From IMG/VR virus record IMGVR_UViG_3300027741_000029, positions 1-64,000 of that record: a stretch of DNA of 64,000 bases; one strand, given 5' to 3'. The notes below the pieces were generated by a model. That model did not search any database. It saw nothing but the letters and a program-made list of their open reading frames with translations, and had not been told where the DNA came from. Shown piece by piece: positions 1-64,000 of the stretch. Within the stretch, counting starts at the first letter, position 1, and every line of letters starts with the position of its first letter. This stretch comes from a virus. The translations under genes were made by a program, and so were the position numbers.

Positions 1-22
1 CTGCTCGTAACACTATAGCGGC

Positions 23-637
23 ATGTATTTCAGCCTTCGTTGGTTGCAAGAATACGGTGAGATGTATGACATAGAAGTGGTCAAGACCTATGAAGGTTCT
101 GCAGTTTCTATGCAACATCTTATGGATGAAACCAAGGATGCCGAAGGCATTGAAGGTTATATCATTCGCTTTAACGATGGTCACATGCTAAAAGTCAAGG
201 GCGATTGGTACCTGCGTATCCATAAGACCAAAGACAATCTGCTTCACGAGAAGAACATCATTGAACTTCTTGTTGAAGAAAAGATGGATGACGCAAAAGC
301 GTTCATGTTGGATGATGACCGTAAGCGTGTTGAAGATTTTGAAACTGATTTCTGGATTGGTGTAAACCAAACCGTGAAGTCATATGATCACTATTTTGAC
401 ACGGTTACGGCTCATGGTCTTGACCGTAAGCGTTATGCGTTAGAGTGGATGCCTACTATCAAGGCACAAGACCAGTTCGCACCTGGCATTGTGTTTGGTA
501 AGTTTGATGGTAAGGATACTCGCAAGATGGTGTTGGACTTGATCCACAAGCATCTTGGTAGCCAAACCAAAGTAGATGAAGCCCGTTCACTATGGGGTTC
601 ATTCCGTTGGACTTATCACTTTGAGGGCGATGCCTAA
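23..637 (+). CDS. rnlA: T4 Rnl1-like RNA ligase, C-terminal part (5' part lies upstream, apparently across a 1-nt frameshift near nt 16)
   Basis: EGYIIRFNDGHMLKVKGDWYLRIHKTKD matches ligase motifs IV/V of Rnl1; in-frame TAA at 8-10. Confidence 0.7.
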   Translation: MYFSLRWLQEYGEMYDIEVVKTYEGSAVSMQHLMDETKDAEGIEGYIIRFNDGHMLKVKGDWYLRIHKTKDNLLHEKNIIELLVEEKMDDAKAFMLDDDRKRVEDFETDFWIGVNQTVKSYDHYFDTVTAHGLDRKRYALEWMPTIKAQDQFAPGIVFGKFDGKDTRKMVLDLIHKHLGSQTKVDEARSLWGSFRWTYHFEGDA

Positions 638-1050
638 TGTTGGTAATTGAAATACCGTATTGGGTTATCGCAACTGCTGCAATCATGGTCGCATGCTACG
701 GTGTGTGTGCCATGATTGCAGTAGGATTTGATATTCATGAGGGTAATTGGCGTAGCAGATTAAAAGACTGCAAATCGTGGGTGCTTTCCAAATATATCAA
801 TTACAGATATAAACATCAGGCGAATGTTACAATTGTTGAAGGCGCTCACGTATCTACTATTAAAGAATTATATCTTGAAATACGACAATGGGTTGCAGAA
901 AACATTGACAATCCTGAAAAAACATCATGGTCGGAAGCCAACGATATTGTAGCAAATAATGTTACACTTATAAGTTTAGAGCCAACAGTGTTTGTTTTTA
1001 AGTTTAAGCGAGCAGAAGATTTAACACATTTTGTAATGCGGTGGTCATAA
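637..1050 (+). CDS. hypothetical protein with N-terminal hydrophobic helix
   Basis: ORF coupled to previous stop (TAATG); hydrophobic N-terminus. Confidence 0.7.
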   Translation: MLVIEIPYWVIATAAIMVACYGVCAMIAVGFDIHEGNWRSRLKDCKSWVLSKYINYRYKHQANVTIVEGAHVSTIKELYLEIRQWVAENIDNPEKTSWSEANDIVANNVTLISLEPTVFVFKFKRAEDLTHFVMRWS

Positions 1051-1358
1051 TGATAGGATTTCATTTGCGGATAGGCAATCCTTTTGCTAAAAATTGGGTA
1101 GTTACTCGTAATGTTTTTTTACGAAATTACCGCATTACCAGACATAAACATTTTGAAATACAAGTTTCATTTTGGAGCGGTTTAGATGAATTTTTTAGTA
1201 TCAATCTTGACACTTGGTGGTTTGGGCGTAATCATGCTGGTCCAGAATTTGACTTGACAATACTGTGGTTCTATGTTAGTGTTAAATTATATGATAATCG
1301 TCATTGGGACGATGAGTATGAGTGTTGGGAAAATTGGGATGATGAACGAGCGAATTAA
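1050..1358 (+). CDS. hypothetical protein
   Basis: TAATG coupling at 1050. Confidence 0.65.
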   Translation: MIGFHLRIGNPFAKNWVVTRNVFLRNYRITRHKHFEIQVSFWSGLDEFFSINLDTWWFGRNHAGPEFDLTILWFYVSVKLYDNRHWDDEYECWENWDDERAN

Positions 1359-1572
1359 AGAACTTGCGCTAGATTCTGGTCTGTTGAACTATGTAGATCA
1401 TGAAACACCTAGACACTACTTTATTAATGGCAATGCCGAACAAGAAGATGTTGAAAAGTTTGCGCAGTTGATTGTGCGTGAATGTATGGAATGGTGTGAT
1501 GTTCATGCTACAATTGATGGCACTGCTCAAAAGATTCGTGATGATATAAAGAAATATTTTGGAGTTGAATGA
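1339..1572 (+). CDS. hypothetical phage protein (MNERIKELA-type)
   Basis: ATG at 1339 in frame with track ORF; packed operon. Confidence 0.65.
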   Translation: MMNERIKELALDSGLLNYVDHETPRHYFINGNAEQEDVEKFAQLIVRECMEWCDVHATIDGTAQKIRDDIKKYFGVE

Positions 1573-1748
1573 TGGAAGCAGAAATTGCCGCAATCCGTGA
1601 AAAGATTGCCAAGTTAGAGCAGTATCGTGATTTGGTATGGTTTATTGCCAATGACTCGTATGAATTGAGTTATGAAAAAGCACAACAGCAGCGTGATGAT
1701 TGGCGCAAACGCTGTCAGCGGTTGTTGAAAGAAGTAGAGACTTACTAA
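1569..1748 (+). CDS. hypothetical 59-aa protein, not in ORF track
   Basis: ATGA overlap with previous stop; MMEAEIAAIREKIAKLE...KEVETY; stop overlaps next ATG. Confidence 0.6.
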   Translation: MMEAEIAAIREKIAKLEQYRDLVWFIANDSYELSYEKAQQQRDDWRKRCQRLLKEVETY

Positions 1749-2029
1749 TGGGTGTAGATACCTTTACAGTTAGAACCTATCATTTGTCGCTTACTTGTGA
1801 TGCGTGTGGTCACACAGAAGAACACTCGCATGAGGAAAGCGAGAGGGATAACCTTGCTGATAATGTTGAACAGCGTAGTGAAAAGCGCAAAGAAAAATTG
1901 CGTGGTTGGCATTATTCTTATCACAAGATAGAACCAGTATGGGATGCATACTCAAGATTTGAAAGTCCAGATATAAAAGAAATGACACGCACACTGCTGT
2001 GTCCAAAATGCAGTGAGGAGAATGTATAA
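1748..2029 (+). CDS. small protein with two CxxC pairs (possible Zn binding)
   Basis: CDAC and CPKC; TAATG coupling gives start 1748. Confidence 0.6.
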   Translation: MGVDTFTVRTYHLSLTCDACGHTEEHSHEESERDNLADNVEQRSEKRKEKLRGWHYSYHKIEPVWDAYSRFESPDIKEMTRTLLCPKCSEENV

Positions 2030-2262
2030 TGTTTGTTGCTGAAAAATCCGATACTATAAGTGTTGGTCCAGATAATCCACAGTTCAGGTTTATTGATGGC
2101 ACACGTCTTGTGCCTCGTGCAGAAGTTAGAATTTTTACTGATGCGTTAGTTGAAAAAGAACGGCGATTGCTTGCAAGATGGGTAAAATTAGGTTTTATTC
2201 AAGCCTATGCTAATATGACCAGTGAAGAATATGTATTAGCGGCAATGAGGAATGGGCAATGA
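2029..2262 (+). CDS. hypothetical protein
   Basis: coupled ORF in packed operon. Confidence 0.6.
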   Translation: MFVAEKSDTISVGPDNPQFRFIDGTRLVPRAEVRIFTDALVEKERRLLARWVKLGFIQAYANMTSEEYVLAAMRNGQ

Positions 2263-2543
2263 ATATAGCATTAGAAGAAATCTTAACTGATTGGAGTTAT
2301 ATTCCACTGGCAGAATATGCTCGTGCCATCAATCTTGCACAGGTTGGTGTTGATGCTAAACTTGTCACAAGTAAGAGTGAGTTTAATCGCCTGGTAGATA
2401 GTGGTGGTATACGGCTAAACGGCACCAAGGTAAATGACCCCAATGCTTTCATCTTCTTTCCACCAAATAAAAACTTGACAGACATTGGCAGCAGTGTTAT
2501 TATGAGTATAGATCGTGATAGAGCGGATAAGGTTGGGTTATGA
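2259..2543 (+). CDS. stand-alone S4-type RNA-binding domain resembling the TyrRS C-terminus
   Basis: VDAKLVTSKSEFNRLVDSGGIRLNGTKVND. Confidence 0.65.
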   Translation: MNIALEEILTDWSYIPLAEYARAINLAQVGVDAKLVTSKSEFNRLVDSGGIRLNGTKVNDPNAFIFFPPNKNLTDIGSSVIMSIDRDRADKVGL

Positions 2544-2836
2544 CAAAGATTGTGTATAATACTTGTTATGGTGGATTTGGATTGTCCAAAGAGGCAATTG
2601 CTCGTTATTGGGAAATTCGTGGCGAAACTAAACCAGATGATTGGTATGTTTATGAAGTAAATCGTGCCGACCCTATTCTTGTGCAGGTTGTGGAAGAGTT
2701 AGGTGAGGCTGCTGCTGACGGCTGTGCTAGACTTGCCATCCGTGAATTGGCACCTGGTACGCAGTATCGCATTGATGAATATGATGGTATGGAAAGCGTA
2801 ATGACCATTGATGATTATGAGTGGAGCGTGGCGTAA
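2540..2836 (+). CDS. conserved hypothetical phage protein
   Basis: KIVYNTCYGGFGLS...EYDGMESV; ATGA overlap. Confidence 0.75.
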   Translation: MTKIVYNTCYGGFGLSKEAIARYWEIRGETKPDDWYVYEVNRADPILVQVVEELGEAAADGCARLAIRELAPGTQYRIDEYDGMESVMTIDDYEWSVA

Positions 2837-2997
2837 TGTTGCGTTGGTTATGGGATTTGCTATTCACACGCAGCCAATGGACTATTATAAAAGAGGTCAG
2901 GCTGTATGATCCTGACAATTTCAATACAACAACTGGCACACGCTATGTGCTGCAAAATCAGTTTGGAAATATCAAAAAGAAGGATGTGGTGTCATGA
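2836..2997 (+). CDS. hypothetical 53-aa protein, not in ORF track
   Basis: TAATG start and ATGA end coupling; MLRWLWDLLFTR... Confidence 0.55.
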   Translation: MLRWLWDLLFTRSQWTIIKEVRLYDPDNFNTTTGTRYVLQNQFGNIKKKDVVS

Positions 2998-3230
2998 AGA
3001 AGTATTTTAATGTGTGGAACTTGTTTATGTTGTGTTGTGCCTCAATCTTTGGGCTAACAATTTATCAGGCATCACTGCCGTATGAACCACGTGATGACAG
3101 CGATGGTCCGCATGAGAACAGCCACATGGAAGTTTATACTGACCACTTAACAGGCTGTCAGTATCTGTATCGCTATTCACTTACGCCTCGTATGGGCGCA
3201 GATGGCAAACAAGTTTGTAAGAAGGATTGA
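2994..3230 (+). CDS. small membrane-anchored protein
   Basis: N-terminal TM helix; YTDHLTGCQYL...LTPRMGADGKQVC. Confidence 0.7.
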   Translation: MKKYFNVWNLFMLCCASIFGLTIYQASLPYEPRDDSDGPHENSHMEVYTDHLTGCQYLYRYSLTPRMGADGKQVCKKD

Positions 3231-3234
3231 GAAC

Positions 3235-3627
3235 ATGGACGAAGAACTTAAAGCAAAAATTGCAAAGGCATCAAAATTGCCACCAAAAAGATACCCAACG
3301 TCAGAAGAAATTGCAGCAGATCGTGAAGCGATTGCTAAACATGTTAAAGAAACGCAAGTAAAACTTAATGCTATTGTCACAAGAAAGCGTGTATGGCAAG
3401 TGCGGTTCTTGAACGCTGTTGCTAATAAGTTGTATGCATGGGGCGATAGCGTAAAGACGCTCGCCAATAGAATTGACATGCCTACCTTGCCAATACCAAA
3501 GAAAACAGAAGAAATACCAGCGATGACCGAACTTGAAAACATTATTAAAGCAGCAGGCGTACCTGTTGACAAAACTTTTGTTCCCCAACCATATATTGCA
3601 TTTACAACCGAAGAAAAAAAGAAATGA
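3235..3627 (+). CDS. hypothetical protein
   Basis: ATG at 3235 just after previous stop. Confidence 0.6.
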   Translation: MDEELKAKIAKASKLPPKRYPTSEEIAADREAIAKHVKETQVKLNAIVTRKRVWQVRFLNAVANKLYAWGDSVKTLANRIDMPTLPIPKKTEEIPAMTELENIIKAAGVPVDKTFVPQPYIAFTTEEKKK

Positions 3628-3950
3628 AAAAGATTTTACTAGCAGCATCTCTGCTGCTTTCTACACCTGTATTGGCTGACCAACCTGCTACGCTTACCTG
3701 CTATTTCCAAAGTGGCGAACACTTCACCGTCGTAGGTCAAGGCGGAACTACTATGATCCAGTGGGATAATAAAAAGTTTTATAGCGCAATTTCAAACTTT
3801 GAAGCACCTTGGCTAACGGTGGTTGAAGTTGCAGAAAATGGCAGTCGCTTTAAGATGGCAATGAATGTCAAAACAAAAGAAGCATTTGGCGAAACACTAT
3901 TTGCAGATGGACACAAGAGCGGTGGTCCGCTGTGGTGTGCCTTTCAGTAA
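3624..3950 (+). CDS. secreted/periplasmic protein with signal peptide and two terminal Cys
   Basis: MKKILLAASLLLSTPVLA signal peptide. Confidence 0.7.
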   Translation: MKKILLAASLLLSTPVLADQPATLTCYFQSGEHFTVVGQGGTTMIQWDNKKFYSAISNFEAPWLTVVEVAENGSRFKMAMNVKTKEAFGETLFADGHKSGGPLWCAFQ

Positions 3951-3972
3951 TTAACAAAGGAGAAGAAAGAAA

Positions 3973-4167
3973 ATGACTAAGATTAAGGATAAGTTAGTAA
4001 AAGTTAACGATAACTTTACGATTAATATGTATGACAACGGTTTCATGATTGAAGTCGGTGGTCGTGATAGTGAAGATGATTGGAAGACTGCTAAGATCAT
4101 CGTAGGTTCAGTTGATGAACTTGTTGCTCTTGTAAAAGAAGTAGCAGAACTTCCTCGTAATGACTAA
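3973..4167 (+). CDS. hypothetical protein
   Basis: SD GGAG upstream; acidic 64 aa. Confidence 0.7.
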   Translation: MTKIKDKLVKVNDNFTINMYDNGFMIEVGGRDSEDDWKTAKIIVGSVDELVALVKEVAELPRND

Positions 4168-4378
4168 AAAGAAAAACACGACGGGCGTTCATATTTTTGT
4201 TGCTGAGTTAACCAAGATTAAAGATTGGCTAGACAGCGACTTAATGATGAGCGCCAAGAGTGTAAAGATTATCGTCACAAATGGCAATGGCATTGGTCAA
4301 GCGGTTGATGCTATTGCCATTGATGAGCGTGGCGAACAAATTGCCAAACTTGATGTAACTGATTACGAGGCTTGGTGA
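4160..4378 (+). CDS. hypothetical protein
   Basis: overlapping operon ORF. Confidence 0.65.
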   Translation: MTKKKNTTGVHIFVAELTKIKDWLDSDLMMSAKSVKIIVTNGNGIGQAVDAIAIDERGEQIAKLDVTDYEAW

Positions 4379-4584
4379 TGTTAGCAGACGGTTATTTTTG
4401 GGACATCAATCCTTTTGGGCTTATATTAGATGAAGACCTTCCCATCGCACAAATGGGTTGGAAAGATGGCGATAAGTTTATATTACATATAAGACCCAAT
4501 GGTCATCGTGCACTGGTTAGGCTTGATCCACTGCGTGAAGTAGTGGAAGATTATCAACGCAAATTGGATAGTGAAAATGAGTGA
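4378..4584 (+). CDS. hypothetical protein
   Basis: TGATG coupling. Confidence 0.6.
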   Translation: MLADGYFWDINPFGLILDEDLPIAQMGWKDGDKFILHIRPNGHRALVRLDPLREVVEDYQRKLDSENE

Positions 4585-4777
4585 AAAGAAAAAGTTTCCT
4601 ACACTAAAATTCAGTTGGACACAGCCACTTACTCACAATGATGGGTATGCTTGGATGGATGAACTTGATGAAAGTGATATGATGATGATTTATCTTGACA
4701 TGCTTGAGGTTGACGTTGAGAATGGCAAGGTAGATGATGCTGTTGCTATGCTAGATAAAATTGGCATCAAATGTTGA
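4577..4777 (+). CDS. hypothetical protein
   Basis: overlapping operon ORF. Confidence 0.6.
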   Translation: MSEKKKFPTLKFSWTQPLTHNDGYAWMDELDESDMMMIYLDMLEVDVENGKVDDAVAMLDKIGIKC

Positions 4778-4781
4778 GTGA

Positions 4782-5000
4782 TAAATAAAAATGTAGGGTC
4801 ACTCTGAATGGCACCTATAACTAGCTTAAAATATAAACAGTAGTAAAAACTAACTTTGAAAACTAACTTTAGAAAATAACTAGATTAAAAATATAACATG
4901 TAAAATAACTAGCATGATAGTAGAGTAAAAGAAAACTAGAGATTATTGGATTAACTAGCAGATAGAAAACACCGTAGATTAAACTCTGCGGTGTTTTTTT
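4782..5000 (+). ncRNA. candidate late non-coding RNA with 7 AACTA(G/A) motifs
   Basis: TAAATA at 4782, no ORF longer than about 11 codons from ATG, ends in an intrinsic terminator. Confidence 0.35.
4966..5000 (+). terminator. intrinsic terminator
   Basis: aaaacaccgtaga/tctgcggtgtttt stem (one G-U pair) followed by a T run. Confidence 0.8.
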
Positions 5001-5034
5001 ATCTAAATACCTTATCTAAAAAGGAAATCTCTCA

Positions 5035-5868
5035 ATGAAGAAACTTCTAGTAATTCTACTTGCACTACTAATCCCATCATTTGCCTACGCATGGAACCAA
5101 CGTCCAAATCAGCCAGATAGCGTCTGTGCTGCGTTCTTGCCATATGGTAAGATTACTGATACAGCCAAGCATGACACTACGCCACTATGCCGTCAAGGTT
5201 ATTTCATCATGCATGATAATGTTGCCAAAGAACCGCTATGGGCAGCATGGGATATCACACCAGAACACGTAAATGGTTGTGTTGCTCGCACCAATGCTTT
5301 TGTTGCTGATGTGGCACTGCCTGCTGACAAACGTGCTGCACCTAGCGACTATGCTGCTAGTGGGTATGACCAAGGTCATATTGCCAACGATGCTCACCAG
5401 AGTTGGGATGTACAGGTTGAGTTTGAATCATTCTTAATGTCTAATATGTCACCACAGTTGCCAGGTCTTAATCGTGGTATCTGGAAGTTGCTTGAAGGTT
5501 CAACAGGTGCTTGGACTTTCTCACGCAACCATACGCTAATCATCTATGCTGGCGATATCTATACTGCTGGCAAGAGCAAGACAATCGGTGTTGACAAGGT
5601 TATTGTCCCTGACTTCCTATTCAAGATTGTCATTGACAAGCAAACAGGTGAAACATTTGCGTTTCTATTCCCACAAGCAGAAGGTCAAGGCAATGATCTA
5701 ACAAAGGTTCAGGTAACTGTTGCTGATGTTGAAAAGGCAAGTGGTCTTGTATTCCCAATTCCACCAAATGCAAAGAAGACTGATAAGTTGCCACTATGGA
5801 CAACAGACTTCAAGGCAGTTGCTGCTGCAAAGAAAACTAAGTGCAAGGGCGATCCAGGCAACGACTAA
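5035..5868 (+). CDS. DNA/RNA non-specific endonuclease (NucA/Serratia family) with signal peptide
   Basis: YDQGHIA (DRGH-like), FLMSNMSPQLPGLNRGIWKLLE, VPDFLFKIV; late box at 5004. Confidence 0.9.
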   Translation: MKKLLVILLALLIPSFAYAWNQRPNQPDSVCAAFLPYGKITDTAKHDTTPLCRQGYFIMHDNVAKEPLWAAWDITPEHVNGCVARTNAFVADVALPADKRAAPSDYAASGYDQGHIANDAHQSWDVQVEFESFLMSNMSPQLPGLNRGIWKLLEGSTGAWTFSRNHTLIIYAGDIYTAGKSKTIGVDKVIVPDFLFKIVIDKQTGETFAFLFPQAEGQGNDLTKVQVTVADVEKASGLVFPIPPNAKKTDKLPLWTTDFKAVAAAKKTKCKGDPGND

Positions 5869-5897
5869 ATATTAGTTCATGCGAATGGACACTGATT

Positions 5898-5924
5898 AGG
5901 GGAAGTTTCGGCTTCCCCTTTTTT
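5898..5924 (+). terminator. intrinsic terminator with UUCG loop
   Basis: aggggaagt-ttcg-gcttcccct followed by Ts. Confidence 0.85.
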
Positions 5925-5939
5925 ATTATAAATATTTCT

Positions 5940-6398
5940 ATGGCTGACCGCATTTTATACTTTGCCTATGGGCATAATACAAACATTCCCGAATTAAAAA
6001 AACGTGTGCCAGATGCTAAGCGCATTGGTCGTGCTATTGCGCCAAACTATCAACTTGTAATGCGTCACTATACCGATATCATGGCAAAAGATGGCGGCAA
6101 AACCTATGGCGTACTATGGGCAATGAGCACAGAAGGTGTGCGAGAATTAAATTACTTTGAAGGCGATAACCGTGATTATTCACACGCCTATATTGAAGTG
6201 CTGTATAAAGGCAAACTATACAAAGCCTTGACCTTTGTTATGATTCCAAGCAAAGACAAAGGTAGGGAACCATCTGAAAAATACATTAAACGTGTGTATG
6301 ATGGTTATAAAATGAATCAGATACCGATTGACCAATTAAGCAGTGCAGTACGCAGCCGCACATCACGTGTTAACCGTGATAAAAAAGACATTTATTAA
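5940..6398 (+). CDS. gamma-glutamylcyclotransferase (AIG2/GGCT-like)
   Basis: LYFAYGHNTN, TYGVLW, LNYFEG; start 5940 is 5 nt after TATAAATA. Confidence 0.85.
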   Translation: MADRILYFAYGHNTNIPELKKRVPDAKRIGRAIAPNYQLVMRHYTDIMAKDGGKTYGVLWAMSTEGVRELNYFEGDNRDYSHAYIEVLYKGKLYKALTFVMIPSKDKGREPSEKYIKRVYDGYKMNQIPIDQLSSAVRSRTSRVNRDKKDIY

Positions 6399-6427
6399 TT
6401 GACATTGATATAATTAATCCGTATATT
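6399..6427 (+). promoter_or_regulatory. sigma70-type promoter, predicted leaderless mRNA
   Basis: TTGACA-N17-TATATT-N6-ATG. Confidence 0.75.
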
Positions 6428-6433
6428 AATAGT

Positions 6434-6670
6434 ATGAAACTAACGAATGCAAACGGCGTAAGCGGAGTACTATTACCTATTGGTGAAACATGGGTATTCC
6501 GTGTCTATCATGAGAATGGTGAATTTACCGATTATGATATTTTCCATAGCGATTTAAGTATAACCATTAACGATGGCGATGCTTACTTCTATGAACGAGA
6601 AAATGGCAGTGTGTATCTTGACCACTCTCCCCAAACTTTAGGAATTCGTAATGGCCTCTTGGATTTATGA
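6434..6670 (+). CDS. hypothetical protein
   Basis: first ORF after promoter. Confidence 0.7.
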   Translation: MKLTNANGVSGVLLPIGETWVFRVYHENGEFTDYDIFHSDLSITINDGDAYFYERENGSVYLDHSPQTLGIRNGLLDL

Positions 6671-6929
6671 AAGTCCAGACGGTGGTAAAACCGTCACTCG
6701 CCGCCCATTTGGAAACTCGGACGAAAACTTCAAAGAGATTCGTGTGCGTATCAACACACTTCCAAATAATGACCGTGAAGAAATCTGGACTACCAAAAAT
6801 GCCGCACACGATATTGTAGAAAATGCATTTTATGAAGCACTAATTCGTGAAGAAAATCCCACTGTCATGGAAGCATGGGAACAATATCAAGTACTACTAA
6901 ATTTAGCAAAGCAACATAACAAGGTATAA
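6651..6929 (+). CDS. hypothetical protein
   Basis: WIYESPDGGKTVTRRPFG. Confidence 0.7.
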   Translation: MASWIYESPDGGKTVTRRPFGNSDENFKEIRVRINTLPNNDREEIWTTKNAAHDIVENAFYEALIREENPTVMEAWEQYQVLLNLAKQHNKV

Positions 6930-6937
6930 TTATAATC

Positions 6938-7513
6938 ATGCAGGAAATTTATGAAAACATCGCAGAAAATATTGGCAGTAATCCACAACTACTTGGTCTC
7001 ATGGATTGGTGTCGGAGAGTCGATAGTATTACTATTGTTGGTTTTGGGAATGGGCTTTCTACTCTCATCGCATTAAGTACCAAGCCAAAGAGTATTACTG
7101 TTTATGATCATGTGCTACACGAGGGCATTAATGATTACCAAACACTGGCCAATGAATATGGCGTTCAGTTTGTGTTTCACAATCAAATGATTCTTGATTT
7201 AGAAAAAATTGAAGATTGTGATATGCTAATTGTTGATAGTTTTGCCGAAGGTAATTATGTCAACACCATTTGCAGTAAGTTTGCACAGTTTGTAAATCGT
7301 TATATTGTAGTTAATAACACCTTCAAGCATGCACACCAACCTGACCCAACAATTAGATTAGGCAATAATGCTCAGCCACTTGGCATTATCTTTGGGCTTA
7401 ATAGTTTCTTACAAAACAATGACCCGTGGCATATTGCTGAAAATATGTATTATGCACCTGGCTTGACGCTGCTTTATCGCAGAAAGGATTTGCTTGATAA
7501 TGGCCAAAACTAA
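6938..7513 (+). CDS. divergent class I SAM methyltransferase-like protein
   Basis: GFGNGLSTL...PKSITVYD; CDMLIVDS. Confidence 0.5.
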   Translation: MQEIYENIAENIGSNPQLLGLMDWCRRVDSITIVGFGNGLSTLIALSTKPKSITVYDHVLHEGINDYQTLANEYGVQFVFHNQMILDLEKIEDCDMLIVDSFAEGNYVNTICSKFAQFVNRYIVVNNTFKHAHQPDPTIRLGNNAQPLGIIFGLNSFLQNNDPWHIAENMYYAPGLTLLYRRKDLLDNGQN

Positions 7514-7973
7514 TTTAGTAGAACAACTGCGAGAACTGGACGCAGTTTTAACATCACGTGATCCAACCGTGCTAGATGCTTTCAAGCAAGCTGTTGTGTT
7601 GAGCAAAGTAGTAGAAAATATAAATGCACGAGGTCCACTTGAACAAATGTTTTGGGAACTGCAAGAGATGCGTCGTGAATTAGACCAACTTAAAGTAGAT
7701 GCAGTCAATAAAGACCGTGGCACATATTGGTCACCAAAAACTTATGAACAAGGCAGAAACTATGGCAATTGGGGGTTGAATACAACTCCATATATGCCTA
7801 CTGTAACATTGACTGATGAGCAGATTGCAGAATTAACAGACATAATGTATAGAAATCCTGTCACTACATCTACAACTAGTGGAACAGTAATGCCAGCATC
7901 TCCCACTGATGCGGATGCGTTTACAATGTTTGATCCTGATACCGGCGACTCTATGAGTGTTAAATATAAGTAA
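7500..7973 (+). CDS. hypothetical protein
   Basis: ORF; coiled-coil N-terminal half. Confidence 0.65.
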   Translation: MAKTNLVEQLRELDAVLTSRDPTVLDAFKQAVVLSKVVENINARGPLEQMFWELQEMRRELDQLKVDAVNKDRGTYWSPKTYEQGRNYGNWGLNTTPYMPTVTLTDEQIAELTDIMYRNPVTTSTTSGTVMPASPTDADAFTMFDPDTGDSMSVKYK

Positions 7974-7976
7974 CGA

Positions 7977-8192
7977 ATGGCAAAAGAAGAACTAATAACA
8001 ATGGAAGGCAAGGTAGTAGAGGTTCTACCTAACGGAGTATTCCGTGTGGATATAGATAATCATATTATACTTGCTTATACAAGCGGCAATATTCGCAAGA
8101 ACAAAATCAAGATTATTCAAGATGATCGTGTGTCGGTAGAAATAACTCCATATGATTTAACTCGTGGTCGTATAACTTATAGGTTTAAGTAA
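7977..8192 (+). CDS. infA: translation initiation factor IF-1
   Basis: [24 protein letters not shown]...[22 protein letters not shown]. Confidence 0.95.
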
Positions 8193-8540
8193 ATGCAAGC
8201 AGTAACTATCACCGAAGCAGCAAGAACTCATATTCGTCGTGTCCTTATTGACATGGATAAACCATATCTTGTATTTGGTCTCAAAGGCGGTGGTTGTGCA
8301 GGTTTTGAATATTTTTGGGAACCTGCTGATGATGAATTATATGCGCAGAATGGCACACCGCACCTTGATGAAATGATTAGCGTAGGCGAGGGCAAGAGTC
8401 TTATCGTAGATGGTTCGGGGTTAATGTATCTGTTGGGCAGTGAAATTGATTATAAGAGCGATTTTGTAAGCAGTCAATTGGTAGTAAGCAACCCAATGGC
8501 TAAAAGTAGCTGTGGTTGCGGAACAAGTATTAGCGTATAA
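8193..8540 (+). CDS. iscA: A-type Fe-S carrier (HesB/IscA family)
   Basis: GLKGGGCAGFEY and NPMAKSSCGCGTS. Confidence 0.9.
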   Translation: MQAVTITEAARTHIRRVLIDMDKPYLVFGLKGGGCAGFEYFWEPADDELYAQNGTPHLDEMISVGEGKSLIVDGSGLMYLLGSEIDYKSDFVSSQLVVSNPMAKSSCGCGTSISV

Positions 8541-8541
8541 G

Positions 8542-8577
8542 AAAAACTCCTGCTAAATATCGTGCAGGAGTTTTTTT
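8542..8577 (+). terminator. hairpin/terminator with a late promoter box in its loop and the downstream SD in its 3' arm
   Basis: aaaaactcctgc-TAAATAtcgt-gcaggagttttt. Confidence 0.8.
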
Positions 8578-8578
8578 A

Positions 8579-10804
8579 ATGGTACAAGAAGTTATTAACT
8601 TAGGGGCTAGTCCAAACGATGGAACAGGTGACCCACTAAGAACAGCTTTACAAAAAACAAATAATAATTTCAGCCAACTTTTCGTAACTGTTGGTACCAG
8701 TAATTTAAGTATTCTTGGCAATTCTATTGTATCCAATACTACAAATGGCAATGTCAACATTGTGCCAAATGGTACTGGTAACGTTGTAATTGGTTCAAGC
8801 AATTATCTTTATGCTCCTAATACTAATTTTCCTAATTTAAGTGGAAATAATGCTACATTCAGTGGCGTAGTAACCGCAAGCCCTTATGGATTTGTAGGAA
8901 GTTTAACAGGAACCGCTAGCCAAGCAACTATTGCAGCAACTGCAACATATGCAACTACTGCTGGTCTTGCAATTAATGCACAAAATTTCAGCGGAAACAC
9001 ACTGCCAAATGTTTATAGTATTGGTAACCTTGTTAGTGCAAATATTGCAATCGCAAATATTAATACCCTTTATAGCAACTCTAACATCTATGCCACTGGC
9101 AATTTGAGCACAAGCGGATTTGTGACAGGAAATGGATATTACTTAAGTGGCTTAAGTGGTATTACTCCAAGTGCTTATGGCAATAGCAATGTTGCCGCAT
9201 ATCTTACTATCAATACAGGCAATGTCAATGCAAACTGGGTAATTGCAAATACAATTTCATCTGTAATTGGAACCAATGGTAACTTAAATCTTGATCCCGA
9301 TGGAACAGGTGATGTTGTTGCGCAAGCAAACTTATGGATTAATAGCGGTTATCTACGCACAACAAGTTCTACATTTTATCTTTCAAATGCAACACCAACA
9401 ACTGTTTATATGTTTGGTAATGCCAGCACTATCCTTATGGGTAATGCAAGTGCAACTAATACATTACCTGGTAATATTATTATTGGTAAAACAGCAAACG
9501 TTGGTGGAAATCTTAATGTAAGTGGCAATATAAATTCTCTTGGTAATTTAATAGCATCATATGATATTATTGTTGGACCGCCAGGCACAGTACCTACTGC
9601 TAACCTAACCGCACAGTTTGTTGATAACAGCAATTATTATACCCAAATTAACGTTCAAAACATTGGTAATGGCAGCAGCACAAGTGCTGATATTGTTGCA
9701 ACTGCAAACAATGGTAATGACAGTGCTTACTATGTTGACCTTGGTATCAATGCCAACAACTATAACAATAGCAGTTATACTATCACATATCCAAATGATG
9801 CTTATCTCTATGTTGCAAATGGCAATATTGCCCTTGGAACTGCATCAACTGGCAAAGCCATTGTTTTTCACACAGACGGAACTCTTTCTTCCAACGAAGC
9901 AGGTCGTATTACAAGCGGTCGTTGGGTTATCGGTGGCACAGATGATGGTAGCACAAAGTTCCAGATTACTGGCAATGCAAAAGTTACAAGTAACTTAACT
10001 GTTGCTAATTTAAGTGCAACTGCAAATGTTACAAGCACATATTACTTTGGCAATGGCAGCACATTAAGTGGTATGTATGGCAACACACAGGCAAGTTCTT
10101 ATATTGGAACTTACTTACCAAACTATACTGGCAACCTAACCGCTGGCAATCTTGTAGCAACTGGTAATGTTGGCGGCACATACTTTATTGGTAATGGCAG
10201 TTTGTTAACTGGACTTTACAGCAATGCTTCTACTGCTGCGTATCTTCCATCATATAGTGGCAATATTAATGCTGGCAATGTTAATACAACCGGCAATGTC
10301 AATGCAACATACTTTGTTGGTAGCTCACAATATCTAACTGGTCTATATAGTAATACTAGCGTGGCTAATTATTTACCAACTTATTATACCAATGCTAATA
10401 TCGCAGCAAATGGCGTAAGTAGCACAAGTTATGTATTAGGCTATATTTCTATCAATGGTTATACTTTTGCAAATCTTGCCAACAACGCAACCAAGAGCAT
10501 AACGTTATATGGTAACATATCTACACTTATTCTTGATAATACAGCCGGTGCAACAGTTTCTATTGCAAATATTTACCTACCAGCAAATGCCAATGTCAGT
10601 GATGGTACAAAGATTACCATTGGTAGCAATATTACTATCTCTACGCTAAACATTATTGCAAATGATAGTTCGGTAAGTGGAAACGTAACGACCATTAGTG
10701 CAAATACTCCTTATAGTTGGCATTATGTAAAATATGCTCCTTATAATGGCAATCCTATACCACAACCATTGCCAGGTGGACCACGTTGGATACGAGTAGG
10801 ATAA
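8579..10804 (+). CDS. tail fibre/baseplate-associated structural protein
   Basis: INLGASPNDGTGDPLRTALQKTNNNF N-terminus; Asn/Gly/Thr-rich repeats. Confidence 0.75.
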   Translation: MVQEVINLGASPNDGTGDPLRTALQKTNNNFSQLFVTVGTSNLSILGNSIVSNTTNGNVNIVPNGTGNVVIGSSNYLYAPNTNFPNLSGNNATFSGVVTASPYGFVGSLTGTASQATIAATATYATTAGLAINAQNFSGNTLPNVYSIGNLVSANIAIANINTLYSNSNIYATGNLSTSGFVTGNGYYLSGLSGITPSAYGNSNVAAYLTINTGNVNANWVIANTISSVIGTNGNLNLDPDGTGDVVAQANLWINSGYLRTTSSTFYLSNATPTTVYMFGNASTILMGNASATNTLPGNIIIGKTANVGGNLNVSGNINSLGNLIASYDIIVGPPGTVPTANLTAQFVDNSNYYTQINVQNIGNGSSTSADIVATANNGNDSAYYVDLGINANNYNNSSYTITYPNDAYLYVANGNIALGTASTGKAIVFHTDGTLSSNEAGRITSGRWVIGGTDDGSTKFQITGNAKVTSNLTVANLSATANVTSTYYFGNGSTLSGMYGNTQASSYIGTYLPNYTGNLTAGNLVATGNVGGTYFIGNGSLLTGLYSNASTAAYLPSYSGNINAGNVNTTGNVNATYFVGSSQYLTGLYSNTSVANYLPTYYTNANIAANGVSSTSYVLGYISINGYTFANLANNATKSITLYGNISTLILDNTAGATVSIANIYLPANANVSDGTKITIGSNITISTLNIIANDSSVSGNVTTISANTPYSWHYVKYAPYNGNPIPQPLPGGPRWIRVG
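10040..10390 (+). repeat. three degenerate coding repeats (YFxGNGSxLTGLYxN...YLPxYxGN), with a further copy near 9120
   Basis: visible in the translation of 8579-10804. Confidence 0.7.
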
Positions 10805-10836
10805 TCCACTAAATATCCTAGTGGAGCATATAATTT

Positions 10837-13800
10837 ATGTTGTCTTTTAATGGTCGTGCGACTAATACTCAACTTTTAAGAAATGTCAATGTTAGTAGCA
10901 CATGGACAATTACAGGTAACAGTATAAGTCTTGTTGCTGTTGGTTTTCCATATCATGGTTATGGCAACATTAACCAGACCAATATTCCTACACCACAATA
11001 TTATAATCGTAGTTGGATTTATCGTGCTGGCACAAATGTTGCAGCCACAACGCCTGTCACCAAGCCAGTTGGTACTATTGGATTTTGGTTAAATGGCGTT
11101 GCAATGTATGATCCAAGTGCTGGCAATGCTCAACCATTAGGTTATGCTAGACCTACAGGATTTCATTTTAACGCAAGTTATGCCGAAGAACAGTTACTTG
11201 GATATAATTTTCACGAAGATTTAGCTGGCGGCGTTGCTTTCAGTAATGGAGTATATCATTACAATAGTTTTAGTTTTGCTAATTCTTGGAGCACGGGGCT
11301 AGGTGGAACTCCATATAGTCAAACTATTCATGGTTTAGCAGATAATGATGTTATTCCATACCTTAATGGTGGACTTACACAGACCGATGGTCATAGTAAA
11401 ATATTAGGATTTGCATTGGATGGTTATCCAGTATATGGACCATATGGATATGTAAATCCAACCAACAGTGCTAGCGGCGTTAAACGCATGGCAAGTGGTT
11501 ATACATTAAAGAATAGTAGTTATAGAGTTGGTTCAACTGCAAGCAATACAACAACATATCCAATGGGTATATTTGTAGAAGATTATCAGTTTACAAATGC
11601 TGGTGATTTAGATACACACAATGGGCGATATTGTGTTACTCCTGATTATCCAAGTGGCACTTATGCTTATTTTACAACAACAGATAACAGCGGAACTCCA
11701 ACTTTTCCATATGTTATTGGAAATACATATTATGGCAATGTTGATTTATTAACAGTTGAAGAAGCAGCCTTGAGTGGCTATCCTCAATGGATAACTCCTG
11801 CTGGAAACTTAGGCAAGATTGAAGCCTTACAATTCTTTGAACTTGGACTACAAGCAATTGATCCAACTGGTGACCCATTTGGACAAGATATTAATTATAG
11901 TCTTATTGCTGGTAAATTACCTGCTGGTATGCAGATTGACAGCAGCGGACAAGTAACAGGAAATCCCAAAGATACTTACAGCATCGATGGTGTTCCAGAA
12001 GCAGTAACCCAAGATCGTACAAGCACGTTTACAATTCGTGCCATTAGTCAAAGTGGTAAGATTACAGATCGTAGTTTTAGTTTAACAGTAACAGGTAACT
12101 ATCCACCTATATTCTTAACAAGCAATTATACACCGCTTGGTGAATTTTTGGATGGAACTCTTATATCTATACAGTTAAGTTCTATTGATTTGAACAATGA
12201 TACATTGACATACAGCCTGTTAGGTGGCGAGTTGCCGCAAGGAACAAGTTTAAGTAGCAGTGGATTAATAAGTGGACCATTGGTTCCAGTATATGAAAAC
12301 TTAGGTAAAATAACATATAATTTTACTGTTCAAGTTAGCGATGGAAAAAGTGTAGATATTCGCAGTTATTCCATAATTGTTTACAATCATAGTGATATTA
12401 CTGCTGATAACACTGCACTCACTGATGACAATAACATCTTTAGTGCGGATGCTTCAAATGTACGATTGCCAATACTTTTAACAGAAAATCTTGGTGATTA
12501 TAGCACATTTGTAAGCGGAAACTTCTTTGCATTTAAGTTTGATGGCATCGACTATGATAATGTTGGTGTTGGCTATTCAGTAGTTGGAACTCAGGGAACT
12601 GGTTGGGATGCTGTGCCATGGGATACTGCACCGTGGAACCAAAGTACTTTTGCACTTCCAGTTGGATTAACACTTGATGCACAAACAGGATGGATGACTG
12701 GCTTTGTTCCTGCACAATCTATCATTTCACAAACATTTAACTTTGCTGTCCAAGTCTATAGTTTAGCTGACCAAACAGTGGTAAGCCCATATAGAGTGTT
12801 CACGCTGACTATTCTTAGTGCTCTTGAATTAGGTGTTACATGGAGTACTAATAGTGATTTGGGAAGTATAGAAGCAGGAACAGTAAGCCAATTATCTGTA
12901 AATGCAGCAGCAAAAAGCGGAAATAGTCTTTATTATACGTTAAAAAGTGGCAGTAGAATACCACAAGGATTAACCTTACTCAGTGATGGTTCACTTAGTG
13001 GACGTGTAAGTTTTCAAGAATTTGGCTTGGATAAAGGCACAACAACATTTGATGTTACTAATGTTGCAAATGGATTGTATGCCAATCCAACAACCATTGA
13101 TAGAACTTATACTTTCACCGCCGTTGCACAAGGAACTGGGTTTAGTTTATCTGCTACACTCACCGCTGGTTCATCTACAATAACGGTTGATACCAATATA
13201 GGTTTAACAGTTGGTCAAACTATAACTGGACAGGGAATTCCATATAATACAACTATTGCAAGTATAACAAATCTTAATGTCAATCTGAATATTCCAATTG
13301 GCACCTCTATAAGTTATACAGGAAAATCAACCTTAACAGTTAATAGCCAAATTGGTGGTGAAAAAACTTTTGTATTAAAAGTTAATACAGTAACTTATAG
13401 TTCATATGACAATCTTTACGTTGGGTGTACTCCAAGTATTGCTAAGCGAAATATACTCAATACTATATTAGGCAACACAGATTATTTCAAAGCAGAAGAC
13501 ATTTATCGTCCAAATGATCCATACTGGGGCATACAAAAAGATTTGAAAGTGTTGGTTGGATATGGATTAACTCCAACCCAAATAAGCACATATATAACTG
13601 CTATGCAAATTCGTCACTTTAATAAGAAATTTTATTTTGGTGACTATCATTATGCCACTGCAAAAGATGCTAGCGGCAATGAACTTTATGATGTGATTTA
13701 TGTTGACCTAATAGAAGATACTAAAACATATAGTATAGTTAATAATGCCGTAGTAAAGAATATACCAAATGCAAGTTTTGTTTCAAAAAATGGATTAACT

Positions 13801-14721
13801 CTTTATCCAAATGATTTAGACTTAATGATCGATGATTTAATTATTGCCGTAGGACAAACTAATACAAATACACTACCACAATGGGAAACTAGCATTCAAA
13901 ACGATGGCAGAACTCTAGGATTTCAAACAGCAGCAGTTCTTGCTTATGTAAAAGCAGGCACAGGTGAACGTGTGCTGTTCACATTAAAAAATAGTGTACC
14001 AAGTGATATAAAACTTATACCATTTACTGTGGATAGATATATTCTAGACAATAACTTAGATGCTAATTTTAATTTAGCAACTGGTTCATGGGTTACAAAA
14101 GCATATACTACATTTGACACAGGTTATGTTCTAAGTATTGCACCAAGCGCAACAGTTGATTATGCTATAGATATACCATTTGATCATGTTGATGGTGCTA
14201 CGGTTGCCCAAATAAATGCAATTGGTGGGTTAGATGGTGATAATAGCGGCGATTGGAATAATAAACTATTGGTGTTTAGTACCCAAGAAAACTATGATCC
14301 TGTTAAATTTCCACTTCTATACAATCAAGGTTGGAATCAGAATGGTGCCGTTATACCTGGATATGCCGAAGTTCAAAATGGCAGTGCAACAGTTAATAAA
14401 CGAGCAGGCGTATGGCTAATCACTGTTCAAAACCAAACAGTTACGCTAACCTTTCAACAAGAAATTATCATTAACCAAGTTGTTCTTGTACGTTTTGGTG
14501 CAAAAGCTGGCGAAACTCTTCAATATACAGCAGCACATGTTGGCATATCAAACCAAACTGTGCCAAAGTATGAATATGTAAATGTAAGCACTATCCAACT
14601 TAAATCACCAACTACATTTGATGCACACAATACACAGTTTATTAATGGCGAAGATCAATACTTAATGCCATTTGATAATGATGGTTATTTAAAATACCCA
14701 CATGTAAATATATTGCAATAA
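10837..14721 (+). CDS. large virion structural protein with YHYH domain and Ig-like (He_PIG-type) repeats
   Basis: GVYHY, HSKILGFALDGYPVYGPYG, GRYCVTPDYPSGTYAYF; GKLPAGMQIDSSG-type repeats. Confidence 0.75.
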   Translation: MLSFNGRATNTQLLRNVNVSSTWTITGNSISLVAVGFPYHGYGNINQTNIPTPQYYNRSWIYRAGTNVAATTPVTKPVGTIGFWLNGVAMYDPSAGNAQPLGYARPTGFHFNASYAEEQLLGYNFHEDLAGGVAFSNGVYHYNSFSFANSWSTGLGGTPYSQTIHGLADNDVIPYLNGGLTQTDGHSKILGFALDGYPVYGPYGYVNPTNSASGVKRMASGYTLKNSSYRVGSTASNTTTYPMGIFVEDYQFTNAGDLDTHNGRYCVTPDYPSGTYAYFTTTDNSGTPTFPYVIGNTYYGNVDLLTVEEAALSGYPQWITPAGNLGKIEALQFFELGLQAIDPTGDPFGQDINYSLIAGKLPAGMQIDSSGQVTGNPKDTYSIDGVPEAVTQDRTSTFTIRAISQSGKITDRSFSLTVTGNYPPIFLTSNYTPLGEFLDGTLISIQLSSIDLNNDTLTYSLLGGELPQGTSLSSSGLISGPLVPVYENLGKITYNFTVQVSDGKSVDIRSYSIIVYNHSDITADNTALTDDNNIFSADASNVRLPILLTENLGDYSTFVSGNFFAFKFDGIDYDNVGVGYSVVGTQGTGWDAVPWDTAPWNQSTFALPVGLTLDAQTGWMTGFVPAQSIISQTFNFAVQVYSLADQTVVSPYRVFTLTILSALELGVTWSTNSDLGSIEAGTVSQLSVNAAAKSGNSLYYTLKSGSRIPQGLTLLSDGSLSGRVSFQEFGLDKGTTTFDVTNVANGLYANPTTIDRTYTFTAVAQGTGFSLSATLTAGSSTITVDTNIGLTVGQTITGQGIPYNTTIASITNLNVNLNIPIGTSISYTGKSTLTVNSQIGGEKTFVLKVNTVTYSSYDNLYVGCTPSIAKRNILNTILGNTDYFKAEDIYRPNDPYWGIQKDLKVLVGYGLTPTQISTYITAMQIRHFNKKFYFGDYHYATAKDASGNELYDVIYVDLIEDTKTYSIVNNAVVKNIPNASFVSKNGLTLYPNDLDLMIDDLIIAVGQTNTNTLPQWETSIQNDGRTLGFQTAAVLAYVKAGTGERVLFTLKNSVPSDIKLIPFTVDRYILDNNLDANFNLATGSWVTKAYTTFDTGYVLSIAPSATVDYAIDIPFDHVDGATVAQINAIGGLDGDNSGDWNNKLLVFSTQENYDPVKFPLLYNQGWNQNGAVIPGYAEVQNGSATVNKRAGVWLITVQNQTVTLTFQQEIIINQVVLVRFGAKAGETLQYTAAHVGISNQTVPKYEYVNVSTIQLKSPTTFDAHNTQFINGEDQYLMPFDNDGYLKYPHVNILQ

Positions 14722-14730
14722 GTATTTTTT

Positions 14731-15852
14731 ATGATATTGATTTATAGTGATCATCATGTAGTTGATTTTTGGATTGCATCATTAAAATTTTGGCAAGATT
14801 ACAAGATATGTCACGATTTAAATGAATTTATTTTGTCTAATGTAAAAGTTAAATTATCATTCACAAAAGGCAGAACATTTGATTATGATAATCCAATGAT
14901 TCATGACAATCAACTTTTTGCAGATTATATTATCAAATTATCAGAATGCAGCAATTTTGTTTTTTCATTTGATACAGAAATTCATGATTTTCATTGGGAA
15001 ATATGGGATAACTGCCATAGAGATAATATTTTTTGGATAACCAGTGGTTTTGTAAATGATAAATTGATTGGCAAAAATGTTATAAATTGGTTATTCTTCT
15101 TTGACACAATTAACAGAAATTATAATAGAAATTATAATGGAAAATTGCAACATAAATTGCAAAATCTACAATCACACTTTCCAAAAAATAAAATATATGA
15201 TGCTTTATTAGGCAGAAATAGATTACACCGTACATTTGTATATGATTCATTGAAGAATTTAAATTTATTCGACAATAGCATAGTATCATATCAAACATCA
15301 GATGACGTTGTTGGATATGTAGATTTTTGGAAAAATTTTAAATGGGAAGCAGAAACAATTAACCCATATATTACTAATCCAGGCGGAACAGAGCAATACT
15401 ACAATTACAATGGGTTGTCCATGCCGCTAAGCCAAATTTTGCCTATAGAAATTTATAATGAATCAGCGTACAGTATAATAGCAGAAACTGGATTTTCTAA
15501 CCGATATAGTTTAATTACAGAAAAAACAGCAAAGCCATTATTGGCAAAAAGAATCTTTATTACATTTAGTGGGTATAAGTTTTTAGAAAATTTAAAATTG
15601 TTAGGGTTTAAAACATTTGATGGAATTATCGATGAAAGTTATGATCTCGTAACCGACAATGAACAAAGATGGACAATGGCAATGCAACAAGCAAAAATAC
15701 TTTCTCAATTGGATCAAGAAACTACATATAGCAAAGCCAAAGATATTCTTGAACACAATTATAATAATTTTATGTGCACCGATTGGACAGGTTACGCCAT
15801 AACACAAATACAATCAAAGATTGATTTTTTAGCAGATAAATATCTGACATAA
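14731..15852 (+). CDS. AT-rich glycosyltransferase/exostosin-like protein
   Basis: SIIAET...ITEKTAKPL...GFKTFDGIIDESYD. Confidence 0.45.
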   Translation: MILIYSDHHVVDFWIASLKFWQDYKICHDLNEFILSNVKVKLSFTKGRTFDYDNPMIHDNQLFADYIIKLSECSNFVFSFDTEIHDFHWEIWDNCHRDNIFWITSGFVNDKLIGKNVINWLFFFDTINRNYNRNYNGKLQHKLQNLQSHFPKNKIYDALLGRNRLHRTFVYDSLKNLNLFDNSIVSYQTSDDVVGYVDFWKNFKWEAETINPYITNPGGTEQYYNYNGLSMPLSQILPIEIYNESAYSIIAETGFSNRYSLITEKTAKPLLAKRIFITFSGYKFLENLKLLGFKTFDGIIDESYDLVTDNEQRWTMAMQQAKILSQLDQETTYSKAKDILEHNYNNFMCTDWTGYAITQIQSKIDFLADKYLT

Positions 15853-15878
15853 ATATAATAAGCAATGGAAACAGTTAA

Positions 15879-16787
15879 ATGAGCAATATTAATCCTAACA
15901 ACATCAATGGTGCATATCCAGTAGCAGGCGTTGATAACGACAGTCAGGGATTTCGTGACAACTTTACGAATATCAAGAATAACTTTGCTTTCGCACAAAC
16001 TGAAGTAAATGACCTGCAAAGCAAAGTCATCGTAAAGAGTGCGCTAACTGGAACAACCTTAAACAATAATATGGCTGGTACTCTACTCAGCAGTGCACAG
16101 ATTCAAGATTTCCGTGAAACAGAATATGACAACGGCATTATTTCTACCAACGTTACTCTTGATCACAGCCGTGCACACTATCATAAAGTGCAGACAAACG
16201 GAACTATCTCTATTGCTTTCTCTAACTTTCCTGCAGCAGGAACAGTTGGTCGTATTCGTTTAAAACTTTATGTTACTAGCACTAGCCATCGCATGATTCT
16301 TCCAAGTGCAGTTAGTCAAGGTACACAATATCTACAAGACTATAATGCAAACAATAATAGTGTTGGGTTTAGTCAAAGTGGAACAGGTTATTATTGGTAT
16401 GAATTTATCAGCGATGACGCTGGCGCTACTGTAACTGTATTCCCACTTTCACGTCCTCGCAACAATACTGATTATTATTATGCAAACATAAGCAATGGTG
16501 TAAGCAATGTAAACACAACCAATGTCACAGTTATTAGCAAACTAGTGCTTGATAGTACAAATGGTTTGCAATTGGCAAATGTTAATCTTGCATTTCCTGC
16601 ATATCCTGTTGATGGGCAGTTCCTAACAATTAGTTCTAATGTTGCTGTTAGCAATCTATTCTTGACCAGTGCCAATACTATTCTTGGAAATACTACTTCA
16701 TTAAGCGTTAACACTCATCTTGGATATACTTTTATTGGTTCACCAAAGAATCCAACAATTAATAAGTGGTTCCGCACACAAGTTTAA
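15879..16787 (+). CDS. structural protein (tail/baseplate-like)
   Basis: YPVAGVDNDSQGFRDNF N-terminus; late box at 15850. Confidence 0.7.
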   Translation: MSNINPNNINGAYPVAGVDNDSQGFRDNFTNIKNNFAFAQTEVNDLQSKVIVKSALTGTTLNNNMAGTLLSSAQIQDFRETEYDNGIISTNVTLDHSRAHYHKVQTNGTISIAFSNFPAAGTVGRIRLKLYVTSTSHRMILPSAVSQGTQYLQDYNANNNSVGFSQSGTGYYWYEFISDDAGATVTVFPLSRPRNNTDYYYANISNGVSNVNTTNVTVISKLVLDSTNGLQLANVNLAFPAYPVDGQFLTISSNVAVSNLFLTSANTILGNTTSLSVNTHLGYTFIGSPKNPTINKWFRTQV

Positions 16788-16789
16788 TA

Positions 16790-16818
16790 TTGACTAACCC
16801 CGCATCTAACGTTATATT
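16790..16818 (+). promoter_or_regulatory. sigma70-type promoter
   Basis: TTGACT-N17-TATATT. Confidence 0.7.
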
Positions 16819-16834
16819 AGTGTAGGAGTAAATC

Positions 16835-17251
16835 ATGACAGACCTTAAACTGTATCAAGACTTTGTATTAGAAGTTACAAGTGCTGAAAGCAAGTATGAA
16901 TATGCTTTTGAGAAACGTTTTGACCAATTGAGTCAATATCAAGAAGATCGCACCAAGATTAAACCATCCCTATTATTGACTGCTGGCATGGGATTAAGTG
17001 CGGAAAGTGGTGAATTTAATGAAATCATCAAGAAGATGTTTTTCCAAGGCAAGCCGCTTAATGAAGAAAACGTGTTCCATATGAAGCGTGAACTTGGCGA
17101 TATCATGTGGTATTGGATGAATGCATGTACCGCACTTGGGTTAGACCCAAACGATGTAATTAATGAAAATGTTAAAAAGTTAGAATCACGTTATCCAGGC
17201 GGAAAGTTTGATGCTTGGCATAGTGAAAACCGTAAACAGGGCGATCTCTAA
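16835..17251 (+). CDS. mazG: MazG-like NTP pyrophosphohydrolase
   Basis: GLSAESGEFNEIIKK...KRELGDIMWY...NVKKLESRYP. Confidence 0.9.
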   Translation: MTDLKLYQDFVLEVTSAESKYEYAFEKRFDQLSQYQEDRTKIKPSLLLTAGMGLSAESGEFNEIIKKMFFQGKPLNEENVFHMKRELGDIMWYWMNACTALGLDPNDVINENVKKLESRYPGGKFDAWHSENRKQGDL

Positions 17252-17484
17252 TGCATCCACTTATGGGTGATTTAAGTGACAAAACACTTGATGAATTGCT
17301 TCAAACCGTAAATGGTTTACATAAGAAGATGGCATGGCTTGCTAAGATGGGCAATAGCGTTATGATTCAACAGGTGCGTACCGTCGTTGACTCCTATCAA
17401 GAAGAAATTAACAAGCGGTATCGTGAAGAAAGTGATGCTGCTAAAAAGAACCCAATTTTCAAGGATAGTCTGGATATCGGATGA
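17251..17484 (+). CDS. hypothetical protein
   Basis: coupled ORF. Confidence 0.75.
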   Translation: MHPLMGDLSDKTLDELLQTVNGLHKKMAWLAKMGNSVMIQQVRTVVDSYQEEINKRYREESDAAKKNPIFKDSLDIG

Positions 17485-18137
17485 GTGACATTAGTTGGAC
17501 AGCAGAGTTTACCGCTATAAATTGCTATCAGGATTTACTTGAACCATGCAGCTATACTATTAGTATAGATTTTGATGACCAATCTCAAGAAGAACAAGAC
17601 CCATTTACTGCATTTGGTCGTATTCGCTATCTAATAAAAGAATTGTATCAGGATGCAATTTTTGTTTATATTGGCAATTCACTACTTCCCATACTACATA
17701 AGAAATTTAGTTCTCGTATTGTTACAATGCCATACGCACCAAGCAATTTTGCTATTGGGTTGGTTACTTGGTATAAAATTTTAAGTATCACACAAGGGCG
17801 TGTAACCATGGAACATATTGGTGTAAGTTGCGATAAAAGTGACGATCTTACGCTGCATGTGGATGAAGAGATTGCAACTAGTGACGAAGTAATGGCTGAT
17901 ATGGCTTTTAAAAATTGGGAAAAACCTGCATGGTGGTTTAGACCAACGCCAACTACATGGGATATTCCAATCCCTAAGAAAAAAGATATTGAAGTTGTAT
18001 ATGATGAAAATGAATGGTCAGAAGTATTGCAATGGGAGCAAAAACCTGTTACAATACCCAAGAAGAAAAAGTCAGAAAGCAACATTGTTCCGCTAAAGAA
18101 ATGGAAGCCAGAGGTTATCAAAGGTGACAAATCTTGA
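17481..18137 (+). CDS. hypothetical protein
   Basis: coupled ORF. Confidence 0.75.
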   Translation: MSDISWTAEFTAINCYQDLLEPCSYTISIDFDDQSQEEQDPFTAFGRIRYLIKELYQDAIFVYIGNSLLPILHKKFSSRIVTMPYAPSNFAIGLVTWYKILSITQGRVTMEHIGVSCDKSDDLTLHVDEEIATSDEVMADMAFKNWEKPAWWFRPTPTTWDIPIPKKKDIEVVYDENEWSEVLQWEQKPVTIPKKKKSESNIVPLKKWKPEVIKGDKS

Positions 18138-18639
18138 CGAGTATGGTCGCAGCATAATCAGTGATGGTGAGTTAGCAGATTTGCTATATGTAAATCCGCA
18201 ACTACCTATTGATGACATTGCTGTTATTGATCCAGAAAAGTATAATTCCGCAATTAAAAGTTTGTATTGGGATTATAAACCACTACAGAAACTAACAACA
18301 CTAAATGGCACGATAGCAGAATATCATCACCAAAATCAACAGGTGTGGTGGATGCCACAAGAGTATGTGGATATGGATATCGCCAAATGGGTATTAGAAC
18401 AGTGTGCGGATCAAAATGAATTGCAACGTGCTGGCAGTGAACTAATAGAGTATGCAGATCGTGGATTGTTACCGCTACTACAATACCTAAAATATCTTGT
18501 TGACACGATGCGTAAACATAGTGTAGTATGGGGAGTAGGTCGTGGATCAAGTGTGGCAAGTTTTGTGTTATACTTGATTGGGGTACATCGCATACACAGT
18601 TTACGAAATAATTTAGACTTCAATGAATTTATGCGTTAA
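18124..18639 (+). CDS. truncated DNA polymerase III alpha (DnaE)-like fragment
   Basis: WGVGRGSSVASFVLYLIGVHRI...FNEFMR; stops before the PDIDxD motif. Confidence 0.75.
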   Translation: MTNLDEYGRSIISDGELADLLYVNPQLPIDDIAVIDPEKYNSAIKSLYWDYKPLQKLTTLNGTIAEYHHQNQQVWWMPQEYVDMDIAKWVLEQCADQNELQRAGSELIEYADRGLLPLLQYLKYLVDTMRKHSVVWGVGRGSSVASFVLYLIGVHRIHSLRNNLDFNEFMR

Positions 18640-18659
18640 ATATATAAAAGGAATAAAGA

Positions 18660-19082
18660 ATGAGTATTCATAGAACCGCAACTGGCAAATTTCTTGATAT
18701 TAATGCATTGAGAATACAGCAAGAACGTACAATTGCCGTTGGCAATGCCAGACAAAATGCACGTGGAGATTTGCTTGGACCTGGTGGACAAATTGTAAAA
18801 ACAAGAGATCAAATCATGACAGAAATGTATAAATCTCAACAAGGTCAACAATTAACAGATAATCCAGTTTATACAAATAGTGATGAAGCAAGTGCAGCCG
18901 CTGTTGCTGATATATTTGCTGATCCAATTTCCAATGGGTTTGATCAAATTGAGCAAGCACAAGAAAATCCTCAACAAGCAACGCCAGCTACTCCAAGCCC
19001 ATCAAGTGGCGGATATGCAGATGCACTTGCTCGTAGTCAAGAATTAGCAGAAAAATTGAGAAATCAGAGAAACAGAATATGA
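18660..19082 (+). CDS. hypothetical protein (late)
   Basis: TAAATA at 18637 and SD. Confidence 0.75.
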   Translation: MSIHRTATGKFLDINALRIQQERTIAVGNARQNARGDLLGPGGQIVKTRDQIMTEMYKSQQGQQLTDNPVYTNSDEASAAAVADIFADPISNGFDQIEQAQENPQQATPATPSPSSGGYADALARSQELAEKLRNQRNRI

Positions 19083-19468
19083 ATACAATTGGTCCACGCA
19101 GCAGTACGTTACATTATAATACAGACTATCGTAAGATTACACCAACTAAAAACAATGTTCTTGTCAAAGACATGGAATTTGGTGAGCGCATGACGCTTGG
19201 TGGTATTATCATTCTTGATGATGATAAAAAAGGACAAGGCATTCGTCCACGTTGGGCAGAAGTAGTAGCCGTTGGTCCAAAGCAAGAAGATGTTGTACCA
19301 GGTGAATATATCCTTGTTGCACATGGTCGTTGGACACGTGGTCTTGATATGACAGACGAAGACGGAACAACTACAACTGTTCGTCTTGTTGATCCAAAAG
19401 ATATTCTTATGAGCAGCGATGAGCCGCCAAAGGAAGATTTGACCTTTGGTATTAATCCAACTTACTAA
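19079..19468 (+). CDS. groES: GroES/gp31-like co-chaperonin
   Basis: ITPTKNNVLV...TLGGIII...AEVVAVGPK...VDPKDILM. Confidence 0.85.
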   Translation: MNTIGPRSSTLHYNTDYRKITPTKNNVLVKDMEFGERMTLGGIIILDDDKKGQGIRPRWAEVVAVGPKQEDVVPGEYILVAHGRWTRGLDMTDEDGTTTTVRLVDPKDILMSSDEPPKEDLTFGINPTY

Positions 19469-19473
19469 AACAA

Positions 19474-19502
19474 TTGACATTCCTCTAACACAGTGTTAAT
19501 AT
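19474..19502 (+). promoter_or_regulatory. sigma70-type promoter, predicted leaderless mRNA
   Basis: TTGACA-N17(TG)-TAATAT-N6-ATG. Confidence 0.65.
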
Positions 19503-19508
19503 AATCGT

Positions 19509-20444
19509 ATGACAAAAAATTATCTTTGGGTTGAGAAATACCGTCCCAATAGCGTGACGGATTATGTGTGGCGTGATGCCGCACAAGAAGCACAGGTTCG
19601 TCAGTGGATTACTGATGCAACTATACCACACTTGCTATTCAGTGGCGGACCAGGCACAGGTAAAACTACCTTAGCAAAGGTTCTTATCCATGACTTGGGC
19701 GTGGATGACTACGATGTTTTACAGATCAATGCGTCCCGTGATAATGGCGTAGACTTCATTCGTGATAAGATTGAAGGATTTGTTTCTACTATGCCATTTG
19801 GTGAGTTTAAGATTGTGCTGCTTGATGAGGCAGATTACCTTTCACCAAGTGCACAGGCAGTTCTGCGTGGTTTGATGGAAACTTATAGCAGCAGTGCTAG
19901 GTTTATCATGACCTGTAACTATCCTAATAAGATTATTCCAGCATTGCATAGCCGCTGTCAAGGATTTCATATTGAACGCCTTGATAAGACCGAGTTTACT
20001 GCTCGTGCTGCCACAATTCTTGTTGAAGAAGCTGTTGACTTTGATTTGGATACGTTGGATGTTTATGTAACTGCAGCCTATCCCGACTTACGTAAGTGCA
20101 TCAACAGTTTGCAAAGTGCAAGCAACGGCGGATCATTAAGTTCAGCAACTAACGATGCACAGAGTAGCACAGATTATCGCATTGCCGCAGTTGATTTATT
20201 CAAGAGTGGCAAGGTTCGTGAAGCACGTAAACTACTATGCAATCAAGTTCGTGCTGATGAGATTGAAGAAGTATTTCGTTGGATGTATGATAACCTTGAG
20301 TTGTTTTCTACAACGGACGAAGGACAAGATCGTGCTATCGTTATCATTCGTAATGGGTTAGTTAATCATTCTATGGTTGCTGATGCTGAAATTAACCTAA
20401 GTGCTACATTGTGTGAGTTAGCGGAAATTAATGGAAATTCTTAG
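19509..20444 (+). CDS. clamp loader AAA+ subunit (T4 gp44/RFC-like)
   Basis: WVEKYRP, GGPGTGKTT, LDEAD, SRC. Confidence 0.95.
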   Translation: MTKNYLWVEKYRPNSVTDYVWRDAAQEAQVRQWITDATIPHLLFSGGPGTGKTTLAKVLIHDLGVDDYDVLQINASRDNGVDFIRDKIEGFVSTMPFGEFKIVLLDEADYLSPSAQAVLRGLMETYSSSARFIMTCNYPNKIIPALHSRCQGFHIERLDKTEFTARAATILVEEAVDFDLDTLDVYVTAAYPDLRKCINSLQSASNGGSLSSATNDAQSSTDYRIAAVDLFKSGKVREARKLLCNQVRADEIEEVFRWMYDNLELFSTTDEGQDRAIVIIRNGLVNHSMVADAEINLSATLCELAEINGNS

Positions 20445-20763
20445 TCATATACATAACACCTATAAGAAAACACGTAAAAAGAAATTTACTGCGGAAGAAA
20501 AACGCATGTTGCGCCCCATTGCAGAAACAATTGCAATAATGGATGGCAATGCTTTCTTTGGTATACAAAAAGATGACAATGGGTGCGATACTTGGTATGA
20601 ACAATACCTAGTAGAAGCATGGATGATTGCTTCACATGAAAATAAAATCAACGGATGGGTTCGTGAAACCAGTTGGGTTAAAGATATGACTCACGAGAAC
20701 CCATCCGTTGAAGAAGCCTATAATAATTGGCAACTGTTAAAGATATTAAGCCGACCTAATTAA
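20431..20763 (+). CDS. hypothetical protein, convergent with phoH
   Basis: ORF; stop overlaps the phoH stop. Confidence 0.6.
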   Translation: MEILSHIHNTYKKTRKKKFTAEEKRMLRPIAETIAIMDGNAFFGIQKDDNGCDTWYEQYLVEAWMIASHENKINGWVRETSWVKDMTHENPSVEEAYNNWQLLKILSRPN

Positions 20764-21548
20764 ATATCTCCATAAATTCTGAGGATTTCTTCAACTGCAG
20801 GATGACGTTCAATGTCACCGCCGTTGAATTCAATGCAGCCAACATGCTCACTGTCACGAAAACGATCCATTAGACGATTGAAGTCTAACAATCCATTTTC
20901 GCCCTCTGTTCTATCAGTTTGACGAATATCGCCAGTAACTACAATTTTACTGCCTTCACCAATACGAGTCAACAACATCTTCATTTGATTAGGTGTTGCA
21001 TTTTGCATTTCATCAGCAATAATCATACTGCTCTTGAATGTTCGACCACGCATAAAAGCAAGTGGACAAATTTCAATTACTTGATTATCTACCATTTGCA
21101 TTGTTTCACGTATTGAATAATATTCATGCAATACATCAAATAGTGGCTTTGTCCAAGGTTCCATCTTTTGGTTTAGATCGCCTGGTAGAAAACCATGCTT
21201 CTCACCTTCTACTCCCACTGCTGGACGTGTGAGGATTATTTTTTCAATCTCACGCTCTTTAAGTGCTTTTATTGCAGCTTGCATTGCCAATAGTGTTTTA
21301 CCAGTACCTGCTGGACCGCTTGCGATTACGATAGAGACATCTGGATTTAGTAGTAGTTCAAGATAGCTTTCTTGATTTAAATTGCGAGGAATAATTTCAA
21401 CTCGTCGTTTCTTTTCTGGTAGAAACTGTTCTATTTGGGTTATATTATTGTAGTTTCTGCTGTAGGACTGATTGTTTGAGTTCATGTTTTGATTTTGCTT
21501 CTGTCTACGCTTATTCTGCATTTTATATCCTTGTGTTGGTTGTAACAC
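20760..21548 (-). CDS. phoH: PhoH-like ATPase (minus strand; ORF track strand label is wrong)
   Basis: reverse complement reads GTG TTA CAA...; GPAGTGKT, FMRGRTF, DEMQN, TGDIRQTD. Confidence 0.95.
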   Translation of the reverse strand: MLQPTQGYKMQNKRRQKQNQNMNSNNQSYSRNYNNITQIEQFLPEKKRRVEIIPRNLNQESYLELLLNPDVSIVIASGPAGTGKTLLAMQAAIKALKEREIEKIILTRPAVGVEGEKHGFLPGDLNQKMEPWTKPLFDVLHEYYSIRETMQMVDNQVIEICPLAFMRGRTFKSSMIIADEMQNATPNQMKMLLTRIGEGSKIVVTGDIRQTDRTEGENGLLDFNRLMDRFRDSEHVGCIEFNGGDIERHPAVEEILRIYGDI

Positions 21549-21632
21549 ATAATTATTTAAGATTGTATTTTAACAATTATGTTGTAATCTTTGAACACGG
21601 TCTACAATCATAAATATCTCAAAGGTGTTGCT

Positions 21633-22178
21633 ATGGATATAAAAGCAAATATTAAAGCAGTTAAAAACATTTACATGAGCGATGCTGCTGTATCTATGCT
21701 CTGCGATTTCGAACGTGTATTAGATAACATGGATTTTTATACGTTTCCAAATTGGCGTATTGGTGAACTTGTAGAAGGTCCAATTATCTCTCGTTATTGG
21801 GTAAAGTGCACATTTATGTGGCCTCTAGATCGTATGCCTGATCCTGCTGCCGCAAAGCGTCTTCTACCATATGGTGCAAAGATTAATTACAAAAAAGAAA
21901 AAGTTCAGATGCCTATTGCTATACGCAGTCCACAAGACATTCGTCCAGGCAGTCATAAAGGCAAACTTGTAGATTTTCCAATTTGGGTCGTTGAGATGAT
22001 GCTACCAAAGAAATTGATGAGTGATATTAAACAAGGTTATGTTGACATTGCTGGTGAAGAAGTTGATTTAGCTGATTTGCAAAACAGCATTGAAAAAGGT
22101 TTAACTGATCAAGGCACAACTAACAAAGAACAACAACAGCCACAACCACAAGCACAGGAGCCAGAACTCAATGTCTAA
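21633..22178 (+). CDS. conserved hypothetical phage protein (late)
   Basis: TAAATA at 21611, SD, ATG at 21633. Confidence 0.8.
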   Translation: MDIKANIKAVKNIYMSDAAVSMLCDFERVLDNMDFYTFPNWRIGELVEGPIISRYWVKCTFMWPLDRMPDPAAAKRLLPYGAKINYKKEKVQMPIAIRSPQDIRPGSHKGKLVDFPIWVVEMMLPKKLMSDIKQGYVDIAGEEVDLADLQNSIEKGLTDQGTTNKEQQQPQPQAQEPELNV

Positions 22179-22692
22179 TCGTATTGATGAAGGTTTGAGA
22201 ATGGGTGACCTTAACTATCTTGTCAGTGATACTATTCATATTGATGAGTATAATAGTAAAATGGGACAAGCAAGTGATGTTGTTACGCTAAGTTTTAAAA
22301 TTCGTGATATTATGCCAGCCAATGACCTTGTATCTTTCTTAGAAAATGGTTATGATTTTGTGTTGGACGCTGATGTAAGCACAGGTGAAGTTAGCGATAA
22401 TGATCGCCTTGTATTTGTTGAAATGCAACGTCGTCCAAATATTTTCAAATATATTAGTGAAATGTTATCAGACTTAGATCATCTTACTGGCATTGAACGT
22501 GATAAATGGAAATTCCGTTGGTATAAGAGCGGCGACTATATGCCAATGAATGAAGAAAATTTTGATAAAGTAGTTCCATTGACTGCTGACAAATATGATG
22601 AAAGCATCAAGAATTTTACCAAAATAAAAAAAGAATCGCAACAATTAAATAAAGACATAAGTGATATCAAGAGACTTAGTGGGATCGTCTAA
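22171..22692 (+). CDS. conserved hypothetical phage protein
   Basis: HIDEYNSKMG...; ends DIKRLSGIV. Confidence 0.8.
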   Translation: MSNRIDEGLRMGDLNYLVSDTIHIDEYNSKMGQASDVVTLSFKIRDIMPANDLVSFLENGYDFVLDADVSTGEVSDNDRLVFVEMQRRPNIFKYISEMLSDLDHLTGIERDKWKFRWYKSGDYMPMNEENFDKVVPLTADKYDESIKNFTKIKKESQQLNKDISDIKRLSGIV

Positions 22693-23093
22693 TGTTTGGT
22701 TTTTCAATCTATAAAATAATGGCAGTGGTTTTAATAATCGGTGCAGTAGTAGGTTACTTCAAGTATACACAGGATGAACTAGCAAGATTGAATCAGGAAG
22801 TAGCAAGCAAAGACTTTGCTCTTAAGACTACTACTGCAACATTAGAAAAAACACAAGCAGATTTAAAAGAACAGCAAGCGGTTTCACAAAAAACATTTGA
22901 TGATTATCAAGCTGCTCGCAATGAAGTGCAAGATATTCAAGATAAATTCACAAAGAATAATCGTGACCTTGGCGCATTTGCTGCTGCAAAACCAGCCGAA
23001 GTTAAGAAGCGTATGAATGATGCAACGGCCAAGTCATTCCGCTGTATTGAAGATACAATCAATAAAGGTATAACCAATGCTCAAGGTTGCTAA
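22692..23093 (+). CDS. inner-membrane spanin (Rz-like)
   Basis: single N-terminal TM helix followed by coiled coil; overlaps a lipoprotein gene. Confidence 0.75.
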   Translation: MFGFSIYKIMAVVLIIGAVVGYFKYTQDELARLNQEVASKDFALKTTTATLEKTQADLKEQQAVSQKTFDDYQAARNEVQDIQDKFTKNNRDLGAFAAAKPAEVKKRMNDATAKSFRCIEDTINKGITNAQGC

Positions 23094-23472
23094 ATTAATT
23101 CCCCTATGTCTATTACTCGCTGCTTGCCAAACTACTGGAACAACAGCAGTTGTTACTGTTGAACGCCCAACTCTTGTGCTGCCAAGCGTAGACCAAGTTA
23201 AGTTGAACGATGTTGAATGGCACGTGGTAAATAAAGCAGCAAAACCAGGAAGTGAAGATCACATTGACACGGCATTTGGAAAAGCACATAGCGAAAGCCT
23301 TTTCGCCATTAGTCCAAGAGATTACGAAGACATGGCAATTAACCAAGCCAACCTTGTTAAAGTCATTAGACAATATCAAGCACAAATTAACGCATACAAA
23401 CAGTACTACGATAGCCAAGCCTCTACTAGTGGCACAACTAAATCAGGAAGCACCAGTGGCAGCACCAAGTGA
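23077..23472 (+). CDS. outer-membrane spanin lipoprotein (Rz1-like)
   Basis: lipobox LLAAC; position after i-spanin. Confidence 0.75.
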   Translation: MLKVAKLIPLCLLLAACQTTGTTAVVTVERPTLVLPSVDQVKLNDVEWHVVNKAAKPGSEDHIDTAFGKAHSESLFAISPRDYEDMAINQANLVKVIRQYQAQINAYKQYYDSQASTSGTTKSGSTSGSTK

Positions 23473-24052
23473 TGATGATGAGCCAATTGGCCCTCGCCGC
23501 ATGGCAGATGATGAGCGTCCAGAAGATGCACAGTTAAAAACTGCTGCGCCAACAGTTGAAGTTGCTGCACCACAAGTTTCACAATCAAATGATATAGAAC
23601 TTCGCAAGTTAATGCTTGAAGAAATGAAGTTTCATCTTGAAGAACGCAAAGAAGTTCACAAGATGCTCATTGAAGACCGTCGTGAAGATCAAAAAGAAGA
23701 TGAGATTCGCTATGAGCGTGAACTTGTAGCCAAAGAAGAAACTAAGAAAAAAGATAAAGAAAGCGAACATTGGATGAAGTCATATTGGCGTCCTGCAATG
23801 GGATGGCTTTATATGATTATCTGCGCATTTGACTTTATTATTGCACCAATGTTAACAATGGCAATGCCACTATTCTTAAAGTATCTTGGTTCAACAACAG
23901 TTCAATATGCTCAGTGGCAAAGCCTTACGCTACAGAATGGTGGACTAATCCATCTTGCATTTGGTGCTATTCTTGGTATCACCGCTTATGGCAGAACACA
24001 AGAAAAAACAGCAGCAGCCAAAGCAGCACCTACGCCTACCAATGTTGGATAA
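23456..24052 (+). CDS. putative holin (3TM/GTA-holin-like) with acidic coiled-coil N-terminal extension
   Basis: SYWRPAMGWLY...FDFIIAP...GAILGITAYGRTQEK; GTG at 23456 with AGGA SD. Confidence 0.6.
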   Translation: MAAPSDDDEPIGPRRMADDERPEDAQLKTAAPTVEVAAPQVSQSNDIELRKLMLEEMKFHLEERKEVHKMLIEDRREDQKEDEIRYERELVAKEETKKKDKESEHWMKSYWRPAMGWLYMIICAFDFIIAPMLTMAMPLFLKYLGSTTVQYAQWQSLTLQNGGLIHLAFGAILGITAYGRTQEKTAAAKAAPTPTNVG

Positions 24053-24055
24053 TTC

Positions 24056-24084
24056 TTGACAGATAACCTCTATTATGGCATAAT
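24056..24084 (+). promoter_or_regulatory. sigma70-type promoter, predicted leaderless mRNA
   Basis: TTGACA-N17(TG)-CATAAT-N6-ATG. Confidence 0.7.
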
Positions 24085-24090
24085 TACCAT

Positions 24091-24957
24091 ATGAGTCATT
24101 ATCAAACACTTGGTGTAGCAGAAACGGCTAGCCCCGAAGAATTAAAAGCGGCATTTAGAAGCCTTGCTAAGCAACATCATCCTGATATGGGCGGTGATCA
24201 GGCAAAGTTTCAACAGATTAATGAAGCATATAGCACACTAAGTGATCCAAACTCTCGTGCACACTATGACCATACTTTAAGAAACCCACAACCACAATTT
24301 AATCACAATCCATATGCTCAAGCCCAACATCGTGAGTTTCACTTTAACTTTGGTGGCGGAGCGGACCCAATGTCTGCTTTCCATGAACAGTTCTTTAATC
24401 AATTTGGATTTAATGTTCGTCAACCTGCAAGAAATCGTAATATTCGTGTAAACATTGATTTAAATTTCTTAGAAACACTTAATCCACAAACAAAAGTTAT
24501 TGAATTTAGAACCGCAAATAGCATTGATACATTACAATTACAGATTCCTGCTGGTGTTGAAAATGGCAATGTATTCACGATTGCTGGTCGTGGTGATGAT
24601 TCAAATACTGCTATTCCCCGTGGTAACTTAGAAGTTCAAATTAATGTTCAGGGGCATAATCGTTTTTTCCGCAATGGAGAAAATATTATAGAAGATATTA
24701 CTATTGATTGTTTTCAGGCAATAATGGGATGCAATATACCTATCTCCTTACCAAGCGGCAAATCAATAGAACTTAACATTCCACGTGGAACACAGCATCA
24801 AAGTCAGTTCGGTATAACGGACGAAGGGTTTCCTAGACAGAACGGAACTCGTGGCAAGTATATTGCAAAGATTAGTGTTCTAATTCCATCTGCACTTACC
24901 GCACAACAACTTGATTTAATTACAGAAATACAAAAGATTAAACCAATAAACACTTGA
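24091..24957 (+). CDS. dnaJ: DnaJ/CbpA-type co-chaperone (no Zn finger)
   Basis: J domain with HPD; C-terminal IPAGVENG, GITDEGFP. Confidence 0.9.
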   Translation: MSHYQTLGVAETASPEELKAAFRSLAKQHHPDMGGDQAKFQQINEAYSTLSDPNSRAHYDHTLRNPQPQFNHNPYAQAQHREFHFNFGGGADPMSAFHEQFFNQFGFNVRQPARNRNIRVNIDLNFLETLNPQTKVIEFRTANSIDTLQLQIPAGVENGNVFTIAGRGDDSNTAIPRGNLEVQINVQGHNRFFRNGENIIEDITIDCFQAIMGCNIPISLPSGKSIELNIPRGTQHQSQFGITDEGFPRQNGTRGKYIAKISVLIPSALTAQQLDLITEIQKIKPINT

Positions 24958-24981
24958 CTTAAATAGAAAAGGTGCTATATT
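24954..24981 (+). promoter_or_regulatory. sigma70-type promoter, predicted leaderless mRNA
   Basis: TTGACT-N16(TG)-TATATT-N6-ATG. Confidence 0.7.
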
Positions 24982-24987
24982 AGTATT

Positions 24988-27222
24988 ATGACACAGTTTA
25001 ATAGCAATAACGACCTTGAAAAAATTGTTAAAGTAGCCAAGCAATTTGCTGCTGAAAACCAACATCAATACTTTACAGTAGAACATCTACTGTATTCTAT
25101 GCTGCATGAGAAAGGATTCATGCGTGTATTACAATCTACGGGCGTGGATGTAGAAAATCTTGTTAAAGAGTTAGAAGATTATATCTTTGACAATTATCCA
25201 CAAAGCAATTCAGACAGTGAACCAAAGAAAACCCAAAGTCTTGAGCGAGTCTTTAACCGTGCGTTTACGCAAGTAATTCTACTTGGTCGCCAAACTATTC
25301 ATATCAGTGATCTTTATCTTTCAATTACTAAAGAAGCACATAGTCACGCAGCATATTATCTTAAGAAATATGGAGTAGAACCTGAAAAGGTTATTACAGC
25401 ATATAATAAAGAAAAGGGTAAGAAATCAATTGGGCAAGCTGCCAATGCGCTTGAAGAACATTGCACTAACCTAAATGAAATGGTTCGCAATGGCAAAATT
25501 GAAGCAGTAATTGGTCGCACCACTGAACTTGCTGATATGACACAAATTCTTGCTCGTAAGAATAAGTGCAATGTGTTGCTTGTAGGTGATTCTGGCGTGG
25601 GTAAGACTGCTATTGCCGAAGGTCTTGCATATAACATTGTTAATGGTGATGTTCCAAAGTTCCTTAAAGACCATGAAGTCTATAGTCTAAACATTGGTTC
25701 ACTATTGGCTGGCACAAAGTATCGTGGTGACTTTGAAGAAAAGTTACAAGAGATTATTTCGGCAGCTACTGAACTTGGCAATATCATTTTGTTTATTGAC
25801 GAAGCACATCAGATGCGTGGTGCTGGCAGTGGCAGCAACAGTGCGGTAGATTTCTCTAATATGTTGAAGCCAGCACTTGCTCGTGGTGACTTTAAGGTTA
25901 TTGCATCCACTACTTGGGAAGAATATACTCAGCAGTTTGAAAAAGACCGTGCGCTTATGCGTCGTTTCAACCGTGTTGCTATTGATGAACCAAGCATTGC
26001 GGATTGTAAAACTATTCTTCTTGGCATTAAAGAAAGTTATGAAACCTTCCACAATGTTAAGATTACCGATGCTGCTATTAGTGAAGCAGTAGAATTGAGT
26101 GCTCGTTATCAGGCAGACAAGAAACTGCCAGATAAGGCTATTGACCTTATTGATAGTGCCGCAGCATTACGCCGCACCAAGGCACGTGGCTCACGCACTA
26201 TTGATGTTGCACAAATTCGTCGTGAACTTTCTCGTATCACTGGTATTCCAGAAGCACAGTTAGGTGCAGAGAACACACAAAAGATTATGCCTAATATTGG
26301 TGCCGAGATCAAGGCAGTTGTATATAACCAAGATACCGCAGTTGACAAGGTGTTAGACCGTGTATGGGTATCACAGGCTGGTCTAAAGGCTGATAATAAG
26401 CCTGTTGGTTCATTCCTGTTCCTTGGACCTACTGGCACAGGTAAAACAGAACTTGCAAAGCAATTAGCAGATCGTTTAAGCATGAAACTGCTGCGCTTTG
26501 ATATGAGTGAATATCAAGAGCGTCATTCTATCTCACGCCTTATCGGTGCGCCGCCTGGCTATGTTGGATATGAAGATGCTAACCTTGCTGGTGGCTTGCT
26601 CATCAGTGAGATCGCCAAGAACCCACACTGCATCATTCTCTTTGACGAGATTGAAAAGGCACATCCTGATGTTTCACAGGTGTTGCTGCAAGTAATGGAC
26701 GAAGGTTTCATCACTGGAACCAATGGCAAGCGAGCAGATTGTCGCCAAAGTATCCTTATTATGACCAGTAATTTGGGTGCTGCTGATAGCGAACGCAATG
26801 TTATTGGTTTTGGTGGCGGAACAAATGTAGACGCAGTTGATGCTGCTGTTAAAGAATACTTCCGTCCAGAGTTCCGCAATCGTGTTGATGCGATTGTTAC
26901 ATTCAACAAACTTGATACGGCTACTATTCGTAAGGTTGCAGAGAAGTTCATTCGTGAACTTAATGAACAACTTGCCCTAAAGAATACATCAGTATCACTT
27001 ACTGATTCTGCGTGGAATTGGTTATGCAAAACGGGTTATACTCCAAGTCTTGGTGCCAGACCAATGCATCGCACAATTCACGAACATATTAAAGTTCCGC
27101 TAGCAAAGAAAATACTGTTTGACAAGACAGAAAATCATGCTAGTATTAAGGTAGACCTAAATGTTGACAAGTTGGAATTGGTAGCGCAAGATGACCGAGA
27201 TAGCAGAACTAACGCTGATTGA
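24988..27222 (+). CDS. clpA: ClpA-type AAA+ unfoldase
   Basis: two Walker A motifs (GDSGVGKT, GPTGTGKT), IGAPPGYVG, IGF loop (VIGFG), no ClpB middle domain. Confidence 0.9.
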   Translation: MTQFNSNNDLEKIVKVAKQFAAENQHQYFTVEHLLYSMLHEKGFMRVLQSTGVDVENLVKELEDYIFDNYPQSNSDSEPKKTQSLERVFNRAFTQVILLGRQTIHISDLYLSITKEAHSHAAYYLKKYGVEPEKVITAYNKEKGKKSIGQAANALEEHCTNLNEMVRNGKIEAVIGRTTELADMTQILARKNKCNVLLVGDSGVGKTAIAEGLAYNIVNGDVPKFLKDHEVYSLNIGSLLAGTKYRGDFEEKLQEIISAATELGNIILFIDEAHQMRGAGSGSNSAVDFSNMLKPALARGDFKVIASTTWEEYTQQFEKDRALMRRFNRVAIDEPSIADCKTILLGIKESYETFHNVKITDAAISEAVELSARYQADKKLPDKAIDLIDSAAALRRTKARGSRTIDVAQIRRELSRITGIPEAQLGAENTQKIMPNIGAEIKAVVYNQDTAVDKVLDRVWVSQAGLKADNKPVGSFLFLGPTGTGKTELAKQLADRLSMKLLRFDMSEYQERHSISRLIGAPPGYVGYEDANLAGGLLISEIAKNPHCIILFDEIEKAHPDVSQVLLQVMDEGFITGTNGKRADCRQSILIMTSNLGAADSERNVIGFGGGTNVDAVDAAVKEYFRPEFRNRVDAIVTFNKLDTATIRKVAEKFIRELNEQLALKNTSVSLTDSAWNWLCKTGYTPSLGARPMHRTIHEHIKVPLAKKILFDKTENHASIKVDLNVDKLELVAQDDRDSRTNAD

Positions 27223-27895
27223 ATACCGTGATCGGTTTAGAGACCATTTGTTTAAGTGGCGTGTAAATACCGAAAACAAACTGTGGTATGGCAAGTATCA
27301 CTTTCGTGTAGAATTAGCAATTCCAAGAGATTGGGATATCCGTGAAAATATGCGAAAAGTTTTAAAAACCCTTGATCCAGACTGTCGGCTTCGTAAAGAA
27401 TCATACTTGCGTTTCTTTACCAATAGCACGACAGCACTTGATGCAATTCTTGATGATCCATCACTGCTTGCCGCAGTCAAAGGATTTACCACAAGCAATG
27501 ATCAGTATATTTCAGCGATAAAAAACCTTGACAATATTGCTGTCGATGTTAAACTGGTAAGTGAGATAAAGTATAATCCAGATATTCCTTATCAAGTTGA
27601 CTTTGAAACTTATTGGGGTTGGATAGGTGGTGGACAAGGTAGTAGCAAACAATCACAAAGACAAAACTTGCTTGAATTGTATGAGTTTGTTAAAAACAAC
27701 AAAGATGATTTGTCAATATCATTTGAATTAGACCGTTGGTGTTCTCGTGCTATGATAGGACTTGATAATCATTATTATTATGGTAGTGTTCGTGTATTCT
27801 GCAGAAGTGCAGACAATATTCCACTGTTGTATATGTTATTTCAAGATGGAATTAAAAAAGTCTATAAGTTAGTAAAGAAAGAGAGTAAAGCGTAA
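27191..27895 (+). CDS. hypothetical protein
   Basis: ORF overlapping the clpA end. Confidence 0.7.
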   Translation: MTEIAELTLIEYRDRFRDHLFKWRVNTENKLWYGKYHFRVELAIPRDWDIRENMRKVLKTLDPDCRLRKESYLRFFTNSTTALDAILDDPSLLAAVKGFTTSNDQYISAIKNLDNIAVDVKLVSEIKYNPDIPYQVDFETYWGWIGGGQGSSKQSQRQNLLELYEFVKNNKDDLSISFELDRWCSRAMIGLDNHYYYGSVRVFCRSADNIPLLYMLFQDGIKKVYKLVKKESKA

Positions 27896-28254
27896 TGAAT
27901 ATTGAATTAGCAACAGCCCTTATCAATCGTGGTGTCGTGAATAGCAAGACTCGTATTCTAGCACGTTGTCCTGTAGCAGCCTTTGGTGGTATGCCAACGG
28001 AAAAGCTGCTATTCCTTAATGTAGATAGAATTGTCAGCGATGAAGGCACAATGAAGTTTATTTCTTCACATCGCAGTGGTCGCAAGTTTAGTGTTCCTAT
28101 TGATAAGATTGATGAGATTGATGGTATGGAACCTACACGTCTTGGTCTTGCTTATGATATTAAAGCAAATGGTGCTAACCGTGGTGGTGGCAAAAAGCGT
28201 GGACGCAAACCTAGAATAAATACTTTGGAGAATATCAATGGCACATCTATTTGA
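27895..28254 (+). CDS. hypothetical protein with basic C-terminus
   Basis: TAATG coupling; KKRGRKPR. Confidence 0.7.
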   Translation: MNIELATALINRGVVNSKTRILARCPVAAFGGMPTEKLLFLNVDRIVSDEGTMKFISSHRSGRKFSVPIDKIDEIDGMEPTRLGLAYDIKANGANRGGGKKRGRKPRINTLENINGTSI

Positions 28255-28405
28255 AGAATCAATTACAATTAAAGTATCACAACTAGTTGCAGACAATAAA
28301 ACTGCTGACACAAAACTAGATCAGGATACAGTAGACCAGTTGGTTGCAGTTATTCAAGAACTCGCTGGCGACAAGTGTTTAGTAGAAGTGGAAAATAATG
28401 GCTAG
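28238..28405 (+). CDS. 55-aa hypothetical protein, not in ORF track
   Basis: TAAATA at 28217, GGAG SD, MAHLFEESITIKVSQLV...VEVENNG. Confidence 0.7.
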   Translation: MAHLFEESITIKVSQLVADNKTADTKLDQDTVDQLVAVIQELAGDKCLVEVENNG

Positions 28406-28769
28406 TATCCCAACCGTAGTATTAAGTGCAATTAGTTTTGGACAGGCTTACCCTCCTTATGATGGTACTAGTACCACTTGGAGCAGTAACAAGTTCAAGG
28501 GCAATGGATACTATGGTTATACGGATGGTCTACACACCGTAAGTTATAAACTTACCGCATTTGTTGGTGTGTTAAAATTTCAGGCTACACTTGCTACTGA
28601 TCCTGCAGAAGTAGATTGGTTTGACATAGATAGTACTAGCATTGGTAATGGCACAACTCCTGTCAGCGGAACTACATTTTATAACTTTACTGGCAATTTT
28701 GTATGGTGCCGTGCTCATATTACTAATTTTTCTGGCGGCAATATCAATCAAGTTCTTTACAATACATAA
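28398..28769 (+). CDS. hypothetical, probably structural beta-rich protein
   Basis: GYYGYTDGLHTV...FTGNFVWCRA. Confidence 0.7.
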   Translation: MASIPTVVLSAISFGQAYPPYDGTSTTWSSNKFKGNGYYGYTDGLHTVSYKLTAFVGVLKFQATLATDPAEVDWFDIDSTSIGNGTTPVSGTTFYNFTGNFVWCRAHITNFSGGNINQVLYNT

Positions 28770-28831
28770 AAATTCTGTTACACTCTTTACTGTAGATATA
28801 TAATAATATCTACACTTAACGGAAAGAGTCA

Positions 28832-29698
28832 ATGACAGAAGAAATCAATCAACAACAAGCACCTATGGACTTTGGTCTACCACCAGAGGCATTAGAATTC
28901 CTACGCAAGCAACATATTCATTTTTGTCTACCAATGTATGGTGGTCTATGTAATGAAGCAACCTTTATTGCAATGATCAAGTTTGGTATCATTGCCGGTA
29001 AAATGGGACTCAACTACAGTATCGATACAATGGTTAACGAATCACTTATTACTCGTGGTCGTAATAACCTTGTTGCAAAGTTCTTGTTTAACCAAGCAGC
29101 AACACACTTAATGTTTATTGACGTTGACCTTGGATTTGATCCAGAGGCAATCATTCGTCTATTACTTGCCAACCAAGATGTTGTTGGTGGCGTTTATCCA
29201 ATGAAACGTATTCCAATTCGTTATGTTATTAACACGGTACCAAATCCAGTTACTATGGGTGATTTGGTTGAAGTTAGCACACTTGGCACAGGCTTTATGA
29301 TGGTAAAGCGTGGCGTGATTGAACAACTCATTAAACTTCATCCTGAATTAAAGTATCGTGATAATATCGGTATCGGTGCGCAGTATGAGCCACTTATGTA
29401 TGGTCTCTTTGATACCATGATTGATAAGGATGATAACTACCTATCCGAAGATTGGACATTCTGCTATCTATGGCGCATGGCTGGCGGTAAGATTTTTGCT
29501 GATACAGGCATTAAACTTGACCATACTGGTTATCACAAGTATGAAGGTAATGTCGAAGAACTTAAACAGGTCTTGACAAACCAAGTTTCAAATGGTGGTC
29601 CACATCATCTTGATCCACAACAATCTGCTGCTGCCCCAACGCCACCAAGCGGAGCACCGCAGCCAATTAAATTGAAGTTGGGTAAGAAAAAAGGTTAA
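28832..29698 (+). CDS. GT-A fold glycosyltransferase-like protein
   Basis: THLMFIDVDLGF (DxD), GTGFMMVKR, YLSEDWTFC. Confidence 0.75.
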   Translation: MTEEINQQQAPMDFGLPPEALEFLRKQHIHFCLPMYGGLCNEATFIAMIKFGIIAGKMGLNYSIDTMVNESLITRGRNNLVAKFLFNQAATHLMFIDVDLGFDPEAIIRLLLANQDVVGGVYPMKRIPIRYVINTVPNPVTMGDLVEVSTLGTGFMMVKRGVIEQLIKLHPELKYRDNIGIGAQYEPLMYGLFDTMIDKDDNYLSEDWTFCYLWRMAGGKIFADTGIKLDHTGYHKYEGNVEELKQVLTNQVSNGGPHHLDPQQSAAAPTPPSGAPQPIKLKLGKKKG

Positions 29699-29702
29699 CC
29701 CT

Positions 29703-30188
29703 ATGGACAATGTGCTAGACACTGAATTAGTAGAATTTAAGATTGTGCTAGACAGTGTCTGGCACAATGATCCGCCCAAATACGAAGTTCTATTAAATGA
29801 TGAATTAATAGATAGTGGTGTTGTCGTTGAAAAAGAAGAAAATGGTGAGGAGAAAATCATCACCTTTTCTTCTGAATTACCAGAAGGCAACCACGTAATC
29901 AAAATTAGATTACAAGACAAACAAAATAAACATACGCCTGTTGACGAAAACAACAATATACTTGCTGACCAATTGTTAAACATTAAGCAGATTGAAATAG
30001 ACGAAATAGAATTAGACTATCTATTTTATTCATTAGGTGATTACCATCGTCAAATTGATACAATTGATGGTTCTGTTGTATTTGATGAAACACCTCTCCC
30101 TGACAAATATGTAAATATCGGTTGGAATGGCGAGTATCGTTTGAAGTTCTCTGTTCCTACATATATGTGGTTCTTAGAAAACCTATAA
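29703..30188 (+). CDS. hypothetical beta-rich protein
   Basis: ORF. Confidence 0.7.
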   Translation: MDNVLDTELVEFKIVLDSVWHNDPPKYEVLLNDELIDSGVVVEKEENGEEKIITFSSELPEGNHVIKIRLQDKQNKHTPVDENNNILADQLLNIKQIEIDEIELDYLFYSLGDYHRQIDTIDGSVVFDETPLPDKYVNIGWNGEYRLKFSVPTYMWFLENL

Positions 30189-30195
30189 ATATTTG

Positions 30196-31323
30196 ATGTT
30201 CATAAATCAGATAATAAACGAAGCACCAAAGGTTGGACGTGCTTTCCAACACGTAGAAGATTTAGTATTGATTAATGGCAGCAGCGGTGCGCAAAATGCC
30301 ATTTCTCGTCTCTCAACTCTTGCAAGTAATCCACAAATGGTAAGATGGAAATGGGACGGTAAGCCACAAGTATATTGGGGTCGTGAACCTGATGGCAAGT
30401 TCATCATGGTTGGTCACAATGGTTGGTTAAAACCAAATGAAAGTGGCAAGAGTCGTTCACCAGCAGAACTTGTAAAGTTTATTATGAGCACTGGCAATGT
30501 AGCACCTGATAAAGAAGATGAGCGTATGCGTTTTGCCAATGAATATGCCAGTCTATGGGCGTTATTTGAGGCAGCAACGCCGCAAGAATTTCGTGGTTAT
30601 GTATACGGTGATTTATTGTTTATGCGCCGTCCGCCACTAGAAAATAATTCATACACATTTACACCAAACAATGTAACATATAGTGTTCCTGTAACCACTG
30701 AACTTGGACAACGTATTTCGAAAGCAACAGCAGCAGTAGTAGGACATGCTTTCTTTCCACAGTTTGGCATGGGTGACGATCAACAACAACCTATTGATGA
30801 TTTTACCGCATTTAACAAGACACAAGGATTAATTGTGTTAGGTCCACGTTACGCAAGTCAACCTGTTAAAATTGACACAAAGAAACTACAAGACCTACAA
30901 AAGTATGTTGTAGCTAATAAAACTGCTATTGATAATTTCTTAAATGATGAACGACTTGCGGCAATGAAAATGGCAGGTTTCAAAGGTGTTCTATATAACT
31001 TTAATAACCAAATGGCAAAGAGTGGCAGAACCGCTGATCTTGCAAGTGAGTTTACTAATTGGTTAAGTAGCGGTAGCAAACAAAGTGCGCCGATGCAACA
31101 GAAGATTACGGATTGGATTGCGCAAAATCAAAAAGGTTTTATTGCAACCTTTGCGGTGCTAGAAAATCTACGCAGCGTTAAGAATCAAATTATTGATCAG
31201 TTGGATAGCGAAGGTGGCGATATCCAACAAACTACTAAGGGTCAAAAGGGTGGTGAAGGTTATGTCAACTATGGCGAACCTAATATTAAACTTGTGCCTC
31301 GCCATCGTTGGACACCAAATTAA
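30196..31323 (+). CDS. conserved T4-like phage protein with KxDG ligase-type motif and E-terminated leader
   Basis: MFINQIINE-AP; QHVED; KWDG; GGEGYV; TATAAATA 4 nt upstream. Confidence 0.7.
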   Translation: MFINQIINEAPKVGRAFQHVEDLVLINGSSGAQNAISRLSTLASNPQMVRWKWDGKPQVYWGREPDGKFIMVGHNGWLKPNESGKSRSPAELVKFIMSTGNVAPDKEDERMRFANEYASLWALFEAATPQEFRGYVYGDLLFMRRPPLENNSYTFTPNNVTYSVPVTTELGQRISKATAAVVGHAFFPQFGMGDDQQQPIDDFTAFNKTQGLIVLGPRYASQPVKIDTKKLQDLQKYVVANKTAIDNFLNDERLAAMKMAGFKGVLYNFNNQMAKSGRTADLASEFTNWLSSGSKQSAPMQQKITDWIAQNQKGFIATFAVLENLRSVKNQIIDQLDSEGGDIQQTTKGQKGGEGYVNYGEPNIKLVPRHRWTPN

Positions 31324-31366
31324 CCACACTCCAGTATACAGATAAATATTTTATCTGGATTGTATA

Positions 31367-34300
31367 ATGACCTTAAGCCACCGCACCATCTTCAATGAAG
31401 CACCAAATCCTCATGTTGCATTTGCATTTGGGAGATTAAATCCTCCACATTATGGTCACGAAGGTGTAATCAATACTCTTGCTAGCGTGGCAAAGAAAGG
31501 CAGTTGGGCGTTATTTTTAAGTAAAAGCCAAGATGCAAAAAAGAATCCGCTTACATATGATCAAAAGTTAAAGTGGGTTAAAACTTTATATCCACAAGTG
31601 CAAGGTCATCTTGTTGAAGACCCTAGTATTAAAACATTTCTTCAAGCAGCAGTATATTTGTATAATAAAGGGTTTCGTTCGGCTACCTTTGTTGCTGGTG
31701 AAGATGATATGGCAAGTATGCGTCCAGTGTTGGAGAGATACAATGGCGTAGAAAGCAGTCACGGCATGTATAAGTTTGAACCATTTTCATTCATGGAAAG
31801 TCCACGTTTAACAAGTGCTACCAATGCTCGCAAAGCAGTTACAGATAATGATCCAGAAGCATTTGAACGTGCTACAAGAGTAAAGCCAAACATTATGGTA
31901 GATGGCAAGAACCTATTTCAAACTGTTCGCATTGGCATGGGTCTTGGTGAAAGTATGGAAGAAAGTGTTATTACCGAGAGTGTTATTGCCAAAAACCTAT
32001 CAGTAGAACAACTTGCACACATTAGCGATAAGGCGTTGGACGATGCATATCATTATGGGTTATCTACACCAGGTGCTAACTTTGGTTGGTTAGCAAATAT
32101 TGAAAGTGCAACCGCTGCCAAGCGTATGATTGATAGTGGTATTACCGATGTAGATGCAATTGCCAACGCTATCCACGATGGTTGGAACAAGACCGCAATG
32201 GCTGATTATATGGGCAAGTTGCAGTTAGATGCGCCTACAATTCCCGATAAGAAAAAGAAGCGTTATGCACTTGCCCAACAAACTTATGGTCAGTTGCCAG
32301 AAGTAGAAAAAGAAAAAGACCGTGTAGTTGCTCGTGCTATGTTGAAGGCAATGGGTATCGTTACCGAAGCGCCAGGTATTGGTGGCGATTGGGGCGATAA
32401 TCCTAAACTTGTAAAGCGTGGTAGAGCACCGTATAAACCAAACATAGACAATACCTATTATGGTTCTACGCACGGAGTTGATCTTGACCTATACGGTTTA
32501 CCAAAGTATGAATTAGACGAAGACCTAACACCAGACCAATGGGCAGAGTTGCGCATTGCTGATCCAAAAGCCTATATGGGCAATAAGGATTATACTAATC
32601 GTCGTTGGTGGACTCTACAGTTTAAGAAGGCTCGTGCTGCTGCTCGTGAGAAGGGTGCGCAACGCTTTGAGTTCCCACCAGGTTCCAAGAACAGTTATAT
32701 GGTTGCACCTGACTTGGCAAACGAAGATACTGATCAACCAGATAGCAGCAACAATTCTGTTCGTAATCAGTTGAATGCTTGGATGGATCAAGACCAAAAA
32801 ATTAAAAACCCAACACAGCGGTTGTCACTGCAGAATAAGGCTTGGCAATATATTACCAAAAATATGGATGCCATCCTTGCTGACAAAGGTGCGGATGGTA
32901 AGGGAAGTTATCCTGCGGCACCATATGCGGCTTGGTTGCTAGTTCAACATATGGATGCTTATCCACAAAATCAAAGCAAGTTTCTACAACAACTGGAACA
33001 GTCAGGACTTGATCCTGCACCCAATCCTGGCGAAAAAGGAAAGTTACAGTTCTTAAAAGACCGTGTAGCAGTCAATAATGAAATTATAAAATTATGGAAT
33101 GCTGACAAGAATGCTTATAAAGATAAGAATGGACAATTACTTACTAATCCAACAGTAGATGTTCGTGATCCATCAAAGTTTGATGATGCTGATGAAAGTA
33201 AGATTGAAACATCTCGTAATGCGGCATTAAAAAATGCAGTAGAGGCTGGCAATACGCTACTTGTTGCCGCAGTAAATGCTACTAACGCACAAACACAACC
33301 ATCATACCAACAAGAAAGTGTAAGCGAAGGCAAAGTAACACTTTATACTGATCCAGATTATTTTGGTGCAGAAGTAGATGATAGTGGCTTTGATGCATTA
33401 CCGATCATCAATATTCCTACAAACAAACTTGTTGGGTTTGAACCCGATGATAAGATGAAATTACCAAAAGCCCAAGCAAATGTTGCGAAAATTATAGATG
33501 GTCTAGAGAAGAATGAAAATATACCACCTATTTTAGTTCGAAAATATAAGAGTGGTTATCAAGTATTAGATGGACATCATAGATTCTGGGCTTATAAAAC
33601 ACTTAAAAAAGATAGTATACCTGCACGATTAGTTCCTGATAGTGATATTGAAGAAATTAGCAAAAACAAAGTCAATGAAGCAGCAGATGGAACGCAACCT
33701 GAATATCTATGGCATGGTTCAAGAAATAAAATTCCTGTATTAAGCCCAAGACAAGCAGTTGATACTGGTGGTGCAACAGGTAGTAATAAAAATGCTATCT
33801 ATGCTACTGATAATAAAAATTTTGCTATTTTAATGGGTATGACAGAACCTAATAGTGATGTTGCTACTTTTCACACACCTGGCGAACCAATCCAAGGAGT
33901 TTTGTTTAGTGGTAAAATAAGACATGGGCAAAGTATGTATTTGCATATGTTGCCAACAAAAGATGCAGAAGGTAAAGATATTTTTATGCGTGGTTCTGCC
34001 GATGGCGAATATTATAGCAGACCAGATATTGAAGAATTAAAACCTTTAAAAATTATTGTTGTTCCAGTAGATGAACATTTGAATTTAATCAGAAAACCTA
34101 CAAAGAAAGATTTAGAATTACGACAATATTATCTTAATAGAGCAAACCAAAAACAAGAAAGCGTAAGCGAAGCCGCAGAAAAATCAACCAAAGCCGAGGC
34201 AAAGTATCAGGCAATGCCTCGCAATGGTCAACGCTGTGATCATTGCACTATGTGGCGACCACCACACGGTTGTTCGGCTGTTAGTGGCAAGATTGCGGCA

Positions 34301-37300
34301 AATGGTTGGTGTTCATATTATAAGCGCAGTCATCGTAAAGATTTAGAAGAAGACAGTGATAAAAGTGAAATCTTCAAATCATTAATTAAAAAATATCAAC
34401 TTGCTGGCAAAAGTGATGAAGAAGCACGAGACGCTGCTATAATTGATTTTGATAAAAGATTTGGTTGGCATAGAACGCTTACACCAGACCAATTAAAATC
34501 ATTAACGGGTGTAAAAAAATTAGAACTTGATGAGGCAGCATCACCAGTGTTGTTCCACTATACAGGTAGTTTGGGTGCAGCACTAAACATTCTTAAGAAC
34601 AATCAGTTTATGTTGAGCATTTCTACTGGTTCGGTAGAAGATCAGTATGCACCAAAAGGTTATGAGTATTTCCTATCTACAACACGCAGTAAGGCAGGCG
34701 GATATCATCAAATAGTTGGCGACACTGGCGTTATGTTTAACCTTGATGGCAATTGGTTTAATCGTCGTTATCCTGTGAAGGCAATTGATTATTGGGCAGG
34801 AATGTATAGAGGAGACCGTCATAGCGAAAGCGAAGACCGTGTATTCTCTCGTGAGCCATCTATGTCAGCAGATGCTATTACTGCTATTCATATCTTGTTA
34901 AAAGAAAAGGGTGAATATGCTAGTCCAAATACTCGTCAGTTGATGATTCTTGCCAAGAAGCGTGGCTTGCCAACCTATCTTTATAGTGATGAAAATGCTT
35001 GGAGATTACAAAATACTAAGCAAGCAGTACCAGTAAGTGGTGCTCAAGATTTACTGCGTGGTCAGAAGAAAACAGGTTATATCAGCAGCAGTAATTTTGG
35101 CAAGCGAATGTTAAGACCATGGTTAGAACTGATATTCAAGAAAAACCGCAGTGAGTTATCAAAGAAGGCAAATGAACTTCGCTATGGTTTAACATACTGG
35201 AACGGTGGTCAGTTTAGTGATGATCTTGGACTGCGTAATGAAATTTCAAATGCTCGTAAACCTGGTAGTAGTGGTTATCCAGAGGCTACTAAAATTATCG
35301 CAGCAATGCGCAAAATTGGTGCCAATAATGTAAAAGATTTACTAACATTCTTGCACAAGAAGTGGGATGCAGAAGCACAACAACCACTTAAAAGCGACAA
35401 TGATGCACAACGAGCAATTGCTAAAATCCGTGCCGATAGTGCTAAAAAAGAAAGTGTTGAAGAAGCACTTGATCCAAATGAAACACATGGTTGGATTTTG
35501 CCTAACCGCAAAGTTGTTTATGTTGAGAAGGAAGAACATCTGTCGTGGCTTTATAGTAATGACATTGATGGATATGAAGAAGCATTTACCCAAGGATATG
35601 TTCGTTTTGTAAATCTTCCCAATACATTTTTTCTAGAAGGAACATCAAGTGGTCTTAAAAAATTATACAGAGTATATGCAGCATCTGCACTATCAAGACC
35701 AAATATTGCCGTAGATGTTTATTATGGCAATAGAGGAAATGCAACTTCAAGTTATGATTTTACCATGCCACAAGAAAAAACAAAGTTTATGCGCTTACTT
35801 GGACCAAGTTCTGTTGGCGAACACGCTGGCAGCATTATTGGCACAGTAGGCGGCGGTAATGATTATCCTGACCGTCAGGTAGCCACTTTTCCATGGGACC
35901 GTTGGATACAGCCAGATACTGGCAACAGTAAATTAGCGTATGTTGATGACCTTGATGAAGTAAACATGAGTCCATCGGCTCTATCAAAGTTTGCTGCTAC
36001 TCCACAAGCACAGGCAATGACTATTGGTTTTGAAGCAGAAATGCTGGTGCCAGGTTTGGATTACGAAGATGAAGATGCAGACTATGGTGGTGTAAGCCGT
36101 GTGCAGTATGAGTTTCGCAGAGACCCAAGCAATTGGGATTTGAGTAAGGACGCTCCATTTCCAACTGAAAAAGATTGGGCTATACAAGTAGCAGCATGGG
36201 CAAGTAAAAGCGATATGCTTGATTCTGAGGATGTTGGCAATATTCGTGTTGAACTTCGTGATATAAACAAAAATTTTATCGCATATGTGGAAAAGAATAA
36301 AGATGTATCAACTGAAATAGTTAAACCAGAAAATTTAAAATGGATTGCTAATTACATTGACAAGAATACTGCGTGGATGTTAACTAAAAAAGAAATAAAA
36401 CAAGCAATCATAGATAACCCAAATGATTCCGATAGATATAGTGTTGTTTGGGACGCTCGCACAATCTTTATTGAAAAGATGCTAGAAGATTCAACACCAC
36501 AAGAATATGAAGAGTTATGGAAGGCTTATCTTAAAAGATATAATATTAAAAACATAAGTGATTGGTTTATGAGATGGGGACAACCACAAAATGATTATGT
36601 ATTTTACCCATACCTAAAAGGAACCCCACCACAAGACTCTACTGCGATAACCGTAAAAGAACTTGCCGTTAGTTGGAAGGCAGTGATTGGAGCAAATGTA
36701 AAGTATGGCGGTGGATATCATGGCATAAAGCGTGATGGCACTAGTTGGATTCTTGAGCCTGATAGCAGTATTAGTGGTGATGATAACGGTATTGAACTTA
36801 TATCACCGCCTATGCCGCTACAACAAGGCATGGCGGCACTTGATAAGTTCTTCCAATGGGCAGGTCAAAACGGATATTATGGCAATGAATCAACTGGATT
36901 CCATGTTGGTGTTAGCCTACCAGAAGAACTACAATCAAAAATTGACCCACTTAAAGTAGTAATGTTGCTTGGTGATCAATATGTGTTAGACCTATTTGAT
37001 CGTGGCAGCAATGAATATACCAAGAGCAGTCTTGGTGCAGTTCAAAAACTATTTAAATCACGCAGTAGTAATGTGCGACCAGAAGATTATGCTAAATTAT
37101 TGCGTAAAGATTTAGCAAGAACAGCACAAGCAATTGTCAATCGCACGATGAATGGCGGCAACAAGTATGTATCCGTTTATCTTAAATCTAATTATATTGA
37201 GTTCCGCAGTGCTGGCGGAAACTTTATGGAACACATAGACGATATCAAGAATACTGTGCTGCGTTATGTTCAGGTAATGGCAATTGCTGCTGATCCACAA

Positions 37301-37714
37301 GCATATCGTGAAGAATATGCCAAGAAACTTTATAAAGTGATTGCTAAAAATATTCCACGAGATGATGACCAACTGTCAAACTTTGCTATGTATGCCAGTG
37401 GTTTAATTGACCAAAATGTGTTGAAGATGCGTTTACAGAAGCGTCAGACCGATAAGGCAGATGCAGCAGCAAGAGCAGCATTTGTTGCTAGCACAAAGAT
37501 TTATAGAGTATGGCTTGGCGACCCACCATATGGTTCTAATCTCTCTGACCCAAAACGCTTTGCTACGCCAAGTGAAGCATATGCTTGGGCAAAATCTTAT
37601 GCAGTTCGTCTTTCAAGCACCTTTGATGCTAAAAGTTTATACTTAGAGCCAGATGATCATAGCATACCACCAATCGTGCTTGACCAACCTGCTTCTGGTC
37701 CATGGCTACAATAA
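31367..37714 (+). CDS. 2115-aa multidomain polyprotein: HIGH nucleotidyltransferase, RyR-like, DUF6624-like, ParB-like, ART-like x2, HiPIP, amidoligase
   Basis: motifs FGRLNPPHYGH, YGQLPEVEKEKDR, AWLLVQH, DGHHR, LWHGS, CxxC...GWC, LFHYT/STTRS/ESE, GFEAE...EPDSS...ELISPP. Confidence 0.85.
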   Translation: MTLSHRTIFNEAPNPHVAFAFGRLNPPHYGHEGVINTLASVAKKGSWALFLSKSQDAKKNPLTYDQKLKWVKTLYPQVQGHLVEDPSIKTFLQAAVYLYNKGFRSATFVAGEDDMASMRPVLERYNGVESSHGMYKFEPFSFMESPRLTSATNARKAVTDNDPEAFERATRVKPNIMVDGKNLFQTVRIGMGLGESMEESVITESVIAKNLSVEQLAHISDKALDDAYHYGLSTPGANFGWLANIESATAAKRMIDSGITDVDAIANAIHDGWNKTAMADYMGKLQLDAPTIPDKKKKRYALAQQTYGQLPEVEKEKDRVVARAMLKAMGIVTEAPGIGGDWGDNPKLVKRGRAPYKPNIDNTYYGSTHGVDLDLYGLPKYELDEDLTPDQWAELRIADPKAYMGNKDYTNRRWWTLQFKKARAAAREKGAQRFEFPPGSKNSYMVAPDLANEDTDQPDSSNNSVRNQLNAWMDQDQKIKNPTQRLSLQNKAWQYITKNMDAILADKGADGKGSYPAAPYAAWLLVQHMDAYPQNQSKFLQQLEQSGLDPAPNPGEKGKLQFLKDRVAVNNEIIKLWNADKNAYKDKNGQLLTNPTVDVRDPSKFDDADESKIETSRNAALKNAVEAGNTLLVAAVNATNAQTQPSYQQESVSEGKVTLYTDPDYFGAEVDDSGFDALPIINIPTNKLVGFEPDDKMKLPKAQANVAKIIDGLEKNENIPPILVRKYKSGYQVLDGHHRFWAYKTLKKDSIPARLVPDSDIEEISKNKVNEAADGTQPEYLWHGSRNKIPVLSPRQAVDTGGATGSNKNAIYATDNKNFAILMGMTEPNSDVATFHTPGEPIQGVLFSGKIRHGQSMYLHMLPTKDAEGKDIFMRGSADGEYYSRPDIEELKPLKIIVVPVDEHLNLIRKPTKKDLELRQYYLNRANQKQESVSEAAEKSTKAEAKYQAMPRNGQRCDHCTMWRPPHGCSAVSGKIAANGWCSYYKRSHRKDLEEDSDKSEIFKSLIKKYQLAGKSDEEARDAAIIDFDKRFGWHRTLTPDQLKSLTGVKKLELDEAASPVLFHYTGSLGAALNILKNNQFMLSISTGSVEDQYAPKGYEYFLSTTRSKAGGYHQIVGDTGVMFNLDGNWFNRRYPVKAIDYWAGMYRGDRHSESEDRVFSREPSMSADAITAIHILLKEKGEYASPNTRQLMILAKKRGLPTYLYSDENAWRLQNTKQAVPVSGAQDLLRGQKKTGYISSSNFGKRMLRPWLELIFKKNRSELSKKANELRYGLTYWNGGQFSDDLGLRNEISNARKPGSSGYPEATKIIAAMRKIGANNVKDLLTFLHKKWDAEAQQPLKSDNDAQRAIAKIRADSAKKESVEEALDPNETHGWILPNRKVVYVEKEEHLSWLYSNDIDGYEEAFTQGYVRFVNLPNTFFLEGTSSGLKKLYRVYAASALSRPNIAVDVYYGNRGNATSSYDFTMPQEKTKFMRLLGPSSVGEHAGSIIGTVGGGNDYPDRQVATFPWDRWIQPDTGNSKLAYVDDLDEVNMSPSALSKFAATPQAQAMTIGFEAEMLVPGLDYEDEDADYGGVSRVQYEFRRDPSNWDLSKDAPFPTEKDWAIQVAAWASKSDMLDSEDVGNIRVELRDINKNFIAYVEKNKDVSTEIVKPENLKWIANYIDKNTAWMLTKKEIKQAIIDNPNDSDRYSVVWDARTIFIEKMLEDSTPQEYEELWKAYLKRYNIKNISDWFMRWGQPQNDYVFYPYLKGTPPQDSTAITVKELAVSWKAVIGANVKYGGGYHGIKRDGTSWILEPDSSISGDDNGIELISPPMPLQQGMAALDKFFQWAGQNGYYGNESTGFHVGVSLPEELQSKIDPLKVVMLLGDQYVLDLFDRGSNEYTKSSLGAVQKLFKSRSSNVRPEDYAKLLRKDLARTAQAIVNRTMNGGNKYVSVYLKSNYIEFRSAGGNFMEHIDDIKNTVLRYVQVMAIAADPQAYREEYAKKLYKVIAKNIPRDDDQLSNFAMYASGLIDQNVLKMRLQKRQTDKADAAARAAFVASTKIYRVWLGDPPYGSNLSDPKRFATPSEAYAWAKSYAVRLSSTFDAKSLYLEPDDHSIPPIVLDQPASGPWLQ

Positions 37715-37730
37715 ACAGGTAAATATATAA

Positions 37731-40700
37731 ATGAAAAACAACAAAGACCTGATCCTTGAAGAAATCCTAAACGAAGTAAACATGAGTCCAGCAGCCCTTC
37801 GTGCGGCGGTGGCAAAGATTCCAAATGCAAAAGCAGGTTTAGAGTTTGAACTTATCGTCACTAATCTTGACGAAGAAGATGATGAAGATTATGATCCATA
37901 TGAGGATTTTGAATCCGAACCAGATTATGACCAAGATGAGCGTGTTTCTACCGCAAGTTTTGGTGCATTGTCGCAAGATGTTATGCAGTTCTTCGCTGGC
38001 GATCACAATAGTCGTCGTGAAGTAAATCGTGCGATTGATTTAATCCGTGAAGCATGGTATGAGTATTTGGATGGACCACTATGGGACACATGGGCAGGCG
38101 ACCGCATACAAGACTTTATTGACAAGCGTTATGGTCGTGATTATAAAAACCAGCAAGAACTGTTCAGTGAAATAGACAGAATTGATCCATATGAAGCGTT
38201 TAGAAAAGAATATTTTGAAGAATGGCGTGATAATATTGAAGATGATGATAATATTGACAGTTATCTTGAACAATTTTTAGAAGATACCTATGGTAACACT
38301 GCTATGAGTGGTTTGGCAAATGATAGCAGTCTTGGTCTATCTTGGCCAAACTGGACTGAACCTGATTATGATTACCGTCCAACTCGTTCTACGGTTGATG
38401 TAGGTGATTTCCGCCGTGCAACAGGTATAAGAACTATCAAGAGCGGCTCTTATCACGGCATTGCAAAGCCAAACGATGCATATGTTATTGAACCAGATAG
38501 CAGCCTATCACCTACTCGTGGCAAAGGCGGCGAAGGTTTAGAGTTTGTATCACCACCGCTAGATATTCCAACAATGATTGACCAAATCAATAAGGTCAAG
38601 GCGTGGGCAAAAGATGGCAATGCTTATACCAATGATAAAACTGGTTTGCATATGAATATTAGTATACCAGGTTATAAGTTAGACAAACTTGATTATGTTA
38701 AACTTGCACTATTTTTAGGTGACAAGTATATTTTAGAAAAGTTTGGTCGTCTTGGCAATTCTTATGCTCGCAGTGCTTTTGACCAGATTGCTTCATTCAT
38801 TAAACAAAATCCAGGCAAGGCAGACCAAGCCGTAGATGCTATGCGTAAGAACTTGAATACGGTTGCATCCAAACTTATTCATAATGGTTATACTGATAAA
38901 TTCACCTCTATCAATACAAAAGATAACCGTGTAGAGTTTCGTTCACCAGGCGGTAATTGGATTGATATGGATACTGATGAAGTAGTGAATACGCTGCTTC
39001 GTGTTGTATATGCTATGAACATTGCTCTGCATCCAGAAATGGAACGCAAAGAATATCAAAAGAAATTTGCAAAACTACTTACTGCTGATAAAAAAGACGA
39101 AACCGATACTATCAAGTATTTTACACAGTTTGCTACTGGAAATATGCCTCGCACAGCACTTGTAAGTTATATTAAAAATGCACAAAGCAAGCGTGATTTT
39201 GCCAAGAAAGCAAAAGCACCGCAACCAAATGTTGTTGGTGGTGACGATGATGATACACCGTATGTAGATTACGATGGGATTGGTGGTATTACATTTCAGA
39301 TTATCAGTCGTATAACTGGCAACCCATGGCAATCATTTGTAGTATCTCCAAGAATGACTTACAGTGATGTATATGATATTGCCACACGCATAGTGCGAGC
39401 AAGTGGTCGTTCATTTGACCTAGTAGCGTTAAGAGATACTCGTGATCGTGATGGTCAAGCAGATGATATTCTAACACGCCAACCATTATCAATTGGCGGT
39501 GATCGAACTGTATCATCTATTCAACCTATGTATGTTATCCGCACATCAAACAATCAAATGGCGGTTACACAGTTTCGTGCGCCAGATAATGAGCAAGCAC
39601 GAGACATTGCTACTCGTTTAACAAGAGAATATGGCTATCGTGATATTGATTGGTTCTTGTCCCTTGCAAACGATGATACGAATACACCAATACCTGGTGC
39701 AGGTACACAGGCACTACAATTGCCCCAAGCAGCAGCGCAACCACCTCGCCAATATTCACAAATAGAAATTGATCGTGGTTATGATATTGCGGGCAATGCT
39801 ATTCCAGCAAATGCAACCGCCACATCTTCTAACATTACTGCTACAAATGGCACAACATATAATATTTTGGATAGTGAAAGTCGTGTTGTTCATACATTTA
39901 ACGCTGCAAGTGTAACTGGTGCTCGTCGTTATGCTGTAAGTTATGCCGAGGAACATAATTTGGCAGCACCTTGGCAATTGGCAGAAGTTCCAAATAGAGA
40001 CGAAAGCCTTGAAGAAAGTATCCTAAACGAAATCAATATGAGTCCTACATCTCTTGAAAAGTTTGCCGATACACCATTTGCCAAGAGTATGAAGGTTGGT
40101 TTTGAAACCGAAATGTATATTCCTGGGCTTGGCGGTGAAGAAGGCGAAGAGGAAGAAGAAGAGGATATGGATGCAAACGAAGAGTTTCCAAGCAGCGCAT
40201 CCTATCGTGATCGTCAGCGTGATGTTATGAACTTCTTTACTGGTGGTAGTGATATCAATACCCGCAGTGATGTTGAAAGTGCATTAGAATCGTTCTATGA
40301 AGCATTTAGTGAATACCAATATGAAACCTATGATAATGAATTTGAAGGCACTGATGATTACAATGACGCAGTTCAAGAAGAATTAGGCGATACTCCTGCG
40401 GACGAAGCAAGTGAGCGAGAACTTGATGATGCCAAAGATAATGTTCGCACCAATTGGATGGAAGAAAACGAAGAATATACTTGGGGCAGATTCATAAGTC
40501 GCAATAGCATTGATGATATGTATGACTTTATGCGTTGGGTAAATCGCAATACTCGTGAATCGCTATCTTGGCCATATTATACATTTAGCAGCAGTAGAGA
40601 AGAACCAACAACAGACATTGGCGATGTTGTAGATGATTTTAGACGCAATACTGGTTATAAGGCACGAGCAAGCGGCGGTTATCACGGAGCAACTCGTGAT

Positions 40701-42395
40701 GAAACAACTTGGATATTTGAACCAGATAGTTCGCTAGATAGTCCAAATGATGATGGCGATGGCGGTATTGAACTTGTATCACCTCCAATGAACCTAGAAG
40801 ATGCGCTGGCTGCGTTAGAGAATGTATTCAGTTGGGCAAAAAGCAATGATTATTATACTAACCGCACAACTGGTTTCCATATTGGTGTTAGTATCCCTAA
40901 CCAAACCTTAGAAAACATTGACCATCTTAAATTGATTATGTTGCTTGGCGATGAGTATGTGCTTAAAGCATTTGGTCGTGCTGGTTCTCGTTGGACAAAG
41001 AGTAGTTTTGACCAAGCAAAGCGTGAAGTGCGTGGCAGAAGTGGCAGAAAGAATGTGCCAGCAATCCTTGATAAGATGCGTGGTGGATTGGAAGATATTG
41101 CCAAAAAAGAAATCAATAAACTGTTGGTTCCTCGTGGCGACCGTTATGTTAGCGTGAATATTAAGCCAAACTATATTGAGTTCCGCAGTGCTGGTGGCAA
41201 TTACTTTGAGCAATATGAAGAAATTCGCAAGACTATGTTGCGCTATGTTCGTGTTATGGGAGCAGCCGCTGATACCGAAGATGCTCGTCAAGAATATCAA
41301 AAGAAACTGTATAAGTTTGTAAGCGGTGGCATTAGTGAAAAAGATAACACGATGCAACTGTTTGCCAAATATACTGCTGGCGCTATTGACAAAGAACAAC
41401 TTGTAAAAGAATTACGCACTGCTCAAGAGCGTCGTAAGCCTGTTGCACCACTTGGCAGTGGTCCAGTTGATGGTTTCTTGGAAAATGAAGACGGCGAGCA
41501 AGTTGTAAAAATCAAGGGAACTAACCCATATGAAATGATTGAACTTGGTGTAAAGTTTGCTAACACTCGCCAAATGCCATTGAGCGATGTCAACCTACGT
41601 TATCCTGGTTATAGTATGGTTCGTGTTCAATATTATACTACACATAACACTGAAACAGATAGTATAACACTGGTTTATATACCTGGCGTTGATTTATACA
41701 GTGCATACAGCAGTGAAATAACAAAGATGGCTGTTCCTGTTGCAGAAAAGCACTGGGGCGTAAGTAAATTACCAATAGAACGTTATGCTGTGCGAGTGTT
41801 AGATGAGTATTCACTACAATATATGCGTGATGAAATGTATTTTATTACATCTCGTGGTATAGACCGTGCACCATCACTGCCACCAACAGCACAATCAACA
41901 GATGCTGCGCCTGGCAATAATCAAACTGCTCAACGATATATTTTAAAATATACAGATAACGGCGAAGAAGTTTATAGATTTGGTGCGTCTACTCAACGAG
42001 ATGCAATAGACCGTGCCAATAGTTTCCAACGATCATATAGCAGTGTAATGCGCTGGGGCGGCACAATTGGTAATATTCGTGGTATTGCGCTATATTCAAT
42101 TGCGCCAAATACTGATGAACAAGAATTGTTCTATATGGGACCAGGCGAGGCTATTGTAAATCAACCTGCTTCTGGAACGCCAGATTGGGCAGATGATCCT
42201 AACATTGCTGTAACCAATAATACACCTAGAATTAGAAATCCTGGTGGCAGTGGCACGTATGCATTGTATAGTGGCGATGGTGAGCAGTTAACGGATGCAG
42301 CAGCATTCAATAACTATCAAAATGCGACAAGTTATTTTACAATTAATTATAGTAGTTCGTTGGGAACTGGTTGGACCGTAAGACAACTATCGTAA
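37731..42395 (+). CDS. 1554-aa protein with two amidoligase (COOH-NH2 ligase type 2-like) domains
   Basis: GLEFE/GFETE, EPDSS, E(F/L)VSPP, TGxH, EFRSxGG, each present twice. Confidence 0.85.
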   Translation: MKNNKDLILEEILNEVNMSPAALRAAVAKIPNAKAGLEFELIVTNLDEEDDEDYDPYEDFESEPDYDQDERVSTASFGALSQDVMQFFAGDHNSRREVNRAIDLIREAWYEYLDGPLWDTWAGDRIQDFIDKRYGRDYKNQQELFSEIDRIDPYEAFRKEYFEEWRDNIEDDDNIDSYLEQFLEDTYGNTAMSGLANDSSLGLSWPNWTEPDYDYRPTRSTVDVGDFRRATGIRTIKSGSYHGIAKPNDAYVIEPDSSLSPTRGKGGEGLEFVSPPLDIPTMIDQINKVKAWAKDGNAYTNDKTGLHMNISIPGYKLDKLDYVKLALFLGDKYILEKFGRLGNSYARSAFDQIASFIKQNPGKADQAVDAMRKNLNTVASKLIHNGYTDKFTSINTKDNRVEFRSPGGNWIDMDTDEVVNTLLRVVYAMNIALHPEMERKEYQKKFAKLLTADKKDETDTIKYFTQFATGNMPRTALVSYIKNAQSKRDFAKKAKAPQPNVVGGDDDDTPYVDYDGIGGITFQIISRITGNPWQSFVVSPRMTYSDVYDIATRIVRASGRSFDLVALRDTRDRDGQADDILTRQPLSIGGDRTVSSIQPMYVIRTSNNQMAVTQFRAPDNEQARDIATRLTREYGYRDIDWFLSLANDDTNTPIPGAGTQALQLPQAAAQPPRQYSQIEIDRGYDIAGNAIPANATATSSNITATNGTTYNILDSESRVVHTFNAASVTGARRYAVSYAEEHNLAAPWQLAEVPNRDESLEESILNEINMSPTSLEKFADTPFAKSMKVGFETEMYIPGLGGEEGEEEEEEDMDANEEFPSSASYRDRQRDVMNFFTGGSDINTRSDVESALESFYEAFSEYQYETYDNEFEGTDDYNDAVQEELGDTPADEASERELDDAKDNVRTNWMEENEEYTWGRFISRNSIDDMYDFMRWVNRNTRESLSWPYYTFSSSREEPTTDIGDVVDDFRRNTGYKARASGGYHGATRDETTWIFEPDSSLDSPNDDGDGGIELVSPPMNLEDALAALENVFSWAKSNDYYTNRTTGFHIGVSIPNQTLENIDHLKLIMLLGDEYVLKAFGRAGSRWTKSSFDQAKREVRGRSGRKNVPAILDKMRGGLEDIAKKEINKLLVPRGDRYVSVNIKPNYIEFRSAGGNYFEQYEEIRKTMLRYVRVMGAAADTEDARQEYQKKLYKFVSGGISEKDNTMQLFAKYTAGAIDKEQLVKELRTAQERRKPVAPLGSGPVDGFLENEDGEQVVKIKGTNPYEMIELGVKFANTRQMPLSDVNLRYPGYSMVRVQYYTTHNTETDSITLVYIPGVDLYSAYSSEITKMAVPVAEKHWGVSKLPIERYAVRVLDEYSLQYMRDEMYFITSRGIDRAPSLPPTAQSTDAAPGNNQTAQRYILKYTDNGEEVYRFGASTQRDAIDRANSFQRSYSSVMRWGGTIGNIRGIALYSIAPNTDEQELFYMGPGEAIVNQPASGTPDWADDPNIAVTNNTPRIRNPGGSGTYALYSGDGEQLTDAAAFNNYQNATSYFTINYSSSLGTGWTVRQLS

Positions 42396-42464
42396 TTAAG
42401 ACTTGACTTATCCACAGGATATGATACACTTAAATTGTGTTCAATAATAGGGATAAATATTAGT

Positions 42465-42974
42465 ATGGCGTACCAAAAGTTCAGAGTTTACCTAGATATG
42501 GATGGCGTTCTTGCTGATTTTTTTGGTGAGTGGGCAAGATTAGATGGCAAAAGCCATTATAAAGATATTGATAATCCAGAAGCAAAACTTGACCTTGTGC
42601 GCCAACATCCTACATTTTGGGTAGATTTGCCGATGCTTCCTCATGCTCGTCAACTTGTTCAGCATGTTATGAAAGAGTTCGGTGAATATTATATTTGTTC
42701 AACACCGCTTACTGGCGATAGTCGCAGTGAAAGTGGTAAACTTGCATGGGTTCAAATGCATTTGAGCAGCATGCCACCAAAGCGTGTTATCCTAACACAT
42801 AATAAAGCAGAGTTTGCTACTGCTAATGGAACACCAGGTATTCTTGTAGATGATTATGGCAAAAATGTTAACGCTTGGCAAAGTGCAGGCGGCATTGCTA
42901 TCAAGTATGAAGATCAGAATTTCGCTAAAGTTCAGCAATTGCTCTCTAGTTACGCAAAATTAGGGAGAGATTAA
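42465..42974 (+). CDS. 5'(3')-deoxyribonucleotidase, HAD superfamily
   Basis: YLDMDGVLADF, ILVDD; ATG 5 nt after TAAATA. Confidence 0.85.
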   Translation: MAYQKFRVYLDMDGVLADFFGEWARLDGKSHYKDIDNPEAKLDLVRQHPTFWVDLPMLPHARQLVQHVMKEFGEYYICSTPLTGDSRSESGKLAWVQMHLSSMPPKRVILTHNKAEFATANGTPGILVDDYGKNVNAWQSAGGIAIKYEDQNFAKVQQLLSSYAKLGRD

Positions 42975-42989
42975 TATGGGGGGACTACA

Positions 42990-43271
42990 ATGTATGACAC
43001 AATTTCAATTACTCAAGCCGCTGCATGGGATGAAGTCACCGAACTCTGGGAAGAATTCCAACAATCTACCGAATACCAAGAGCCTGTCAGTTTAAAACGA
43101 CAGGCTTTATTTTTTCTCCGCAAGAAAATGAATAGAAAAATAACACGCAGCGACCTACGTCGATTGAGTGCAAAGATAAACAAAATCAAAAACAGCAAAA
43201 ACCTTGAAGAACGCTCACGCAGTACTAAATTATATAAGGAACTGCAGCGAGTGTTTAATTGTCCGAAGTAA
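42990..43271 (+). CDS. hypothetical basic protein
   Basis: ORF with GGGA SD. Confidence 0.6.
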   Translation: MYDTISITQAAAWDEVTELWEEFQQSTEYQEPVSLKRQALFFLRKKMNRKITRSDLRRLSAKINKIKNSKNLEERSRSTKLYKELQRVFNCPK

Positions 43272-43567
43272 AAATAACCTTAATTCTTACACCAGAATCA
43301 TATGATTATGGCGCAGAAGATATTGTTTATAGAATAACTGTAAATGATCAACTAATATCTGAGCGTTCTATGCCACTGCTAGACCAAAATCAAGCAGTGG
43401 CTGATACATTTTTCTTAAACAACACATTGACAAAAAAGTATTATATATTAATTCAAAATTTAAAATTAAACAAAACAAAATATAAGGGTATTATCATTAA
43501 TGATAATAATCTTGGAACTATTAGAAATATACATACACGAGATTATATGATTAAAGTCAGTGAATAA
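43259..43567 (+). CDS. hypothetical AT-rich protein
   Basis: ORF; YRITVNDQLISE. Confidence 0.55.
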   Translation: MSEVKITLILTPESYDYGAEDIVYRITVNDQLISERSMPLLDQNQAVADTFFLNNTLTKKYYILIQNLKLNKTKYKGIIINDNNLGTIRNIHTRDYMIKVSE

Positions 43568-43589
43568 ATACTTCAAAGGACAATATGAA

Positions 43590-44495
43590 ATGGCTTATGA
43601 GTTAACAAATAGTTCCGTATATGGAAAAATATTATCTAAAAACGGAAAACCTGTCATAGAAAATTATGAAACAGCAGGCAAGTTAACAGAACGTTTTACT
43701 GGTTCACTTGTTAAAGTATTTGATGGTAGATATATGGTAAAATTACCAGAATCTGCAAATAGCATTGATGAATGTGATTGTGAGATCGTTGGACAAGAAG
43801 GCCCAAATGGTCAAATGATGCTATCATATAGCGAAGAACCTCGTGATAATGAAGTTCACATGGCACGTGCTGATCTTTATCGTACAGCAAAGTTAGCAAT
43901 CATGTTGCATGAGATGCTAAAGAATGTTGGTGAAGGACAGGGACTTGATGGATGGGTGCAGCGTAAACTAACTCGTGCTGCAGATTATATTGAAAGCGTA
44001 TTTGATTATATGGATTATGAAATGCGCTATCCAGAAGAAGGTATGATGGAAGCCGATACTCCTATTCAGGGAATGGCAGCAGCTTCACCAACACAACAAT
44101 CACAACAAACACCAGGCGGTGTTGCACCAAAGAAACCAGGTCTTACACAAACTCCTGGCATGGTAAAAATGGGCAAGATTGATACCAATGGCAATGTGCA
44201 AGGTGCTCCTATTATGGTACCAGCAGCGCAAGTTAAATCTAAACAACAAGCAGGTTTCCACGTAATTGGTGAAAGTGCAAGTGGCGGCGCAAGTTCGGCT
44301 GGCGGTATTGCTGTAGGTGCAATGAACGGTGGCATGGGCAGCAACAATGTTGGTTCGCTATTTGGTGGAACCTATAATCAGAAAAAGAAAAAACGTAAAG
44401 TAGAAGCCAAGGGCGAAACTGGTCCAAAGTTCACTGGATACTGGAAAGGCACCGACAAAGGTAAACCTGGTAAGAAGATGGTTGGCAGCAACTAA
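43590..44495 (+). CDS. modular protein with E-delimited segments
   Basis: TAAATA at 43565 and SD; HMARADLY...WVQRKLTRAADYIESVFDY module. Confidence 0.75.
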   Translation: MAYELTNSSVYGKILSKNGKPVIENYETAGKLTERFTGSLVKVFDGRYMVKLPESANSIDECDCEIVGQEGPNGQMMLSYSEEPRDNEVHMARADLYRTAKLAIMLHEMLKNVGEGQGLDGWVQRKLTRAADYIESVFDYMDYEMRYPEEGMMEADTPIQGMAAASPTQQSQQTPGGVAPKKPGLTQTPGMVKMGKIDTNGNVQGAPIMVPAAQVKSKQQAGFHVIGESASGGASSAGGIAVGAMNGGMGSNNVGSLFGGTYNQKKKKRKVEAKGETGPKFTGYWKGTDKGKPGKKMVGSN

Positions 44496-44524
44496 ATAAT
44501 ATAAACATATTTTAGGAAATATAC

Positions 44525-46336
44525 ATGAAACAAGACATTGCAGAAATGAGAAAATTATCAGGACTTCCTTTATACGAAGCAGCAGAGTTTAATCCTTTAC
44601 TAGAAAGTTGGACTACTGTTGGTCGTGCAATTAGTGAAGCAAAGTTAAGTCCTGAGCAAGTTGCTGCAATATTTGGTTCAGTTGAACAGGGCGCACGTGC
44701 AAGTGGAACAAATCGCACTGCAATTGGTAAAGGTGCGGATGCAGTAGGTTCTGCTGCTGGCGCTGCTGCTGGTGCTTATAGTAATATTTCTTCTGCAGTA
44801 AACAATGCATATCAGGGTATCGTTGCTAAAATTGGTCAACTTGGACCAGTTAAAAACTTTGATGATGCTTTTGATAGCATGGCAAGTAAACTTAAAAGTG
44901 CAACAGGCGGAGACGAAGGTATTGCCAAGTATGTATATGCTTATCGTGCATTTGCTAAAAACCATCCTGTATTACAAAATTTAATATATGGTGCTTTAGT
45001 TGCTGGCGTTGGTTTAGCAACTAGTGGTGTTGGTCCGCTTGTTGTTTTAGGTTTGTTTAAAGCTACTGATCGTTTGCTTCAGGGTGACAGATTGAGTGCA
45101 GCATTGATTAAAGCTGGTGTAACTGTAGGTAAGGCTGTAATCGGTCGTGAATTACAAGATTATTTATCAGGTAAAACACCACAAGTTCCATCTGCTGCTC
45201 AACAACAAGGTATGGGTGGTCGTGGTTTACCCGATGACTCAAGTCGAGCAATTCCAAATTATGATCAGCAACAAGGAATGTTAGGTCGAGGTATTCAACC
45301 ACCCAAAGGACCATCATTGCCTACAGGTGCAAATCCAGGCGATATTGCAACTGGTGGATTTGGTGCGGCTACGAATGCTGCAGGTTTAGATATTGGATCG
45401 GTTGTCCAAATAAGACCAGGTGATAACATATATAATATTTTAAAAAGAGCGTTTGATAATAATACACTTAATGTTGATCCGTCTAAGAATTGGCCAGAAG
45501 TATCTAAAATGATAGCACAGGCAAACCCACAAATAACAGATTTAAATAAAGTTTTTCCTGGTCAACGTTTGGGCATTCCAGATGTTTTGTTATATAGACC
45601 ATCACTAGGTAATCGTTTAGGCGATAGTATTGAAAGGCAAAATCAAAAAAATATCAGTGAATACATTGATAGAGAAGCAACCATTAACAGTTGGTTCTTA
45701 AGTGAAGGTGTTCTTGATGATGGTAGCCGCAGCGTTTGGGTATATGAAACCGCAGTTCCTGTTATCTTCCAACAAATTGAAGAAGCAGGTTTTTTCCAAG
45801 GTCTTAAGGACATTGGTAGTTCAATTGGTAAAGGTATTGGAAGTGCGGCTAGTGCAGTTGGTAATTATGTAGGCACAGCGGCAAGTAATATTGCTAACAA
45901 AACTACTGCTGATAAGCTAAACACGGCTTGGCAGAAATCCACATATAGTCAGGGTAGTGGCAGTGTTGATAGTAAAACCGTTGTGCAGTTTCTACGTCAA
46001 ATGGGTGTAGAAGATGCGATAATTAAGTCTACCTTTAAGAACATGAAAATACCATTTCCTCGTGGTCCACGCAAGCCAAAAACAGTAGCACCACAAGCAG
46101 CAGCACCACAAGCAGCACCACAAGCAGCAGCGGCTAAGCCAAAAGTGCGTGTGCCCGCTGGTAGTAAACCATCCACTCCATTTAAAGGGTTTGGAGGTGC
46201 ATTACAATCAGCGCCAGAAAGCGTAAGCAATCAAGATATCATGCGTATGATTAGCGAAGCTAAAAATCTAGCACAGCAAGCAGCAATCGCTATCAATATG
46301 AAGAAGCGTGGAAAAAAACCAAAAGGCAAAAAATAA
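44525..46336 (+). CDS. 603-aa protein with hydrophobic hairpin and LysM-like domain
   Basis: GALVAGVGLATSGVGPLVVLGLF; QIRPGDNIYNI...ANPQITDLNKVFPGQRLGIP. Confidence 0.75.
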   Translation: MKQDIAEMRKLSGLPLYEAAEFNPLLESWTTVGRAISEAKLSPEQVAAIFGSVEQGARASGTNRTAIGKGADAVGSAAGAAAGAYSNISSAVNNAYQGIVAKIGQLGPVKNFDDAFDSMASKLKSATGGDEGIAKYVYAYRAFAKNHPVLQNLIYGALVAGVGLATSGVGPLVVLGLFKATDRLLQGDRLSAALIKAGVTVGKAVIGRELQDYLSGKTPQVPSAAQQQGMGGRGLPDDSSRAIPNYDQQQGMLGRGIQPPKGPSLPTGANPGDIATGGFGAATNAAGLDIGSVVQIRPGDNIYNILKRAFDNNTLNVDPSKNWPEVSKMIAQANPQITDLNKVFPGQRLGIPDVLLYRPSLGNRLGDSIERQNQKNISEYIDREATINSWFLSEGVLDDGSRSVWVYETAVPVIFQQIEEAGFFQGLKDIGSSIGKGIGSAASAVGNYVGTAASNIANKTTADKLNTAWQKSTYSQGSGSVDSKTVVQFLRQMGVEDAIIKSTFKNMKIPFPRGPRKPKTVAPQAAAPQAAPQAAAAKPKVRVPAGSKPSTPFKGFGGALQSAPESVSNQDIMRMISEAKNLAQQAAIAINMKKRGKKPKGKK

Positions 46337-46863
46337 TGCGTATCGGTCAAATCACCAACGAAGCAGATAAGACTGATACCGTTAGTATGGATATCCCACT
46401 ATTACTTCGTATGATGGAATATGCTCGTGAAGATGCCAAGACTGATCTAGACTTGCATGATGTTGCTGAAAAGATGATTGAACTATCCAAGCATCATGAT
46501 TATCTGTGCATGGACAATTATAATGAAATCGTTGGCAGTGCTGGACATGATGACGTAGAAGAGTCCAATGCTTTCACTGATGCAAGAATGAATGCTATAA
46601 AGGCAGGTAAAAAATCATTCAATGTTGGTGGCAAAACATATCCCGTTACTGGTGATACAACGGATGAATTAGAAGCAGTTGAAGAAAGTTGCCCACACTG
46701 TGGTGGATTAATGTATGAAGCAAGTCTTATGAATGAGAAGAAAGATGCTTGCTATTATAAAGTAAAGAGCCGTTATAAAGTATGGCCAAGTGCTTATGCG
46801 AGTGGTGCGTTAGTTAAATGTCGCAAGGCAGGTGCTAAAAACTGGGGAAATAAATCCAAATGA
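46336..46863 (+). CDS. modular small protein (leader plus 3-4 E-delimited modules)
   Basis: MRIGQITNE; DIPLLLRMMEYARED; KKDACYYKVKSRYKVWPSAYASGALVKCRK. Confidence 0.8.
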   Translation: MRIGQITNEADKTDTVSMDIPLLLRMMEYAREDAKTDLDLHDVAEKMIELSKHHDYLCMDNYNEIVGSAGHDDVEESNAFTDARMNAIKAGKKSFNVGGKTYPVTGDTTDELEAVEESCPHCGGLMYEASLMNEKKDACYYKVKSRYKVWPSAYASGALVKCRKAGAKNWGNKSK

Positions 46864-47261
46864 GCGACATGGATTTAAGATATTTCATCAATAAAATGGA
46901 TGCTATTATACTTGGTGAAGAATCAAAAGATGAAACCAAAGATAGTGGTGAAGTTAAAGTTGGAAAGTACCAAACACGACATTTTGATATGTGTCCAAGT
47001 GCTACAAAGCTATATAAAAACATTAGTGATAAAAATGTTGATATGGGTATAGCAGAACGCACTGCTAAAATGCAAGATTTACTTTTTTATCTTGAAAAAT
47101 ATGCTAATGAACGTGGTAGTATTGAACCAGAATTTGCAACAATGGCAGAAGTCCTTGGCGAGCAAATTATGAATATGGCAAGCATGATGGATTTGTATGA
47201 TGAACATCATTATATTATGGATACGCATGTAAAAGCAATTAAGGATTTAGTAAAGTCATGA
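46860..47261 (+). CDS. hypothetical protein with E-terminated leader
   Basis: MSDMDLRYFINKMDAIILGEE. Confidence 0.75.
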   Translation: MSDMDLRYFINKMDAIILGEESKDETKDSGEVKVGKYQTRHFDMCPSATKLYKNISDKNVDMGIAERTAKMQDLLFYLEKYANERGSIEPEFATMAEVLGEQIMNMASMMDLYDEHHYIMDTHVKAIKDLVKS

Positions 47262-47740
47262 AAATGGAAGATGTTCTTGGCGAAGCATGTTGGGCAGGCT
47301 ATCACAAAGAAGGCATGAAAACAATGTTTGGAAAAAAATATCCAAACTGTGTCAAGAATAAAAAGAAACGTAGCGAAAGCACAGAACTTAAATGTGACCC
47401 GATTACAGAAAGTGTGCTGCTTGAACAAGTTGATTATTGTATGCACTGCGGAAATCTTGTATTACCAGAAGCCAAGGGTAATCTACACAAGTGGTTCAAA
47501 GACAAGTGGGTTAACATCGGTAAAAAAGTAGGTGGCAAACATCCACCGTGCGGCACAAGTGGCAGCAAGAGTGGTTATGCTAAATGTGTACCAGCAGCCA
47601 AAGCACGTAGTATGAGTGCATCAGAAAAACGTAGTGCAACAACTCGCAAACGCAAAGCACAAAATGCAGCAGGTCGTGGTGGTAAAGATACAGGTGGTAA
47701 TGGCAAGGCACCAATTCGTGTAAGCACCAAAGCCAAATAA
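47258..47740 (+). CDS. modular small basic protein
   Basis: MKMEDVLGE-ACWAGY...PNCVK; KWFKDKWV...PCG...KCVP. Confidence 0.8.
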   Translation: MKMEDVLGEACWAGYHKEGMKTMFGKKYPNCVKNKKKRSESTELKCDPITESVLLEQVDYCMHCGNLVLPEAKGNLHKWFKDKWVNIGKKVGGKHPPCGTSGSKSGYAKCVPAAKARSMSASEKRSATTRKRKAQNAAGRGGKDTGGNGKAPIRVSTKAK

Positions 47741-47762
47741 ATAATATATTAGGATTTATAAC

Positions 47763-48734
47763 ATGAGTGATATGCGTTCTTTAATTGAAAAACTTACTGC
47801 CATTAGTGAAGACCGTCCAACAATCGGTGATGGTGTATATTTGGAGTTTGGCAACATTCTACAAGTAGATACTGAGATTATGGAAATGAGTGAAGACAGT
47901 ATTACAATACTTGGTGATGAAAAATTATTTAAAGTTCTTGAAAGTTTAAATGAAATTGAAAGTCGTCCAGTTCGTAAAATTACAGAAAATGCACAGACAG
48001 TAAGAGATGCACTAATAAAAGGATTTAATACAAAACAATTCTCTGGTGATCGTTCTGCCGCAGTACATATTATGGATATTAAACCAGATGGAACTATTGT
48101 GGTAGATCGTCGAGAAAGTATTCAAGATGTACGCTACATGTTAATGAAAGGTGGTTTACCTGGTGTAAAAGTTGTTGCAGCAGTAGAAAAGTGGAATCAA
48201 CCAACACCACCTGAGCAAAAACCATCAATTGTTCAACAAGTGTTAAAAGCAATAGGTATTGGCGAAAGCGTAACAGAAGGTGAAGTAGTTTCCTTACAAG
48301 ATAATCACCAAACACTAAAACGTTTGGCAAAGATGTGGTGGCACGGTGATGAAGGCAAGCATGCACAAGCTGTAAAAATGTTGGGCAATATGGGTTGGGA
48401 TATTGCAGAAGATGATGATGATATTGTTCTTAATAAAGATGGTAAGGAAATTCGCTTCTTTATGGATGATTTATATGAATCAATCGTAGCAGAAGCAGAA
48501 TATCATGGTCGTAAAGTTCAATTGAATAAACCCCATAGAGGGGATGTTAAAAAATTTGCTGTCTTCGTTAAAGACCCTAAAACAGGCAATGTAAAAAAGG
48601 TAAACTTCGGAGACCCAAATATGAGGATTAAAAAGTCAAATCCAAAACGCCGTAAGAGTTTCCGTGCTAGACACCACTGTGAGAATCCAGGTCCACGCAC
48701 AAAGGCAAGATATTGGTCTTGCCGTAAGTGGTGA
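47763..48734 (+). CDS. modular protein ending in a basic Cys module
   Basis: MSDMRSLIEKLTAISE; IVAE-AEYHGRKV...KARYWSCRKW. Confidence 0.8.
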   Translation: MSDMRSLIEKLTAISEDRPTIGDGVYLEFGNILQVDTEIMEMSEDSITILGDEKLFKVLESLNEIESRPVRKITENAQTVRDALIKGFNTKQFSGDRSAAVHIMDIKPDGTIVVDRRESIQDVRYMLMKGGLPGVKVVAAVEKWNQPTPPEQKPSIVQQVLKAIGIGESVTEGEVVSLQDNHQTLKRLAKMWWHGDEGKHAQAVKMLGNMGWDIAEDDDDIVLNKDGKEIRFFMDDLYESIVAEAEYHGRKVQLNKPHRGDVKKFAVFVKDPKTGNVKKVNFGDPNMRIKKSNPKRRKSFRARHHCENPGPRTKARYWSCRKW

Positions 48735-48739
48735 TTTGA

Positions 48740-49372
48740 ATGTTATTAACAGAATTATTTGACCTTGATGAAGCCGCTGGTGTAGGTTTAGTTCGATTTA
48801 CTGGTAATACAATATTTGAAAGATTTGAACAGCATAAGAAAGATGCTTTGAAAATTCGTGACAATAGAAAATTTTATAATGCTATAAACAAGCATGGAGT
48901 TGATGTATGGAATATAGAATTATTAGAATCGGTTGAATCCGCAGAAATTGCCAAACAAAAAGAAATAGAATTTATAGAAAAATTTGATACCTATTATAAT
49001 GGATATAATTCTACAAAAGGTGGCGATGGCAATAATGGCATAATTATGTCAGAAGAGTCAAATGCAAAAAGAAGTAAAGCATTAAAAGGTATTGCTAAAA
49101 ATTATACAAGAATGCATGGTAAAATTCATTCAGAAGAATCTAAAAAGAAAATATCTGAATCACATAAGGGTAAGAAAAAACCTTGGGTAAAATGGGAAAA
49201 ATCTATTATAGAGAAACGGGCGATGACTCGTCGTGGCTTAACAAAGGAACAATTTGATTCCATCCATTTGTTAAAAAATGAAGGTTTAACAGCAAGAGAA
49301 ATATCAACCAACCTAAATTTATCACGGGATATGGTTAAAAAATGGTCCCTTAAAGAATGGGACTTCATGTAA
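48740..49372 (+). mobile_element. free-standing GIY-YIG/NUMOD3-type homing endonuclease gene with a borrowed N-terminus
   Basis: ERFEQH, KQKEIEFI, GYNSTKGG, MHGKIHSEESKKKISESHKG; GIY and YIG motifs absent. Confidence 0.8.
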
Positions 49373-49426
49373 TGTTATTAACTGAATTATTTGACCTTGA
49401 TGAAGCCGCTGGTGTAGGTGTAGTTC
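48740..49426 (+). repeat. 55-bp direct repeat (48740-48794 and 49372-49426, 2 mismatches)
   Basis: atgttattaac(a/t)gaattatttgaccttgatgaagccgctggtgtaggt(t/g)tagttc. Confidence 0.95.
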
Positions 49427-49581
49427 CTCCTACTAAGAAGGCTGCAAAAGACCCTCGTTATGCTAATGCGCTGACAGTTGATATTCATCCAGGCGAAACA
49501 CAAAAGCAAGCAGCAAAATTTGGCAATAAGACCGATAAAATTGGTCGCCCACCTATTATGAGTCCAAGTGGTAAGGTTTAA
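49372..49581 (+). CDS. small protein with E-terminated leader
   Basis: MLLTELFDLDE-AAGVGVVPP; TAATG coupling. Confidence 0.8.
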   Translation: MLLTELFDLDEAAGVGVVPPTKKAAKDPRYANALTVDIHPGETQKQAAKFGNKTDKIGRPPIMSPSGKV

Positions 49582-50672
49582 TGACTCAATTTACTGATAC
49601 ATTCTGTCGGCGTGCATTTACAGATTTAGTATTTGATTCTGGCATAATTAAACCTTGTTGTTATTTTTTATCAAATTTTACTAAAAAATTTCAAGATATT
49701 GAATCATCAAATCTGCAAGTTAGACAATATATCAAAGATAATAAATGGCACCCAGGCTGTGATAACTGTAAAAAAACCGAAAAAGACGGCAATAAAAAAA
49801 GTCATAGGTTGAATCACAAATATGATGATTTTGATTATGAATTATTTTATGAGAATAAATTTTCATTAAAAAATTTAGAGATTAGAGTTGACAATAATTG
49901 CAATATTGCTTGCATTACTTGTTTTAGTGATAGTAGTTCTCGTTGGTCTGCTGAATTAAAAAGAATGGGCGAACATGACCCATGTAAAAATAAAGTAAAC
50001 ACTGATATAGACAAACTTTTGACTTATGAAATTTGGAAAAATGTCGAAAAACTTACGATATATGGTGGTGAACCAATGTATAGTAAAAAAGTAGAAAAAA
50101 TACTATCATGGGCTGTAGAAAATAATTTAAGTGAAAAGATTGATGTACATTTTTTCAGCAATGGTACTATTATAAACAAAAATATTATTGATAAATTTGA
50201 AAGATTCAAATCAATTAATATTGGTTTTAGTATTGACGGAACATTTGACAGATACCATATTATAAGATGGCCAGCCAATTGGAATGAAACATTGGAAAAT
50301 TTTAATAAATTAAAATTAATGCCAAATGTTAATCTGTATATTATCTACACCTATAGTGTATTAAATGCTTACAATACCAAAGAAGATTTAGAAATTTTAA
50401 ATGAGTATTTTAATTGTCCTATTGTTCCTAATTTATTAATAAATCCATCATATTATGCCGCAAGAAATTTGCCAGAATCAATAAAGGAAAAATTAATAGA
50501 TCACTTAATTACGGTTCCTGAATTTTCATATCTCATAGCTGAATTACAACAACCAAGCAATGAGAAAGAATTAAAACAAGCTATCGAACGTGTTAAAAAA
50601 TTAGATAATTTTAGAAATACTGATAGTAGTATACTATTTGCATCAGAAGTATGGTCAATAGCCGATAAATAA
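49581..50672 (+). CDS. radical SAM protein with N-terminal SPASM/twitch-like Cys cluster
   Basis: CNIACITC, YGGEPM, SIDG; IKPCC...GCDNC. Confidence 0.85.
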   Translation: MTQFTDTFCRRAFTDLVFDSGIIKPCCYFLSNFTKKFQDIESSNLQVRQYIKDNKWHPGCDNCKKTEKDGNKKSHRLNHKYDDFDYELFYENKFSLKNLEIRVDNNCNIACITCFSDSSSRWSAELKRMGEHDPCKNKVNTDIDKLLTYEIWKNVEKLTIYGGEPMYSKKVEKILSWAVENNLSEKIDVHFFSNGTIINKNIIDKFERFKSINIGFSIDGTFDRYHIIRWPANWNETLENFNKLKLMPNVNLYIIYTYSVLNAYNTKEDLEILNEYFNCPIVPNLLINPSYYAARNLPESIKEKLIDHLITVPEFSYLIAELQQPSNEKELKQAIERVKKLDNFRNTDSSILFASEVWSIADK

Positions 50673-50676
50673 TCTT

Positions 50677-51030
50677 ATGCGTATTAAAGAAATCCTAGAA
50701 GCAGCAATGAGCACGACAATTCAAGGACGCCGCCCTATCAGTGCTGGTGCTCGTGGTCTAATGGCTGCTCGTTGGAAATATGATACCATCGTTCAGGGAA
50801 GTGATGGCAAGAACATGATAAACGCTGTTGAGCGTCTTGCAAGCACACTTGATGGCGCAGAACGCACTGACTATGATGGTATTGATAGTATGATGCAACA
50901 AATCTGCCGTGAGTTTGAAGTTGATCCAAAAGACCTTCATAATGCGTTTATTGCAAAATATAAATTGACACCCGATGCGATGGCTGCTAAAATGAAGCAT
51001 GATCGTAAAAACCGTCCAAAATCCGTCTAA
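50677..51030 (+). CDS. hypothetical protein with E-terminated leader
   Basis: MRIKEILE-AA; ATG 5 nt after TAAATA. Confidence 0.8.
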   Translation: MRIKEILEAAMSTTIQGRRPISAGARGLMAARWKYDTIVQGSDGKNMINAVERLASTLDGAERTDYDGIDSMMQQICREFEVDPKDLHNAFIAKYKLTPDAMAAKMKHDRKNRPKSV

Positions 51031-51412
51031 CACAACATTTATAACAACACCAATTGGTGCTGTTGGCGCAATTGGTTCATCTACAACATATACAATTTCT
51101 GGTGGCGGTGGCAATGGCGGCACTGGATATCTAACAAATAGCGGTTCTATGAGTTTGGCACCTACTGGAAGTCCATCAGTAACAATAACTGGTAAAGAAT
51201 TGCAAATTACACCAGTTGACAAAGGTGATGCAATTATTAGAACCAATCATAATGAAATAAATCTTGATAAATTGTATAAAACTGTTATGATGATTGCAGA
51301 TAAGATGATGATTATCGCAGATGATCCATATTTTACAGAAAAGTATCCTACTTTAAAGGATGCTTATAACCAATATCAAACCTTATTAGAACTTTATAAA
51401 AGTGATGAATAA
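50999..51412 (+). CDS. hypothetical protein with Gly/Thr-rich N-terminus
   Basis: ORF. Confidence 0.7.
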   Translation: MIVKTVQNPSNTTFITTPIGAVGAIGSSTTYTISGGGGNGGTGYLTNSGSMSLAPTGSPSVTITGKELQITPVDKGDAIIRTNHNEINLDKLYKTVMMIADKMMIIADDPYFTEKYPTLKDAYNQYQTLLELYKSDE

Positions 51413-51441
51413 AAAAAAGAGCCACCGTGAAGTGGCTCTTT
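51411..51441 (-). terminator. intrinsic terminator between convergent genes
   Basis: aaagagccac-cgtgaa-gtggctcttt with a T8 tail on the minus strand. Confidence 0.8.
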
Positions 51442-51483
51442 CGTATTAAAAAAACTTTTTAACCCAACGCAGAGCGTTGGTTA

Positions 51484-52134
51484 TTAGTTTCCCAAAAGTG
51501 AATCAACCTTTGTTTCAACAGTACCAAGACGTACTTCAATTGCATCAAGTGCTGGATCAGCAGGTGTAGCAACTGCTTCTGAAACCGCTGCAATAACTTC
51601 TGGTGCTACTTCATCAACGCCAGTTGCAGTTGCAATAATATCAGCAACTGCTGCTACTGCTGCTTCTACTGCTTCTGGAGTTGTTGGTGCTGGTGCATCT
51701 GCAACTGCTGCAGAGATAGCATCAGCGATAGCAACTGGATCAATTACAACTTCTGGGTCTGCACTAACAACTGCTGAAACAGCGGCTGCAATAATAACTG
51801 CTACTTCGCTATCAACAATAGCATCTGCTTCATGTTGATCTGCAACAACGTCAGCTACAATAGCTGCTGCTTCTGGAACATCTGCACTTGGTGAGAGAGC
51901 AACAACATCTTCAACTGCAACTGGTGCAGCGTCTGCTGGTGCTGCAACGATAGCATCAATGTGTTCTGCAGTCTTTGCAGCAATTAGGTGGTCAACTTGT
52001 GCTTCAACTACTGAAAGGCGAGCATCAAGTTCTTCTGTAGTAGTAGGCGCATCTGTATTAACTGTGGTGCCTGTTAGTGTTGCTAGTTTTGCTTCAACAG
52101 CAACTAAACGTGTGGCCAAATCGTCTAATCTCAT
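51484..52134 (-). CDS. Ala/Val/Asp-rich acidic protein (late)
   Basis: minus-strand TAAATA (52183-52188), AAAGGA SD, downstream terminator; RLxxVE motif x3. Confidence 0.8.
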   Translation of the reverse strand: MRLDDLATRLVAVEAKLATLTGTTVNTDAPTTTEELDARLSVVEAQVDHLIAAKTAEHIDAIVAAPADAAPVAVEDVVALSPSADVPEAAAIVADVVADQHEADAIVDSEVAVIIAAAVSAVVSADPEVVIDPVAIADAISAAVADAPAPTTPEAVEAAVAAVADIIATATGVDEVAPEVIAAVSEAVATPADPALDAIEVRLGTVETKVDSLLGN

Positions 52135-52228
52135 GGGTTTTTCCTTTGGGTTTGAATTTTGTGTACCACCGTGGTACGCAACTATTTAAGTGCCGATCTA
52201 TGACGTTGTTGTGACAAAACTTAATATA

Positions 52229-52257
52229 TTGACTTATTTTAATAGGTAATATATACT
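52229..52257 (+). promoter_or_regulatory. sigma70-type promoter
   Basis: TTGACT-N17-TATACT. Confidence 0.7.
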
Positions 52258-52278
52258 AAACAATGAAAGGAAATATCT

Positions 52279-52548
52279 ATGGCAACCAGAAACTTTAGTG
52301 CAGAGGAACGCACGAAACTTAAACAATTGATGAGCGAAAGTATTTCAGTAATGACTGAGGTTGAAGTACTAACAGGCGGTCTTAACGATACCATTAGTGC
52401 AATTGCAGAAGAAATGAACATCAAGCCAAATCTACTTAAGAAGGCAATCAAGATGGCACAGAAGCGTGACTTTGATAAGGCTCGTGAAGACCTTGACATC
52501 ATTGAAAGCATTCTTAACAGCACAAACAACTTGGATAGCGAACAATAA
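52279..52548 (+). CDS. dsbA: T4 DsbA/GapR-like dsDNA-binding protein
   Basis: helical 89 aa; AIAEEMNIKPNLLKKAIKMAQK; upstream of the polymerase. Confidence 0.7.
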   Translation: MATRNFSAEERTKLKQLMSESISVMTEVEVLTGGLNDTISAIAEEMNIKPNLLKKAIKMAQKRDFDKAREDLDIIESILNSTNNLDSEQ

Positions 52549-55208
52549 TGGCATATGTAGATGCACTACTTGACCGACAGAAAGAAAAAGTATTCGTTGT
52601 TGAGCGAGTAGATGGAAAACGCATCTACAGAGACTATCCTATAAATTATGTATTTTACTATGAAGACGGCAACGGGAGTTTCAAAAGTATCTATGATACT
52701 CCTGTTCGTCGTGTATCGTGTCGCAGTAGCAAGGATTTTCGCAAGGAACTTGCAATACACAGTGGTAAGAAACTATATGAGGCTGATCTTAATCAGACAT
52801 TTCGTTGTTTGGCTGAGAATTACCTTGGCAAGGACTCGCCACAGTTACAAACAGCTTTCTTCGATATTGAGACGGACTTTGATAATGTCCGTGGCTATAG
52901 CACTCCAGACGATCCATTTACTAAAATTACAGCAATCACGTTATATCTTGATTGGTTAGACCAACTTATTACGCTTACCATACCGCCAAAAACAATGAGC
53001 ATTGATGAGGCTAATCGTATTGCCGCACGATTTGATAATACTTTTATCTTTGATAGTGAACGTGAGTTACTACTAACATTTCTTGAACTTATTGATGATG
53101 CTGATGTGCTAAGTGGTTGGAACAGTGAAGGGTTTGATATTCCTTATACCGTCAACCGTGTTGCTCGTGTGCTGAGCAAGGACGACACTCGTCGCTTCTG
53201 TCTTTGGGATCAGTTTCCTAAAGAACGTGAATACGAGAAGTATGGCAAGATGAGCAAGACATTTGATTTAGTTGGACGTGTCCATTTAGATTATATGTTG
53301 TTGTATCAAAAGTACACCTATGAAGAACGCCATTCCTATAGCCTTGATGCTATTGGCGAATATGAACTAAATGAACGCAAGACCGCATATGAAGGTTCAC
53401 TTGATCAGTTGTATAACCGTGATTTTGAAACATTCATTGCATACTCTCGTCAAGACGTTGCACTTCTTAATAAACTAGATAAGAAATTGCGGTTTCTTGA
53501 CCTAGCAAACGAAATTGCGCACGATAATACTGTGTTGTTGCAGACTACAATGGGTGCTGTTGCAGTGACAGATCAGGCAATCATTAATGAAGCGCATCGT
53601 CGTGGTATGGTTGTTCCTAGCCGCCGCCCACGCAGTGAAGAGGTTAATACACAGGTTGCTGGTGCCTATGTTGCATATCCTAAAAAGGGTTTGCATGATT
53701 ATATTGGTGCTATCGATATTAACTCACTGTATCCAAGTGTCATTCGTGCACTCAACATGGGACCAGAAACTATTATTGGTCAATTACGTCCCATTATGAC
53801 TGATGCTTACCTTTCAGCCAAGATTGCCGAAGGCAAAAGCATTGCTGCTGCGTGGGAAGGTTTGTTTGCTTCGCTAGAATATACTGCTGTAATGAACCGT
53901 GATATTGGTACGGAGATTACACTAGATTGGGCAAATGGTAGCAGCGAAGTTCACAGTGCTGCTGAAATCCATGATATGATCTTTGACAACTATGCGCCAT
54001 GGGCGTTGAGTGCCAATGGAACTATCTTTAACCTAGAACATCAAGGTATTATCCCAAGTTTGCTTGAGCGTTGGTATAGTGAACGTAAAGAATTACAAGC
54101 CAAGAAGAAAGATGCCAAGGATGCAAAGGAGATTGCGTTCTGGGATAAGCGTCAGTTGGTTAAGAAAATTAACTTGAACTCGCTATATGGTGCTATTCTT
54201 AATGCAGGTTGTCGTTTCTTTGACCAACGTATTGGACAAAGCACCACGCTATGTGGTCGCACGATTGCAAAGCATATGGATGCCACTGTCAATGAACTGA
54301 TTACAGGCGAGTATGATCACGTTGGTAAGTCAATCATTTATGGTGACACTGATTCCGTATACTTCTCTGCTTGGCCAGTTATCAAGGACGATGTTGAAGC
54401 TGGTCGTATGGAATGGAACAAAGAAATTTGTATCCAACTCTATGATTCTATTGGTGAACGAGTAAACGAAACGTTTCCAAAGTTTATGTATGAAGCATTT
54501 CATACAACGCCAGAACTTGGTGCTATCATCAAGGGTGGTCGTGAATTGATTGCGTCAAAAGGATTGTTTATTACAAAGAAACGTTATGCGGTTCTTATTT
54601 TTGATCTTGAAGGCAAACGTCTTGACGTGGAAGGCAAAACGGGCAAGGTTAAGGCAATGGGGCTTGATCTTAAACGCAGCGATACCCCAAAGATTGTGCA
54701 AGATTTCTTAAGTGATATTCTAAAGAAAGTGCTAGATGGTTCGCAACGTGAACAGATTATTGAAGAAGTTCGTCAGTTCAAATACACCTTCAAAGAGTTG
54801 CCAAGTTGGGAAAAGGGAACACCAAAGCGTGTTAATAAACTTACCTATTATGGTGCACTAGAAAAGAAGCAAGGCAAGGCAAATATGCCAGGTCATGTTC
54901 GTGCGGCGATAAACTGGAACAATCTTCGCAAAATGCACAGTGATTCTCGTTCAATTGAGATCGTAGATGGCATGAAGACCATTGTATGCAAGCTGCGTGA
55001 TAATCCACTTGGATTAACTAGTATTGGTTATCCAACTGATGAGTCACGCATACCACAATGGTTTAAGGATATGCCGTTTGACCAAGACCTAATGGAAGAT
55101 ACTATCGTTACACAGAAAGTAGAAAACTTACTTGATGTGTTGGATTGGGATATCACCAATACAACTAATATTACTAATACATTTACTAGTTTGTTCGAGA
55201 TAGAATAA
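52548..55208 (+). CDS. family B DNA polymerase (T4 gp43-like)
   Basis: FDIETD, DINSLYPS, KINLNSLYG, YGDTDS. Confidence 0.97.
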   Translation: MAYVDALLDRQKEKVFVVERVDGKRIYRDYPINYVFYYEDGNGSFKSIYDTPVRRVSCRSSKDFRKELAIHSGKKLYEADLNQTFRCLAENYLGKDSPQLQTAFFDIETDFDNVRGYSTPDDPFTKITAITLYLDWLDQLITLTIPPKTMSIDEANRIAARFDNTFIFDSERELLLTFLELIDDADVLSGWNSEGFDIPYTVNRVARVLSKDDTRRFCLWDQFPKEREYEKYGKMSKTFDLVGRVHLDYMLLYQKYTYEERHSYSLDAIGEYELNERKTAYEGSLDQLYNRDFETFIAYSRQDVALLNKLDKKLRFLDLANEIAHDNTVLLQTTMGAVAVTDQAIINEAHRRGMVVPSRRPRSEEVNTQVAGAYVAYPKKGLHDYIGAIDINSLYPSVIRALNMGPETIIGQLRPIMTDAYLSAKIAEGKSIAAAWEGLFASLEYTAVMNRDIGTEITLDWANGSSEVHSAAEIHDMIFDNYAPWALSANGTIFNLEHQGIIPSLLERWYSERKELQAKKKDAKDAKEIAFWDKRQLVKKINLNSLYGAILNAGCRFFDQRIGQSTTLCGRTIAKHMDATVNELITGEYDHVGKSIIYGDTDSVYFSAWPVIKDDVEAGRMEWNKEICIQLYDSIGERVNETFPKFMYEAFHTTPELGAIIKGGRELIASKGLFITKKRYAVLIFDLEGKRLDVEGKTGKVKAMGLDLKRSDTPKIVQDFLSDILKKVLDGSQREQIIEEVRQFKYTFKELPSWEKGTPKRVNKLTYYGALEKKQGKANMPGHVRAAINWNNLRKMHSDSRSIEIVDGMKTIVCKLRDNPLGLTSIGYPTDESRIPQWFKDMPFDQDLMEDTIVTQKVENLLDVLDWDITNTTNITNTFTSLFEIE

Positions 55209-56044
55209 TGGAACTATTAGAAAGCCAACAACATATCAATAACTTAAAAGCGGCACGAAACAGCTATCGTGCCAATGCTTCTTATTATAATGAAGTAGCA
55301 AATATGTTTACTGCTCTAATAGAAAAACTTGAGAATAATATAAAAATTGACAAGACTCAGTTAAAATCCAATACACAAAATTTAAGTTTCAAATTAAAAA
55401 GTCAAGATTTAGAAAATAGAAAGAATTTTATAAACCTTAACCCATTTAATGAACATGACATACAAAATTTGTCTAGCTTGTTATCAAATCAACTGGCAAA
55501 TAATTCACCAACACTAGAGTTATTTCCTGGTAGCGGTCAATTTTTGCCGCATGTAGTAGCTGCAGAACCGCTGTATGTTGCGGATAGATATATGGATATA
55601 TGCGTCAATGCTGCAACTTCGCTAAACAATGAATTTTATGCAACTCGTAGACTTAGAAAATATGAAATATCCGATAATGATATGACTAGTTTACCCCAAA
55701 ATGCATTTGGATTAGTTTATTGTTTTAATGAATTTTTTTACGCAGACGAAAACTATATCACTGATATTTCTAAACAAGTATTTGATCTGTTATATGATGG
55801 TGGTAAATGGATTTTTAATTTTCTACCAGATGACCAAATTTGGGCGCAGCAAGCAACCATGAAAAATGATTTAAGTTCAATAGATTATGATTTTGTAATT
55901 CAGAATTTAATATTAATCGGGTTTGAACTTGTTTCATATGAGATTAAACCACTTAAAAGCAGTTACATGGTATTCAAGAAACCAGGCGATGTTGCATCAC
56001 GATTAAAAATAGGCGGTGGTGTTGCAGAAATAATTGACATCTGA
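55208..56044 (+). CDS. SAM-dependent methyltransferase-like protein (AT-rich)
   Basis: LELFPGSGQF; LYDGGKWIFNF. Confidence 0.6.
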   Translation: MELLESQQHINNLKAARNSYRANASYYNEVANMFTALIEKLENNIKIDKTQLKSNTQNLSFKLKSQDLENRKNFINLNPFNEHDIQNLSSLLSNQLANNSPTLELFPGSGQFLPHVVAAEPLYVADRYMDICVNAATSLNNEFYATRRLRKYEISDNDMTSLPQNAFGLVYCFNEFFYADENYITDISKQVFDLLYDGGKWIFNFLPDDQIWAQQATMKNDLSSIDYDFVIQNLILIGFELVSYEIKPLKSSYMVFKKPGDVASRLKIGGGVAEIIDI

Positions 56045-56062
56045 TTCAACATACAGTATAAT
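56034..56062 (+). promoter_or_regulatory. consensus sigma70 promoter
   Basis: TTGACA-N17-TATAAT. Confidence 0.85.
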
Positions 56063-56085
56063 CAAAGAAAAGGTAAGGACAAAAT

Positions 56086-56814
56086 ATGAAAGATTTTCTC
56101 ACAGATATCGTTGCGCACACACAGGCACTTGGAGTCATTGATACTATCAAGGTTACTGGTACAGATCAATCTACCGTAATTGAAAGCGTGAGCGAAGATC
56201 GTAGTGTTATTCTTAATGCTACATTTAATACAGCAAATGCCGCATTTACTGGCGTATTTGGTATGCCTAATTTGAGCAAACTTAATACTATTCTTAACAT
56301 TCCTGAATATAAAGAAAATGAAAGAATTGGTGTGGTAACACAGCCCCGCAATGGCGAAAGCGTTCCTGTTGGATTGCACTTTGAAAATGCAAGCGGCGAT
56401 TTCAAGAACGACTATCGTTTTATGACAACCGAAACTGTCAACGAGAAGTTAAAGACTGTTAAGTTCAAGGGTGCCAATTGGAATATTACCATGCAGCCAA
56501 GCGTTACTAACATTCAACGTCTTAAGTTTCAGAGCCAGGCTAACAGTGAAGAAAAGATGTTTACTGTCAAGACCGAAGGTACCGACCTAAAGTTCTACTT
56601 TGGTGACCATTCAACTCATGCTGGTAACTTTGTATTCCAAAGTGGTGTTAGCGGCAAACTTACTAAGAATTGGTCGTGGCCAGTGGGTCTATTCTTATCA
56701 ATTCTTAACCTTCATGGCGATAAGAGCATTCAGTTCAGTGATGATGGCGTAGCCAAGATTACGGTTGATAGCGGTCTTATCAAGTATGAGTATCTTCTAC
56801 CTGCAAAGGCATAA
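56086..56814 (+). CDS. sliding clamp (T4 gp45-like)
   Basis: size, FGMPNLSKL, YRFMTTE, ends YEYLLPA; replication context. Confidence 0.75.
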   Translation: MKDFLTDIVAHTQALGVIDTIKVTGTDQSTVIESVSEDRSVILNATFNTANAAFTGVFGMPNLSKLNTILNIPEYKENERIGVVTQPRNGESVPVGLHFENASGDFKNDYRFMTTETVNEKLKTVKFKGANWNITMQPSVTNIQRLKFQSQANSEEKMFTVKTEGTDLKFYFGDHSTHAGNFVFQSGVSGKLTKNWSWPVGLFLSILNLHGDKSIQFSDDGVAKITVDSGLIKYEYLLPAKA

Positions 56815-56816
56815 AA

Positions 56817-57140
56817 ATGAGCAATATTGAAGATATAACAGTTAAGCACGATGACTTTAAGGTATTTCTTTCTTGCGAATGTAGCAGTCCTGAACATACC
56901 ATTGTTGTCCAAGTTTTTGATTGGGGCGATAATTTGCCGTATAAACCAGATTTTATTGTCAACGTTCAGGCTTCAAATTACCGACCATTCTACAGGCGAG
57001 TTTGGGCAGCACTAAAGTATATTTTTGGCGCAGATTTGATATGGAATGATGTAATTGTAGATAGAAAAGATATTCCTAAACTACAAGCAGCAATTGATCA
57101 TTATAATAATTTACTTGACAAAGAAGTGAAAAACATCTAA
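56817..57140 (+). CDS. hypothetical protein
   Basis: CECSSPEH motif. Confidence 0.7.
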   Translation: MSNIEDITVKHDDFKVFLSCECSSPEHTIVVQVFDWGDNLPYKPDFIVNVQASNYRPFYRRVWAALKYIFGADLIWNDVIVDRKDIPKLQAAIDHYNNLLDKEVKNI

Positions 57141-57151
57141 TATAATAACTA

Positions 57152-57448
57152 TGGCACTGGCAGTTCCATAATAATTTTAACCTCTAAGAAAAAGAGAAAA
57201 ACAATGATTCGTAATTCAAACGTAAACCGTGTGTTCAATGACTTGGACGCATTTCGTAATTTCTGCCGTGAATATGGTTTTGTCTTTAACGAGGCAAACC
57301 TTTATCGTCGCAACAGCGAAGCCTATTATGCCTTTGAGCGTAAGCGCAAGGGAGAATACTTTAAAGATTTTAAGTGGGATGCTGATATTGGTCTTACCGA
57401 ACAGCTTCATGGAACTGCTCACTAATTAATCGGATTCTGCCAGTGCCA
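57152..57448. repeat. 12-bp perfect inverted repeat (57152-57163 / 57437-57448) enclosing a small gene
   Basis: tggcactggcag / ctgccagtgcca. Confidence 0.85.
57204..57425 (+). CDS. hypothetical protein
   Basis: VFNDLDAFRNFCREYGFVFNEANLY. Confidence 0.75.
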   Translation: MIRNSNVNRVFNDLDAFRNFCREYGFVFNEANLYRRNSEAYYAFERKRKGEYFKDFKWDADIGLTEQLHGTAH

Positions 57449-57721
57449 AACCTAGATGTTGCAGTTTATAATAAAGATGAATCTAAAATAGCAAAGTTTC
57501 CACTTGCATCGTTAAAAGGTTCACCAAGATATAATTTGTGGAATAAACGTAATGCAGCAATGCGTCAATTAAAAGATATTTTTAATCACCATGGGCTGCG
57601 CAATGGACAAGATTATGTTTTTCTTCAACTTGACAATGGACAAGAATTGCCTGTTATGTTTGCAGATGAACACCATGTAAGTTTTTTTATGTTGGCTTAT
57701 GAATGTCAAAAAAACCCTTAA
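57443..57721 (+). CDS. hypothetical protein
   Basis: GTG-start ORF; start uncertain. Confidence 0.55.
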   Translation: MPNLDVAVYNKDESKIAKFPLASLKGSPRYNLWNKRNAAMRQLKDIFNHHGLRNGQDYVFLQLDNGQELPVMFADEHHVSFFMLAYECQKNP

Positions 57722-58011
57722 TACTTGAATTTCCAAGTGCAGCACTTACCAAAAGACCTGTTTCAAACAGTTATGCAATTGGTCCCGGTGATTATGTAGA
57801 AGGCGGCGCACTCAACGCCAACTATCAGGATGTAGAGGCTGCTTGCATTATCTGCAATGCCATGGGCGAAGCAGGTTATAGATATAATGTAGATTTTACA
57901 TTTTTAACTTGCGGTTTAGATAAGGTTCATATACAATTTCATAATGATGAAGCAGCCGCATTTGCTGCTATGCGATTACCAATGAAGAGAGAAACTTATA
58001 ATGATTTATAA
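57703..58011 (+). CDS. hypothetical protein
   Basis: ORF. Confidence 0.6.
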   Translation: MSKKPLILEFPSAALTKRPVSNSYAIGPGDYVEGGALNANYQDVEAACIICNAMGEAGYRYNVDFTFLTCGLDKVHIQFHNDEAAAFAAMRLPMKRETYNDL

Positions 58012-58351
58012 TGAAGAAAGAATTTGGGGACATTTTACAGTGTTGCATGACGCTGGTAATGTCAAAGTAAAAGAACTTGTAGTAAAGCCAAGCCATTGCT
58101 TGAGTTACCAAAAACATAGTAAGCGCAGTGAATTTTGGGTTGTGCAAAGCGGTGTTGCCAGAGTTGTTACAAATCATAGCGATACAATGTACAATGACCG
58201 AACCGAAGTTTTACAGGCAGGTGAAACTATTACAATTTCAGTTGGTAACTGGCACCAAGTTATTAATATTGGCAATGAACCACTTGTTATTATTGAAACG
58301 CAATATGGTGAGGCATGTGATGAAGATGATATTGAAAGGCAGTTTCAATGA
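58001..58351 (+). CDS. mannose-6-phosphate isomerase-type cupin
   Basis: ERIWGHF, LSYQKHSKRSEFWVVQSG, IIETQYGEACDEDDIER. Confidence 0.9.
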   Translation: MIYNEERIWGHFTVLHDAGNVKVKELVVKPSHCLSYQKHSKRSEFWVVQSGVARVVTNHSDTMYNDRTEVLQAGETITISVGNWHQVINIGNEPLVIIETQYGEACDEDDIERQFQ

Positions 58352-58650
58352 AATGGTTTGATCGGTGGTTTCAACGGCAAACAAAGCGGTCTTGGGAAGC
58401 AGAACAAAAAGCACAGCACAACTTGATATATATTGATTCTAATCCAAGATCAATAAGTTCAAACAAAATTGGTGCCGATGGTATCAATATGAAACTACAT
58501 GTTGCCAATGGTGGTTACATTGTAGAATTTCACCGTTATGATAATATCAAAGATCGTGGTCTTAATGAACTGCATGTTATCAATGATAGTGAAGAATTAG
58601 GCGAGCGGTTAAGTGAAATCATAGTTCAGTACGTACTAAGTAATCATTGA
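58348..58650 (+). CDS. hypothetical protein
   Basis: ANGGYIVEF; ATGA overlap. Confidence 0.7.
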   Translation: MKWFDRWFQRQTKRSWEAEQKAQHNLIYIDSNPRSISSNKIGADGINMKLHVANGGYIVEFHRYDNIKDRGLNELHVINDSEELGERLSEIIVQYVLSNH

Positions 58651-58889
58651 TGACCGAAGAAGAATTTTTAGAGATTGATATTACAGAAGAAGAAGTTGAG
58701 TATCTAATACTAAAGTACATTAGAGACCAAACTGCGTTAGGGCGAGACAAGATTCCTATTGCTGAAATCTATGAATATCTGGAGTCTGAACCGCCGGAAA
58801 TGGAAGATTTGGAAGAAACTTATGCGGTGCTGACCTCTAGTGCCGAACGGGTTATTGCCCAATTTGAGGCAAAAAATAGATTAAATTAG
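58650..58889 (+). CDS. acidic hypothetical protein
   Basis: TGATG coupling. Confidence 0.65.
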   Translation: MTEEEFLEIDITEEEVEYLILKYIRDQTALGRDKIPIAEIYEYLESEPPEMEDLEETYAVLTSSAERVIAQFEAKNRLN

Positions 58890-58892
58890 CCC

Positions 58893-58920
58893 TTGACAAA
58901 CCCGATAAATATGTTATATT
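58893..58920 (+). promoter_or_regulatory. early sigma70-type promoter
   Basis: TTGACA-N16(TG)-TATATT. Confidence 0.8.
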
Positions 58921-58947
58921 GGTTATAGTCAATTGGAGAGAACCACC

Positions 58948-59268
58948 ATGCGTAAAACCCTAGCAATCTTACTCGCAGCCGCAACATTATTTACCGCAAC
59001 GGCAGTAAATGCTGACTGGAACGGGCATCGTCATTATGGCGGTGGTGGTGGCAATGGTGGCAATTGGGTTGCTCCTCTGGTTGGTGGGTTGATTGTTGGT
59101 GGTATTCTAGGCGGTATGGCGCAACAGAACCAACAACAGTATTATGGTCAACCACAATATTATCCACAACCACAATACTATCAGCCGCAGACGTTTTGTC
59201 GCTTGGTTCCTGTGTATGATGCATGGGGCAATTATGTAGGTCGTCAACGTCAGTGCTGGCAACAATAA
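58948..59268 (+). CDS. secreted Gly/Gln/Tyr-rich protein
   Basis: signal peptide, glycine-zipper helix, C-terminal Cys pair. Confidence 0.75.
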   Translation: MRKTLAILLAAATLFTATAVNADWNGHRHYGGGGGNGGNWVAPLVGGLIVGGILGGMAQQNQQQYYGQPQYYPQPQYYQPQTFCRLVPVYDAWGNYVGRQRQCWQQ

Positions 59269-59276
59269 GGTGATAT

Positions 59277-59720
59277 ATGGGATTTCTCGACAAACTACTT
59301 GGTAAATCAACAAACAATGACGCTAACGCTTCTGCTGTTGTTACAGAAAGCGCACCACTAGCCTCTACTAAAACTAGCACAAAACCTAAGAAACCTCGTA
59401 AACCACGTGTGAAGAAGGTTGTTGAGGAAACAACTGCTTCACAAATTGAACCGCAAGTCAAGGTTATAAAGTTTGACTTTGATCCTGCTAATCCACAAAT
59501 TGGTTCTATGGAACTTGATTGGAATGCAGAGTTTATTGAGATGCTACGTCAAAACGGCTATCGTGGTGTAAATCCAGAGGCACTCGTTGATGCGTGGCTA
59601 AATGATGTTGCTCGCAATATCATTAATAGTTCACAGCCAAGTACACAACAAAATCCTGACGGCACAAGCCGTTATGTCAATCGCCGTGATTTAGGTGATG
59701 GACTCAGTGAATTCAGTTAA
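59277..59720 (+). CDS. conserved hypothetical phage protein
   Basis: ELDWNAEFIEML...VDAWLNDVARNI. Confidence 0.75.
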   Translation: MGFLDKLLGKSTNNDANASAVVTESAPLASTKTSTKPKKPRKPRVKKVVEETTASQIEPQVKVIKFDFDPANPQIGSMELDWNAEFIEMLRQNGYRGVNPEALVDAWLNDVARNIINSSQPSTQQNPDGTSRYVNRRDLGDGLSEFS

Positions 59721-59723
59721 TAC

Positions 59724-59752
59724 TTGACAAACCCCTAACTAGGTATTATATT
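59724..59752 (+). promoter_or_regulatory. sigma70-type promoter, predicted leaderless mRNA
   Basis: TTGACA-N17-TATATT-N6-ATG. Confidence 0.75.
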
Positions 59753-59758
59753 AGTATT

Positions 59759-60760
59759 ATGAAATATCTTCTCGTAGATACAGCAAACCTGTTCGCTCGT
59801 GCACGTCACTCTACTGCACGTAGCGCAGATACTTGGCAAAAGATTGGATTGGCATTGCATATTATGTTCAATGTCATACAGAAAATGCATCGTCTGCATA
59901 AGCCAGACCACGTTATCTTTGCTCTTGAGGCACGTAGCTGGCGCAAAGATCATAACACAACTTATAAGGCAAATCGTGCTGTTGTTAAGTCTAAGATGAC
60001 AGTTCGTGAAGCAGAAGAAGATAAAGAGTTTTGGGAAGTTTATAGTGAATTTACCAAATGGATTGATGAACGCACAAACTGCAGCGTAATTCGTGTTGAA
60101 CGTGCAGAAGCAGATGATATCATCGCTCGTTGGACTGCGCTTCATCCTAATGATGAACACATCATCCTATCCAACGATACTGATTTTTATCAGTTGCTTA
60201 GCGATAAGGTTACCATTTATAATGGTATGACCAATCAATATATCACTCTACAAGGTTTCTTTGAAGATAACGGCAAGACTGTTATGGATAAACTTACTAA
60301 AGCACCAAAGACTGTCGGTGATCCTAAGTTTATCCTCTTTGAGAAATGTATGCGTGGTGACCCCACAGATAATATTATGACTGCAAATCCTGGCGTTCGT
60401 ACTAAGGGCAGTACCAAAAAGGTAGGTCTGGTAGAGGCTTATGCTGACCGTGATCGCAAAGGCTATGCATGGAATAATATGATGCTGCAACGTTGGGTTG
60501 ATCATAATGGTGCGGAACACCGTGTGCTTGACCGATATGAAGAAAACCGTGTGCTTGTTGATCTCACTGCACAGCCCGAAGAAATTCGTGATGCTATTGA
60601 CGCTGCACTAATTGGAATTAATCCTAAAGAAAACCGTCAGATTGGTACACAATTGATTAAGTTCTGCTCCAAGTATGAACTTATTAAACTTAGTGAGAAT
60701 GTTCAACCTATTGCTGAAATACTCAGCAAACCACTTGTAAAGGAATATCAATATGCGTAA
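59759..60760 (+). CDS. rnh: T4-type RNase H / 5'-3' exonuclease
   Basis: LLVDTANL, EADDII, SNDTDF, GDPTDNI. Confidence 0.92.
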   Translation: MKYLLVDTANLFARARHSTARSADTWQKIGLALHIMFNVIQKMHRLHKPDHVIFALEARSWRKDHNTTYKANRAVVKSKMTVREAEEDKEFWEVYSEFTKWIDERTNCSVIRVERAEADDIIARWTALHPNDEHIILSNDTDFYQLLSDKVTIYNGMTNQYITLQGFFEDNGKTVMDKLTKAPKTVGDPKFILFEKCMRGDPTDNIMTANPGVRTKGSTKKVGLVEAYADRDRKGYAWNNMMLQRWVDHNGAEHRVLDRYEENRVLVDLTAQPEEIRDAIDAALIGINPKENRQIGTQLIKFCSKYELIKLSENVQPIAEILSKPLVKEYQYA

Positions 60761-60962
60761 TTTTTTTGTAAAGTATTTTCCATGGGTAATTATCATTTTC
60801 TTTGGATATGAGATTTTTCACTATTGGAACCTTGACCAAGACCGTGTTCTAATGGATATCGTTGCTGCTATTGGTTGGGCTTCATTTATTGAAGTTCGTA
60901 GTGAATATAATTCATTTTTTGACATGATTGAAGGAAAGATTAAAGATGACACTCAAGGCTAA
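60753..60962 (+). CDS. small membrane protein
   Basis: two hydrophobic helices. Confidence 0.6.
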   Translation: MRNFFVKYFPWVIIIFFGYEIFHYWNLDQDRVLMDIVAAIGWASFIEVRSEYNSFFDMIEGKIKDDTQG

Positions 60963-61425
60963 AAACATTGTAGAAAATCGTTTCTGGATTATTGAAAACG
61001 ACAAAGGCGAACGCATTGGAAACATTGCGCAAACCAATAGCGGCGTTCGTTGCACAGTTAGTGATGTAGTAGAAGTATTTCCAAGTATGGCAGAAATGTC
61101 AGAAAAGAAAAATATCTCTATTGTTCGCAGAACTCGTGAACTTAAAACAAAAACAATTGATGGTGAAGTATATGGTTTTCCCACCAATCATACACCGCAC
61201 AATACGCTATGGAATGTAAAACTTAAACTTCCACTATACACTAAAAATGATAAGAGTAGTTCATTCTACTGTGCTGGTTATTATATTGTTAAGTATAATA
61301 AATCATTCGTAGCAGAATATGCACCTAAACTTATTACGCTACAACGATATGAATATGAAGGTCCATTTAAGACCAAGTTGGAACAGCAAGAACGTTTAAG
61401 GATCATGAATAGTGAGACCGCCTAG
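60946..61425 (+). CDS. conserved hypothetical phage protein
   Basis: YTKNDKSSSFYCAGYY...YEGPFKT. Confidence 0.75.
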   Translation: MTLKAKNIVENRFWIIENDKGERIGNIAQTNSGVRCTVSDVVEVFPSMAEMSEKKNISIVRRTRELKTKTIDGEVYGFPTNHTPHNTLWNVKLKLPLYTKNDKSSSFYCAGYYIVKYNKSFVAEYAPKLITLQRYEYEGPFKTKLEQQERLRIMNSETA

Positions 61426-61636
61426 AACACATCATATTAGAGAATTTATTAATCGTGGACAAAACATTGTTGGCAATAACTTAGTTCTTGATAAGGAAAC
61501 CATTGCCAATGTTACAAAAGAACTTGCTGATGTTCTTGCACATGTGCTTGAACTTGAAAGTAAAATTGCAGAACTAGAAGAAAAAGTTCAGAATAACAAC
61601 GTTCTTACGGTTGAATTGGTAGGAGATAATTTTTAA
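61412..61636 (+). CDS. coiled-coil hypothetical protein
   Basis: ORF. Confidence 0.65.
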   Translation: MRPPRTHHIREFINRGQNIVGNNLVLDKETIANVTKELADVLAHVLELESKIAELEEKVQNNNVLTVELVGDNF

Positions 61637-61678
61637 ACCTAATTTCAATAGGCTAAATAATTTTAGCGAATACTCAAT

Positions 61679-61987
61679 ATGTCAAGACCTAAGCCTCAAG
61701 TACTACTTGAAATTACTAATAAACAAACATATAAGTCAGAACAAGTTTTGGCTAGCGAAGGCATATGGGCTATCTTCTTAGATAATAAGCCAGTTAATCT
61801 TAAAACTACAAGTATGTTAGCACAATATGCTGGTCCAAAATATAAGAAAAGTTCATTTTCAAATCCTGGTCACGCTATCAATCTTTGCAAGAAACTTAAT
61901 ACACAATTCAAAACAACTCGTTTCAGTGTAGTTCTACTTAATAGTGGACCATCGGTTTATCCTGCAAAAAATGACACAAAAGTCTAA
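61679..61987 (+). CDS. conserved hypothetical phage protein
   Basis: MSRPKPQVLLE...PKYKKSSFSNPGHA; late box at 61654. Confidence 0.8.
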   Translation: MSRPKPQVLLEITNKQTYKSEQVLASEGIWAIFLDNKPVNLKTTSMLAQYAGPKYKKSSFSNPGHAINLCKKLNTQFKTTRFSVVLLNSGPSVYPAKNDTKV

Positions 61988-62351
61988 GACCGATTGGACA
62001 CATGAATTATATCATCTTGCACACGGTGAAGATGCGTTCATTCCACATATAAATCAAAAAAATATCTATATTCTTTATTGGTATAATAACAATAAAAATT
62101 TTGGTTTCAGGCTCAATAACACTGCATTTGAGATTATGCGCAATGCTGGTTATAAATTCTATGAGCATCAAATTGACAGACGGAAGTATCAAATCAATGG
62201 CAAAGAACTAGTGTTAATGGATCGCTATCATAACCACCCTTGGTTTTACCAAATGAGCAAAGGTGAACTATTCCTAATGGATAGCGAACTCTCTATGATG
62301 TTAGAACTTTGTGGTGGAAATTTAGGGCAAGCTATTCAAAATATGTCTTGA
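61971..62351 (+). CDS. hypothetical protein
   Basis: ATG at 61971. Confidence 0.7.
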   Translation: MTQKSKTDWTHELYHLAHGEDAFIPHINQKNIYILYWYNNNKNFGFRLNNTAFEIMRNAGYKFYEHQIDRRKYQINGKELVLMDRYHNHPWFYQMSKGELFLMDSELSMMLELCGGNLGQAIQNMS

Positions 62352-62375
62352 CAGATATATAATCCATGCTATATT
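62348..62375 (+). promoter_or_regulatory. early sigma70-type promoter
   Basis: TTGACA-N16(TG)-TATATT followed by cataatataagcaatgg. Confidence 0.85.
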
Positions 62376-62401
62376 CATAATATAAGCAATGGGGAAAGGC
62401 A

Positions 62402-62521
62402 ATGCGCAGCGCAGAAGCAAGAGAATTAGCGAAACCGCTGTACCGTCAGCGAATAGTTCTTGCCAAAAAAGGCAAAGGCAGTTATAATCGTAAGAAGCAA
62501 AAGGAAACTAGCAATGACTGA
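62402..62521 (+). CDS. arfA: ArfA-like alternative ribosome-rescue factor (39 aa), not in ORF track
   Basis: MRSAEARELAKPLYRQRIVLAKKGKGSYNRKKQKETSND matches the ArfA core PLFRQR...KKGKGSYxRK; SD and own promoter. Confidence 0.75.
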   Translation: MRSAEARELAKPLYRQRIVLAKKGKGSYNRKKQKETSND

Positions 62522-63161
62522 TACCATTTCTCTCAAAGATGCCATGACTGCCGCCGTAGCCGCCCAACGGGTTAATGGCAAGTATATCAAGCGTTATGAT
62601 GCCAAGGAAGGTGAACTTTCCAATGGCGCACTTATGCGTGAATTTCTCAATCCAGAAATGGTAAACTTTGACCATTTGCCACAAGACATTGAAATTGCTG
62701 ATCAAATTCTAGAGTATCTTGATAGCAAAATGATTGAACTTATTGCTGGCACTCTCCATGATTATTGGAAGAATCTTGTCCTATTGACAGAACAAAAGGC
62801 AATTAATGCCAAGGATTTCAAGACCTTAGCCTTGGTTGCCAGCGTTCCTAACTCCTATTTTAACGCAATTGGGCGTGAAAAAGCGCAGGATGAACTGCGT
62901 GTTATTGCCGAAAATAGCCGTCATATTGGCAAGGTTGGCGACAATATTGAAGCAGATTTGACCATCAAATCAGCGGTTTATAGTGCCAACTATAACAAAT
63001 GGTATCATACCGCCCTCACTGCTGACCAAAATTTGGTCTGTTTTCCGCTGTCAGAACAGTTAAATCGGGGCGATATTATCGCTATTTCGGCTAGAATTCA
63101 CAAGCATGATGACAATAATCAGACCCGTTTACACTATGTGCGGATCAAAAAAAGTGCTTGA
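62514..63161 (+). CDS. hypothetical protein with probable C-terminal OB fold
   Basis: HIGKVGDNIEADLTI...TRLHYVRI. Confidence 0.7.
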   Translation: MTDTISLKDAMTAAVAAQRVNGKYIKRYDAKEGELSNGALMREFLNPEMVNFDHLPQDIEIADQILEYLDSKMIELIAGTLHDYWKNLVLLTEQKAINAKDFKTLALVASVPNSYFNAIGREKAQDELRVIAENSRHIGKVGDNIEADLTIKSAVYSANYNKWYHTALTADQNLVCFPLSEQLNRGDIIAISARIHKHDDNNQTRLHYVRIKKSA

Positions 63162-63185
63162 CAACCCTTAAATCTGTGTTATATT
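63158..63185 (+). promoter_or_regulatory. early sigma70-type promoter
   Basis: TTGACA-N16(TG)-TATATT followed by cataatataagcaatgg. Confidence 0.85.
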
Positions 63186-63215
63186 CATAATATAAGCAAT
63201 GGAAAGGTATACCCC

Positions 63216-63419
63216 ATGAACCACATCGAAGCCATCCGCATGGATTTAACCGCTCTTGAAGCCTCATATTCACTTTATATGGATACCGAATGTTATGATG
63301 AAGCCAATATGGTATCAAAAGCCATCGACATGCAGTGGGGCTTGCTAATTGCGGCAATCCGTGCAGAAGACCCCCATACCACAGAAGCCGATATCCGTTA
63401 CTTTGAAAATAATGCTTGA
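63216..63419 (+). CDS. hypothetical early protein
   Basis: own promoter and SD. Confidence 0.7.
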   Translation: MNHIEAIRMDLTALEASYSLYMDTECYDEANMVSKAIDMQWGLLIAAIRAEDPHTTEADIRYFENNA

Positions 63420-63443
63420 CAACTCCTAAATCCATGTTATATT
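63416..63443 (+). promoter_or_regulatory. early sigma70-type promoter
   Basis: TTGACA-N16(TG)-TATATT. Confidence 0.85.
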
Positions 63444-63472
63444 AAGTTATAGTCAATTGATGGAGAACACGG

Positions 63473-63643
63473 ATGCGCAATTCTTGGTCATTTTCTCAGT
63501 ATCTTGAAGAAATCATCACCCTAAGCGAAATCGTTGAAATTCCTGGCATTGAGGAATCCCGTGCTTCTCTTATCACAGAAATGTGGGCTAAATTTCCTAA
63601 AGAATGTGTGGCAATCGGTCTCACTGACGGGGTTAAAAAATAA
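63473..63643 (+). CDS. 56-aa early protein, not in ORF track
   Basis: GGAG SD; MRNSWSFSQYLEEII...GVKK. Confidence 0.65.
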   Translation: MRNSWSFSQYLEEIITLSEIVEIPGIEESRASLITEMWAKFPKECVAIGLTDGVKK

Positions 63644-63646
63644 CCC

Positions 63647-63674
63647 TTGACAGCCTCTAATTCTGTGTTATATT
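63647..63674 (+). promoter_or_regulatory. early sigma70-type promoter
   Basis: TTGACA-N16(TG)-TATATT followed by actaatataagcaatgg. Confidence 0.85.
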
Positions 63675-63700
63675 ACTAATATAAGCAATGGAGCGGCGAA

Positions 63701-63979
63701 ATGGCACAAGTAAGCACCCGTAAGGCTAAGATTTCCACTATCCTTCATAACCGTTATTTTACCAAAGGTGTACAGGATGCGGTAGCAGGTCGCCCATTTG
63801 ACCCCGATTATGACAAGTGGGAAACTGCTTCTCACGGTGCCGCACAGTGGTGTTACGAGCGTGGTCGCCAATATGGTATTGCCACAGGCGGTAAAGTTCC
63901 TACTAAAACTGGTAAGCGAATTAACTATTTTGCTATTCGTGAGTTTAACCGTCTTTACCATGATGGTTCAATTATCTGA
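63701..63979 (+). CDS. hypothetical early protein
   Basis: own promoter and GGAG SD; YERGRQYG. Confidence 0.7.
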   Translation: MAQVSTRKAKISTILHNRYFTKGVQDAVAGRPFDPDYDKWETASHGAAQWCYERGRQYGIATGGKVPTKTGKRINYFAIREFNRLYHDGSII

Positions 63980-64000
63980 TAAAAAGTGCTTGACAACCCC

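Follow-up and report, generated by a model that had tools for sequence, protein, structure and literature searches.

Glutamate-ending leaders and internal linkers in a late gene interval of an uncultured jumbo myovirus: probable capsid-targeting propeptides and their polyproteins

Introduction

The capsid targeting sequence (CTS) of phage T4 was reportedly described by Mullaney and Black in 1996. The CTS of IPI, IPII and IPIII, the Alt propeptides and the prohead protease gp21 have been reviewed (PMC9026906, PMC3012670); the CTS measures 10-19 aa, and cleavage follows the rule L/I-x-E (PMC9026906). T4 sequence records show the same grammar in IPII/III (MKTYQEFIAE↓A), Alt (MELITELFDE), gp22 (MLKEQLIAE↓A), gp24 (MAKINELLRE↓S) and gp23 (..FLTE↓AEIGG); here and below the arrow follows the P1 Glu.

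Two other systems are relevant. During head maturation of the giant phages PhiKZ/SPN3US, many proteins of the head and the ejection apparatus are cut after Glu by a diverged gp21 homologue (gp175/gp245; PMC10052503, PMC5694885). Iyer, Burroughs, Anand, de Souza & Aravind (2017; PMC5512222) proposed that polyvalent proteins, which occur in phages and conjugative elements, are processed by built-in zincin-like peptidase domains; their paper nowhere uses the word 'amidoligase'. For the cultured Agrobacterium jumbo phage Atu_ph07 a virion protein list is available, and the portions of its publication used here (Attai et al. 2018; PMC6102473) list the proteins and mention no shared leader or cleavage motif.

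Here we analyse a 64-kb stretch of viral DNA (the window), in which a first-pass annotation had marked positions 30196-51030 for short leaders ending in Glu.

Results

Source phage and relatives

The window belongs to a jumbo myovirus that is uncultured and whose core of replication and head-assembly functions is T4-like; its DNA polymerase is 45-49% identical to those of Phosso, Atu_ph07 and RaK2-like jumbo phages. The closest complete relative, G001 (338,435 bp), is syntenic with the window, its DUF6267 protein being 70% identical. In its genome a Peptidase_S77/gp21 gene (E=1.9e-26) lies next to those for the scaffold and gp23, and its capsid protein reads ..YLAE↓SASAG (L-x-E) where T4 has its maturation site. 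Protease and capsid protein are 49% and 59% identical, respectively, between Atu_ph07 and G001. No head genes lie in the 64-kb window, so we infer the phage's own protease from these relatives.

Genes for a putative ClpA/B-like ATPase and a putative DnaJ-like protein are found at 24091-27222, 3-6 kb upstream of the interval, and also in G001. Clp proteins are encoded by Atu_ph07 as well.

Leaders in the interval

All eleven leaders listed in the first-pass annotation are present as written, at ORF starts and at the coordinates recorded for them (features of the interval are collected in Table 1). When the first 25 residues of each gene are considered, a hydrophobic-x-E↓A form ([ILFVMT]-x-E-A) is present in 8 of the 16 genes inside 30196-51030 and in 1 of the 66 outside (Fisher p=2.9e-6); the internal background of 0.25 per 100 aa predicts about 0.9 matches. 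Since this motif was picked post hoc, after inspection of the data, it was re-tested on independent sets, and in these, too, the motif forms used showed enrichment or conservation. The plain form [ILFVM]-x-E is also found in the first 25 residues of 35 of the 66 genes outside. When every ATG (ORFs of at least 50 aa, both strands) was searched with a T4-CTS-like pattern, four places in the window matched, all four in the cluster; in G001 a CTS-like pattern gave 13 N-terminal matches versus 1.7 expected.

The leaders had been divided into two distinct classes. This is too simple, as at least three forms occur: a short M-R/K-x-x-E/Q-I/F-x-x-E, a longer MSDM... helix, and one with EMRKLSGL, in whose place orthologues have the short form. 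Nor is 'island' an apt term, given that similar leaders appear at several other loci in the 338-kb relative and that the interval also holds five genes with no leader. The leader MLLTELFDLDE, counted twice, does exist in both copies; they amount to one independent case, belonging to a 56-nt direct repeat (48739-48794 and 49371-49426, 96% identical) that flanks the NUMOD3 remnant and copies the neighbour's leader. The G001 copy of the homing endonuclease has its own GIY-YIG N-terminus.

TAAATA is present in 30 copies on the + strand of the window, 20 of them no more than 45 nt upstream of starts versus 1.7 expected. Most leaders had been said to follow such a box. This holds directly for six (at 30196, 31367, 37731, 44525, 47763 and 50677); the remaining leader genes lie downstream in an overlapping, operon-like succession. 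Three boxes are only 5-6 nt from the ATG, an odd distance for a promoter of that gene.

Table 1. Features of the interval (all + strand; arrows follow P1 Glu)
Feature	Position	Strand	Evidence
Late-promoter-like TAAATA boxes	30186, 31343, 37720, 44493, 47738, 50666 (span 30186..50671)	+	Box count near starts
DUF6267 protein, 9-aa leader MFINQIINE↓AP (30196-30222)	30196..31323	+	Pfam PF19782, E=5e-29
2115-aa polyprotein, candidate cargo, 11-aa leader MTLSHRTIFNE↓AP (31367-31399)	31367..37714	+	Internal E↓ sites
Candidate internal P1 Glu codons of 2115-aa ORF, first five	31976-31978, 32366-32368, 32723-32725, 33326-33328, 33677-33679	+	
Candidate internal P1 Glu codons of 2115-aa ORF, last four	34169-34171, 34532-34534, 35462-35464, 35957-35959	+	
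Module 1, cytidylyltransferase-like (HxGH)	31400..31978	+	phrog_3041 2.5e-33, phrog_395 3.7e-24
Module 2, weak RyR-like domain	31979..32368	+	Pfam RyR E=9e-4, below cut-off
Module 3, sub-joint after E453 (..DLANE↓)	32369..33328	+	No Pfam match
Module 4, ParB N-terminal-like	33329..33679	+	Pfam ParB_N E=1e-4 (just under cut-off) and PHROG ParB-like matches
Module 5, YLWHGS.. family	33680..34171	+	Stand-alone homologues P0121, P0122
Module 6, Cys-rich, HIPIP-like	34172..34534	+	Pfam HIPIP E=1e-5
Module 7, ADP-ribosyltransferase fold (Tpt1/DarT-like) and helical C-terminal part	34535..35464	+	AF2 pLDDT 90.8
Module 8, ends ..DDLDE↓	35465..35959	+	ORF end in relatives L007, L016
Module 9, Amidoligase_2, opens VNMSP	35960..37714	+	Pfam PF12224
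1554-aa polyprotein, candidate cargo, two amidoligase modules, 15-aa leader ..EEILNE↓VN (37731-37775)	37731..42395	+	Pfam PF12224, 2 stretches
Internal site ..ESILNE↓INMSP in 1554-aa ORF	P1 codon 40029-40031	+	
NT5C nucleotidase, sigma70-like promoter, leaderless	42435..42974	+	
Three leaderless ORFs	42990-43271, 43259-43567, 43560-44495	+	
603-aa protein, 18-aa leader ..LPLYE↓AA with EMRKLSGL (44525-44578)	44525..46336	+	
175-aa protein, Cys-rich basic C-terminus, leader MRIGQITNE↓AD (46336-46362)	46336..46863	+	
133-aa protein, long MSDM.. leader ..AIILGEE↓SK (46860-46922)	46860..47261	+	
160-aa basic protein, weak DUF5872 match, leader MKMEDVLGE↓AC (47258-47284)	47258..47740	+	
323-aa protein, 16-aa MSDM.. 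leader ..LTAISE↓DR (47763-47810)	47763..48734	+	
Homing-endonuclease remnant, NUMOD3	48740-49372 (with repeats 48739..49426)	+	
69-aa protein, leader MLLTELFDLDE↓AA (49372-49404)	49372..49581	+	
Radical SAM gene, leaderless, insert between two candidate cargo genes	49581..50672	+	Pfam PF04055, 7e-12
117-aa protein, leader MRIKEILE↓AA (50677-50700)	50677..51030	+	

DUF6267 protein and giant ORFs

Homologues at 40-90% identity retain the DUF6267 leader, and those of cyanophages lack it; among 42 homologues E9 shows a conservation of at least 90%, and K52-W-D-G55 is invariant. In an AF2 model of the protein (pLDDT 93) residues 1-9 are the sole segment below 50. An exhaustive fold search with it returned RNA/DNA ligases as all of the top nine matches (Z 5.4-7.1), so on the model this is probably a divergent ATP-dependent ligase-like nucleotidyltransferase.

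The two giant ORFs are polyproteins that use the same E↓ grammar inside as in their leaders, a feature absent from the first-pass finding. As L/I-x-E is a short, common motif with about 2 occurrences per 100 aa, it does not by itself allow a single internal site to be called; in the 2115-aa ORF, indels and homology-block joints of relatives fall within 0-3 residues of the E↓ positions. Module 2 is missing in G001, the deletion being bounded by ..GLGE↓AVEENITE↓APGIGGD; L007, L016 and L022 all break at DLANE↓ of module 3; and block 653-774 (module 4) shifts as one unit in L022. The two stand-alone homologues of module 5 each have their own N-terminal leader (MRLKE↓.. and MRAQEFTQGVAE↓GKV..), and ..E↓A(A/T)EKSTK always precedes module 6 (window, L007, L022 and G001). 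For module 7, which has 1249 homologues, the fold matches include Tpt1 (Z 10.8) and DarT (Z 9.2-9.8); all 50 matches listed are ART-superfamily, Tpt1/KptA-type, or a structural-genomics protein of unknown function. Module 9 is homologous to the Atu_ph07 virion protein gp196. In G001, where the orthologue of the 1554-aa ORF has 2845 aa, the leader of this ORF lies inside the protein as a linker. A Pfam search found no peptidase domain in the giant ORFs.

The joint ..LANE↓ has Ala at P3. Cyanophages encode the module 1 enzyme beside DUF6267, without a leader. There the two genes sit among early or metabolic genes, and both products resemble cytoplasmic enzymes.

Smaller genes

Orthologues of the 603-aa protein keep the mature start AA(D/E)FNPL behind a different, short leader, M.TT.LFE↓; EMRKLSGL is also found at the end of the G001 scaffold protein. 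Orthologous leaders read MRIRQIVSE↓ for the 175-aa protein and MRI(R/S)EITE↓AT or MKVKEIIE↓AA for the 117-aa protein, while that of the 160-aa protein is identical in G001 and IMG/VR relatives. In the 323-aa protein P2 (S/A) is the only varying leader position among orthologues, and an internal ..SIVAE↓AEYHGRK joint leads into a basic C-terminal module; the YHGR module is preceded by ..VDE↓A in the unrelated protein P0121. The leader of the 69-aa protein is similar to the T4 Alt N-terminus (MELITELFDE), and in L046, which lacks the radical SAM gene at this place, this protein is joined to the next candidate cargo gene through ..KVNE↓ATMSTT. The weakest leader case is the 133-aa protein, because it is found only in very close relatives, its MSDM.. 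leader being without support from distant ones. G001 orthologues of the leaderless genes in 42435..44495 also have no leaders.

Conservation and exchange at Glu

Across leader orthologues a hydrophobic P3 and the P1 Glu are kept and P2 is free. Two family sets were drawn from metagenomes, with members no more than 50% identical to each other. In the amidoligase set (109 homologues) P3 is L/I in 109/109 and P1 is E in 109/109, and 15 aa is the commonest leader length. In the ART-fold set Glu occupies P1 in 98 of 104 N-terminal contexts and in 40 of 43 internal ones, and the 9-aa leader consensus is M-(R/K)-(A/I)-x-(E/D)-(I/F/L)-(L/I)-x-E. Module gains and losses in L007, L016, L022 and G001 join at E↓; no DNA-level motif beyond the codons was found at module joints. 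N-terminal leaders and internal linkers are, judged by sequence, equivalent. Leaders are separable from the mature proteins: cyanophage homologues of DUF6267 and the cytidylyltransferase lack them, two unrelated leaders occur before one mature start among the 603-aa protein and its orthologues, and residues 1-9 alone are disordered in the DUF6267 model.

Leaders in the Atu_ph07 virion

Leaders of the form M(R/K)(W/L/Y)x(Q/D/E)LxE are carried by 20 of the 140 Atu_ph07 virion proteins (mass spectrometry, Table S5 of PMC6102473) versus 18 of its 658 other ORFs (p=4e-7); the virions were PEG-purified only, and the list has likely contaminants (e.g. topoisomerase, RNR). All 20 are backed by at least two unique peptides. 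The amidoligase homologue gp196 was detected with 14 peptides and 30% coverage (PMC6102473). Several of the large virion proteins migrate at sizes far smaller than predicted; gp196 migrates near or above full size, by which removal of 13 residues is neither shown nor excluded.

Discussion

The locus resembles the T4 system in its 8-21 aa N-terminal leaders ending in L/I-x-E↓A. Compared with MKTYQEFIAE, the 9-aa consensus M-(R/K)-x-x-E-F-(L/I)-x-E lacks one residue, and its targeting (F) and processing (I/L, E) residues are spaced alike. In both, the leader is the sole common part of otherwise unrelated, fast-changing cargo, which includes an ADP-ribosyltransferase-fold enzyme here (compare Alt), and relatives of this phage encode a gp21-family protease. 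It differs in belonging to a jumbo phage of the Atu_ph07/RaK2 group, in having several leader forms, known here from sequence, and in a cargo where small basic proteins are accompanied by polyproteins of 234 and 174 kDa, which have from 2 to about 9 internal sites. Polyvalent proteins likewise combine many unrelated effector-type domains (ART, ParB-like and others) in one late-expressed polypeptide predicted to travel with the DNA, with extensive module shuffling among relatives; here, however, the Pfam searches found no peptidase domain, and the modules are bounded by sites of what would be a trans-acting prohead protease. PhiKZ/SPN3US share cutting after Glu by a gp21-type protease, and propeptides with several sites are possible there, but the motif of those phages is (A/S/G)-x-E, most of their propeptides measure 111-254 residues, some 80% of the head proteins escape cutting, and neither a short shared CTS-like leader nor an enzyme polyprotein is described (PMC10052503, PMC5694885). 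Atu_ph07 belongs to the same broad group, has a gp21-type protease, and has its amidoligase homologue and 20 leader-type proteins associated with the virion; its cargo, the amidoligase excepted, is unrelated to that of the window.

We consider it probable that the leaders are T4-type capsid-targeting propeptides and that the giant ORFs are polyproteins cut at the same sites, the cargo being loaded, trimmed and delivered with the DNA. The T4-style reading of the first-pass annotation survives in this respect on indirect evidence, through the gp21 protease and L-x-E capsid site of G001, the conservation of P3 and P1, the leader exchanges and module joints at E↓ and the Atu_ph07 enrichment; its two classes and its island do not. 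There is a small chance that the sites are cut for polyprotein maturation or head assembly with no delivery, the products acting late in the cell or being expelled as core filler like T4 gp22, gp67 and gp68. T4 core proteins do share these sites and for the most part do not remain in the head, and in cyanophages DUF6267 and the cytidylyltransferase are leaderless and non-structural. The modules here are nevertheless folded enzymes (ART fold, ligase-like, amidoligase, ParB-like), unlike an acidic coiled-coil scaffold; mature Atu_ph07 virions still contain, at good coverage, the amidoligase homologue and the 20 leader-type proteins, and T4 Alt, a packaged ADP-ribosyltransferase, is a direct precedent.

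That leaders and linkers stay uncleaved, as a conserved N-terminal helix or interdomain linker for oligomerisation or partner docking, with L/I-x-E a by-product of amphipathic acidic linkers, is unlikely when one three-residue rule stands before unrelated modules, at N-termini and internal joints, across hundreds of proteins whose mutual identity does not exceed 50%. Unrelated leaders are moreover swapped ahead of one mature start, disorder in the DUF6267 model is confined to the leader, the non-T4 phage Lu11 has another shared leader (MKIQLAVA) on the same ART family, and in Atu_ph07 leader-type proteins are concentrated in virions, where many proteins migrate far below predicted size. The motif is short, though; conserved P3 and P1 with free P2 would also fit a helix face, an invariant L-x-E ahead of a module could mean a structural role of the segment, and gp196 migration is compatible with this as with cleavage. 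The putative chaperone-like genes upstream in the window and in G001, and the Clp proteins of Atu_ph07, could suggest tags for another machine, whether that ClpA/B-like ATPase and DnaJ-like protein or a host protease; this is quite improbable, the motif fitting gp21-family specificity and the lineage's own capsid maturation site, a Clp degron of such form not being known, and virion enrichment not being predicted. An AT-rich genome yields many I/L/N/E-rich N-termini, and the plain motif is frequent outside the interval, but composition or chance, a negligible prospect given the E↓A counts against 0.9 expected, is ruled out by replication in G001, Atu_ph07 and three protein families.

Under the capsid-targeting reading we infer scaffold docking, cleavage at the E↓ sites, packaging of this phage's proteins, and injection. 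The front part of the leader, M-(R/K)-x-x-(E/Q/D)-(I/F/L), would dock the protein to the scaffolding core during prohead building, and a gp21-family prohead protease would cut after the Glu of its (L/I/F/V/T)-x-E end once the shell has closed. One N-terminal leader would suffice to load a whole giant chain, whose internal x-E↓ linkers the same protease would cut, releasing a cytidylyltransferase, a ParB-like domain, an ADP-ribosyltransferase-fold enzyme, three amidoligases and several modules of unknown function. The mature pieces would remain in the DNA-filled head and probably exit with the DNA at infection, like T4 Alt and IPI-III.

Leaders and candidate late promoters in the window

Leaders are written here with an arrow at the candidate cut after Glu; residues before the cut are P3, P2 and P1, and the residue after it is P1'. 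Those quoted in the first-pass annotation do exist, each opening an ORF where that annotation had placed it. Ten are independent, with E at P1, I, F, L, T or V at P3, and A at P1' in eight. One had been counted twice: the MLLTELFDLDE pair is a 56-nt direct repeat flanking a NUMOD3 homing-endonuclease remnant, and the double count was rejected as a product of that duplication. The endonuclease ORF has lost its GIY-YIG start and opens with 16 codons duplicated from the beginning of the cargo gene downstream; its orthologue in G001, a 338,435-bp IMG/VR contig with terminal repeats, has its own GIY-YIG N-terminus. The proposed division into two leader classes was also rejected as written.

N-terminal motif enrichment, suggested earlier as a check, was run with the pattern [ILFVMT]-x-E-A in the first 25 residues, which matched 8/16 genes of the cluster vs 1/66 genes in the rest of the window (p=2.9e-6; ~0.9 matches expected from the internal rate of the pattern). 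When ATGs opening ORFs of ≥50 aa on both strands were scanned with a second pattern, built after the T4 capsid targeting sequence (CTS), the window gave four matches, 4/4 within the cluster; one starts at a Met inside the 2115-aa ORF. Five genes of the interval have no leader, among them an NT5C nucleotidase with a sigma70-like promoter. Both giant ORFs hold the same E↓ sites internally.

Of 30 + strand copies of TAAATA, 20 precede a start by no more than 45 nt vs 1.7 expected; because the copies cluster upstream of starts, fibre-like genes included, TAAATA behaves as a late-promoter element. The claim that such a box precedes most leader genes is borne out for six, which have one directly upstream, but the rest come in overlapping order. 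Three boxes (see table) stop just 5-6 nt ahead of the ATG, and if they serve as promoters, the late mRNAs of those genes would be near-leaderless.

Relatives and the conservation of leaders

The window has 38% G+C and carries nearly all its genes on the + strand. No near-identical DNA was found among 50,697 cultured phage records. Its DNA polymerase shares 45-49% identity with those of the jumbo myoviruses Phosso, Atu_ph07, Vibrio 2.275.O and the RaK2/GAP32 group. Putative clamp-loader-, sliding-clamp-, RNase H-like and tail-fibre-like genes were read by eye, and there is no head module within the 64 kb. In IMG/VR, 41 contigs have orthologues of the first cluster gene (65-98% identity). G001, with an orthologue 70% identical, was compared over its full length; a closer 335-kb contig exists, encoding a DUF6267 protein 87% identical to that of the window. 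The close relatives come from freshwater samples.

The cluster is syntenic in G001 and leaders are retained in the orthologues (MFINQILTE↓AP, MKMEDVLGE↓AC, MKVKEIIE↓AA, and MSDMRSLIEKLTAISE↓DR, identical to the window's), while two G001 genes with no window counterpart still bear leaders, MRYSEIIGE↓DT and MRINDIIVE↓TD. Across the IMG/VR relatives a hydrophobic P3 and a Glu at P1 are constant and P2 varies (N/S/T/A/M in DUF6267, S/A in ORF 47763, L/T/I in ORF 50677).

The leaders are add-ons to their proteins. The 603-aa protein shows this best: its mature start AA(D/E)FNPL is constant in all relatives, but the leader before it reads MKQDIAEMRKLSGLPLYE↓ in the window and M.TT.LFE↓ elsewhere. 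In cyanophages, DUF6267 and the cytidylyltransferase beside it start straight at the conserved core, without a leader, and the AF2 model of DUF6267 (pLDDT 93.3) has one low-confidence stretch, residues 1-9, which is exactly the leader.

Over the whole of G001 the CTS-like pattern has 13 N-terminal matches, spread over several loci, vs 1.7 expected. Beyond the syntenic cluster G001 has further genes whose leaders are of the MRA(S/K)EF..E type, and leader-bearing genes therefore form several groups in this contig. A separate motif, E-(M/I)-(K/R)-(K/R)-L-(A/S)-G-(L/I), occurs at the window and G001 positions given in the table; from its sequence it may be a second, scaffold-like docking element.

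Module joints in the giant ORFs

The 2115-aa ORF has ~9 modules, and its relatives' versions of 1050, 1066, 1875 and 2845 aa have differing module sets. In G001 a single 2845-aa ORF combines modules that the window holds in its 2115-aa and 1554-aa ORFs, and the N-terminal leader of the window, ..LILEEILNE↓VNMSP, is there the internal ..LITEELLNE↓VAMSP. Window module 205-334 is absent from G001, where the joint reads ..GLGE↓AVEENITE↓APGIGGD. Other modules are missing from three further relatives, L007 (1050 aa), L016 (1066 aa) and L022 (1875 aa), with every joint at E↓: L007 and L016 stop at the position of the window's ..DDLDE↓VNMSP, and ..DLANE↓GKVKLYTDP of L022 corresponds to ..ESVSE↓GKVTLYTDP of the window. 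Likewise, ..KVNE↓ATEKSTK and ..NLDE↓AAEKSTK of relatives correspond to the window's ..ESVSE↓AAEKSTK. In another related locus, L046, ..KVNE↓ATMSTT joins two small cargo genes into one, the window equivalent being MRIKEILE↓AAMSTT. These correspondences indicate that one kind of element serves both as N-terminal leader and as inter-module linker. When a DNA-level recombination motif was looked for at the joints, nothing was conserved beyond the hydrophobic-x-Glu-Ala codons, and the constraint therefore acts on the protein. Neither Pfam nor PHROGs found a peptidase family in either giant ORF.

Replication in large protein families

The amidoligase module has 848 homologues. Among the best 120 (~40% identity), 109 with a (V/I/L)-x-M-S start were used, and in these P1 is Glu in 109/109 and P3 is Leu in 103 and Ile in 6, with seven different residues at P2; the commonest leader length is 15 residues, e.g. 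MRYREFELTEDELFE↓. For module 7 of the 2115-aa ORF, 1249 homologues were found in a set of cluster representatives at 50% identity. In the top 150 of these, the module is N-terminal behind a leader in 104 (P1 Glu 98/104, P3 L/I 100/104) and inside multidomain proteins in 43 (P1 Glu 40/43, P3 L/I 41/43). In the 104 N-terminal cases the commonest leader length is 9 residues, and the 9-residue consensus, M-(R/K)-(A/I)-x-(E/D)-(I/F/L)-(L/I)-(T/N/S)-E, is the T4 IPII/III CTS less one residue. DUF6267 homologues at ~40% identity read MRFTEFRTVLTE↓AAKVGR... Five of the DUF6267 homologues compared (P0349, P0354, P0360, P0373 and P0380) have a Cys-rich insert of ~15 residues (..WVCGKC.C.PC.CE..) between two L-x-E sites; by its sequence this may be a mini-module, which would then come free as a peptide of its own.

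Pseudomonas phage Lu11, an unrelated jumbo phage, has tandem paralogues of the module 7 family that all open with another shared leader, MKIQLAVA. At least six consecutive genes open with M(K/R)IQLA(V/L)A, and three of these run into the same ART-fold family (..SSVLYH..). Judging by sequence, this phage, which has no recorded T4 link, seems to have a counterpart of the leader system specific to its lineage. The leader tracks the phage lineage and the module the cargo.

The head protease and the Atu_ph07 virion

The T4 prohead protease gp21 cuts by the rule L/I-x-E, and the T4 CTS is 10-19 residues long, residues 4 and 7 serving targeting and 8 and 10 processing (PMC9026906). From the T4 record we took gp22 MLKEQLIAE↓A, gp24 MAKINELLRE↓S, IPII/III MKTYQEFIAE↓A, IPI MKTFKEF..ITE↓A and Alt MELITELFDE. 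In T4, replacement of the P1 Glu by Asp prevents the cut. A gp21-family protease (Peptidase_S77, PF03420) is encoded by G001 (90 bits) and Atu_ph07 (gp204, 77 bits); in G001 its gene lies between an acidic core protein and the scaffold and adjoins the gp23 capsid protein and portal genes. Between these phages the protease is 49% and the capsid protein 59% identical. The G001 capsid protein has ..KKYLAE↓SASAGATAAGN.. ~25 residues ahead of the conserved VILPVIRRV block, a position equal to the T4 gp23 cut (..FLTE↓AEIGG). Its scaffold begins MFE↓AL..LLNE↓D, and the Atu_ph07 capsid protein gp215 has a ..PLME↓NATAG site. In this lineage the leaders share their site with capsid and scaffold proteins, which calibrates the specificity of the protease.

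Attai et al. identified 140 Atu_ph07 proteins by ESI-MS/MS of virions (Table S5; PMC6102473). We assigned the rows of that table to ORFs by gene order together with molecular weight. Purification of the virions was by PEG only, and the list includes likely contaminants. Leaders of the form M(R/K)(W/L/Y)x(Q/D/E)LxE open 20/140 virion proteins vs 18/658 other ORFs (p=4e-7), and most of the 18 are poor look-alikes. The virion proteins with such leaders are gp43, gp53-63, gp381, gp394, gp408, gp482, gp487, gp548, gp561 and gp672, with 2-31 unique peptides each. The eleven consecutive genes gp53-gp63 all open with M(R/K)(W/L)xQLxE and all their products were detected in virions; nine are ~250-270 aa with a ..YRG motif, and Pfam gave no family for these paralogues. 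The sole virion protein homologous to the window's cluster is gp196 (14 unique peptides, 30% coverage), 29-33% identical to the amidoligase modules, with the N-terminus ..KKLTE↓LKMNSS. Peak abundance in the gel lies far under the predicted size for gp53 (87 kDa, band 9), gp44 (86 kDa, band 10), gp108 (98 kDa, band 13) and gp482/483 (32-34 kDa, band 12), which indicates extensive processing of several large virion proteins.

Predicted cargo identities

The model of module 7 (pLDDT 90.8) matches Tpt1 with Z 10.8 (rmsd 2.2 over 109 residues) and DarT with Z 9.2-9.8 (141 aligned), and all 50 rows listed in the fold search are ART-superfamily, Tpt1/KptA-type or a structural-genomics protein of unknown function. 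With high confidence from the model, this module is predicted to have an ADP-ribosyltransferase fold, nearest Tpt1 and DarT; H8, S48, R51, E98 and E100 are invariant or nearly so and are candidates for the catalytic triad (H-Y-E or R-S-E) of the superfamily, and T4 Alt offers a parallel. Module 5 had been guessed to be a second ART from an HGS..Y..E pattern, a guess left unsupported by a profile comparison with the ART-fold family, which showed no relation (probability 0.3); an Atlas look-up of it returned unnamed clusters only.

In DUF6267, K52-W-D-G55 (the ligase motif I K-x-D-G), G353-E-G355 and K365 are invariant in 42 homologues. Foldseek and a PDB sequence search gave nothing significant for it; the top nine of an exhaustive fold search are RNA/DNA ligases at a modest Z of 5.4-7.1. 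It is probably a divergent ligase-type nucleotidyltransferase, judging from model and motifs. A cytidylyltransferase always follows it, as a separate gene in T4-like cyanophages (loci L072 and L073) and as module 1 of the giant ORF here, and the pair looks like a conserved two-enzyme unit. The small cluster proteins are basic and partly Cys-rich. At a lenient threshold, Pfam gave nothing for the 603-aa protein, ORF 46860, ORF 47763 and the stretches so marked in the table.

Features of the window and of the phages and contigs compared with it
Source	Feature	Coordinates	Observation
Window	IF-1 homologue	7977-8192	putative, by eye
Window	HesB/IscA-like protein	8193-8540	putative, by eye
Window	ORF	22171-22692	
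Window	docking-like motif	22666-22689	extreme C-terminus of ORF 22171-22692
Window	DnaJ-like protein	24091-24957	putative, by eye
Window	ClpA/B-like ATPase	24988-27222	putative, by eye; 744 aa
Window	TAAATA boxes near ATG	30186, 37720, 50666	
Window	cluster (+)	30196-51030	
Window	DUF6267 protein	30196-31323	
Window	2115-aa ORF	31367-37714	cytidylyltransferase, weak RyR-like segment, ParB_N-like, HIPIP-like Cys-rich, Amidoligase_2, four modules without family
Window	stretch of 2115-aa ORF	32369-33328	no Pfam, lenient threshold
Window	module 5	33680-34171	no Pfam, lenient threshold
Window	module 7	34535-35464	no Pfam, lenient threshold
Window	stretch of 2115-aa ORF	35465-35959	no Pfam, lenient threshold
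Window	1554-aa ORF	37731-42395	two further amidoligase modules
Window	stretch of 1554-aa ORF	41541-42392	no Pfam, lenient threshold
Window	docking-like motif	44546-44569	in leader of 603-aa protein
Window	NUMOD3 endonuclease ORF	48740-49372	repeat region 48739-49426
Window	DNA polymerase	52548-55208	
G001	MRA(S/K)EF..E-type leader genes	20660-21484, 59519-62367, 285843-286322, 297068-300048	beyond syntenic cluster
G001	76-aa protein	53893-54123	docking-like motif at N-terminus
G001	1080-aa protein	54120-57362	docking-like motif inside
G001	scaffold protein	144835-145932	docking-like motif at C-terminus
Atu_ph07	gp53-gp63	39484-50592	
Lu11 (L077)	M(K/R)IQLA(V/L)A genes	752-6779	

Interpretation

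We consider it likely that the leaders are cleavable prohead-protease propeptides that mark head cargo. The leader would dock the precursor onto the assembling core, a gp21-type protease would cut after L/I-x-E, and the fragments would remain in the head and exit with the DNA. The injection of the cargo is held with less confidence than the cleavage.

Cleavage without delivery is the least improbable of the alternatives, though still unlikely. Slightly less probable is an uncleaved structural element; against it stand the gel positions and the concentration of leader-type proteins in virions. The leaders might also be a tag for some other machine, and we give this little credence, with the L/I-x-E match and the virion enrichment on the other side. 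Chance can be set aside almost entirely in view of the window, family and virion counts.

Its extension to a general 'cargo grammar' in T4-related jumbo phages we hold at even chances: one CTS-like leader would load a whole polyprotein of up to ~2,800 residues, the head protease would cut the L/I-x-E linkers, the enzymes would enter the host with the DNA, and cassettes would be exchanged. Its products would be a DarT/Tpt1-like ADP-ribosyltransferase, a ligase-like enzyme, amidoligases, a ParB-like domain and a cytidylyltransferase. With each module starting directly after E↓, phages could trade modules and leaders as cassettes.

The principle of diverse internal proteins with the CTS as their sole common part is known from T-even phages (PMC3012670), as are polyvalent proteins (PMC5512222). 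The latter combine two to fifteen unrelated effector-type domains with shuffling (Iyer et al. 2017), as does the 2115-aa ORF here; a built-in peptidase, a zincin-like MPTase or another, is typical of them yet not obligatory, and Pfam and PHROGs showed none in the two giant ORFs. What appears to be new is the polyprotein form processed in trans that T4-related jumbo phages would use, together with the evidence, seen across whole families, that cassettes are exchanged at E↓; in a limited literature sample we found no description of prohead-protease polyproteins or of such exchange.

Existing virion mass-spectrometry data, re-analysed, could prove or disprove the cleavage cheaply, and short leaders and linkers could be used to load several proteins together into T4-type capsids. 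If the reading is true, this would be a previously undescribed, trans-processed version of polyvalent proteins, in which a head-maturation protease can serve that strategy in place of built-in peptidases, and the swapping of cargo modules between phages would be explained. The injected proteome of a large, mostly uncultured jumbo-phage group could then be read from sequence alone, as everything after a leader or an E↓ linker, and many proteins of unknown function would gain a place of action in the first moments of infection.

Follow-up and report, generated by a model that had tools for sequence, protein, structure and literature searches.

A 13-module protein of a giant T4-related phage as a candidate capsid-targeted polyprotein with protease-type, leader-like junctions

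The DNA analyzed here derives from an uncultured giant T4-related phage (IMG/VR record IMGVR_UViG_3300027741_000029, positions 1 to 64,000), and this whole 64-kb stretch, hereafter the window, is phage DNA by content, including genes for a family B polymerase, a clamp loader, and a baseplate-like protein. The gene under study stays open for 2115 codons and encodes an 11-residue N-terminal leader followed by 13 modules (table 1). The heptamer ATAAATA, which resembles the T4 late promoter, was observed 14 times in the window against 29 expected occurrences, 13 of the 14 being on the plus strand and several lying just 5' of gene starts; we infer that the copy preceding the 2115-codon gene is its late promoter. 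Both flanking genes also carry leaders. For the upstream DUF6267 neighbor, 11 variants from related loci retain the leader. In the downstream neighbor, ILNE ends both the 15-residue leader before the first amidoligase module and the internal linker before the second. Between 29.7 and 51 kb, six of 17 genes have leader-like N-termini, against four of 67 elsewhere in the window (Fisher p 0.004). The polyprotein gene sits among replication and host-interaction genes and away from the head module, as T4 internal-protein genes likewise sit apart from the T4 head genes.

Table 1. Features at the polyprotein locus (window positions; aa, residue numbers in the 2115-aa protein)
Feature	Positions	Strand	Evidence or remark
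ClpA/ClpB-like AAA+ protein	24988..27222		4 kb upstream; early-type promoter
Upstream neighbor, DUF6267 protein	30193..31323	+	near-identical leader, ends IINE, then AP
ATAAATA, T4-late-promoter-like element	31342..31348	+	25 nt upstream of polyprotein start codon
Polyprotein ORF, 2115 codons	31367..37714	+	leader and 13 modules
Leader, 11 residues, ends IFNE; candidate capsid-targeting sequence	31367..31399	+	relatives, T4 leader match
Module 1, aa 12-204, HIGH-motif nucleotidyltransferase	31400..31978	+	PHROG cytidyltransferase 2.5e-33
Module 2, aa 205-334, RyR-like helical	31979..32368	+	Pfam RyR 19.8 bits, below 27.4 cut-off
Module 3, aa 335-385, small	32369..32521	+	module start APGIG
Module 4, aa 386-453, small, ends LANE	32522..32725	+	no family match
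Module 5, aa 454-654, helical	32726..33328	+	block absent from P0004 and others
Module 6, aa 655-771, ParB-N-like	33329..33679	+	Pfam ParB_N 22.7 bits, below 26.3 cut-off
Module 7, aa 772-935, conserved, invariant WHGS	33680..34171	+	alignment A4 gives invariant residues
Module 8, aa 936-995, HiPIP-like four-Cys	34172..34351	+	Pfam HIPIP (PF01355) 28.4 bits, over cut-off 22
Module 9, aa 996-1056, small helical	34352..34534	+	no family match
Module 10, aa 1057-1366, predicted ADP-ribosyltransferase fold	34535..35464	+	VIA-align; nearest Tpt1/KptA and DarT
Module 11, aa 1367-1485	35465..35821	+	no family match
Module 12, aa 1486-1531, short, starts HAGSI	35822..35959	+	start conserved after many linkers
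Module 13, aa 1532-2115 and stop codon, amidoligase (COOH-NH2 ligase type 2), starts VNMSP	35960..37714	+	Pfam Amidoligase_2
Downstream neighbor, 1554 aa, two amidoligase modules	37731..42395	+	starts 16 nt after polyprotein stop codon
Junctions 1-5	IFNE 31399, VITE 31978, IVTE 32368, ELDE 32521, LANE 32725		base ending Glu codon
Junctions 6-9	ESVSE 33328, KVNE 33679, ESVSE 34171, DLEE 34351		base ending Glu codon
Junctions 10-13	ELDE 34534, ESVEE 35464, SVGE 35821, DLDE 35959		base ending Glu codon

A first-pass annotation of the window had marked 13 hydrophobic-x-E junctions in this protein, chosen by eye, and had placed them at domain edges. The ORF and all 13 motifs were recovered at the positions it gave, each motif occurring once in the protein and the last base of its Glu codon being the one listed. 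Its count of large hydrophobic residues at P3 was also reproduced, with L, I, V, or F in 12 of 13 junctions; the exception, LANE, represents the weakest site because P3 there is Ala. As its caveat had warned, the motif by itself is frequent, with 40 hydrophobic-x-E sites in the whole 2115-aa protein (1.9 per 100 aa). In comparisons with 63 relatives, homology start and stop points accumulate at all 12 testable junctions, and 46% of 320 BLAST breakpoints fall at most 5 aa from the 13 sites, compared with 6.7% for 13 random positions and 20% (maximum 41%, 2000 draws) for 13 positions drawn from the 40 motif sites. Because this independent test also picks these sites, the choice of junctions is not an artifact of the eye.

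To describe the residues preceding each module, upstream contexts were projected from the downstream module with no match to Glu required. The resulting 149 unique contexts, which share kinship and are not phylogenetically independent, exhibit Glu at P1 in 124 (83%), L/I/V/M/F at P3 in 112, and both in 110 (74%), against a background of 1.8% per residue for the motif. Across the same contexts P2 and P4-P8 vary freely, and the hydrophobic P3 residue is absent from a minority of them at aa 1485 and 654. The 13 modules shuffle independently and the junctions are their boundaries, each of which keeps the P1 Glu and mostly also L/I/V at P3. Clear reshuffling at the junction points might also be expected if the protein were a multi-enzyme fusion that stays in the cytoplasm and never enters the capsid, its joints being flexible linkers or short homologies easing shuffling, with no proteolysis involved; the distance of the gene from head genes and the presence in the window of a 5'-nucleotidase module as a separate, leaderless gene with a sigma-70-like promoter also fit such a fusion. 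We nevertheless regard it as quite improbable, since the conserved element is a protein pattern (L/I/V, any P2, Glu) and not a DNA string, which makes it a poor recombination substrate, and since generic linkers give no reason for an invariant Glu at the last position. Moreover, the stand-alone forms described below bear T4-type leaders, which would have no role in a cytoplasmic enzyme.

Analysis of the modules upheld several of the domain labels initially proposed. The nucleotidyltransferase label of module 1 is sustained by its PHROG match, the Pfam CTP_transf_like match being weak, and 42 homology breakpoints cluster around the end of this module at aa 186-226. The HiPIP label of module 8 holds, with the Pfam score obtained from the isolated module and four cluster-binding-type Cys residues invariant in 15 sequences; its start, AAEKS, is preceded by about ten different linkers ending in Glu. 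Module 13 scores 20.7 bits against an Amidoligase_2 cut-off of 22, and relatives and the neighboring gene match the family clearly, in agreement with the amidoligase label. L/I/V-x-E precedes its VNMSP start in 35 of 35 unique contexts, and further breakpoints near aa 2028 delimit a variable C-terminal tail. For module 10, annotated as the second of two ART-like domains, the fold comparison used the only confident part of the model (pLDDT 60-84) and returned Tpt1 (Z 10.8, rmsd 2.4, 109 aligned), four DarT entries (Z 8.5-10.1, including 10.1, 9.2, and 9.0), and, at Z 4-6, many ART toxins; an ART fold is thus supported by the model. The RyR-like and ParB-like labels (modules 2 and 6) have matches to these families that fall below the Pfam cut-offs. 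Module 2 is also located within other multi-module proteins (P0061, P0063, and P0064); module 6 has a PHROG ParB-like match (3.5e-6) and 33 internal copies in library proteins, with V/L/M-A-E before nearly all of them.

Two labels were not confirmed. Module 5, originally called DUF6624-like, had no Pfam DUF6624 match at E up to 1 as an isolated module; its AF2 model reaches pLDDT 60-78 for aa 462-626 only, and in P0004 and others aa 453 is joined straight to 654, the module being missing as a block. Module 7, the first supposed ART-like domain, matched neither Pfam nor PDB profiles, and model pLDDT is under 35 there; DUF6886 is carried by a minority of members among its atlas neighbors, its WHGS motif gives a hint of an ART at most, and it is missing from most relatives. 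Among the remaining modules, isolated-module scans of modules 3 and 11 gave no Pfam match. At least five different linkers, all ending in hydrophobic-x-E, precede the APGIG start of module 3, and P0004, P0008, and P0011 join aa 1366 straight to 1482, lacking module 11 as a block. At the end of module 4, 14 breakpoints cluster at aa 453 and three different modules come next in relatives, and module 9 is bounded by breakpoints at aa 995-1001 and 1051-1053, with other sequence taking its place in relatives. Many different linkers precede the HAGSI start of module 12, most of them ending in Glu and a few without the hydrophobic P3 residue.

The end of the polyprotein leader, I-F-N-E, agrees at P4, P3, and P1 with the T4 IPII/IPIII leader (sequence taken from NC_000866). 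In relatives of the polyprotein, the leader spans 5-11 residues, ends in hydrophobic-x-E, and is followed by Ala; in some relatives the N-terminal leader is missing and the protein opens with the first strand of the enzyme. It had been suggested that relatives might hold the modules in other orders or as single genes with leaders, and the modules proved both reshuffled among the 63 relatives and present on their own. The single modules lie behind N-terminal leaders of 8-22 residues, which agree at P5, P4, P3, and P1 with the capsid-targeting sequence of T4 internal proteins. Module 10 offers the largest sample, with 53 stand-alone or first-module homologs (clusters below 50% identity) whose leaders, mostly of 9 aa, end in Glu in 50 of 53 and have L/I/V/M/F at P3 in 52 of 53; P3 is restricted to L or I in the 42 leaders that are at least 9 aa long. 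The resulting consensus, acidic P5, I/F/L at P4, L/I at P3, and Glu at P1, is common to the T4 IPII/IPIII leader. Module 10 also occurs in 26 internal copies behind L/I-x-E; among these, P3 and P1 are invariant and P4 is relaxed. This pattern fits the T4 mutational data, in which targeting depends on leader residues 4 and 7 and processing on residues 8 and 10 (PMC9026906).

The correspondence between leaders and linkers was also observed gene by gene. For the leader-bearing window genes 46336, 49357, and 50677, relatives contain counterparts that are internal modules, preceded by hydrophobic-x-E and sharing the initial mature residues. Where relatives lack the fused amidoligase, the protein stops near aa 1526 in a basic tail, and the next gene has its own leader ending in ILNE before VNMSP. 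In the library protein P0082, the linker comprises an entire fossil leader, Met included. Among cultured jumbo phages, two stand-alone homologs, the Atu_ph07 amidoligase, encoded two genes from the portal gene, and SCTP-2 gp503, have leaders that end in L-x-E at the homologous position. At the sequence level, leader and linker are interchangeable.

Two related contigs carrying polyprotein homologs encode a gp21-type Peptidase_S77 (91.9 and 90.3 bits; E 2e-27) together with a T4-like portal and a T4-like major head protein. Since there are no head genes within the 64-kb window, the S77 protease is shown only in these relatives (45-62% identity). Their scaffold-like protein exhibits 7.4 motif sites per 100 aa (8.6 in T4 gp22), and the head proteins and the polyprotein 1.3-2.3; L-A-E directly precedes the conserved core of the major head protein, and T4 gp23 has L-T-E in that region. 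Cutting by some other enzyme, such as a host protease, an embedded peptidase of the kind proposed for polyvalent proteins (Iyer et al. 2017, PMC5512222), or a Clp-type machine working with the phage ClpA/ClpB-like ATPase encoded upstream, is in our judgment very improbable. No peptidase family was found in the polyprotein by Pfam and PHROG scans of the whole protein and of single modules, the Clp-like gene product has no protease domain and its gene an early-type promoter, and the junction motif agrees with gp21-type specificity and the T4 leader, not with a Clp degron.

Because a T4-style leader is combined with a worn cut signal at each joint, the protein is probably loaded into the capsid and split into separate proteins. 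The comparative evidence strongly favors one leader, protease-type joints, and release of separate proteins, and we consider it rather probable that the polyprotein is cargo targeted to the capsid and that the prohead protease, acting in trans, cuts most of its junctions. The one-leader, processed polyprotein envisaged in the first-pass annotation is to this extent backed by joints at module boundaries, the retained Glu and P3 residues, single genes with leaders, and a gp21-type protease in the lineage. In the proposed mechanism, the gene would be expressed late in infection and the N-terminal leader would carry the whole chain into the prohead core, where the prohead protease would cut after the junction Glu residues and the leader would be removed. 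Cutting would free as many as 13 products, 46 to 584 residues long, including the nucleotidyltransferase, the ParB-like and HiPIP-like proteins, the putative ART-fold enzyme, and the amidoligase. The larger products would be retained in the capsid and pass into the next host along with the DNA; leakage from the head, as seen for T4 scaffold peptides, may affect very small pieces. The linkers would have been born when leader-bearing genes fused to an upstream gene, retaining the processing residues of the leader and partly losing the targeting residue.

A packaged protein could also remain largely intact, with the leader and perhaps a few exposed joints cut, acting in the host as one polyvalent protein whose motifs are decaying fusion scars. 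N4 virion RNA polymerase, ArdC, and TraC1 are delivered whole (PMC5512222), about 80% of SPN3US head proteins are uncut and cuts there mostly take off N-terminal propeptides (PMC10052503), and the fossil leader of P0082 demonstrates that fusion scars exist; the structure models of our polyprotein are poor (pLDDT 44-46), and linker exposure cannot be read from them. Scars should decay, yet the P1 Glu and its pairing with a hydrophobic P3 persist in most of the 149 contexts while neighboring positions vary, and both residues are kept in every internal copy of module 10. Retention of the processing positions with relaxation of the targeting P4 is the pattern expected if cutting is selected, and we consider the largely intact form unlikely. 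Taken further, the trans-cut reading becomes one of a portable code in T4-related phages, consisting of a prohead address and a Glu cut motif, under which fusion would erode the address and keep the cut signal, yielding reshuffled polyproteins with one address that are cut in the capsid. We give this generalization an even chance; such a code would constitute a genuine polyprotein expression strategy in dsDNA tailed phages and would be widespread, with 2440 library proteins matching the middle part of the polyprotein.

Provided that the joints are cut, one late gene would deliver a dozen ready-made proteins to the next host at DNA entry, the set comprising an ART-fold enzyme, a nucleotidyltransferase, a ParB-like protein, an iron-sulfur module, an amidoligase, and others. 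This would join two separate fields, the T4 capsid-targeting/gp21 system and polyvalent proteins, and would account for the ability of giant phages to put together injected anti-defense or take-over sets and to reshuffle them rapidly. A leader with L/I/V-x-E joints would then serve as a sequence rule predicting virion cargo and mature ends in uncultured phages, and it could be applied when several proteins are to be packaged in T4-based delivery vectors.

Among known systems, T4 IPI, IPII, IPIII, and Alt share the short leader, acidic P5, hydrophobic P4/P3, and P1 Glu (PMC9026906), and the likeness extends to the gp21-type protease of the lineage and to a predicted ART-fold enzyme among the cargo, as Alt. 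T4 cargo, however, consists of single proteins with one leader each, Alt having an additional C-terminal cut, whereas here 13 modules lie behind one leader with worn leader copies at each internal joint, and one gene would yield many products. The polyprotein also resembles polyvalent proteins, large proteins of phages and conjugative elements that unite two to 15 disparate domains, are predicted to travel with the DNA, and exhibit extensive mosaicism (PMC5512222): it has 13 disparate modules, enzymatic and DNA-binding, with conflict-type domains (ART, ParB-like, nucleotidyltransferase) among them. The earlier statement that polyvalent proteins are usually treated as intact fusions was overstated, since Iyer, Burroughs, Anand, de Souza, and Aravind (2017) likened them to RNA-virus polyproteins and proposed processing by embedded zincin-like or assemblin-like peptidases, which are present in about a third and are not obligatory (PMC5512222). 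Unlike the peptidase-bearing members, our protein has no detected embedded peptidase. That study mentions no linkers and no T4-type leader, does not list amidoligase among its domains, and does not raise the idea of a prohead protease acting in trans on leader-derived linkers. In phiKZ, 201phi2-1, and SPN3US, gp21-related proteases likewise cut head and ejection proteins after Glu within a short motif, some substrates several times; their motif, however, is A/S/G-x-E, the cuts mostly remove and chop N-terminal propeptides, and no chain of distinct enzymes freed from one precursor is described (PMC10052503, PMC5694885). Like eukaryotic RNA-virus polyproteins, the protein has several functional units encoded in a single ORF, with a conserved protease motif at every junction; it differs in belonging to a dsDNA tailed phage, in relying on a capsid-maturation enzyme that would act in trans, presumably within the prohead, and in its purpose, which would be the co-packaging of cargo instead of genome-wide expression.

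The ORF at 31367..37714 (plus strand) proved to be open over all 2115 codons, and the 13 junction motifs listed in the first-pass annotation were each found once; in every case the assigned base is the last of the Glu codon, and 12 of them have a hydrophobic residue (L, I, V or F) at P3 (P1 being the Glu, P3 and P4 residues before it, and P1' the first residue after it). The accompanying caution that hydrophobic-x-E is common by chance was justified: the protein holds 40 such sites, an ordinary density of 1.9 per 100 aa that rules out an overall excess, and only the positions of the motifs are special, not their number. A search of 5.8 billion proteins recovered 63 relatives, which are 1163-3224 aa long, lie on contigs reaching 355 kb and differ in their subsets of modules. 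BLAST segments shared with these relatives start and stop at few places only, and the breakpoints cluster within a few residues of the junction Glu residues at 204, 334, 385, 453, 654, 771, 935, 995, 1056, 1366, 1485 and 1531. The proposed enrichment at domain boundaries was thereby borne out, with 46% of 320 breakpoints lying no more than 5 aa from one of the 13 sites, compared with 6.7% for random sets of 13 positions and 20% (maximum 41%, 2000 draws) for random choices of 13 among the 40 motif sites. Additionally, modules 454-654, 772-935 and 1367-1485 are exactly missing from some relatives, in which one junction motif remains. LANE (453) is the weakest of the 13 sites, and cleavage at all of them is possible but rather doubtful.

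Since alignments extending only through a matching Glu would bias the count, conservation at the joints was assessed by anchoring each alignment in the downstream module and projecting backwards. This revealed Glu at P1 in 124 and L/I/V/M/F at P3 in 112 of the 149 unique upstream octamers, both together occurring in 110, against a per-residue background of 1.8% within these proteins; where an octamer did not match, the register was in most cases shifted by one to three residues. P2 and P4-P8 were highly variable while P1 and P3 were kept, and the joint is therefore conserved as a protein pattern, not as a DNA string. P1' was mainly Ala, Val, Ser, His or Gly. Among the metagenomic phage proteins of the protein library, a further group (P0067-P0212) has one stereotyped linker, K-Q-G-V-A-E-G, ahead of nearly every module (ParB-like and RyR-like types and those of aa 454-654 and 772-935); this linker may be a lineage-specific form of the same joint. 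Conserved linkers could also belong to a fusion protein that acts in the cytoplasm, which we regard as quite improbable.

Judged from the sequences, leaders and linkers are one and the same. The protein begins with 11 residues ending IFNE, followed by AP, and the leaders of its relatives comprise 5-11 residues with a hydrophobic-x-E end and a following Ala, some relatives having no leader and beginning directly with the enzyme's first strand. The upstream DUF6267 gene has a leader near-identical to that of the ORF. Genes 46336, 49357 and 50677 carry short leaders of their own and occur in relatives as internal modules behind hydrophobic-x-E, with identical first mature residues in both versions. 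In relatives lacking the fused amidoligase, the protein ends in a basic tail near residue 1526 and the leader of the following gene ends ILNE, then VNMSP. The single-gene, leader-bearing modules that the first-pass annotation suggested looking for do exist: an exhaustive search by HMMER, with residues 205-1366 as query (2440 proteins, E up to 0.001), yielded 53 stand-alone or first-module homologues of the module starting at 1057. Their leaders span 8-22 residues (exactly 9 in 29 cases), end in Glu in 50 of 53 and have L/I/V/M/F at P3 in 52, this residue always being L or I in the 42 leaders of at least 9 aa; L/I-x-E likewise precedes 26 of 26 internal copies, and one internal linker retains a complete fossil leader, Met included. 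Stand-alone copies came from the large protein library alone; the 29 related viral loci contained none except truncated genes. Among cultured jumbo phages, a stand-alone amidoligase of Atu_ph07, two genes from the portal gene, and the stand-alone homologue gp503 of SCTP-2 both have leaders ending in L-x-E at the homologous point; the annotations of the Lu11 and Dickeya phage JA13 homologues hold no virion information. As read from the T4 record, the leader of the internal proteins IPII/IPIII fits the consensus of these leaders (Met, basic, x, x, acidic, I/F/L, L/I, x, Glu). In internal linkers P3 and P1 are invariant and P4 is relaxed, which fits the T4 mutational data assigning leader residues 4 and 7 to targeting and 8 and 10 to processing (PMC9026906). 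Packaging of the chain with little internal cutting seems unlikely.

A Peptidase_S77 gene of the T4 gp21 type is encoded on two IMG/VR contigs that carry homologues of the ORF (91.9 and 90.3 bits). The flanking genes were annotated on one of them, G002, where a T4-like portal, a major head protein and a scaffold-like protein adjoin the protease gene; a 1561-aa protein without a PHROG match (524-5209, minus strand) immediately follows the major head protein gene. Motif density is 7.4 per 100 aa in the scaffold-like protein (27 sites in 365 aa), 8.6 in T4 gp22 and 1.3-2.6 in head proteins; gp22 is degraded by gp21 in T4. L-A-E stands directly before the conserved core of the major head protein, in the same region as L-T-E, the known maturation site, in T4 gp23. 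The related-contig protease itself has L-I-E near its start, at residue 7, and T4 gp21 carries L-I-E-9 (PMC9026906). Cutting by some other protease appears highly improbable. The most economical reading, and in our judgment a fairly probable one, is that the protein is head cargo: its leader would carry the chain into the prohead core, where the gp21-type protease would cut after the junction Glu residues.

As to the modules themselves, the initial labels of nucleotidyltransferase, HiPIP-like, amidoligase and, for aa 1057-1366, ART fold were retained, the last matching Tpt1 (Z 10.8) and DarT (Z 10.1, 9.2 and 9.0). The ParB-N and RyR assignments are weak, scoring below the Pfam cut-offs; the DUF6624 label of aa 454-654 lacked support, the Pfam scan giving no DUF6624 match. 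The other ART label, of aa 772-935, found no match in a PDB profile search, and the Atlas gave a DUF6886 lead only. Shallow alignments gave poor AlphaFold models (mean pLDDT 46 for aa 772-1531 and 44 for aa 205-771), unfit for judging linker exposure or most module identities; between the two, only aa 1057-1366 yielded a usable fold match. For boundaries near 453/464, 627/654, 1056 and 1366 the models offer rough support only.

Features of the window
Feature	Position	Description
Baseplate-like giant protein	10837..14721	
Clamp loader	19509..20444	
ClpA/ClpB-like double AAA+ protein	24988..27222	full; Clp_N, AAA, AAA_lid_9, AAA_2, ClpB_D2-small; sigma-70-like promoter
Leader-rich region	29703-51030	roughly 20 kb; leader-bearing genes 30193, 31367, 37731, 44525, 46336, 47258, 48740, 49357, 50677
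DUF6267 gene	30193..31323	upstream of the ORF
Next gene	37731-42395	1554 aa, 16 nt downstream of the ORF; two tandem amidoligase modules
5'-nucleotidase (NT5C)	42435-42974	separate gene; no leader
Homing-endonuclease-like ORF	48740..49372	contains NUMOD3
Small ORF	49357..49581	overlaps end of preceding ORF
Radical SAM gene	49581..50672	between two small leader-bearing genes (49357-51030)
Family B DNA polymerase	52548..55208	
ATAAATA	e.g. 15836, 15849, 30185, 31342, 47737, 50665, 58905	window copies

Leader-like N-termini were concentrated at 29.7-51 kb (6 of 17 genes vs 4 of 67 elsewhere; p 0.004), and the region, whose leaders are short and end in hydrophobic-x-E followed by Ala, looks like a whole head-cargo region. 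In the next gene, each amidoligase starts (V/I)NMSP after ILNE, once in a 15-residue N-terminal leader and once in an internal linker; with module 13, three paralogous ligases stand in a row. The homing-endonuclease-like ORF and the small ORF overlapping its end have identical leaders, suggesting that the endonuclease gene may have duplicated the start of its neighbour; the Met at which the small gene's leader begins in related loci lies six residues inside the window ORF. The two small genes flanking the radical SAM gene are fused directly in a related locus through a linker ending VNE, which suggests that the radical SAM gene was inserted into what had been a cargo fusion, or else that the fusion followed its loss. 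The 5'-nucleotidase is, in at least 20 relatives, a C-terminal polyprotein module behind a hydrophobic-x-E linker.

Only two copies of the exact T4 late-promoter octamer TATAAATA lie in the window, and the one at 30184 is too near a start codon to serve as its promoter. The shorter ATAAATA, a shortened T4 late-promoter core, looks more meaningful: it is depleted (14 observed vs 29 expected), lies on the plus (coding) strand in 13 of 14 copies, and is found 25 nt upstream of the ORF and ahead of several other genes, the distance to the start codon often being 10-30 nt. We propose it as a candidate late-promoter core for this phage group and infer late expression of the ORF. Sigma-70-like promoters were found at genes such as the leaderless 5'-nucleotidase.

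The window, with its polymerase, clamp loader and baseplate-like protein, is DNA of a large T4-related phage; within its 64 kb there are no head genes and no tRNA genes, and a phage collection searched for near-identical DNA gave no match. By polymerase, the closest cultured relatives (45-49% identity) are the jumbo phages Phosso, Vibrio 2.275.O, Atu_ph07, GAP32 and Serratia BF, of 350-490 kb. The PHROG name "ATP-dependent protease" for the ClpA/ClpB-like protein is misleading, as no protease domain is present.

T4 leaders and their processing by gp21 are classical. A review has already suggested that, by means of the leader, T4-like phages can bring various proteins into their heads (PMC9026906), and our searches of open-access papers turned up none joining capsid targeting with polyvalent proteins. 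Polyvalent proteins, the idea that embedded peptidases free their domains and the analogy to RNA-virus polyproteins have all been described, with no mention of linkers, a T4-type leader or cutting in trans by a prohead protease (PMC5512222). In phiKZ-like phages, the prohead protease chiefly removes N-terminal propeptides (PMC10052503).

Follow-up and report, generated by a model that had tools for sequence, protein, structure and literature searches.

Three diverged amidoligase domains in two giant proteins of an uncultured jumbo phage: candidate head-packaged ligases

Why would a phage encode three amidoligase domains within two giant, adjacent proteins, and where would such ligases act? The question is raised by a 64,000-nucleotide stretch of DNA (hereafter the window; positions 1 to 64,000 of the IMG/VR record IMGVR_UViG_3300027741_000029), whose source is an uncultured jumbo myophage belonging to the Rak2/Atu_ph07 group of T4-related phages. 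The amidoligase gene cluster is flanked by a ClpA-like protease and a J-domain protein on one side and by a DNA polymerase on the other; that is, replication and chaperone genes, not head genes, adjoin it in the window, and neither a prohead protease gene nor a portal gene was found within these 64 kb. Below we describe the domains, the evidence that they may be packaged, and the alternatives.

Results

Layout of the two proteins

The features of the two ORFs, P0001 and P0002, are as follows, with the basis of each call in parentheses.

31367..37714, plus strand: ORF P0001, 2115 aa, built of several modules, the last enzyme among them being copy A (ORF list, translation)
35957..37396, plus strand: amidoligase copy A, P0001 residues 1531-2010 (family profile, 409 bits)
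36041..36691, plus strand: copy A insert, 217 aa, mildly acidic (D+E 17.5%)
37484..37660, plus strand: single beta-beta-alpha-beta tail repeat behind copy A (aligns with the other tail repeats)
37731..42395, plus strand: ORF P0002, 1554 aa (ORF list, family and repeat profiles)
37731..37775, plus strand: N-terminal leader of P0002, 15 aa with L-N-E at its end (candidate capsid-targeting propeptide)
37773..39140, plus strand: amidoligase copy B, P0002 residues 15-470 (family profile, 394 bits)
37851..38426, plus strand: copy B insert, 192 aa, helical and acidic (D+E 26.6%)
39276..39986, plus strand: three tail repeats after copy B, each about 50 aa long, singly at 39276-39437, 39504-39674 and 39837-39986 (iterated repeat profile with E values of 1e-10 to 1e-13)
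40029..41375, plus strand: amidoligase copy C, P0002 residues 767-1215 (family profile, 506 bits)
40113..40655, plus strand: copy C insert, 181 aa, helical and acidic (D+E 28.2%)
41376..42392, plus strand: C-terminal tail of P0002, comprising two tail repeats at 41916-42071 and 42237-42392 (repeat profile) and an unassigned stretch of about 180 aa

The modules recognized in P0001 by Pfam and PHROG are cytidylyltransferase-like, RyR (weak), ParB_N, HiPIP-like (weak) and Amidoligase_2. P0002 runs from its leader through copy B, three tail repeats and copy C to a tail with two repeats, and orthologues with the same two-copy layout are 72-97% identical to copy C. The middle repeat of copy B is modeled as a beta-beta-alpha-beta unit (pLDDT 90.3). 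The repeat behind copy A was among the six seeds chosen by hand for the initial repeat profile and no longer matches the iterated one. The C-terminal tail of P0002 is without a match in Pfam, PHROG and the ESM Atlas.

A phage-specific branch of Amidoligase_2

Amidoligase_2, a family of glutamine-synthetase-like COOH-NH2 ligases, is credited by citations in PMC11318856 and PMC7824862 to Iyer, Abhiman, Burroughs and Aravind (2009). The Pfam model (PF12224; gathering cut-off 22 bits) matches P0002 in two stretches, copies B and C, with 44.6 bits (E 2.2e-11), and P0001 in copy A with 20.7 bits, slightly below the cut-off; the PHROG "amidoligase" profile matches too. Copy A scores 409 bits against a subfamily profile that also includes B and C, and because the family-profile scores of A, B and C are as high as those given above, their resemblance reflects homology and not chance. 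An AlphaFold2 model of copy C (pLDDT 89.4) points to the same superfamily: the best 19 rows of the VIA search are all glutamine-synthetase-superfamily ligases, led by glutamine synthetases (Z 12.0, rmsd 3.5-4.1 over 190-202 residues) and including YbdK (Z 9.0), Dop (8.5), PafA (7.6) and GCL (within 7.5-9). Foldseek likewise places glutamine synthetases best (probability 0.97-0.99), and the best matches in a viral structure library are named amidoligase, an Atu_ph07 protein among them. The family and the glutamine-synthetase-like fold, both proposed from the sequence beforehand, are thus confirmed by HMM search and by structure search with the copy C model.

These domains form a large phage-specific branch of Amidoligase_2, comprising 3118 clusters at 50% identity, nearly all from uncultured phages. 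The domain either stands alone or forms one module of a giant protein that combines several enzymes, and a phage can have up to three copies. Its fusion partners in relatives include NT5C, GNAT, dCMP deaminase, DUF5661, DUF6934 and GGACT, the last being a GGACT/AIG2 gamma-glutamyl cyclotransferase in the relatives P0063, P0076 and P0159.

Ligases of the glutamine-synthetase fold use ATP to turn a carboxylate into an acyl-phosphate, which is then joined to an amine, and PafA demonstrates that this fold can join a Glu carboxylate to protein lysines. PafA/Dop, glutamine synthetase, GshA and gamma-glutamylmethylamide synthetase share with our three copies the fold and, presumably, the acyl-phosphate chemistry. 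The likeness of copy C to glutamine synthetases, PafA and Dop lies at the level of the fold only (Z 7.6-12, 9-16% identity); the N-terminal beta-grasp domain of glutamine synthetase is missing from the copies, and no Pup-like partner was identified.

Closer at hand are phi32_84 and phi32_86 of phage phiEco32, which are likewise phage-borne members of Amidoligase_2 with the glutamine-synthetase fold and the residue series ExE...E...E...H...R...ExR. The insert between the first two catalytic strands, however, measures about 190 aa in our subfamily and about 15 residues in phiEco32; phi32_84 aligns HVH where the subfamily has G, S or N (a weak alignment, E 0.014); and tail repeats, an (L/I/V)-x-E leader and giant fusions are features of the subfamily and not of phiEco32. 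The branch is set apart from canonical phage amidoligases by its helical insert, which opens with an acid loop right behind the first catalytic strand, by its lost second His and by its one to several tail repeats. The phiEco32 operon pairs its amidoligase with a gamma-glutamyl cyclotransferase (GGCT), a pairing echoed in the GGACT fusions among relatives of A, B and C; we counted this recurrence for gamma-glutamyl-type chemistry. The operon partners of phiEco32 (GGCT, an amidotransferase and an ATP-grasp protein), in contrast, did not turn up in the 20 ORFs around the cluster that were scanned with PHROGs.

Catalytic residues of the three copies

P0001 and P0002 together hold three instances of the motif E(V/I)NMSP and no more, with Glu codons at 35957, 37773 and 40029. 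This bears out the sequence-only reading of three homologous domains opening with the motif, except that the reading had begun each domain at the residue after the Glu. The other shared motifs that it listed fared similarly: GxExE, EPDSS, ExxSPP, TGxH and EFRSxGG are found in all three copies, whereas Y/FxSxN holds only in B, as FTSIN, and in C, as YVSVN; copy A reads YVSVY. The Asn of this last motif is present in 110 of 115 aligned subfamily sequences, and Tyr occupies its column in copy A alone.

Across the same 115 sequences, A, B and C among them, ExE, E231, D233, E248, R317, ExR and the G/S motifs are invariant, and H284 is kept in all but one. The residues predicted to handle metal, ATP and acyl-phosphate (ExE, two acidic strands, His, Arg and ExR) are present in each copy, and copy A keeps every family-invariant residue, Tyr replacing only the near-invariant Asn. 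The conserved set probably corresponds to glutamine-synthetase sites E129/E131, E212, E220, H269, R339 and E357/R359. As far as sequence can tell, A, B and C are diverged paralogues with the catalytic residue set intact, and the earlier description of triplicated, diverged ligase domains stands.

The usual HxH is replaced by HxG in A and C and by HxN (HMN) in B, as had also been noticed before. In the column of the second His, 84 of the 115 sequences have G, 20 have S and 11 have N, and H is never found; HxG/HxN thus characterizes the subfamily throughout and is not decay. We counted the missing second His, together with the non-head gene neighborhood, against the main reading that is set out in the Discussion.

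The acidic helical insert

An Asp/Glu-rich insert of roughly 200 aa had been ascribed to all three copies; it is clearly acidic in B and C but only mildly so in A, as compared with a D+E content of 12-14% in the cores. The copy A insert shares 11-20% identity with those of B and C, and the copy B insert fits the family consensus EPDYDxDER...FFxGD. The copy C model places the insert helices at residues 59-174 (pLDDT above 90), while the acid run right behind strand 1 is modeled less confidently (pLDDT 72-80). We also considered the insert as a loose acidic linker, which the confident helical bundle of this model ruled out. Identity among orthologues is 87-98% in the cores versus 49-85% in the inserts and 45-88% in the tails, so that insert and tail, previously proposed as the variable parts, are indeed the fast-evolving ones.

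Candidate cleavage sites ahead of each domain

Nearly every domain start in the family carries Glu just before the domain (P1) and L/I/V at P3, each in 393 of 394 starts. These comprise a first set of 265, in which each of the two residues is found in 264, and 129 from representatives clustered at 50% identity, all of which have both. In stand-alone forms the motif Glu lies at residues 8-25, leaving a leader of 8-25 aa that is variable in sequence. The junction of copy A reads L-D-E (Glu1531) and then VNMSP, and that of copy C reads L-N-E (Glu767) and then INMSP; six residues upstream of the latter lies SLEE, another candidate site. Unrelated neighboring ORFs, too, begin with short leaders that have x-E at their end; an N-terminal [LIV]-x-E is found in 9 of 15 ORFs of the cluster versus 17 of 53 elsewhere in the window, a weak enrichment (p = 0.07). 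The residues past the Glu are highly conserved as well (M in 259 of 265 starts, with S and P dominant) and form part of the fold in the copy C model (pLDDT 93). The conserved L-x-E-(V/I)-x-M-S-P could thus be part of the domain's own structure at its N-terminus.

In T4, processing of the 10-aa capsid-targeting sequence is governed by its residues 8 and 10, and T4-type propeptides are 10-20 aa long (PMC9026906, PMC5694885); the cleavage sites have few determinants other than P3 and P1 (PMC9026906). The gp21 prohead protease removes this sequence from the T4 internal proteins IPI-III and from Alt, which resemble our subfamily in their propeptide: it is short and N-terminal, aliphatic at P3, and has Glu as its P1 residue. 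They differ in that the T4 cargo is an ADP-ribosyltransferase or small basic proteins and not a predicted ATP-dependent ligase, and in that the subfamily has further candidate sites inside the 1554-aa and 2115-aa chains, where modules join. Because the motif ahead of each copy resembles the T4 head-protease site, the copies are probably loaded into the head and cut free.

Packaging in relatives

Like T4, relatives of the window phage encode a gp21-type protease: Peptidase_S77 occurs in six of nine related records, among them a 78%-identical relative and the two records whose completeness reaches 98% or more. Presence in the virion is likewise common to the T4 cargo and to the stand-alone homologue of Atu_ph07, gp196 (AUZ94978.1), for which the published virion proteome lists 14 peptides (30% coverage), a peptide count near that of the portal protein (PMC6102473 supplement). 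The gp196 gene lies two genes away from the portal gene. The Atu_ph07 virions were purified by PEG only and the proteome list includes a topoisomerase subunit (PMC6102473), so some of its entries may be contaminants. The proposal that the ligases are packaged thus gains from gp196, from the (L/I/V)-x-E leader and from the gp21-type proteases of relatives, all of which bear indirectly on the window phage, and we regard packaging and cleavage there as plausible.

Discussion

We lean towards the reading that the two giant proteins are packaged, cut after Glu, and then active as ligases in the next host, their handling being inferred from motif conservation, the T4 precedent and the proteomics of one homologue. 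P0001 and P0002 would enter the prohead via a leader or linker resembling the T4 capsid-targeting sequence. A gp21-like prohead protease would then cut after (Leu/Ile/Val)-x-Glu, yielding separate ligases, each with its own tail, that would stay in the mature head.

A filled head holds no ATP, so any activity must fall before packaging or after ejection. The former would suit ligases that act in the producing cell or prohead on phage parts (head or internal proteins, polyamines, nucleotide pools) and are packaged incidentally or as acidic internal head proteins, a scenario that we consider unlikely. It would accord with fusion partners that are mostly nucleotide-acting (NT5C, dCMP deaminase, cytidylyltransferase-like, ParB_N) and with the replication and chaperone genes next to the cluster, and the acid run of the insert could repel DNA or balance charge. 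The strict conservation of the catalytic set, however, favors an enzymatic over a purely structural role, the rapid evolution of insert and tail suits a conflict interface better than housekeeping, and in T4 the proteins with a capsid-targeting sequence, namely Alt and the internal proteins, pass into the host on ejection (PMC9026906).

The same chains invite comparison with polyvalent proteins, which also string unrelated enzyme modules (ParB-like, nucleotidyltransferase, GNAT) together in a giant chain, are predicted to accompany the DNA, and have modules that recombine freely between elements (PMC5512222). P0001 indeed combines several unrelated modules in one chain, shuffled among relatives; an amidoligase or glutamine-synthetase-like module is nowhere mentioned in the main text of Iyer et al. 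2017 (PMC5512222). The polyvalent model assigns processing to an in-chain zincin peptidase (PMC5512222), whereas we propose a head protease, and a whole-protein Pfam scan of P0001 and P0002 found no zincin. Conceivably the chains stay uncut as intact multi-domain polyvalent proteins, with (L/I/V)-x-E-(V/I)-x-M-S-P as a structural N-terminal cap, as the conserved and confidently modeled residues past the Glu would suggest when set against the sparse determinants of T4 sites; the N4 virion RNA polymerase, itself a polyvalent protein, is packaged unprocessed (PMC5512222). We find this rather improbable, given that stand-alone homologues nearly always have 8-25 extra, variable residues before the motif, that unrelated neighboring ORFs begin with similar leaders, and that related records encode gp21-type proteases.

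Least probable by our estimate, and very unlikely, are ordinary cytoplasmic metabolic enzymes outside the virion, as in the phiEco32 operon (whose predicted product is a peptide-like metabolite or a surface modification), which would fit the shared Pfam family, the common association with gamma-glutamyl cyclotransferase and the location among non-structural genes, but not the gp196 peptides in Atu_ph07 virions or the lack of amidotransferase, ATP-grasp and GGCT genes in the 20 ORFs scanned, and which would leave the universal leader unexplained.

If the two proteins are instead packaged and cut, as we favor, the freed ligases would exit with the DNA into the ATP-containing cytoplasm of the next host, where the sequence-only reading had conjectured that peptide ligases modify several targets at injection. 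There they may form gamma-glutamyl-type or isopeptide amide bonds onto cationic amines or proteins, and the acid loop by the active site, along with the fast-evolving insert and tail, may shape the choice of substrate.

Three Predicted Amidoligase Domains in Two Neighboring Proteins

Sequence comparison and structural prediction together show three intact amidoligase domains of predicted glutamine-synthetase fold in two multi-module proteins, P0001 and P0002, whose ORFs are separated by 16 nt. Copy A is the last enzyme module of P0001, and copies B and C are found in P0002.

Features of the amidoligase region and its surroundings
24091-27222: J-domain protein and ClpA-like ATP-dependent protease, upstream of the amidoligase ORFs (PHROG 4871, E 2.6e-246)
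31367-37714, plus strand: P0001, ORF of 2115 aa
34178-34321: four-cysteine stretch within multi-module P0001 (residues 938-985), scoring 21.5 bits against Pfam HiPIP, just below the 22-bit cut-off
36986-36988: tyrosine of copy A in a near-invariant asparagine column (P0001 residue 1938)
37484-37660: tail repeat of P0001
37731-42395, plus strand: P0002, ORF of 1554 aa
39276-39986 and 41916-42392: tail repeats of P0002
42435-42974: separate gene for NT5C, a 5'(3')-deoxyribonucleotidase, next after P0002
49581-50672: radical SAM protein gene at the downstream cluster edge (PHROG 14086, E 1.7e-16)

The motif E(V/I)NMSP, with which each copy had been said to open, occurs exactly three times (Glu codons at 35957, 37773, and 40029), and GxExE, EPDSS, ExxSPP, TGxH, and EFRSxGG are common to all three copies. 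Y/FxSxN, also listed as shared, holds for B and C but not for A, which has YVSVY and is the sole sequence of 115 aligned with Tyr where 110 have Asn. This Tyr is the only departure from the conserved set among the three copies. The acidic insert described in all three is strong in B (26.6% Asp plus Glu) and C (28.2%) but only mild in A (17.5%), compared with 12-14% in the amidoligase cores. HxG or HxN does replace the usual HxH, as a trait of the whole subfamily rather than of these copies (the column holds G in 84, S in 20, N in 11, and H in none of the 115 sequences); in a weak but consistent alignment, the HVH of phi32_84, the canonical phage amidoligase of phiEco32, falls on the HIG of the subfamily.

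The assignment to Amidoligase_2 (PF12224) is borne out by the Pfam HMM, which matches P0002 in two stretches at E 2.2e-11 and P0001 just below the cut-off, while PHROG matches comprise 'amidoligase enzyme' and one unnamed family. Against a profile built from the family, A, B, and C score 409, 394, and 506 bits. Eleven residues are invariant in the 115 aligned sequences (G24, E26, E28, E231, D233, E248, G282, S288, R317, E384, and R386) and H284 is kept in 114; copies A, B, and C retain all of them. From general knowledge rather than from coordinates, we take this set to parallel the metal, ATP, and acyl-phosphate residues of glutamine synthetase.

The proposed glutamine-synthetase-like fold likewise stands. 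An AlphaFold2 model of copy C, with the 115-sequence alignment as input, has a mean pLDDT of 89.4, and in a VIA-align structure comparison that used no sequence input it is matched best by glutamine synthetases (Z 12.0, with an rmsd of 3.5-4.1 across 190-202 residues); next in rank come gamma-glutamylmethylamide synthetase, YbdK, glutamate-cysteine ligases, Dop, and PafA; rows 1-19 all belong to the same superfamily as glutamine synthetase. Foldseek concurs (probability 0.97-0.99). Searched by sequence against solved structures, the family profile gave spurious helical matches in the insert only.

Helical Insert and Tail Repeats

The insert, which the sequence-only reading took for an acidic stretch, is instead a predicted folded domain in the model of copy C. 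Strand 1 (residues 22-31) leads into an acid run at pLDDT 72-80, followed by helices at residues 59-174, with pLDDT above 90, ahead of the next catalytic strands. The insert has its own conserved motif, with the consensus EPDYDxDER...FFxGD. In phi32_84, by contrast, GxExE lies about 15 residues ahead of the next acidic strand, where the subfamily has the helical insert; possession of the insert thus sets these proteins apart as a separate branch within the amidoligase family. Sequence comparison assigns A, B, and C to this large, phage-specific, insert-bearing branch of Amidoligase_2. As a speculation, the acid loop emerging from a catalytic strand might point to cationic substrates.

Repeats about 50 aa long trail each ligase; P0002 has five of them and P0001 has one. 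An iterated repeat profile matches 159 of the 243 proteins then collected, and a single repeat is modeled as a beta-beta-alpha-beta unit (pLDDT 90.3). The tails have no match in Pfam, PHROG, or ESM Atlas, and the best structural match of the repeat model, at Z 5.7, gives no assignable relative. The small phage inhibitors AcrIF9, Dmd, and T7 Gp2 scored Z 3.6-4.6, which is noise for a 50-residue unit of this topology.

Distribution, Fusions, and Copy Number

Word-indexed searches returned 295 clusters in the size range of stand-alone proteins, plus 547 proteins of greater length, and an exhaustive profile search returned 3118 clusters at 50% identity, 1595 of them with E below 1e-30. Almost all are from uncultured phages. 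In IMG/VR the subfamily is present at 330 loci, many of them on 150-340 kb contigs, and a 90%-identical orthologue sits on a 348-kb metagenome contig. In cultured phages, tblastn with P0002 gave matches in Atu_ph07 (two records) and RsoM2USA alone, and each of these two phages has one stand-alone gene.

Fusion partners in the longer proteins are cytidylyltransferase-like, DUF5661, ParB_N, GNAT, DUF6934, NT5C, dCMP deaminase, and GGACT/AIG2 domains. The last, a gamma-glutamyl cyclotransferase, is fused directly ahead of the ligase in three relatives (P0063, P0076, and P0159, the latter with two ligase copies); these fusions hint at gamma-glutamyl-type products, as does the phiEco32 operon, where the two activities are likewise paired. 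Of the first 243 proteins, 35 have two ligase copies per chain, and one representative (P0244, 2938 aa) has three, so that the triplet is also possible within one chain. The copy number in related records is one, two, or three, so the triplication represents one form of a variable array rather than a singular event.

Among orthologues of P0002, the cores are 87-98% identical, with identity down to 49-85% in inserts and 45-88% in tails; between paralogues, the values are 32-47% for cores and 11-36% for inserts. The core is conserved while the insert and tail change fast, a contrast that gives a lead on where specificity may be encoded.

Genomic Setting

The window is densely coding on one strand and encodes a T4-type DNA polymerase, a clamp loader, baseplate-like proteins, and a ClpA-like protease. 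At 45-49% identity, the polymerase resembles its counterparts in Sinorhizobium phage Phosso, Agrobacterium phage Atu_ph07, and the Rak2/GAP32 group; this kinship and the T4-type gene content therefore indicate an uncultured T4-related jumbo myophage as the source. The region had no megablast match among 50,697 phage records.

A J-domain protein and a ClpA-like protease are neighbors of the amidoligase in 17-20 IMG/VR loci of distant relationship as well. The NT5C module forms part of amidoligase-bearing giant proteins of other phages; as it is a separate gene here, gene borders are fluid in the amidoligase cluster. Matches to the T4 late-promoter consensus TATAAATA are fewer than expected, 2 in 64 kb versus about 7 from shuffles, and one of the 2 lies 2 nt ahead of a start codon; these counts give no evidence of late transcription.

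Predicted Head Targeting and Virion Evidence

That the three ligases are head cargo with a T4-type targeting and cleavage motif is well supported, by indirect evidence. The residue before the domain start (P1) is Glu in 264 of 265 starts, and the residue two upstream of it (P3) is Leu, Ile, or Val, likewise in 264 of 265; the 129 starts from representatives of the 50%-identity clusters all show both residues. As P3 lies outside the domain profile, the alignment does not impose its conservation. The residue that follows the Glu is V1532 in P0001, V16 and I768 in P0002, and residue 14 in gp196 of Atu_ph07. In stand-alone proteins the Glu is found at residues 8-25 behind a variable amphipathic leader, which ends in LTE in Atu_ph07 and LSE in RsoM2USA. 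These leaders resemble the capsid-targeting propeptides of T4, in which Asp at the place of the Glu blocks processing. The T4 propeptides are 10-20 aa long and cut at Glu: the first 10 residues of IPIII are enough to direct a protein to the capsid, processing by the prohead protease gp21 depends on residues 8 and 10, and gp21-family proteases all cleave after Glu (PMC9026906; PMC5694885).

A protease of this type (Peptidase_S77) is encoded in six of nine related records, among them the two near-complete genomes and a relative with 78% identity. Within the 64-kb window, tblastn with the prohead protease, portal, gp195, gp197, and gp191 of Atu_ph07 gave no match. Several unrelated ORFs of the window between 30193 and 51030 start with short leaders in which x-E is followed by a small residue (e.g., 30193, 31367, 46336, 47258, 48740, and 50677). 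By a crude count, [LIV]-x-E near N-termini is only weakly enriched in the surrounding cluster compared with other parts of the window (p = 0.07).

The Atu_ph07 homologue (AUZ94978.1) is encoded two genes from the portal gene (gp198), and we assigned it as gp196 from gene order, gene lengths, and its mass of 57.9 kDa. In the published proteome of Atu_ph07 virions, gp196 is represented by 14 unique peptides (30.2% coverage) and the portal protein by 20 (43%; PMC6102473 supplement), with the caveat that the virions were purified by PEG and that a topoisomerase subunit is on the protein list too. The published proteomics of RsoM2USA covers ten major bands only and is uninformative for its homologue, ORF26.

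Implications

The proteins would be cleaved at their Glu sites and ejected, and the ligases would then form amide bonds onto host amines or proteins. Among the enzymes that phages are known to inject from their heads are ADP-ribosyltransferases, RNA polymerases, and nucleases; we know of no activity or substrate for any member of the present subfamily, despite its many clusters. The paper on polyvalent proteins (Iyer et al. 2017, PMC5512222) makes no mention of an amidoligase or glutamine-synthetase-like module, a jumbo-phage survey names amidoligases in its reference list only, and a full-text literature search for amidoligase combined with virion or jumbo turned up no account of the arrangement.

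A broader scenario, which we consider rather doubtful, is that these are the first virion-delivered ATP-dependent amide ligases, a widespread head cargo of jumbo phages that the prohead protease frees from giant precursors. They might place covalent tags on host proteins or cationic metabolites during the first minutes of infection, much as PafA tags proteins in pupylation, with the hypervariable insert and the beta-beta-alpha-beta repeats as interchangeable target-recognition parts and the arrays of two or three ligases reflecting an arms race with host defenses. If true, an ATP-dependent carboxylate-amine ligase would be a new chemistry for host takeover and a new class of virion enzyme.
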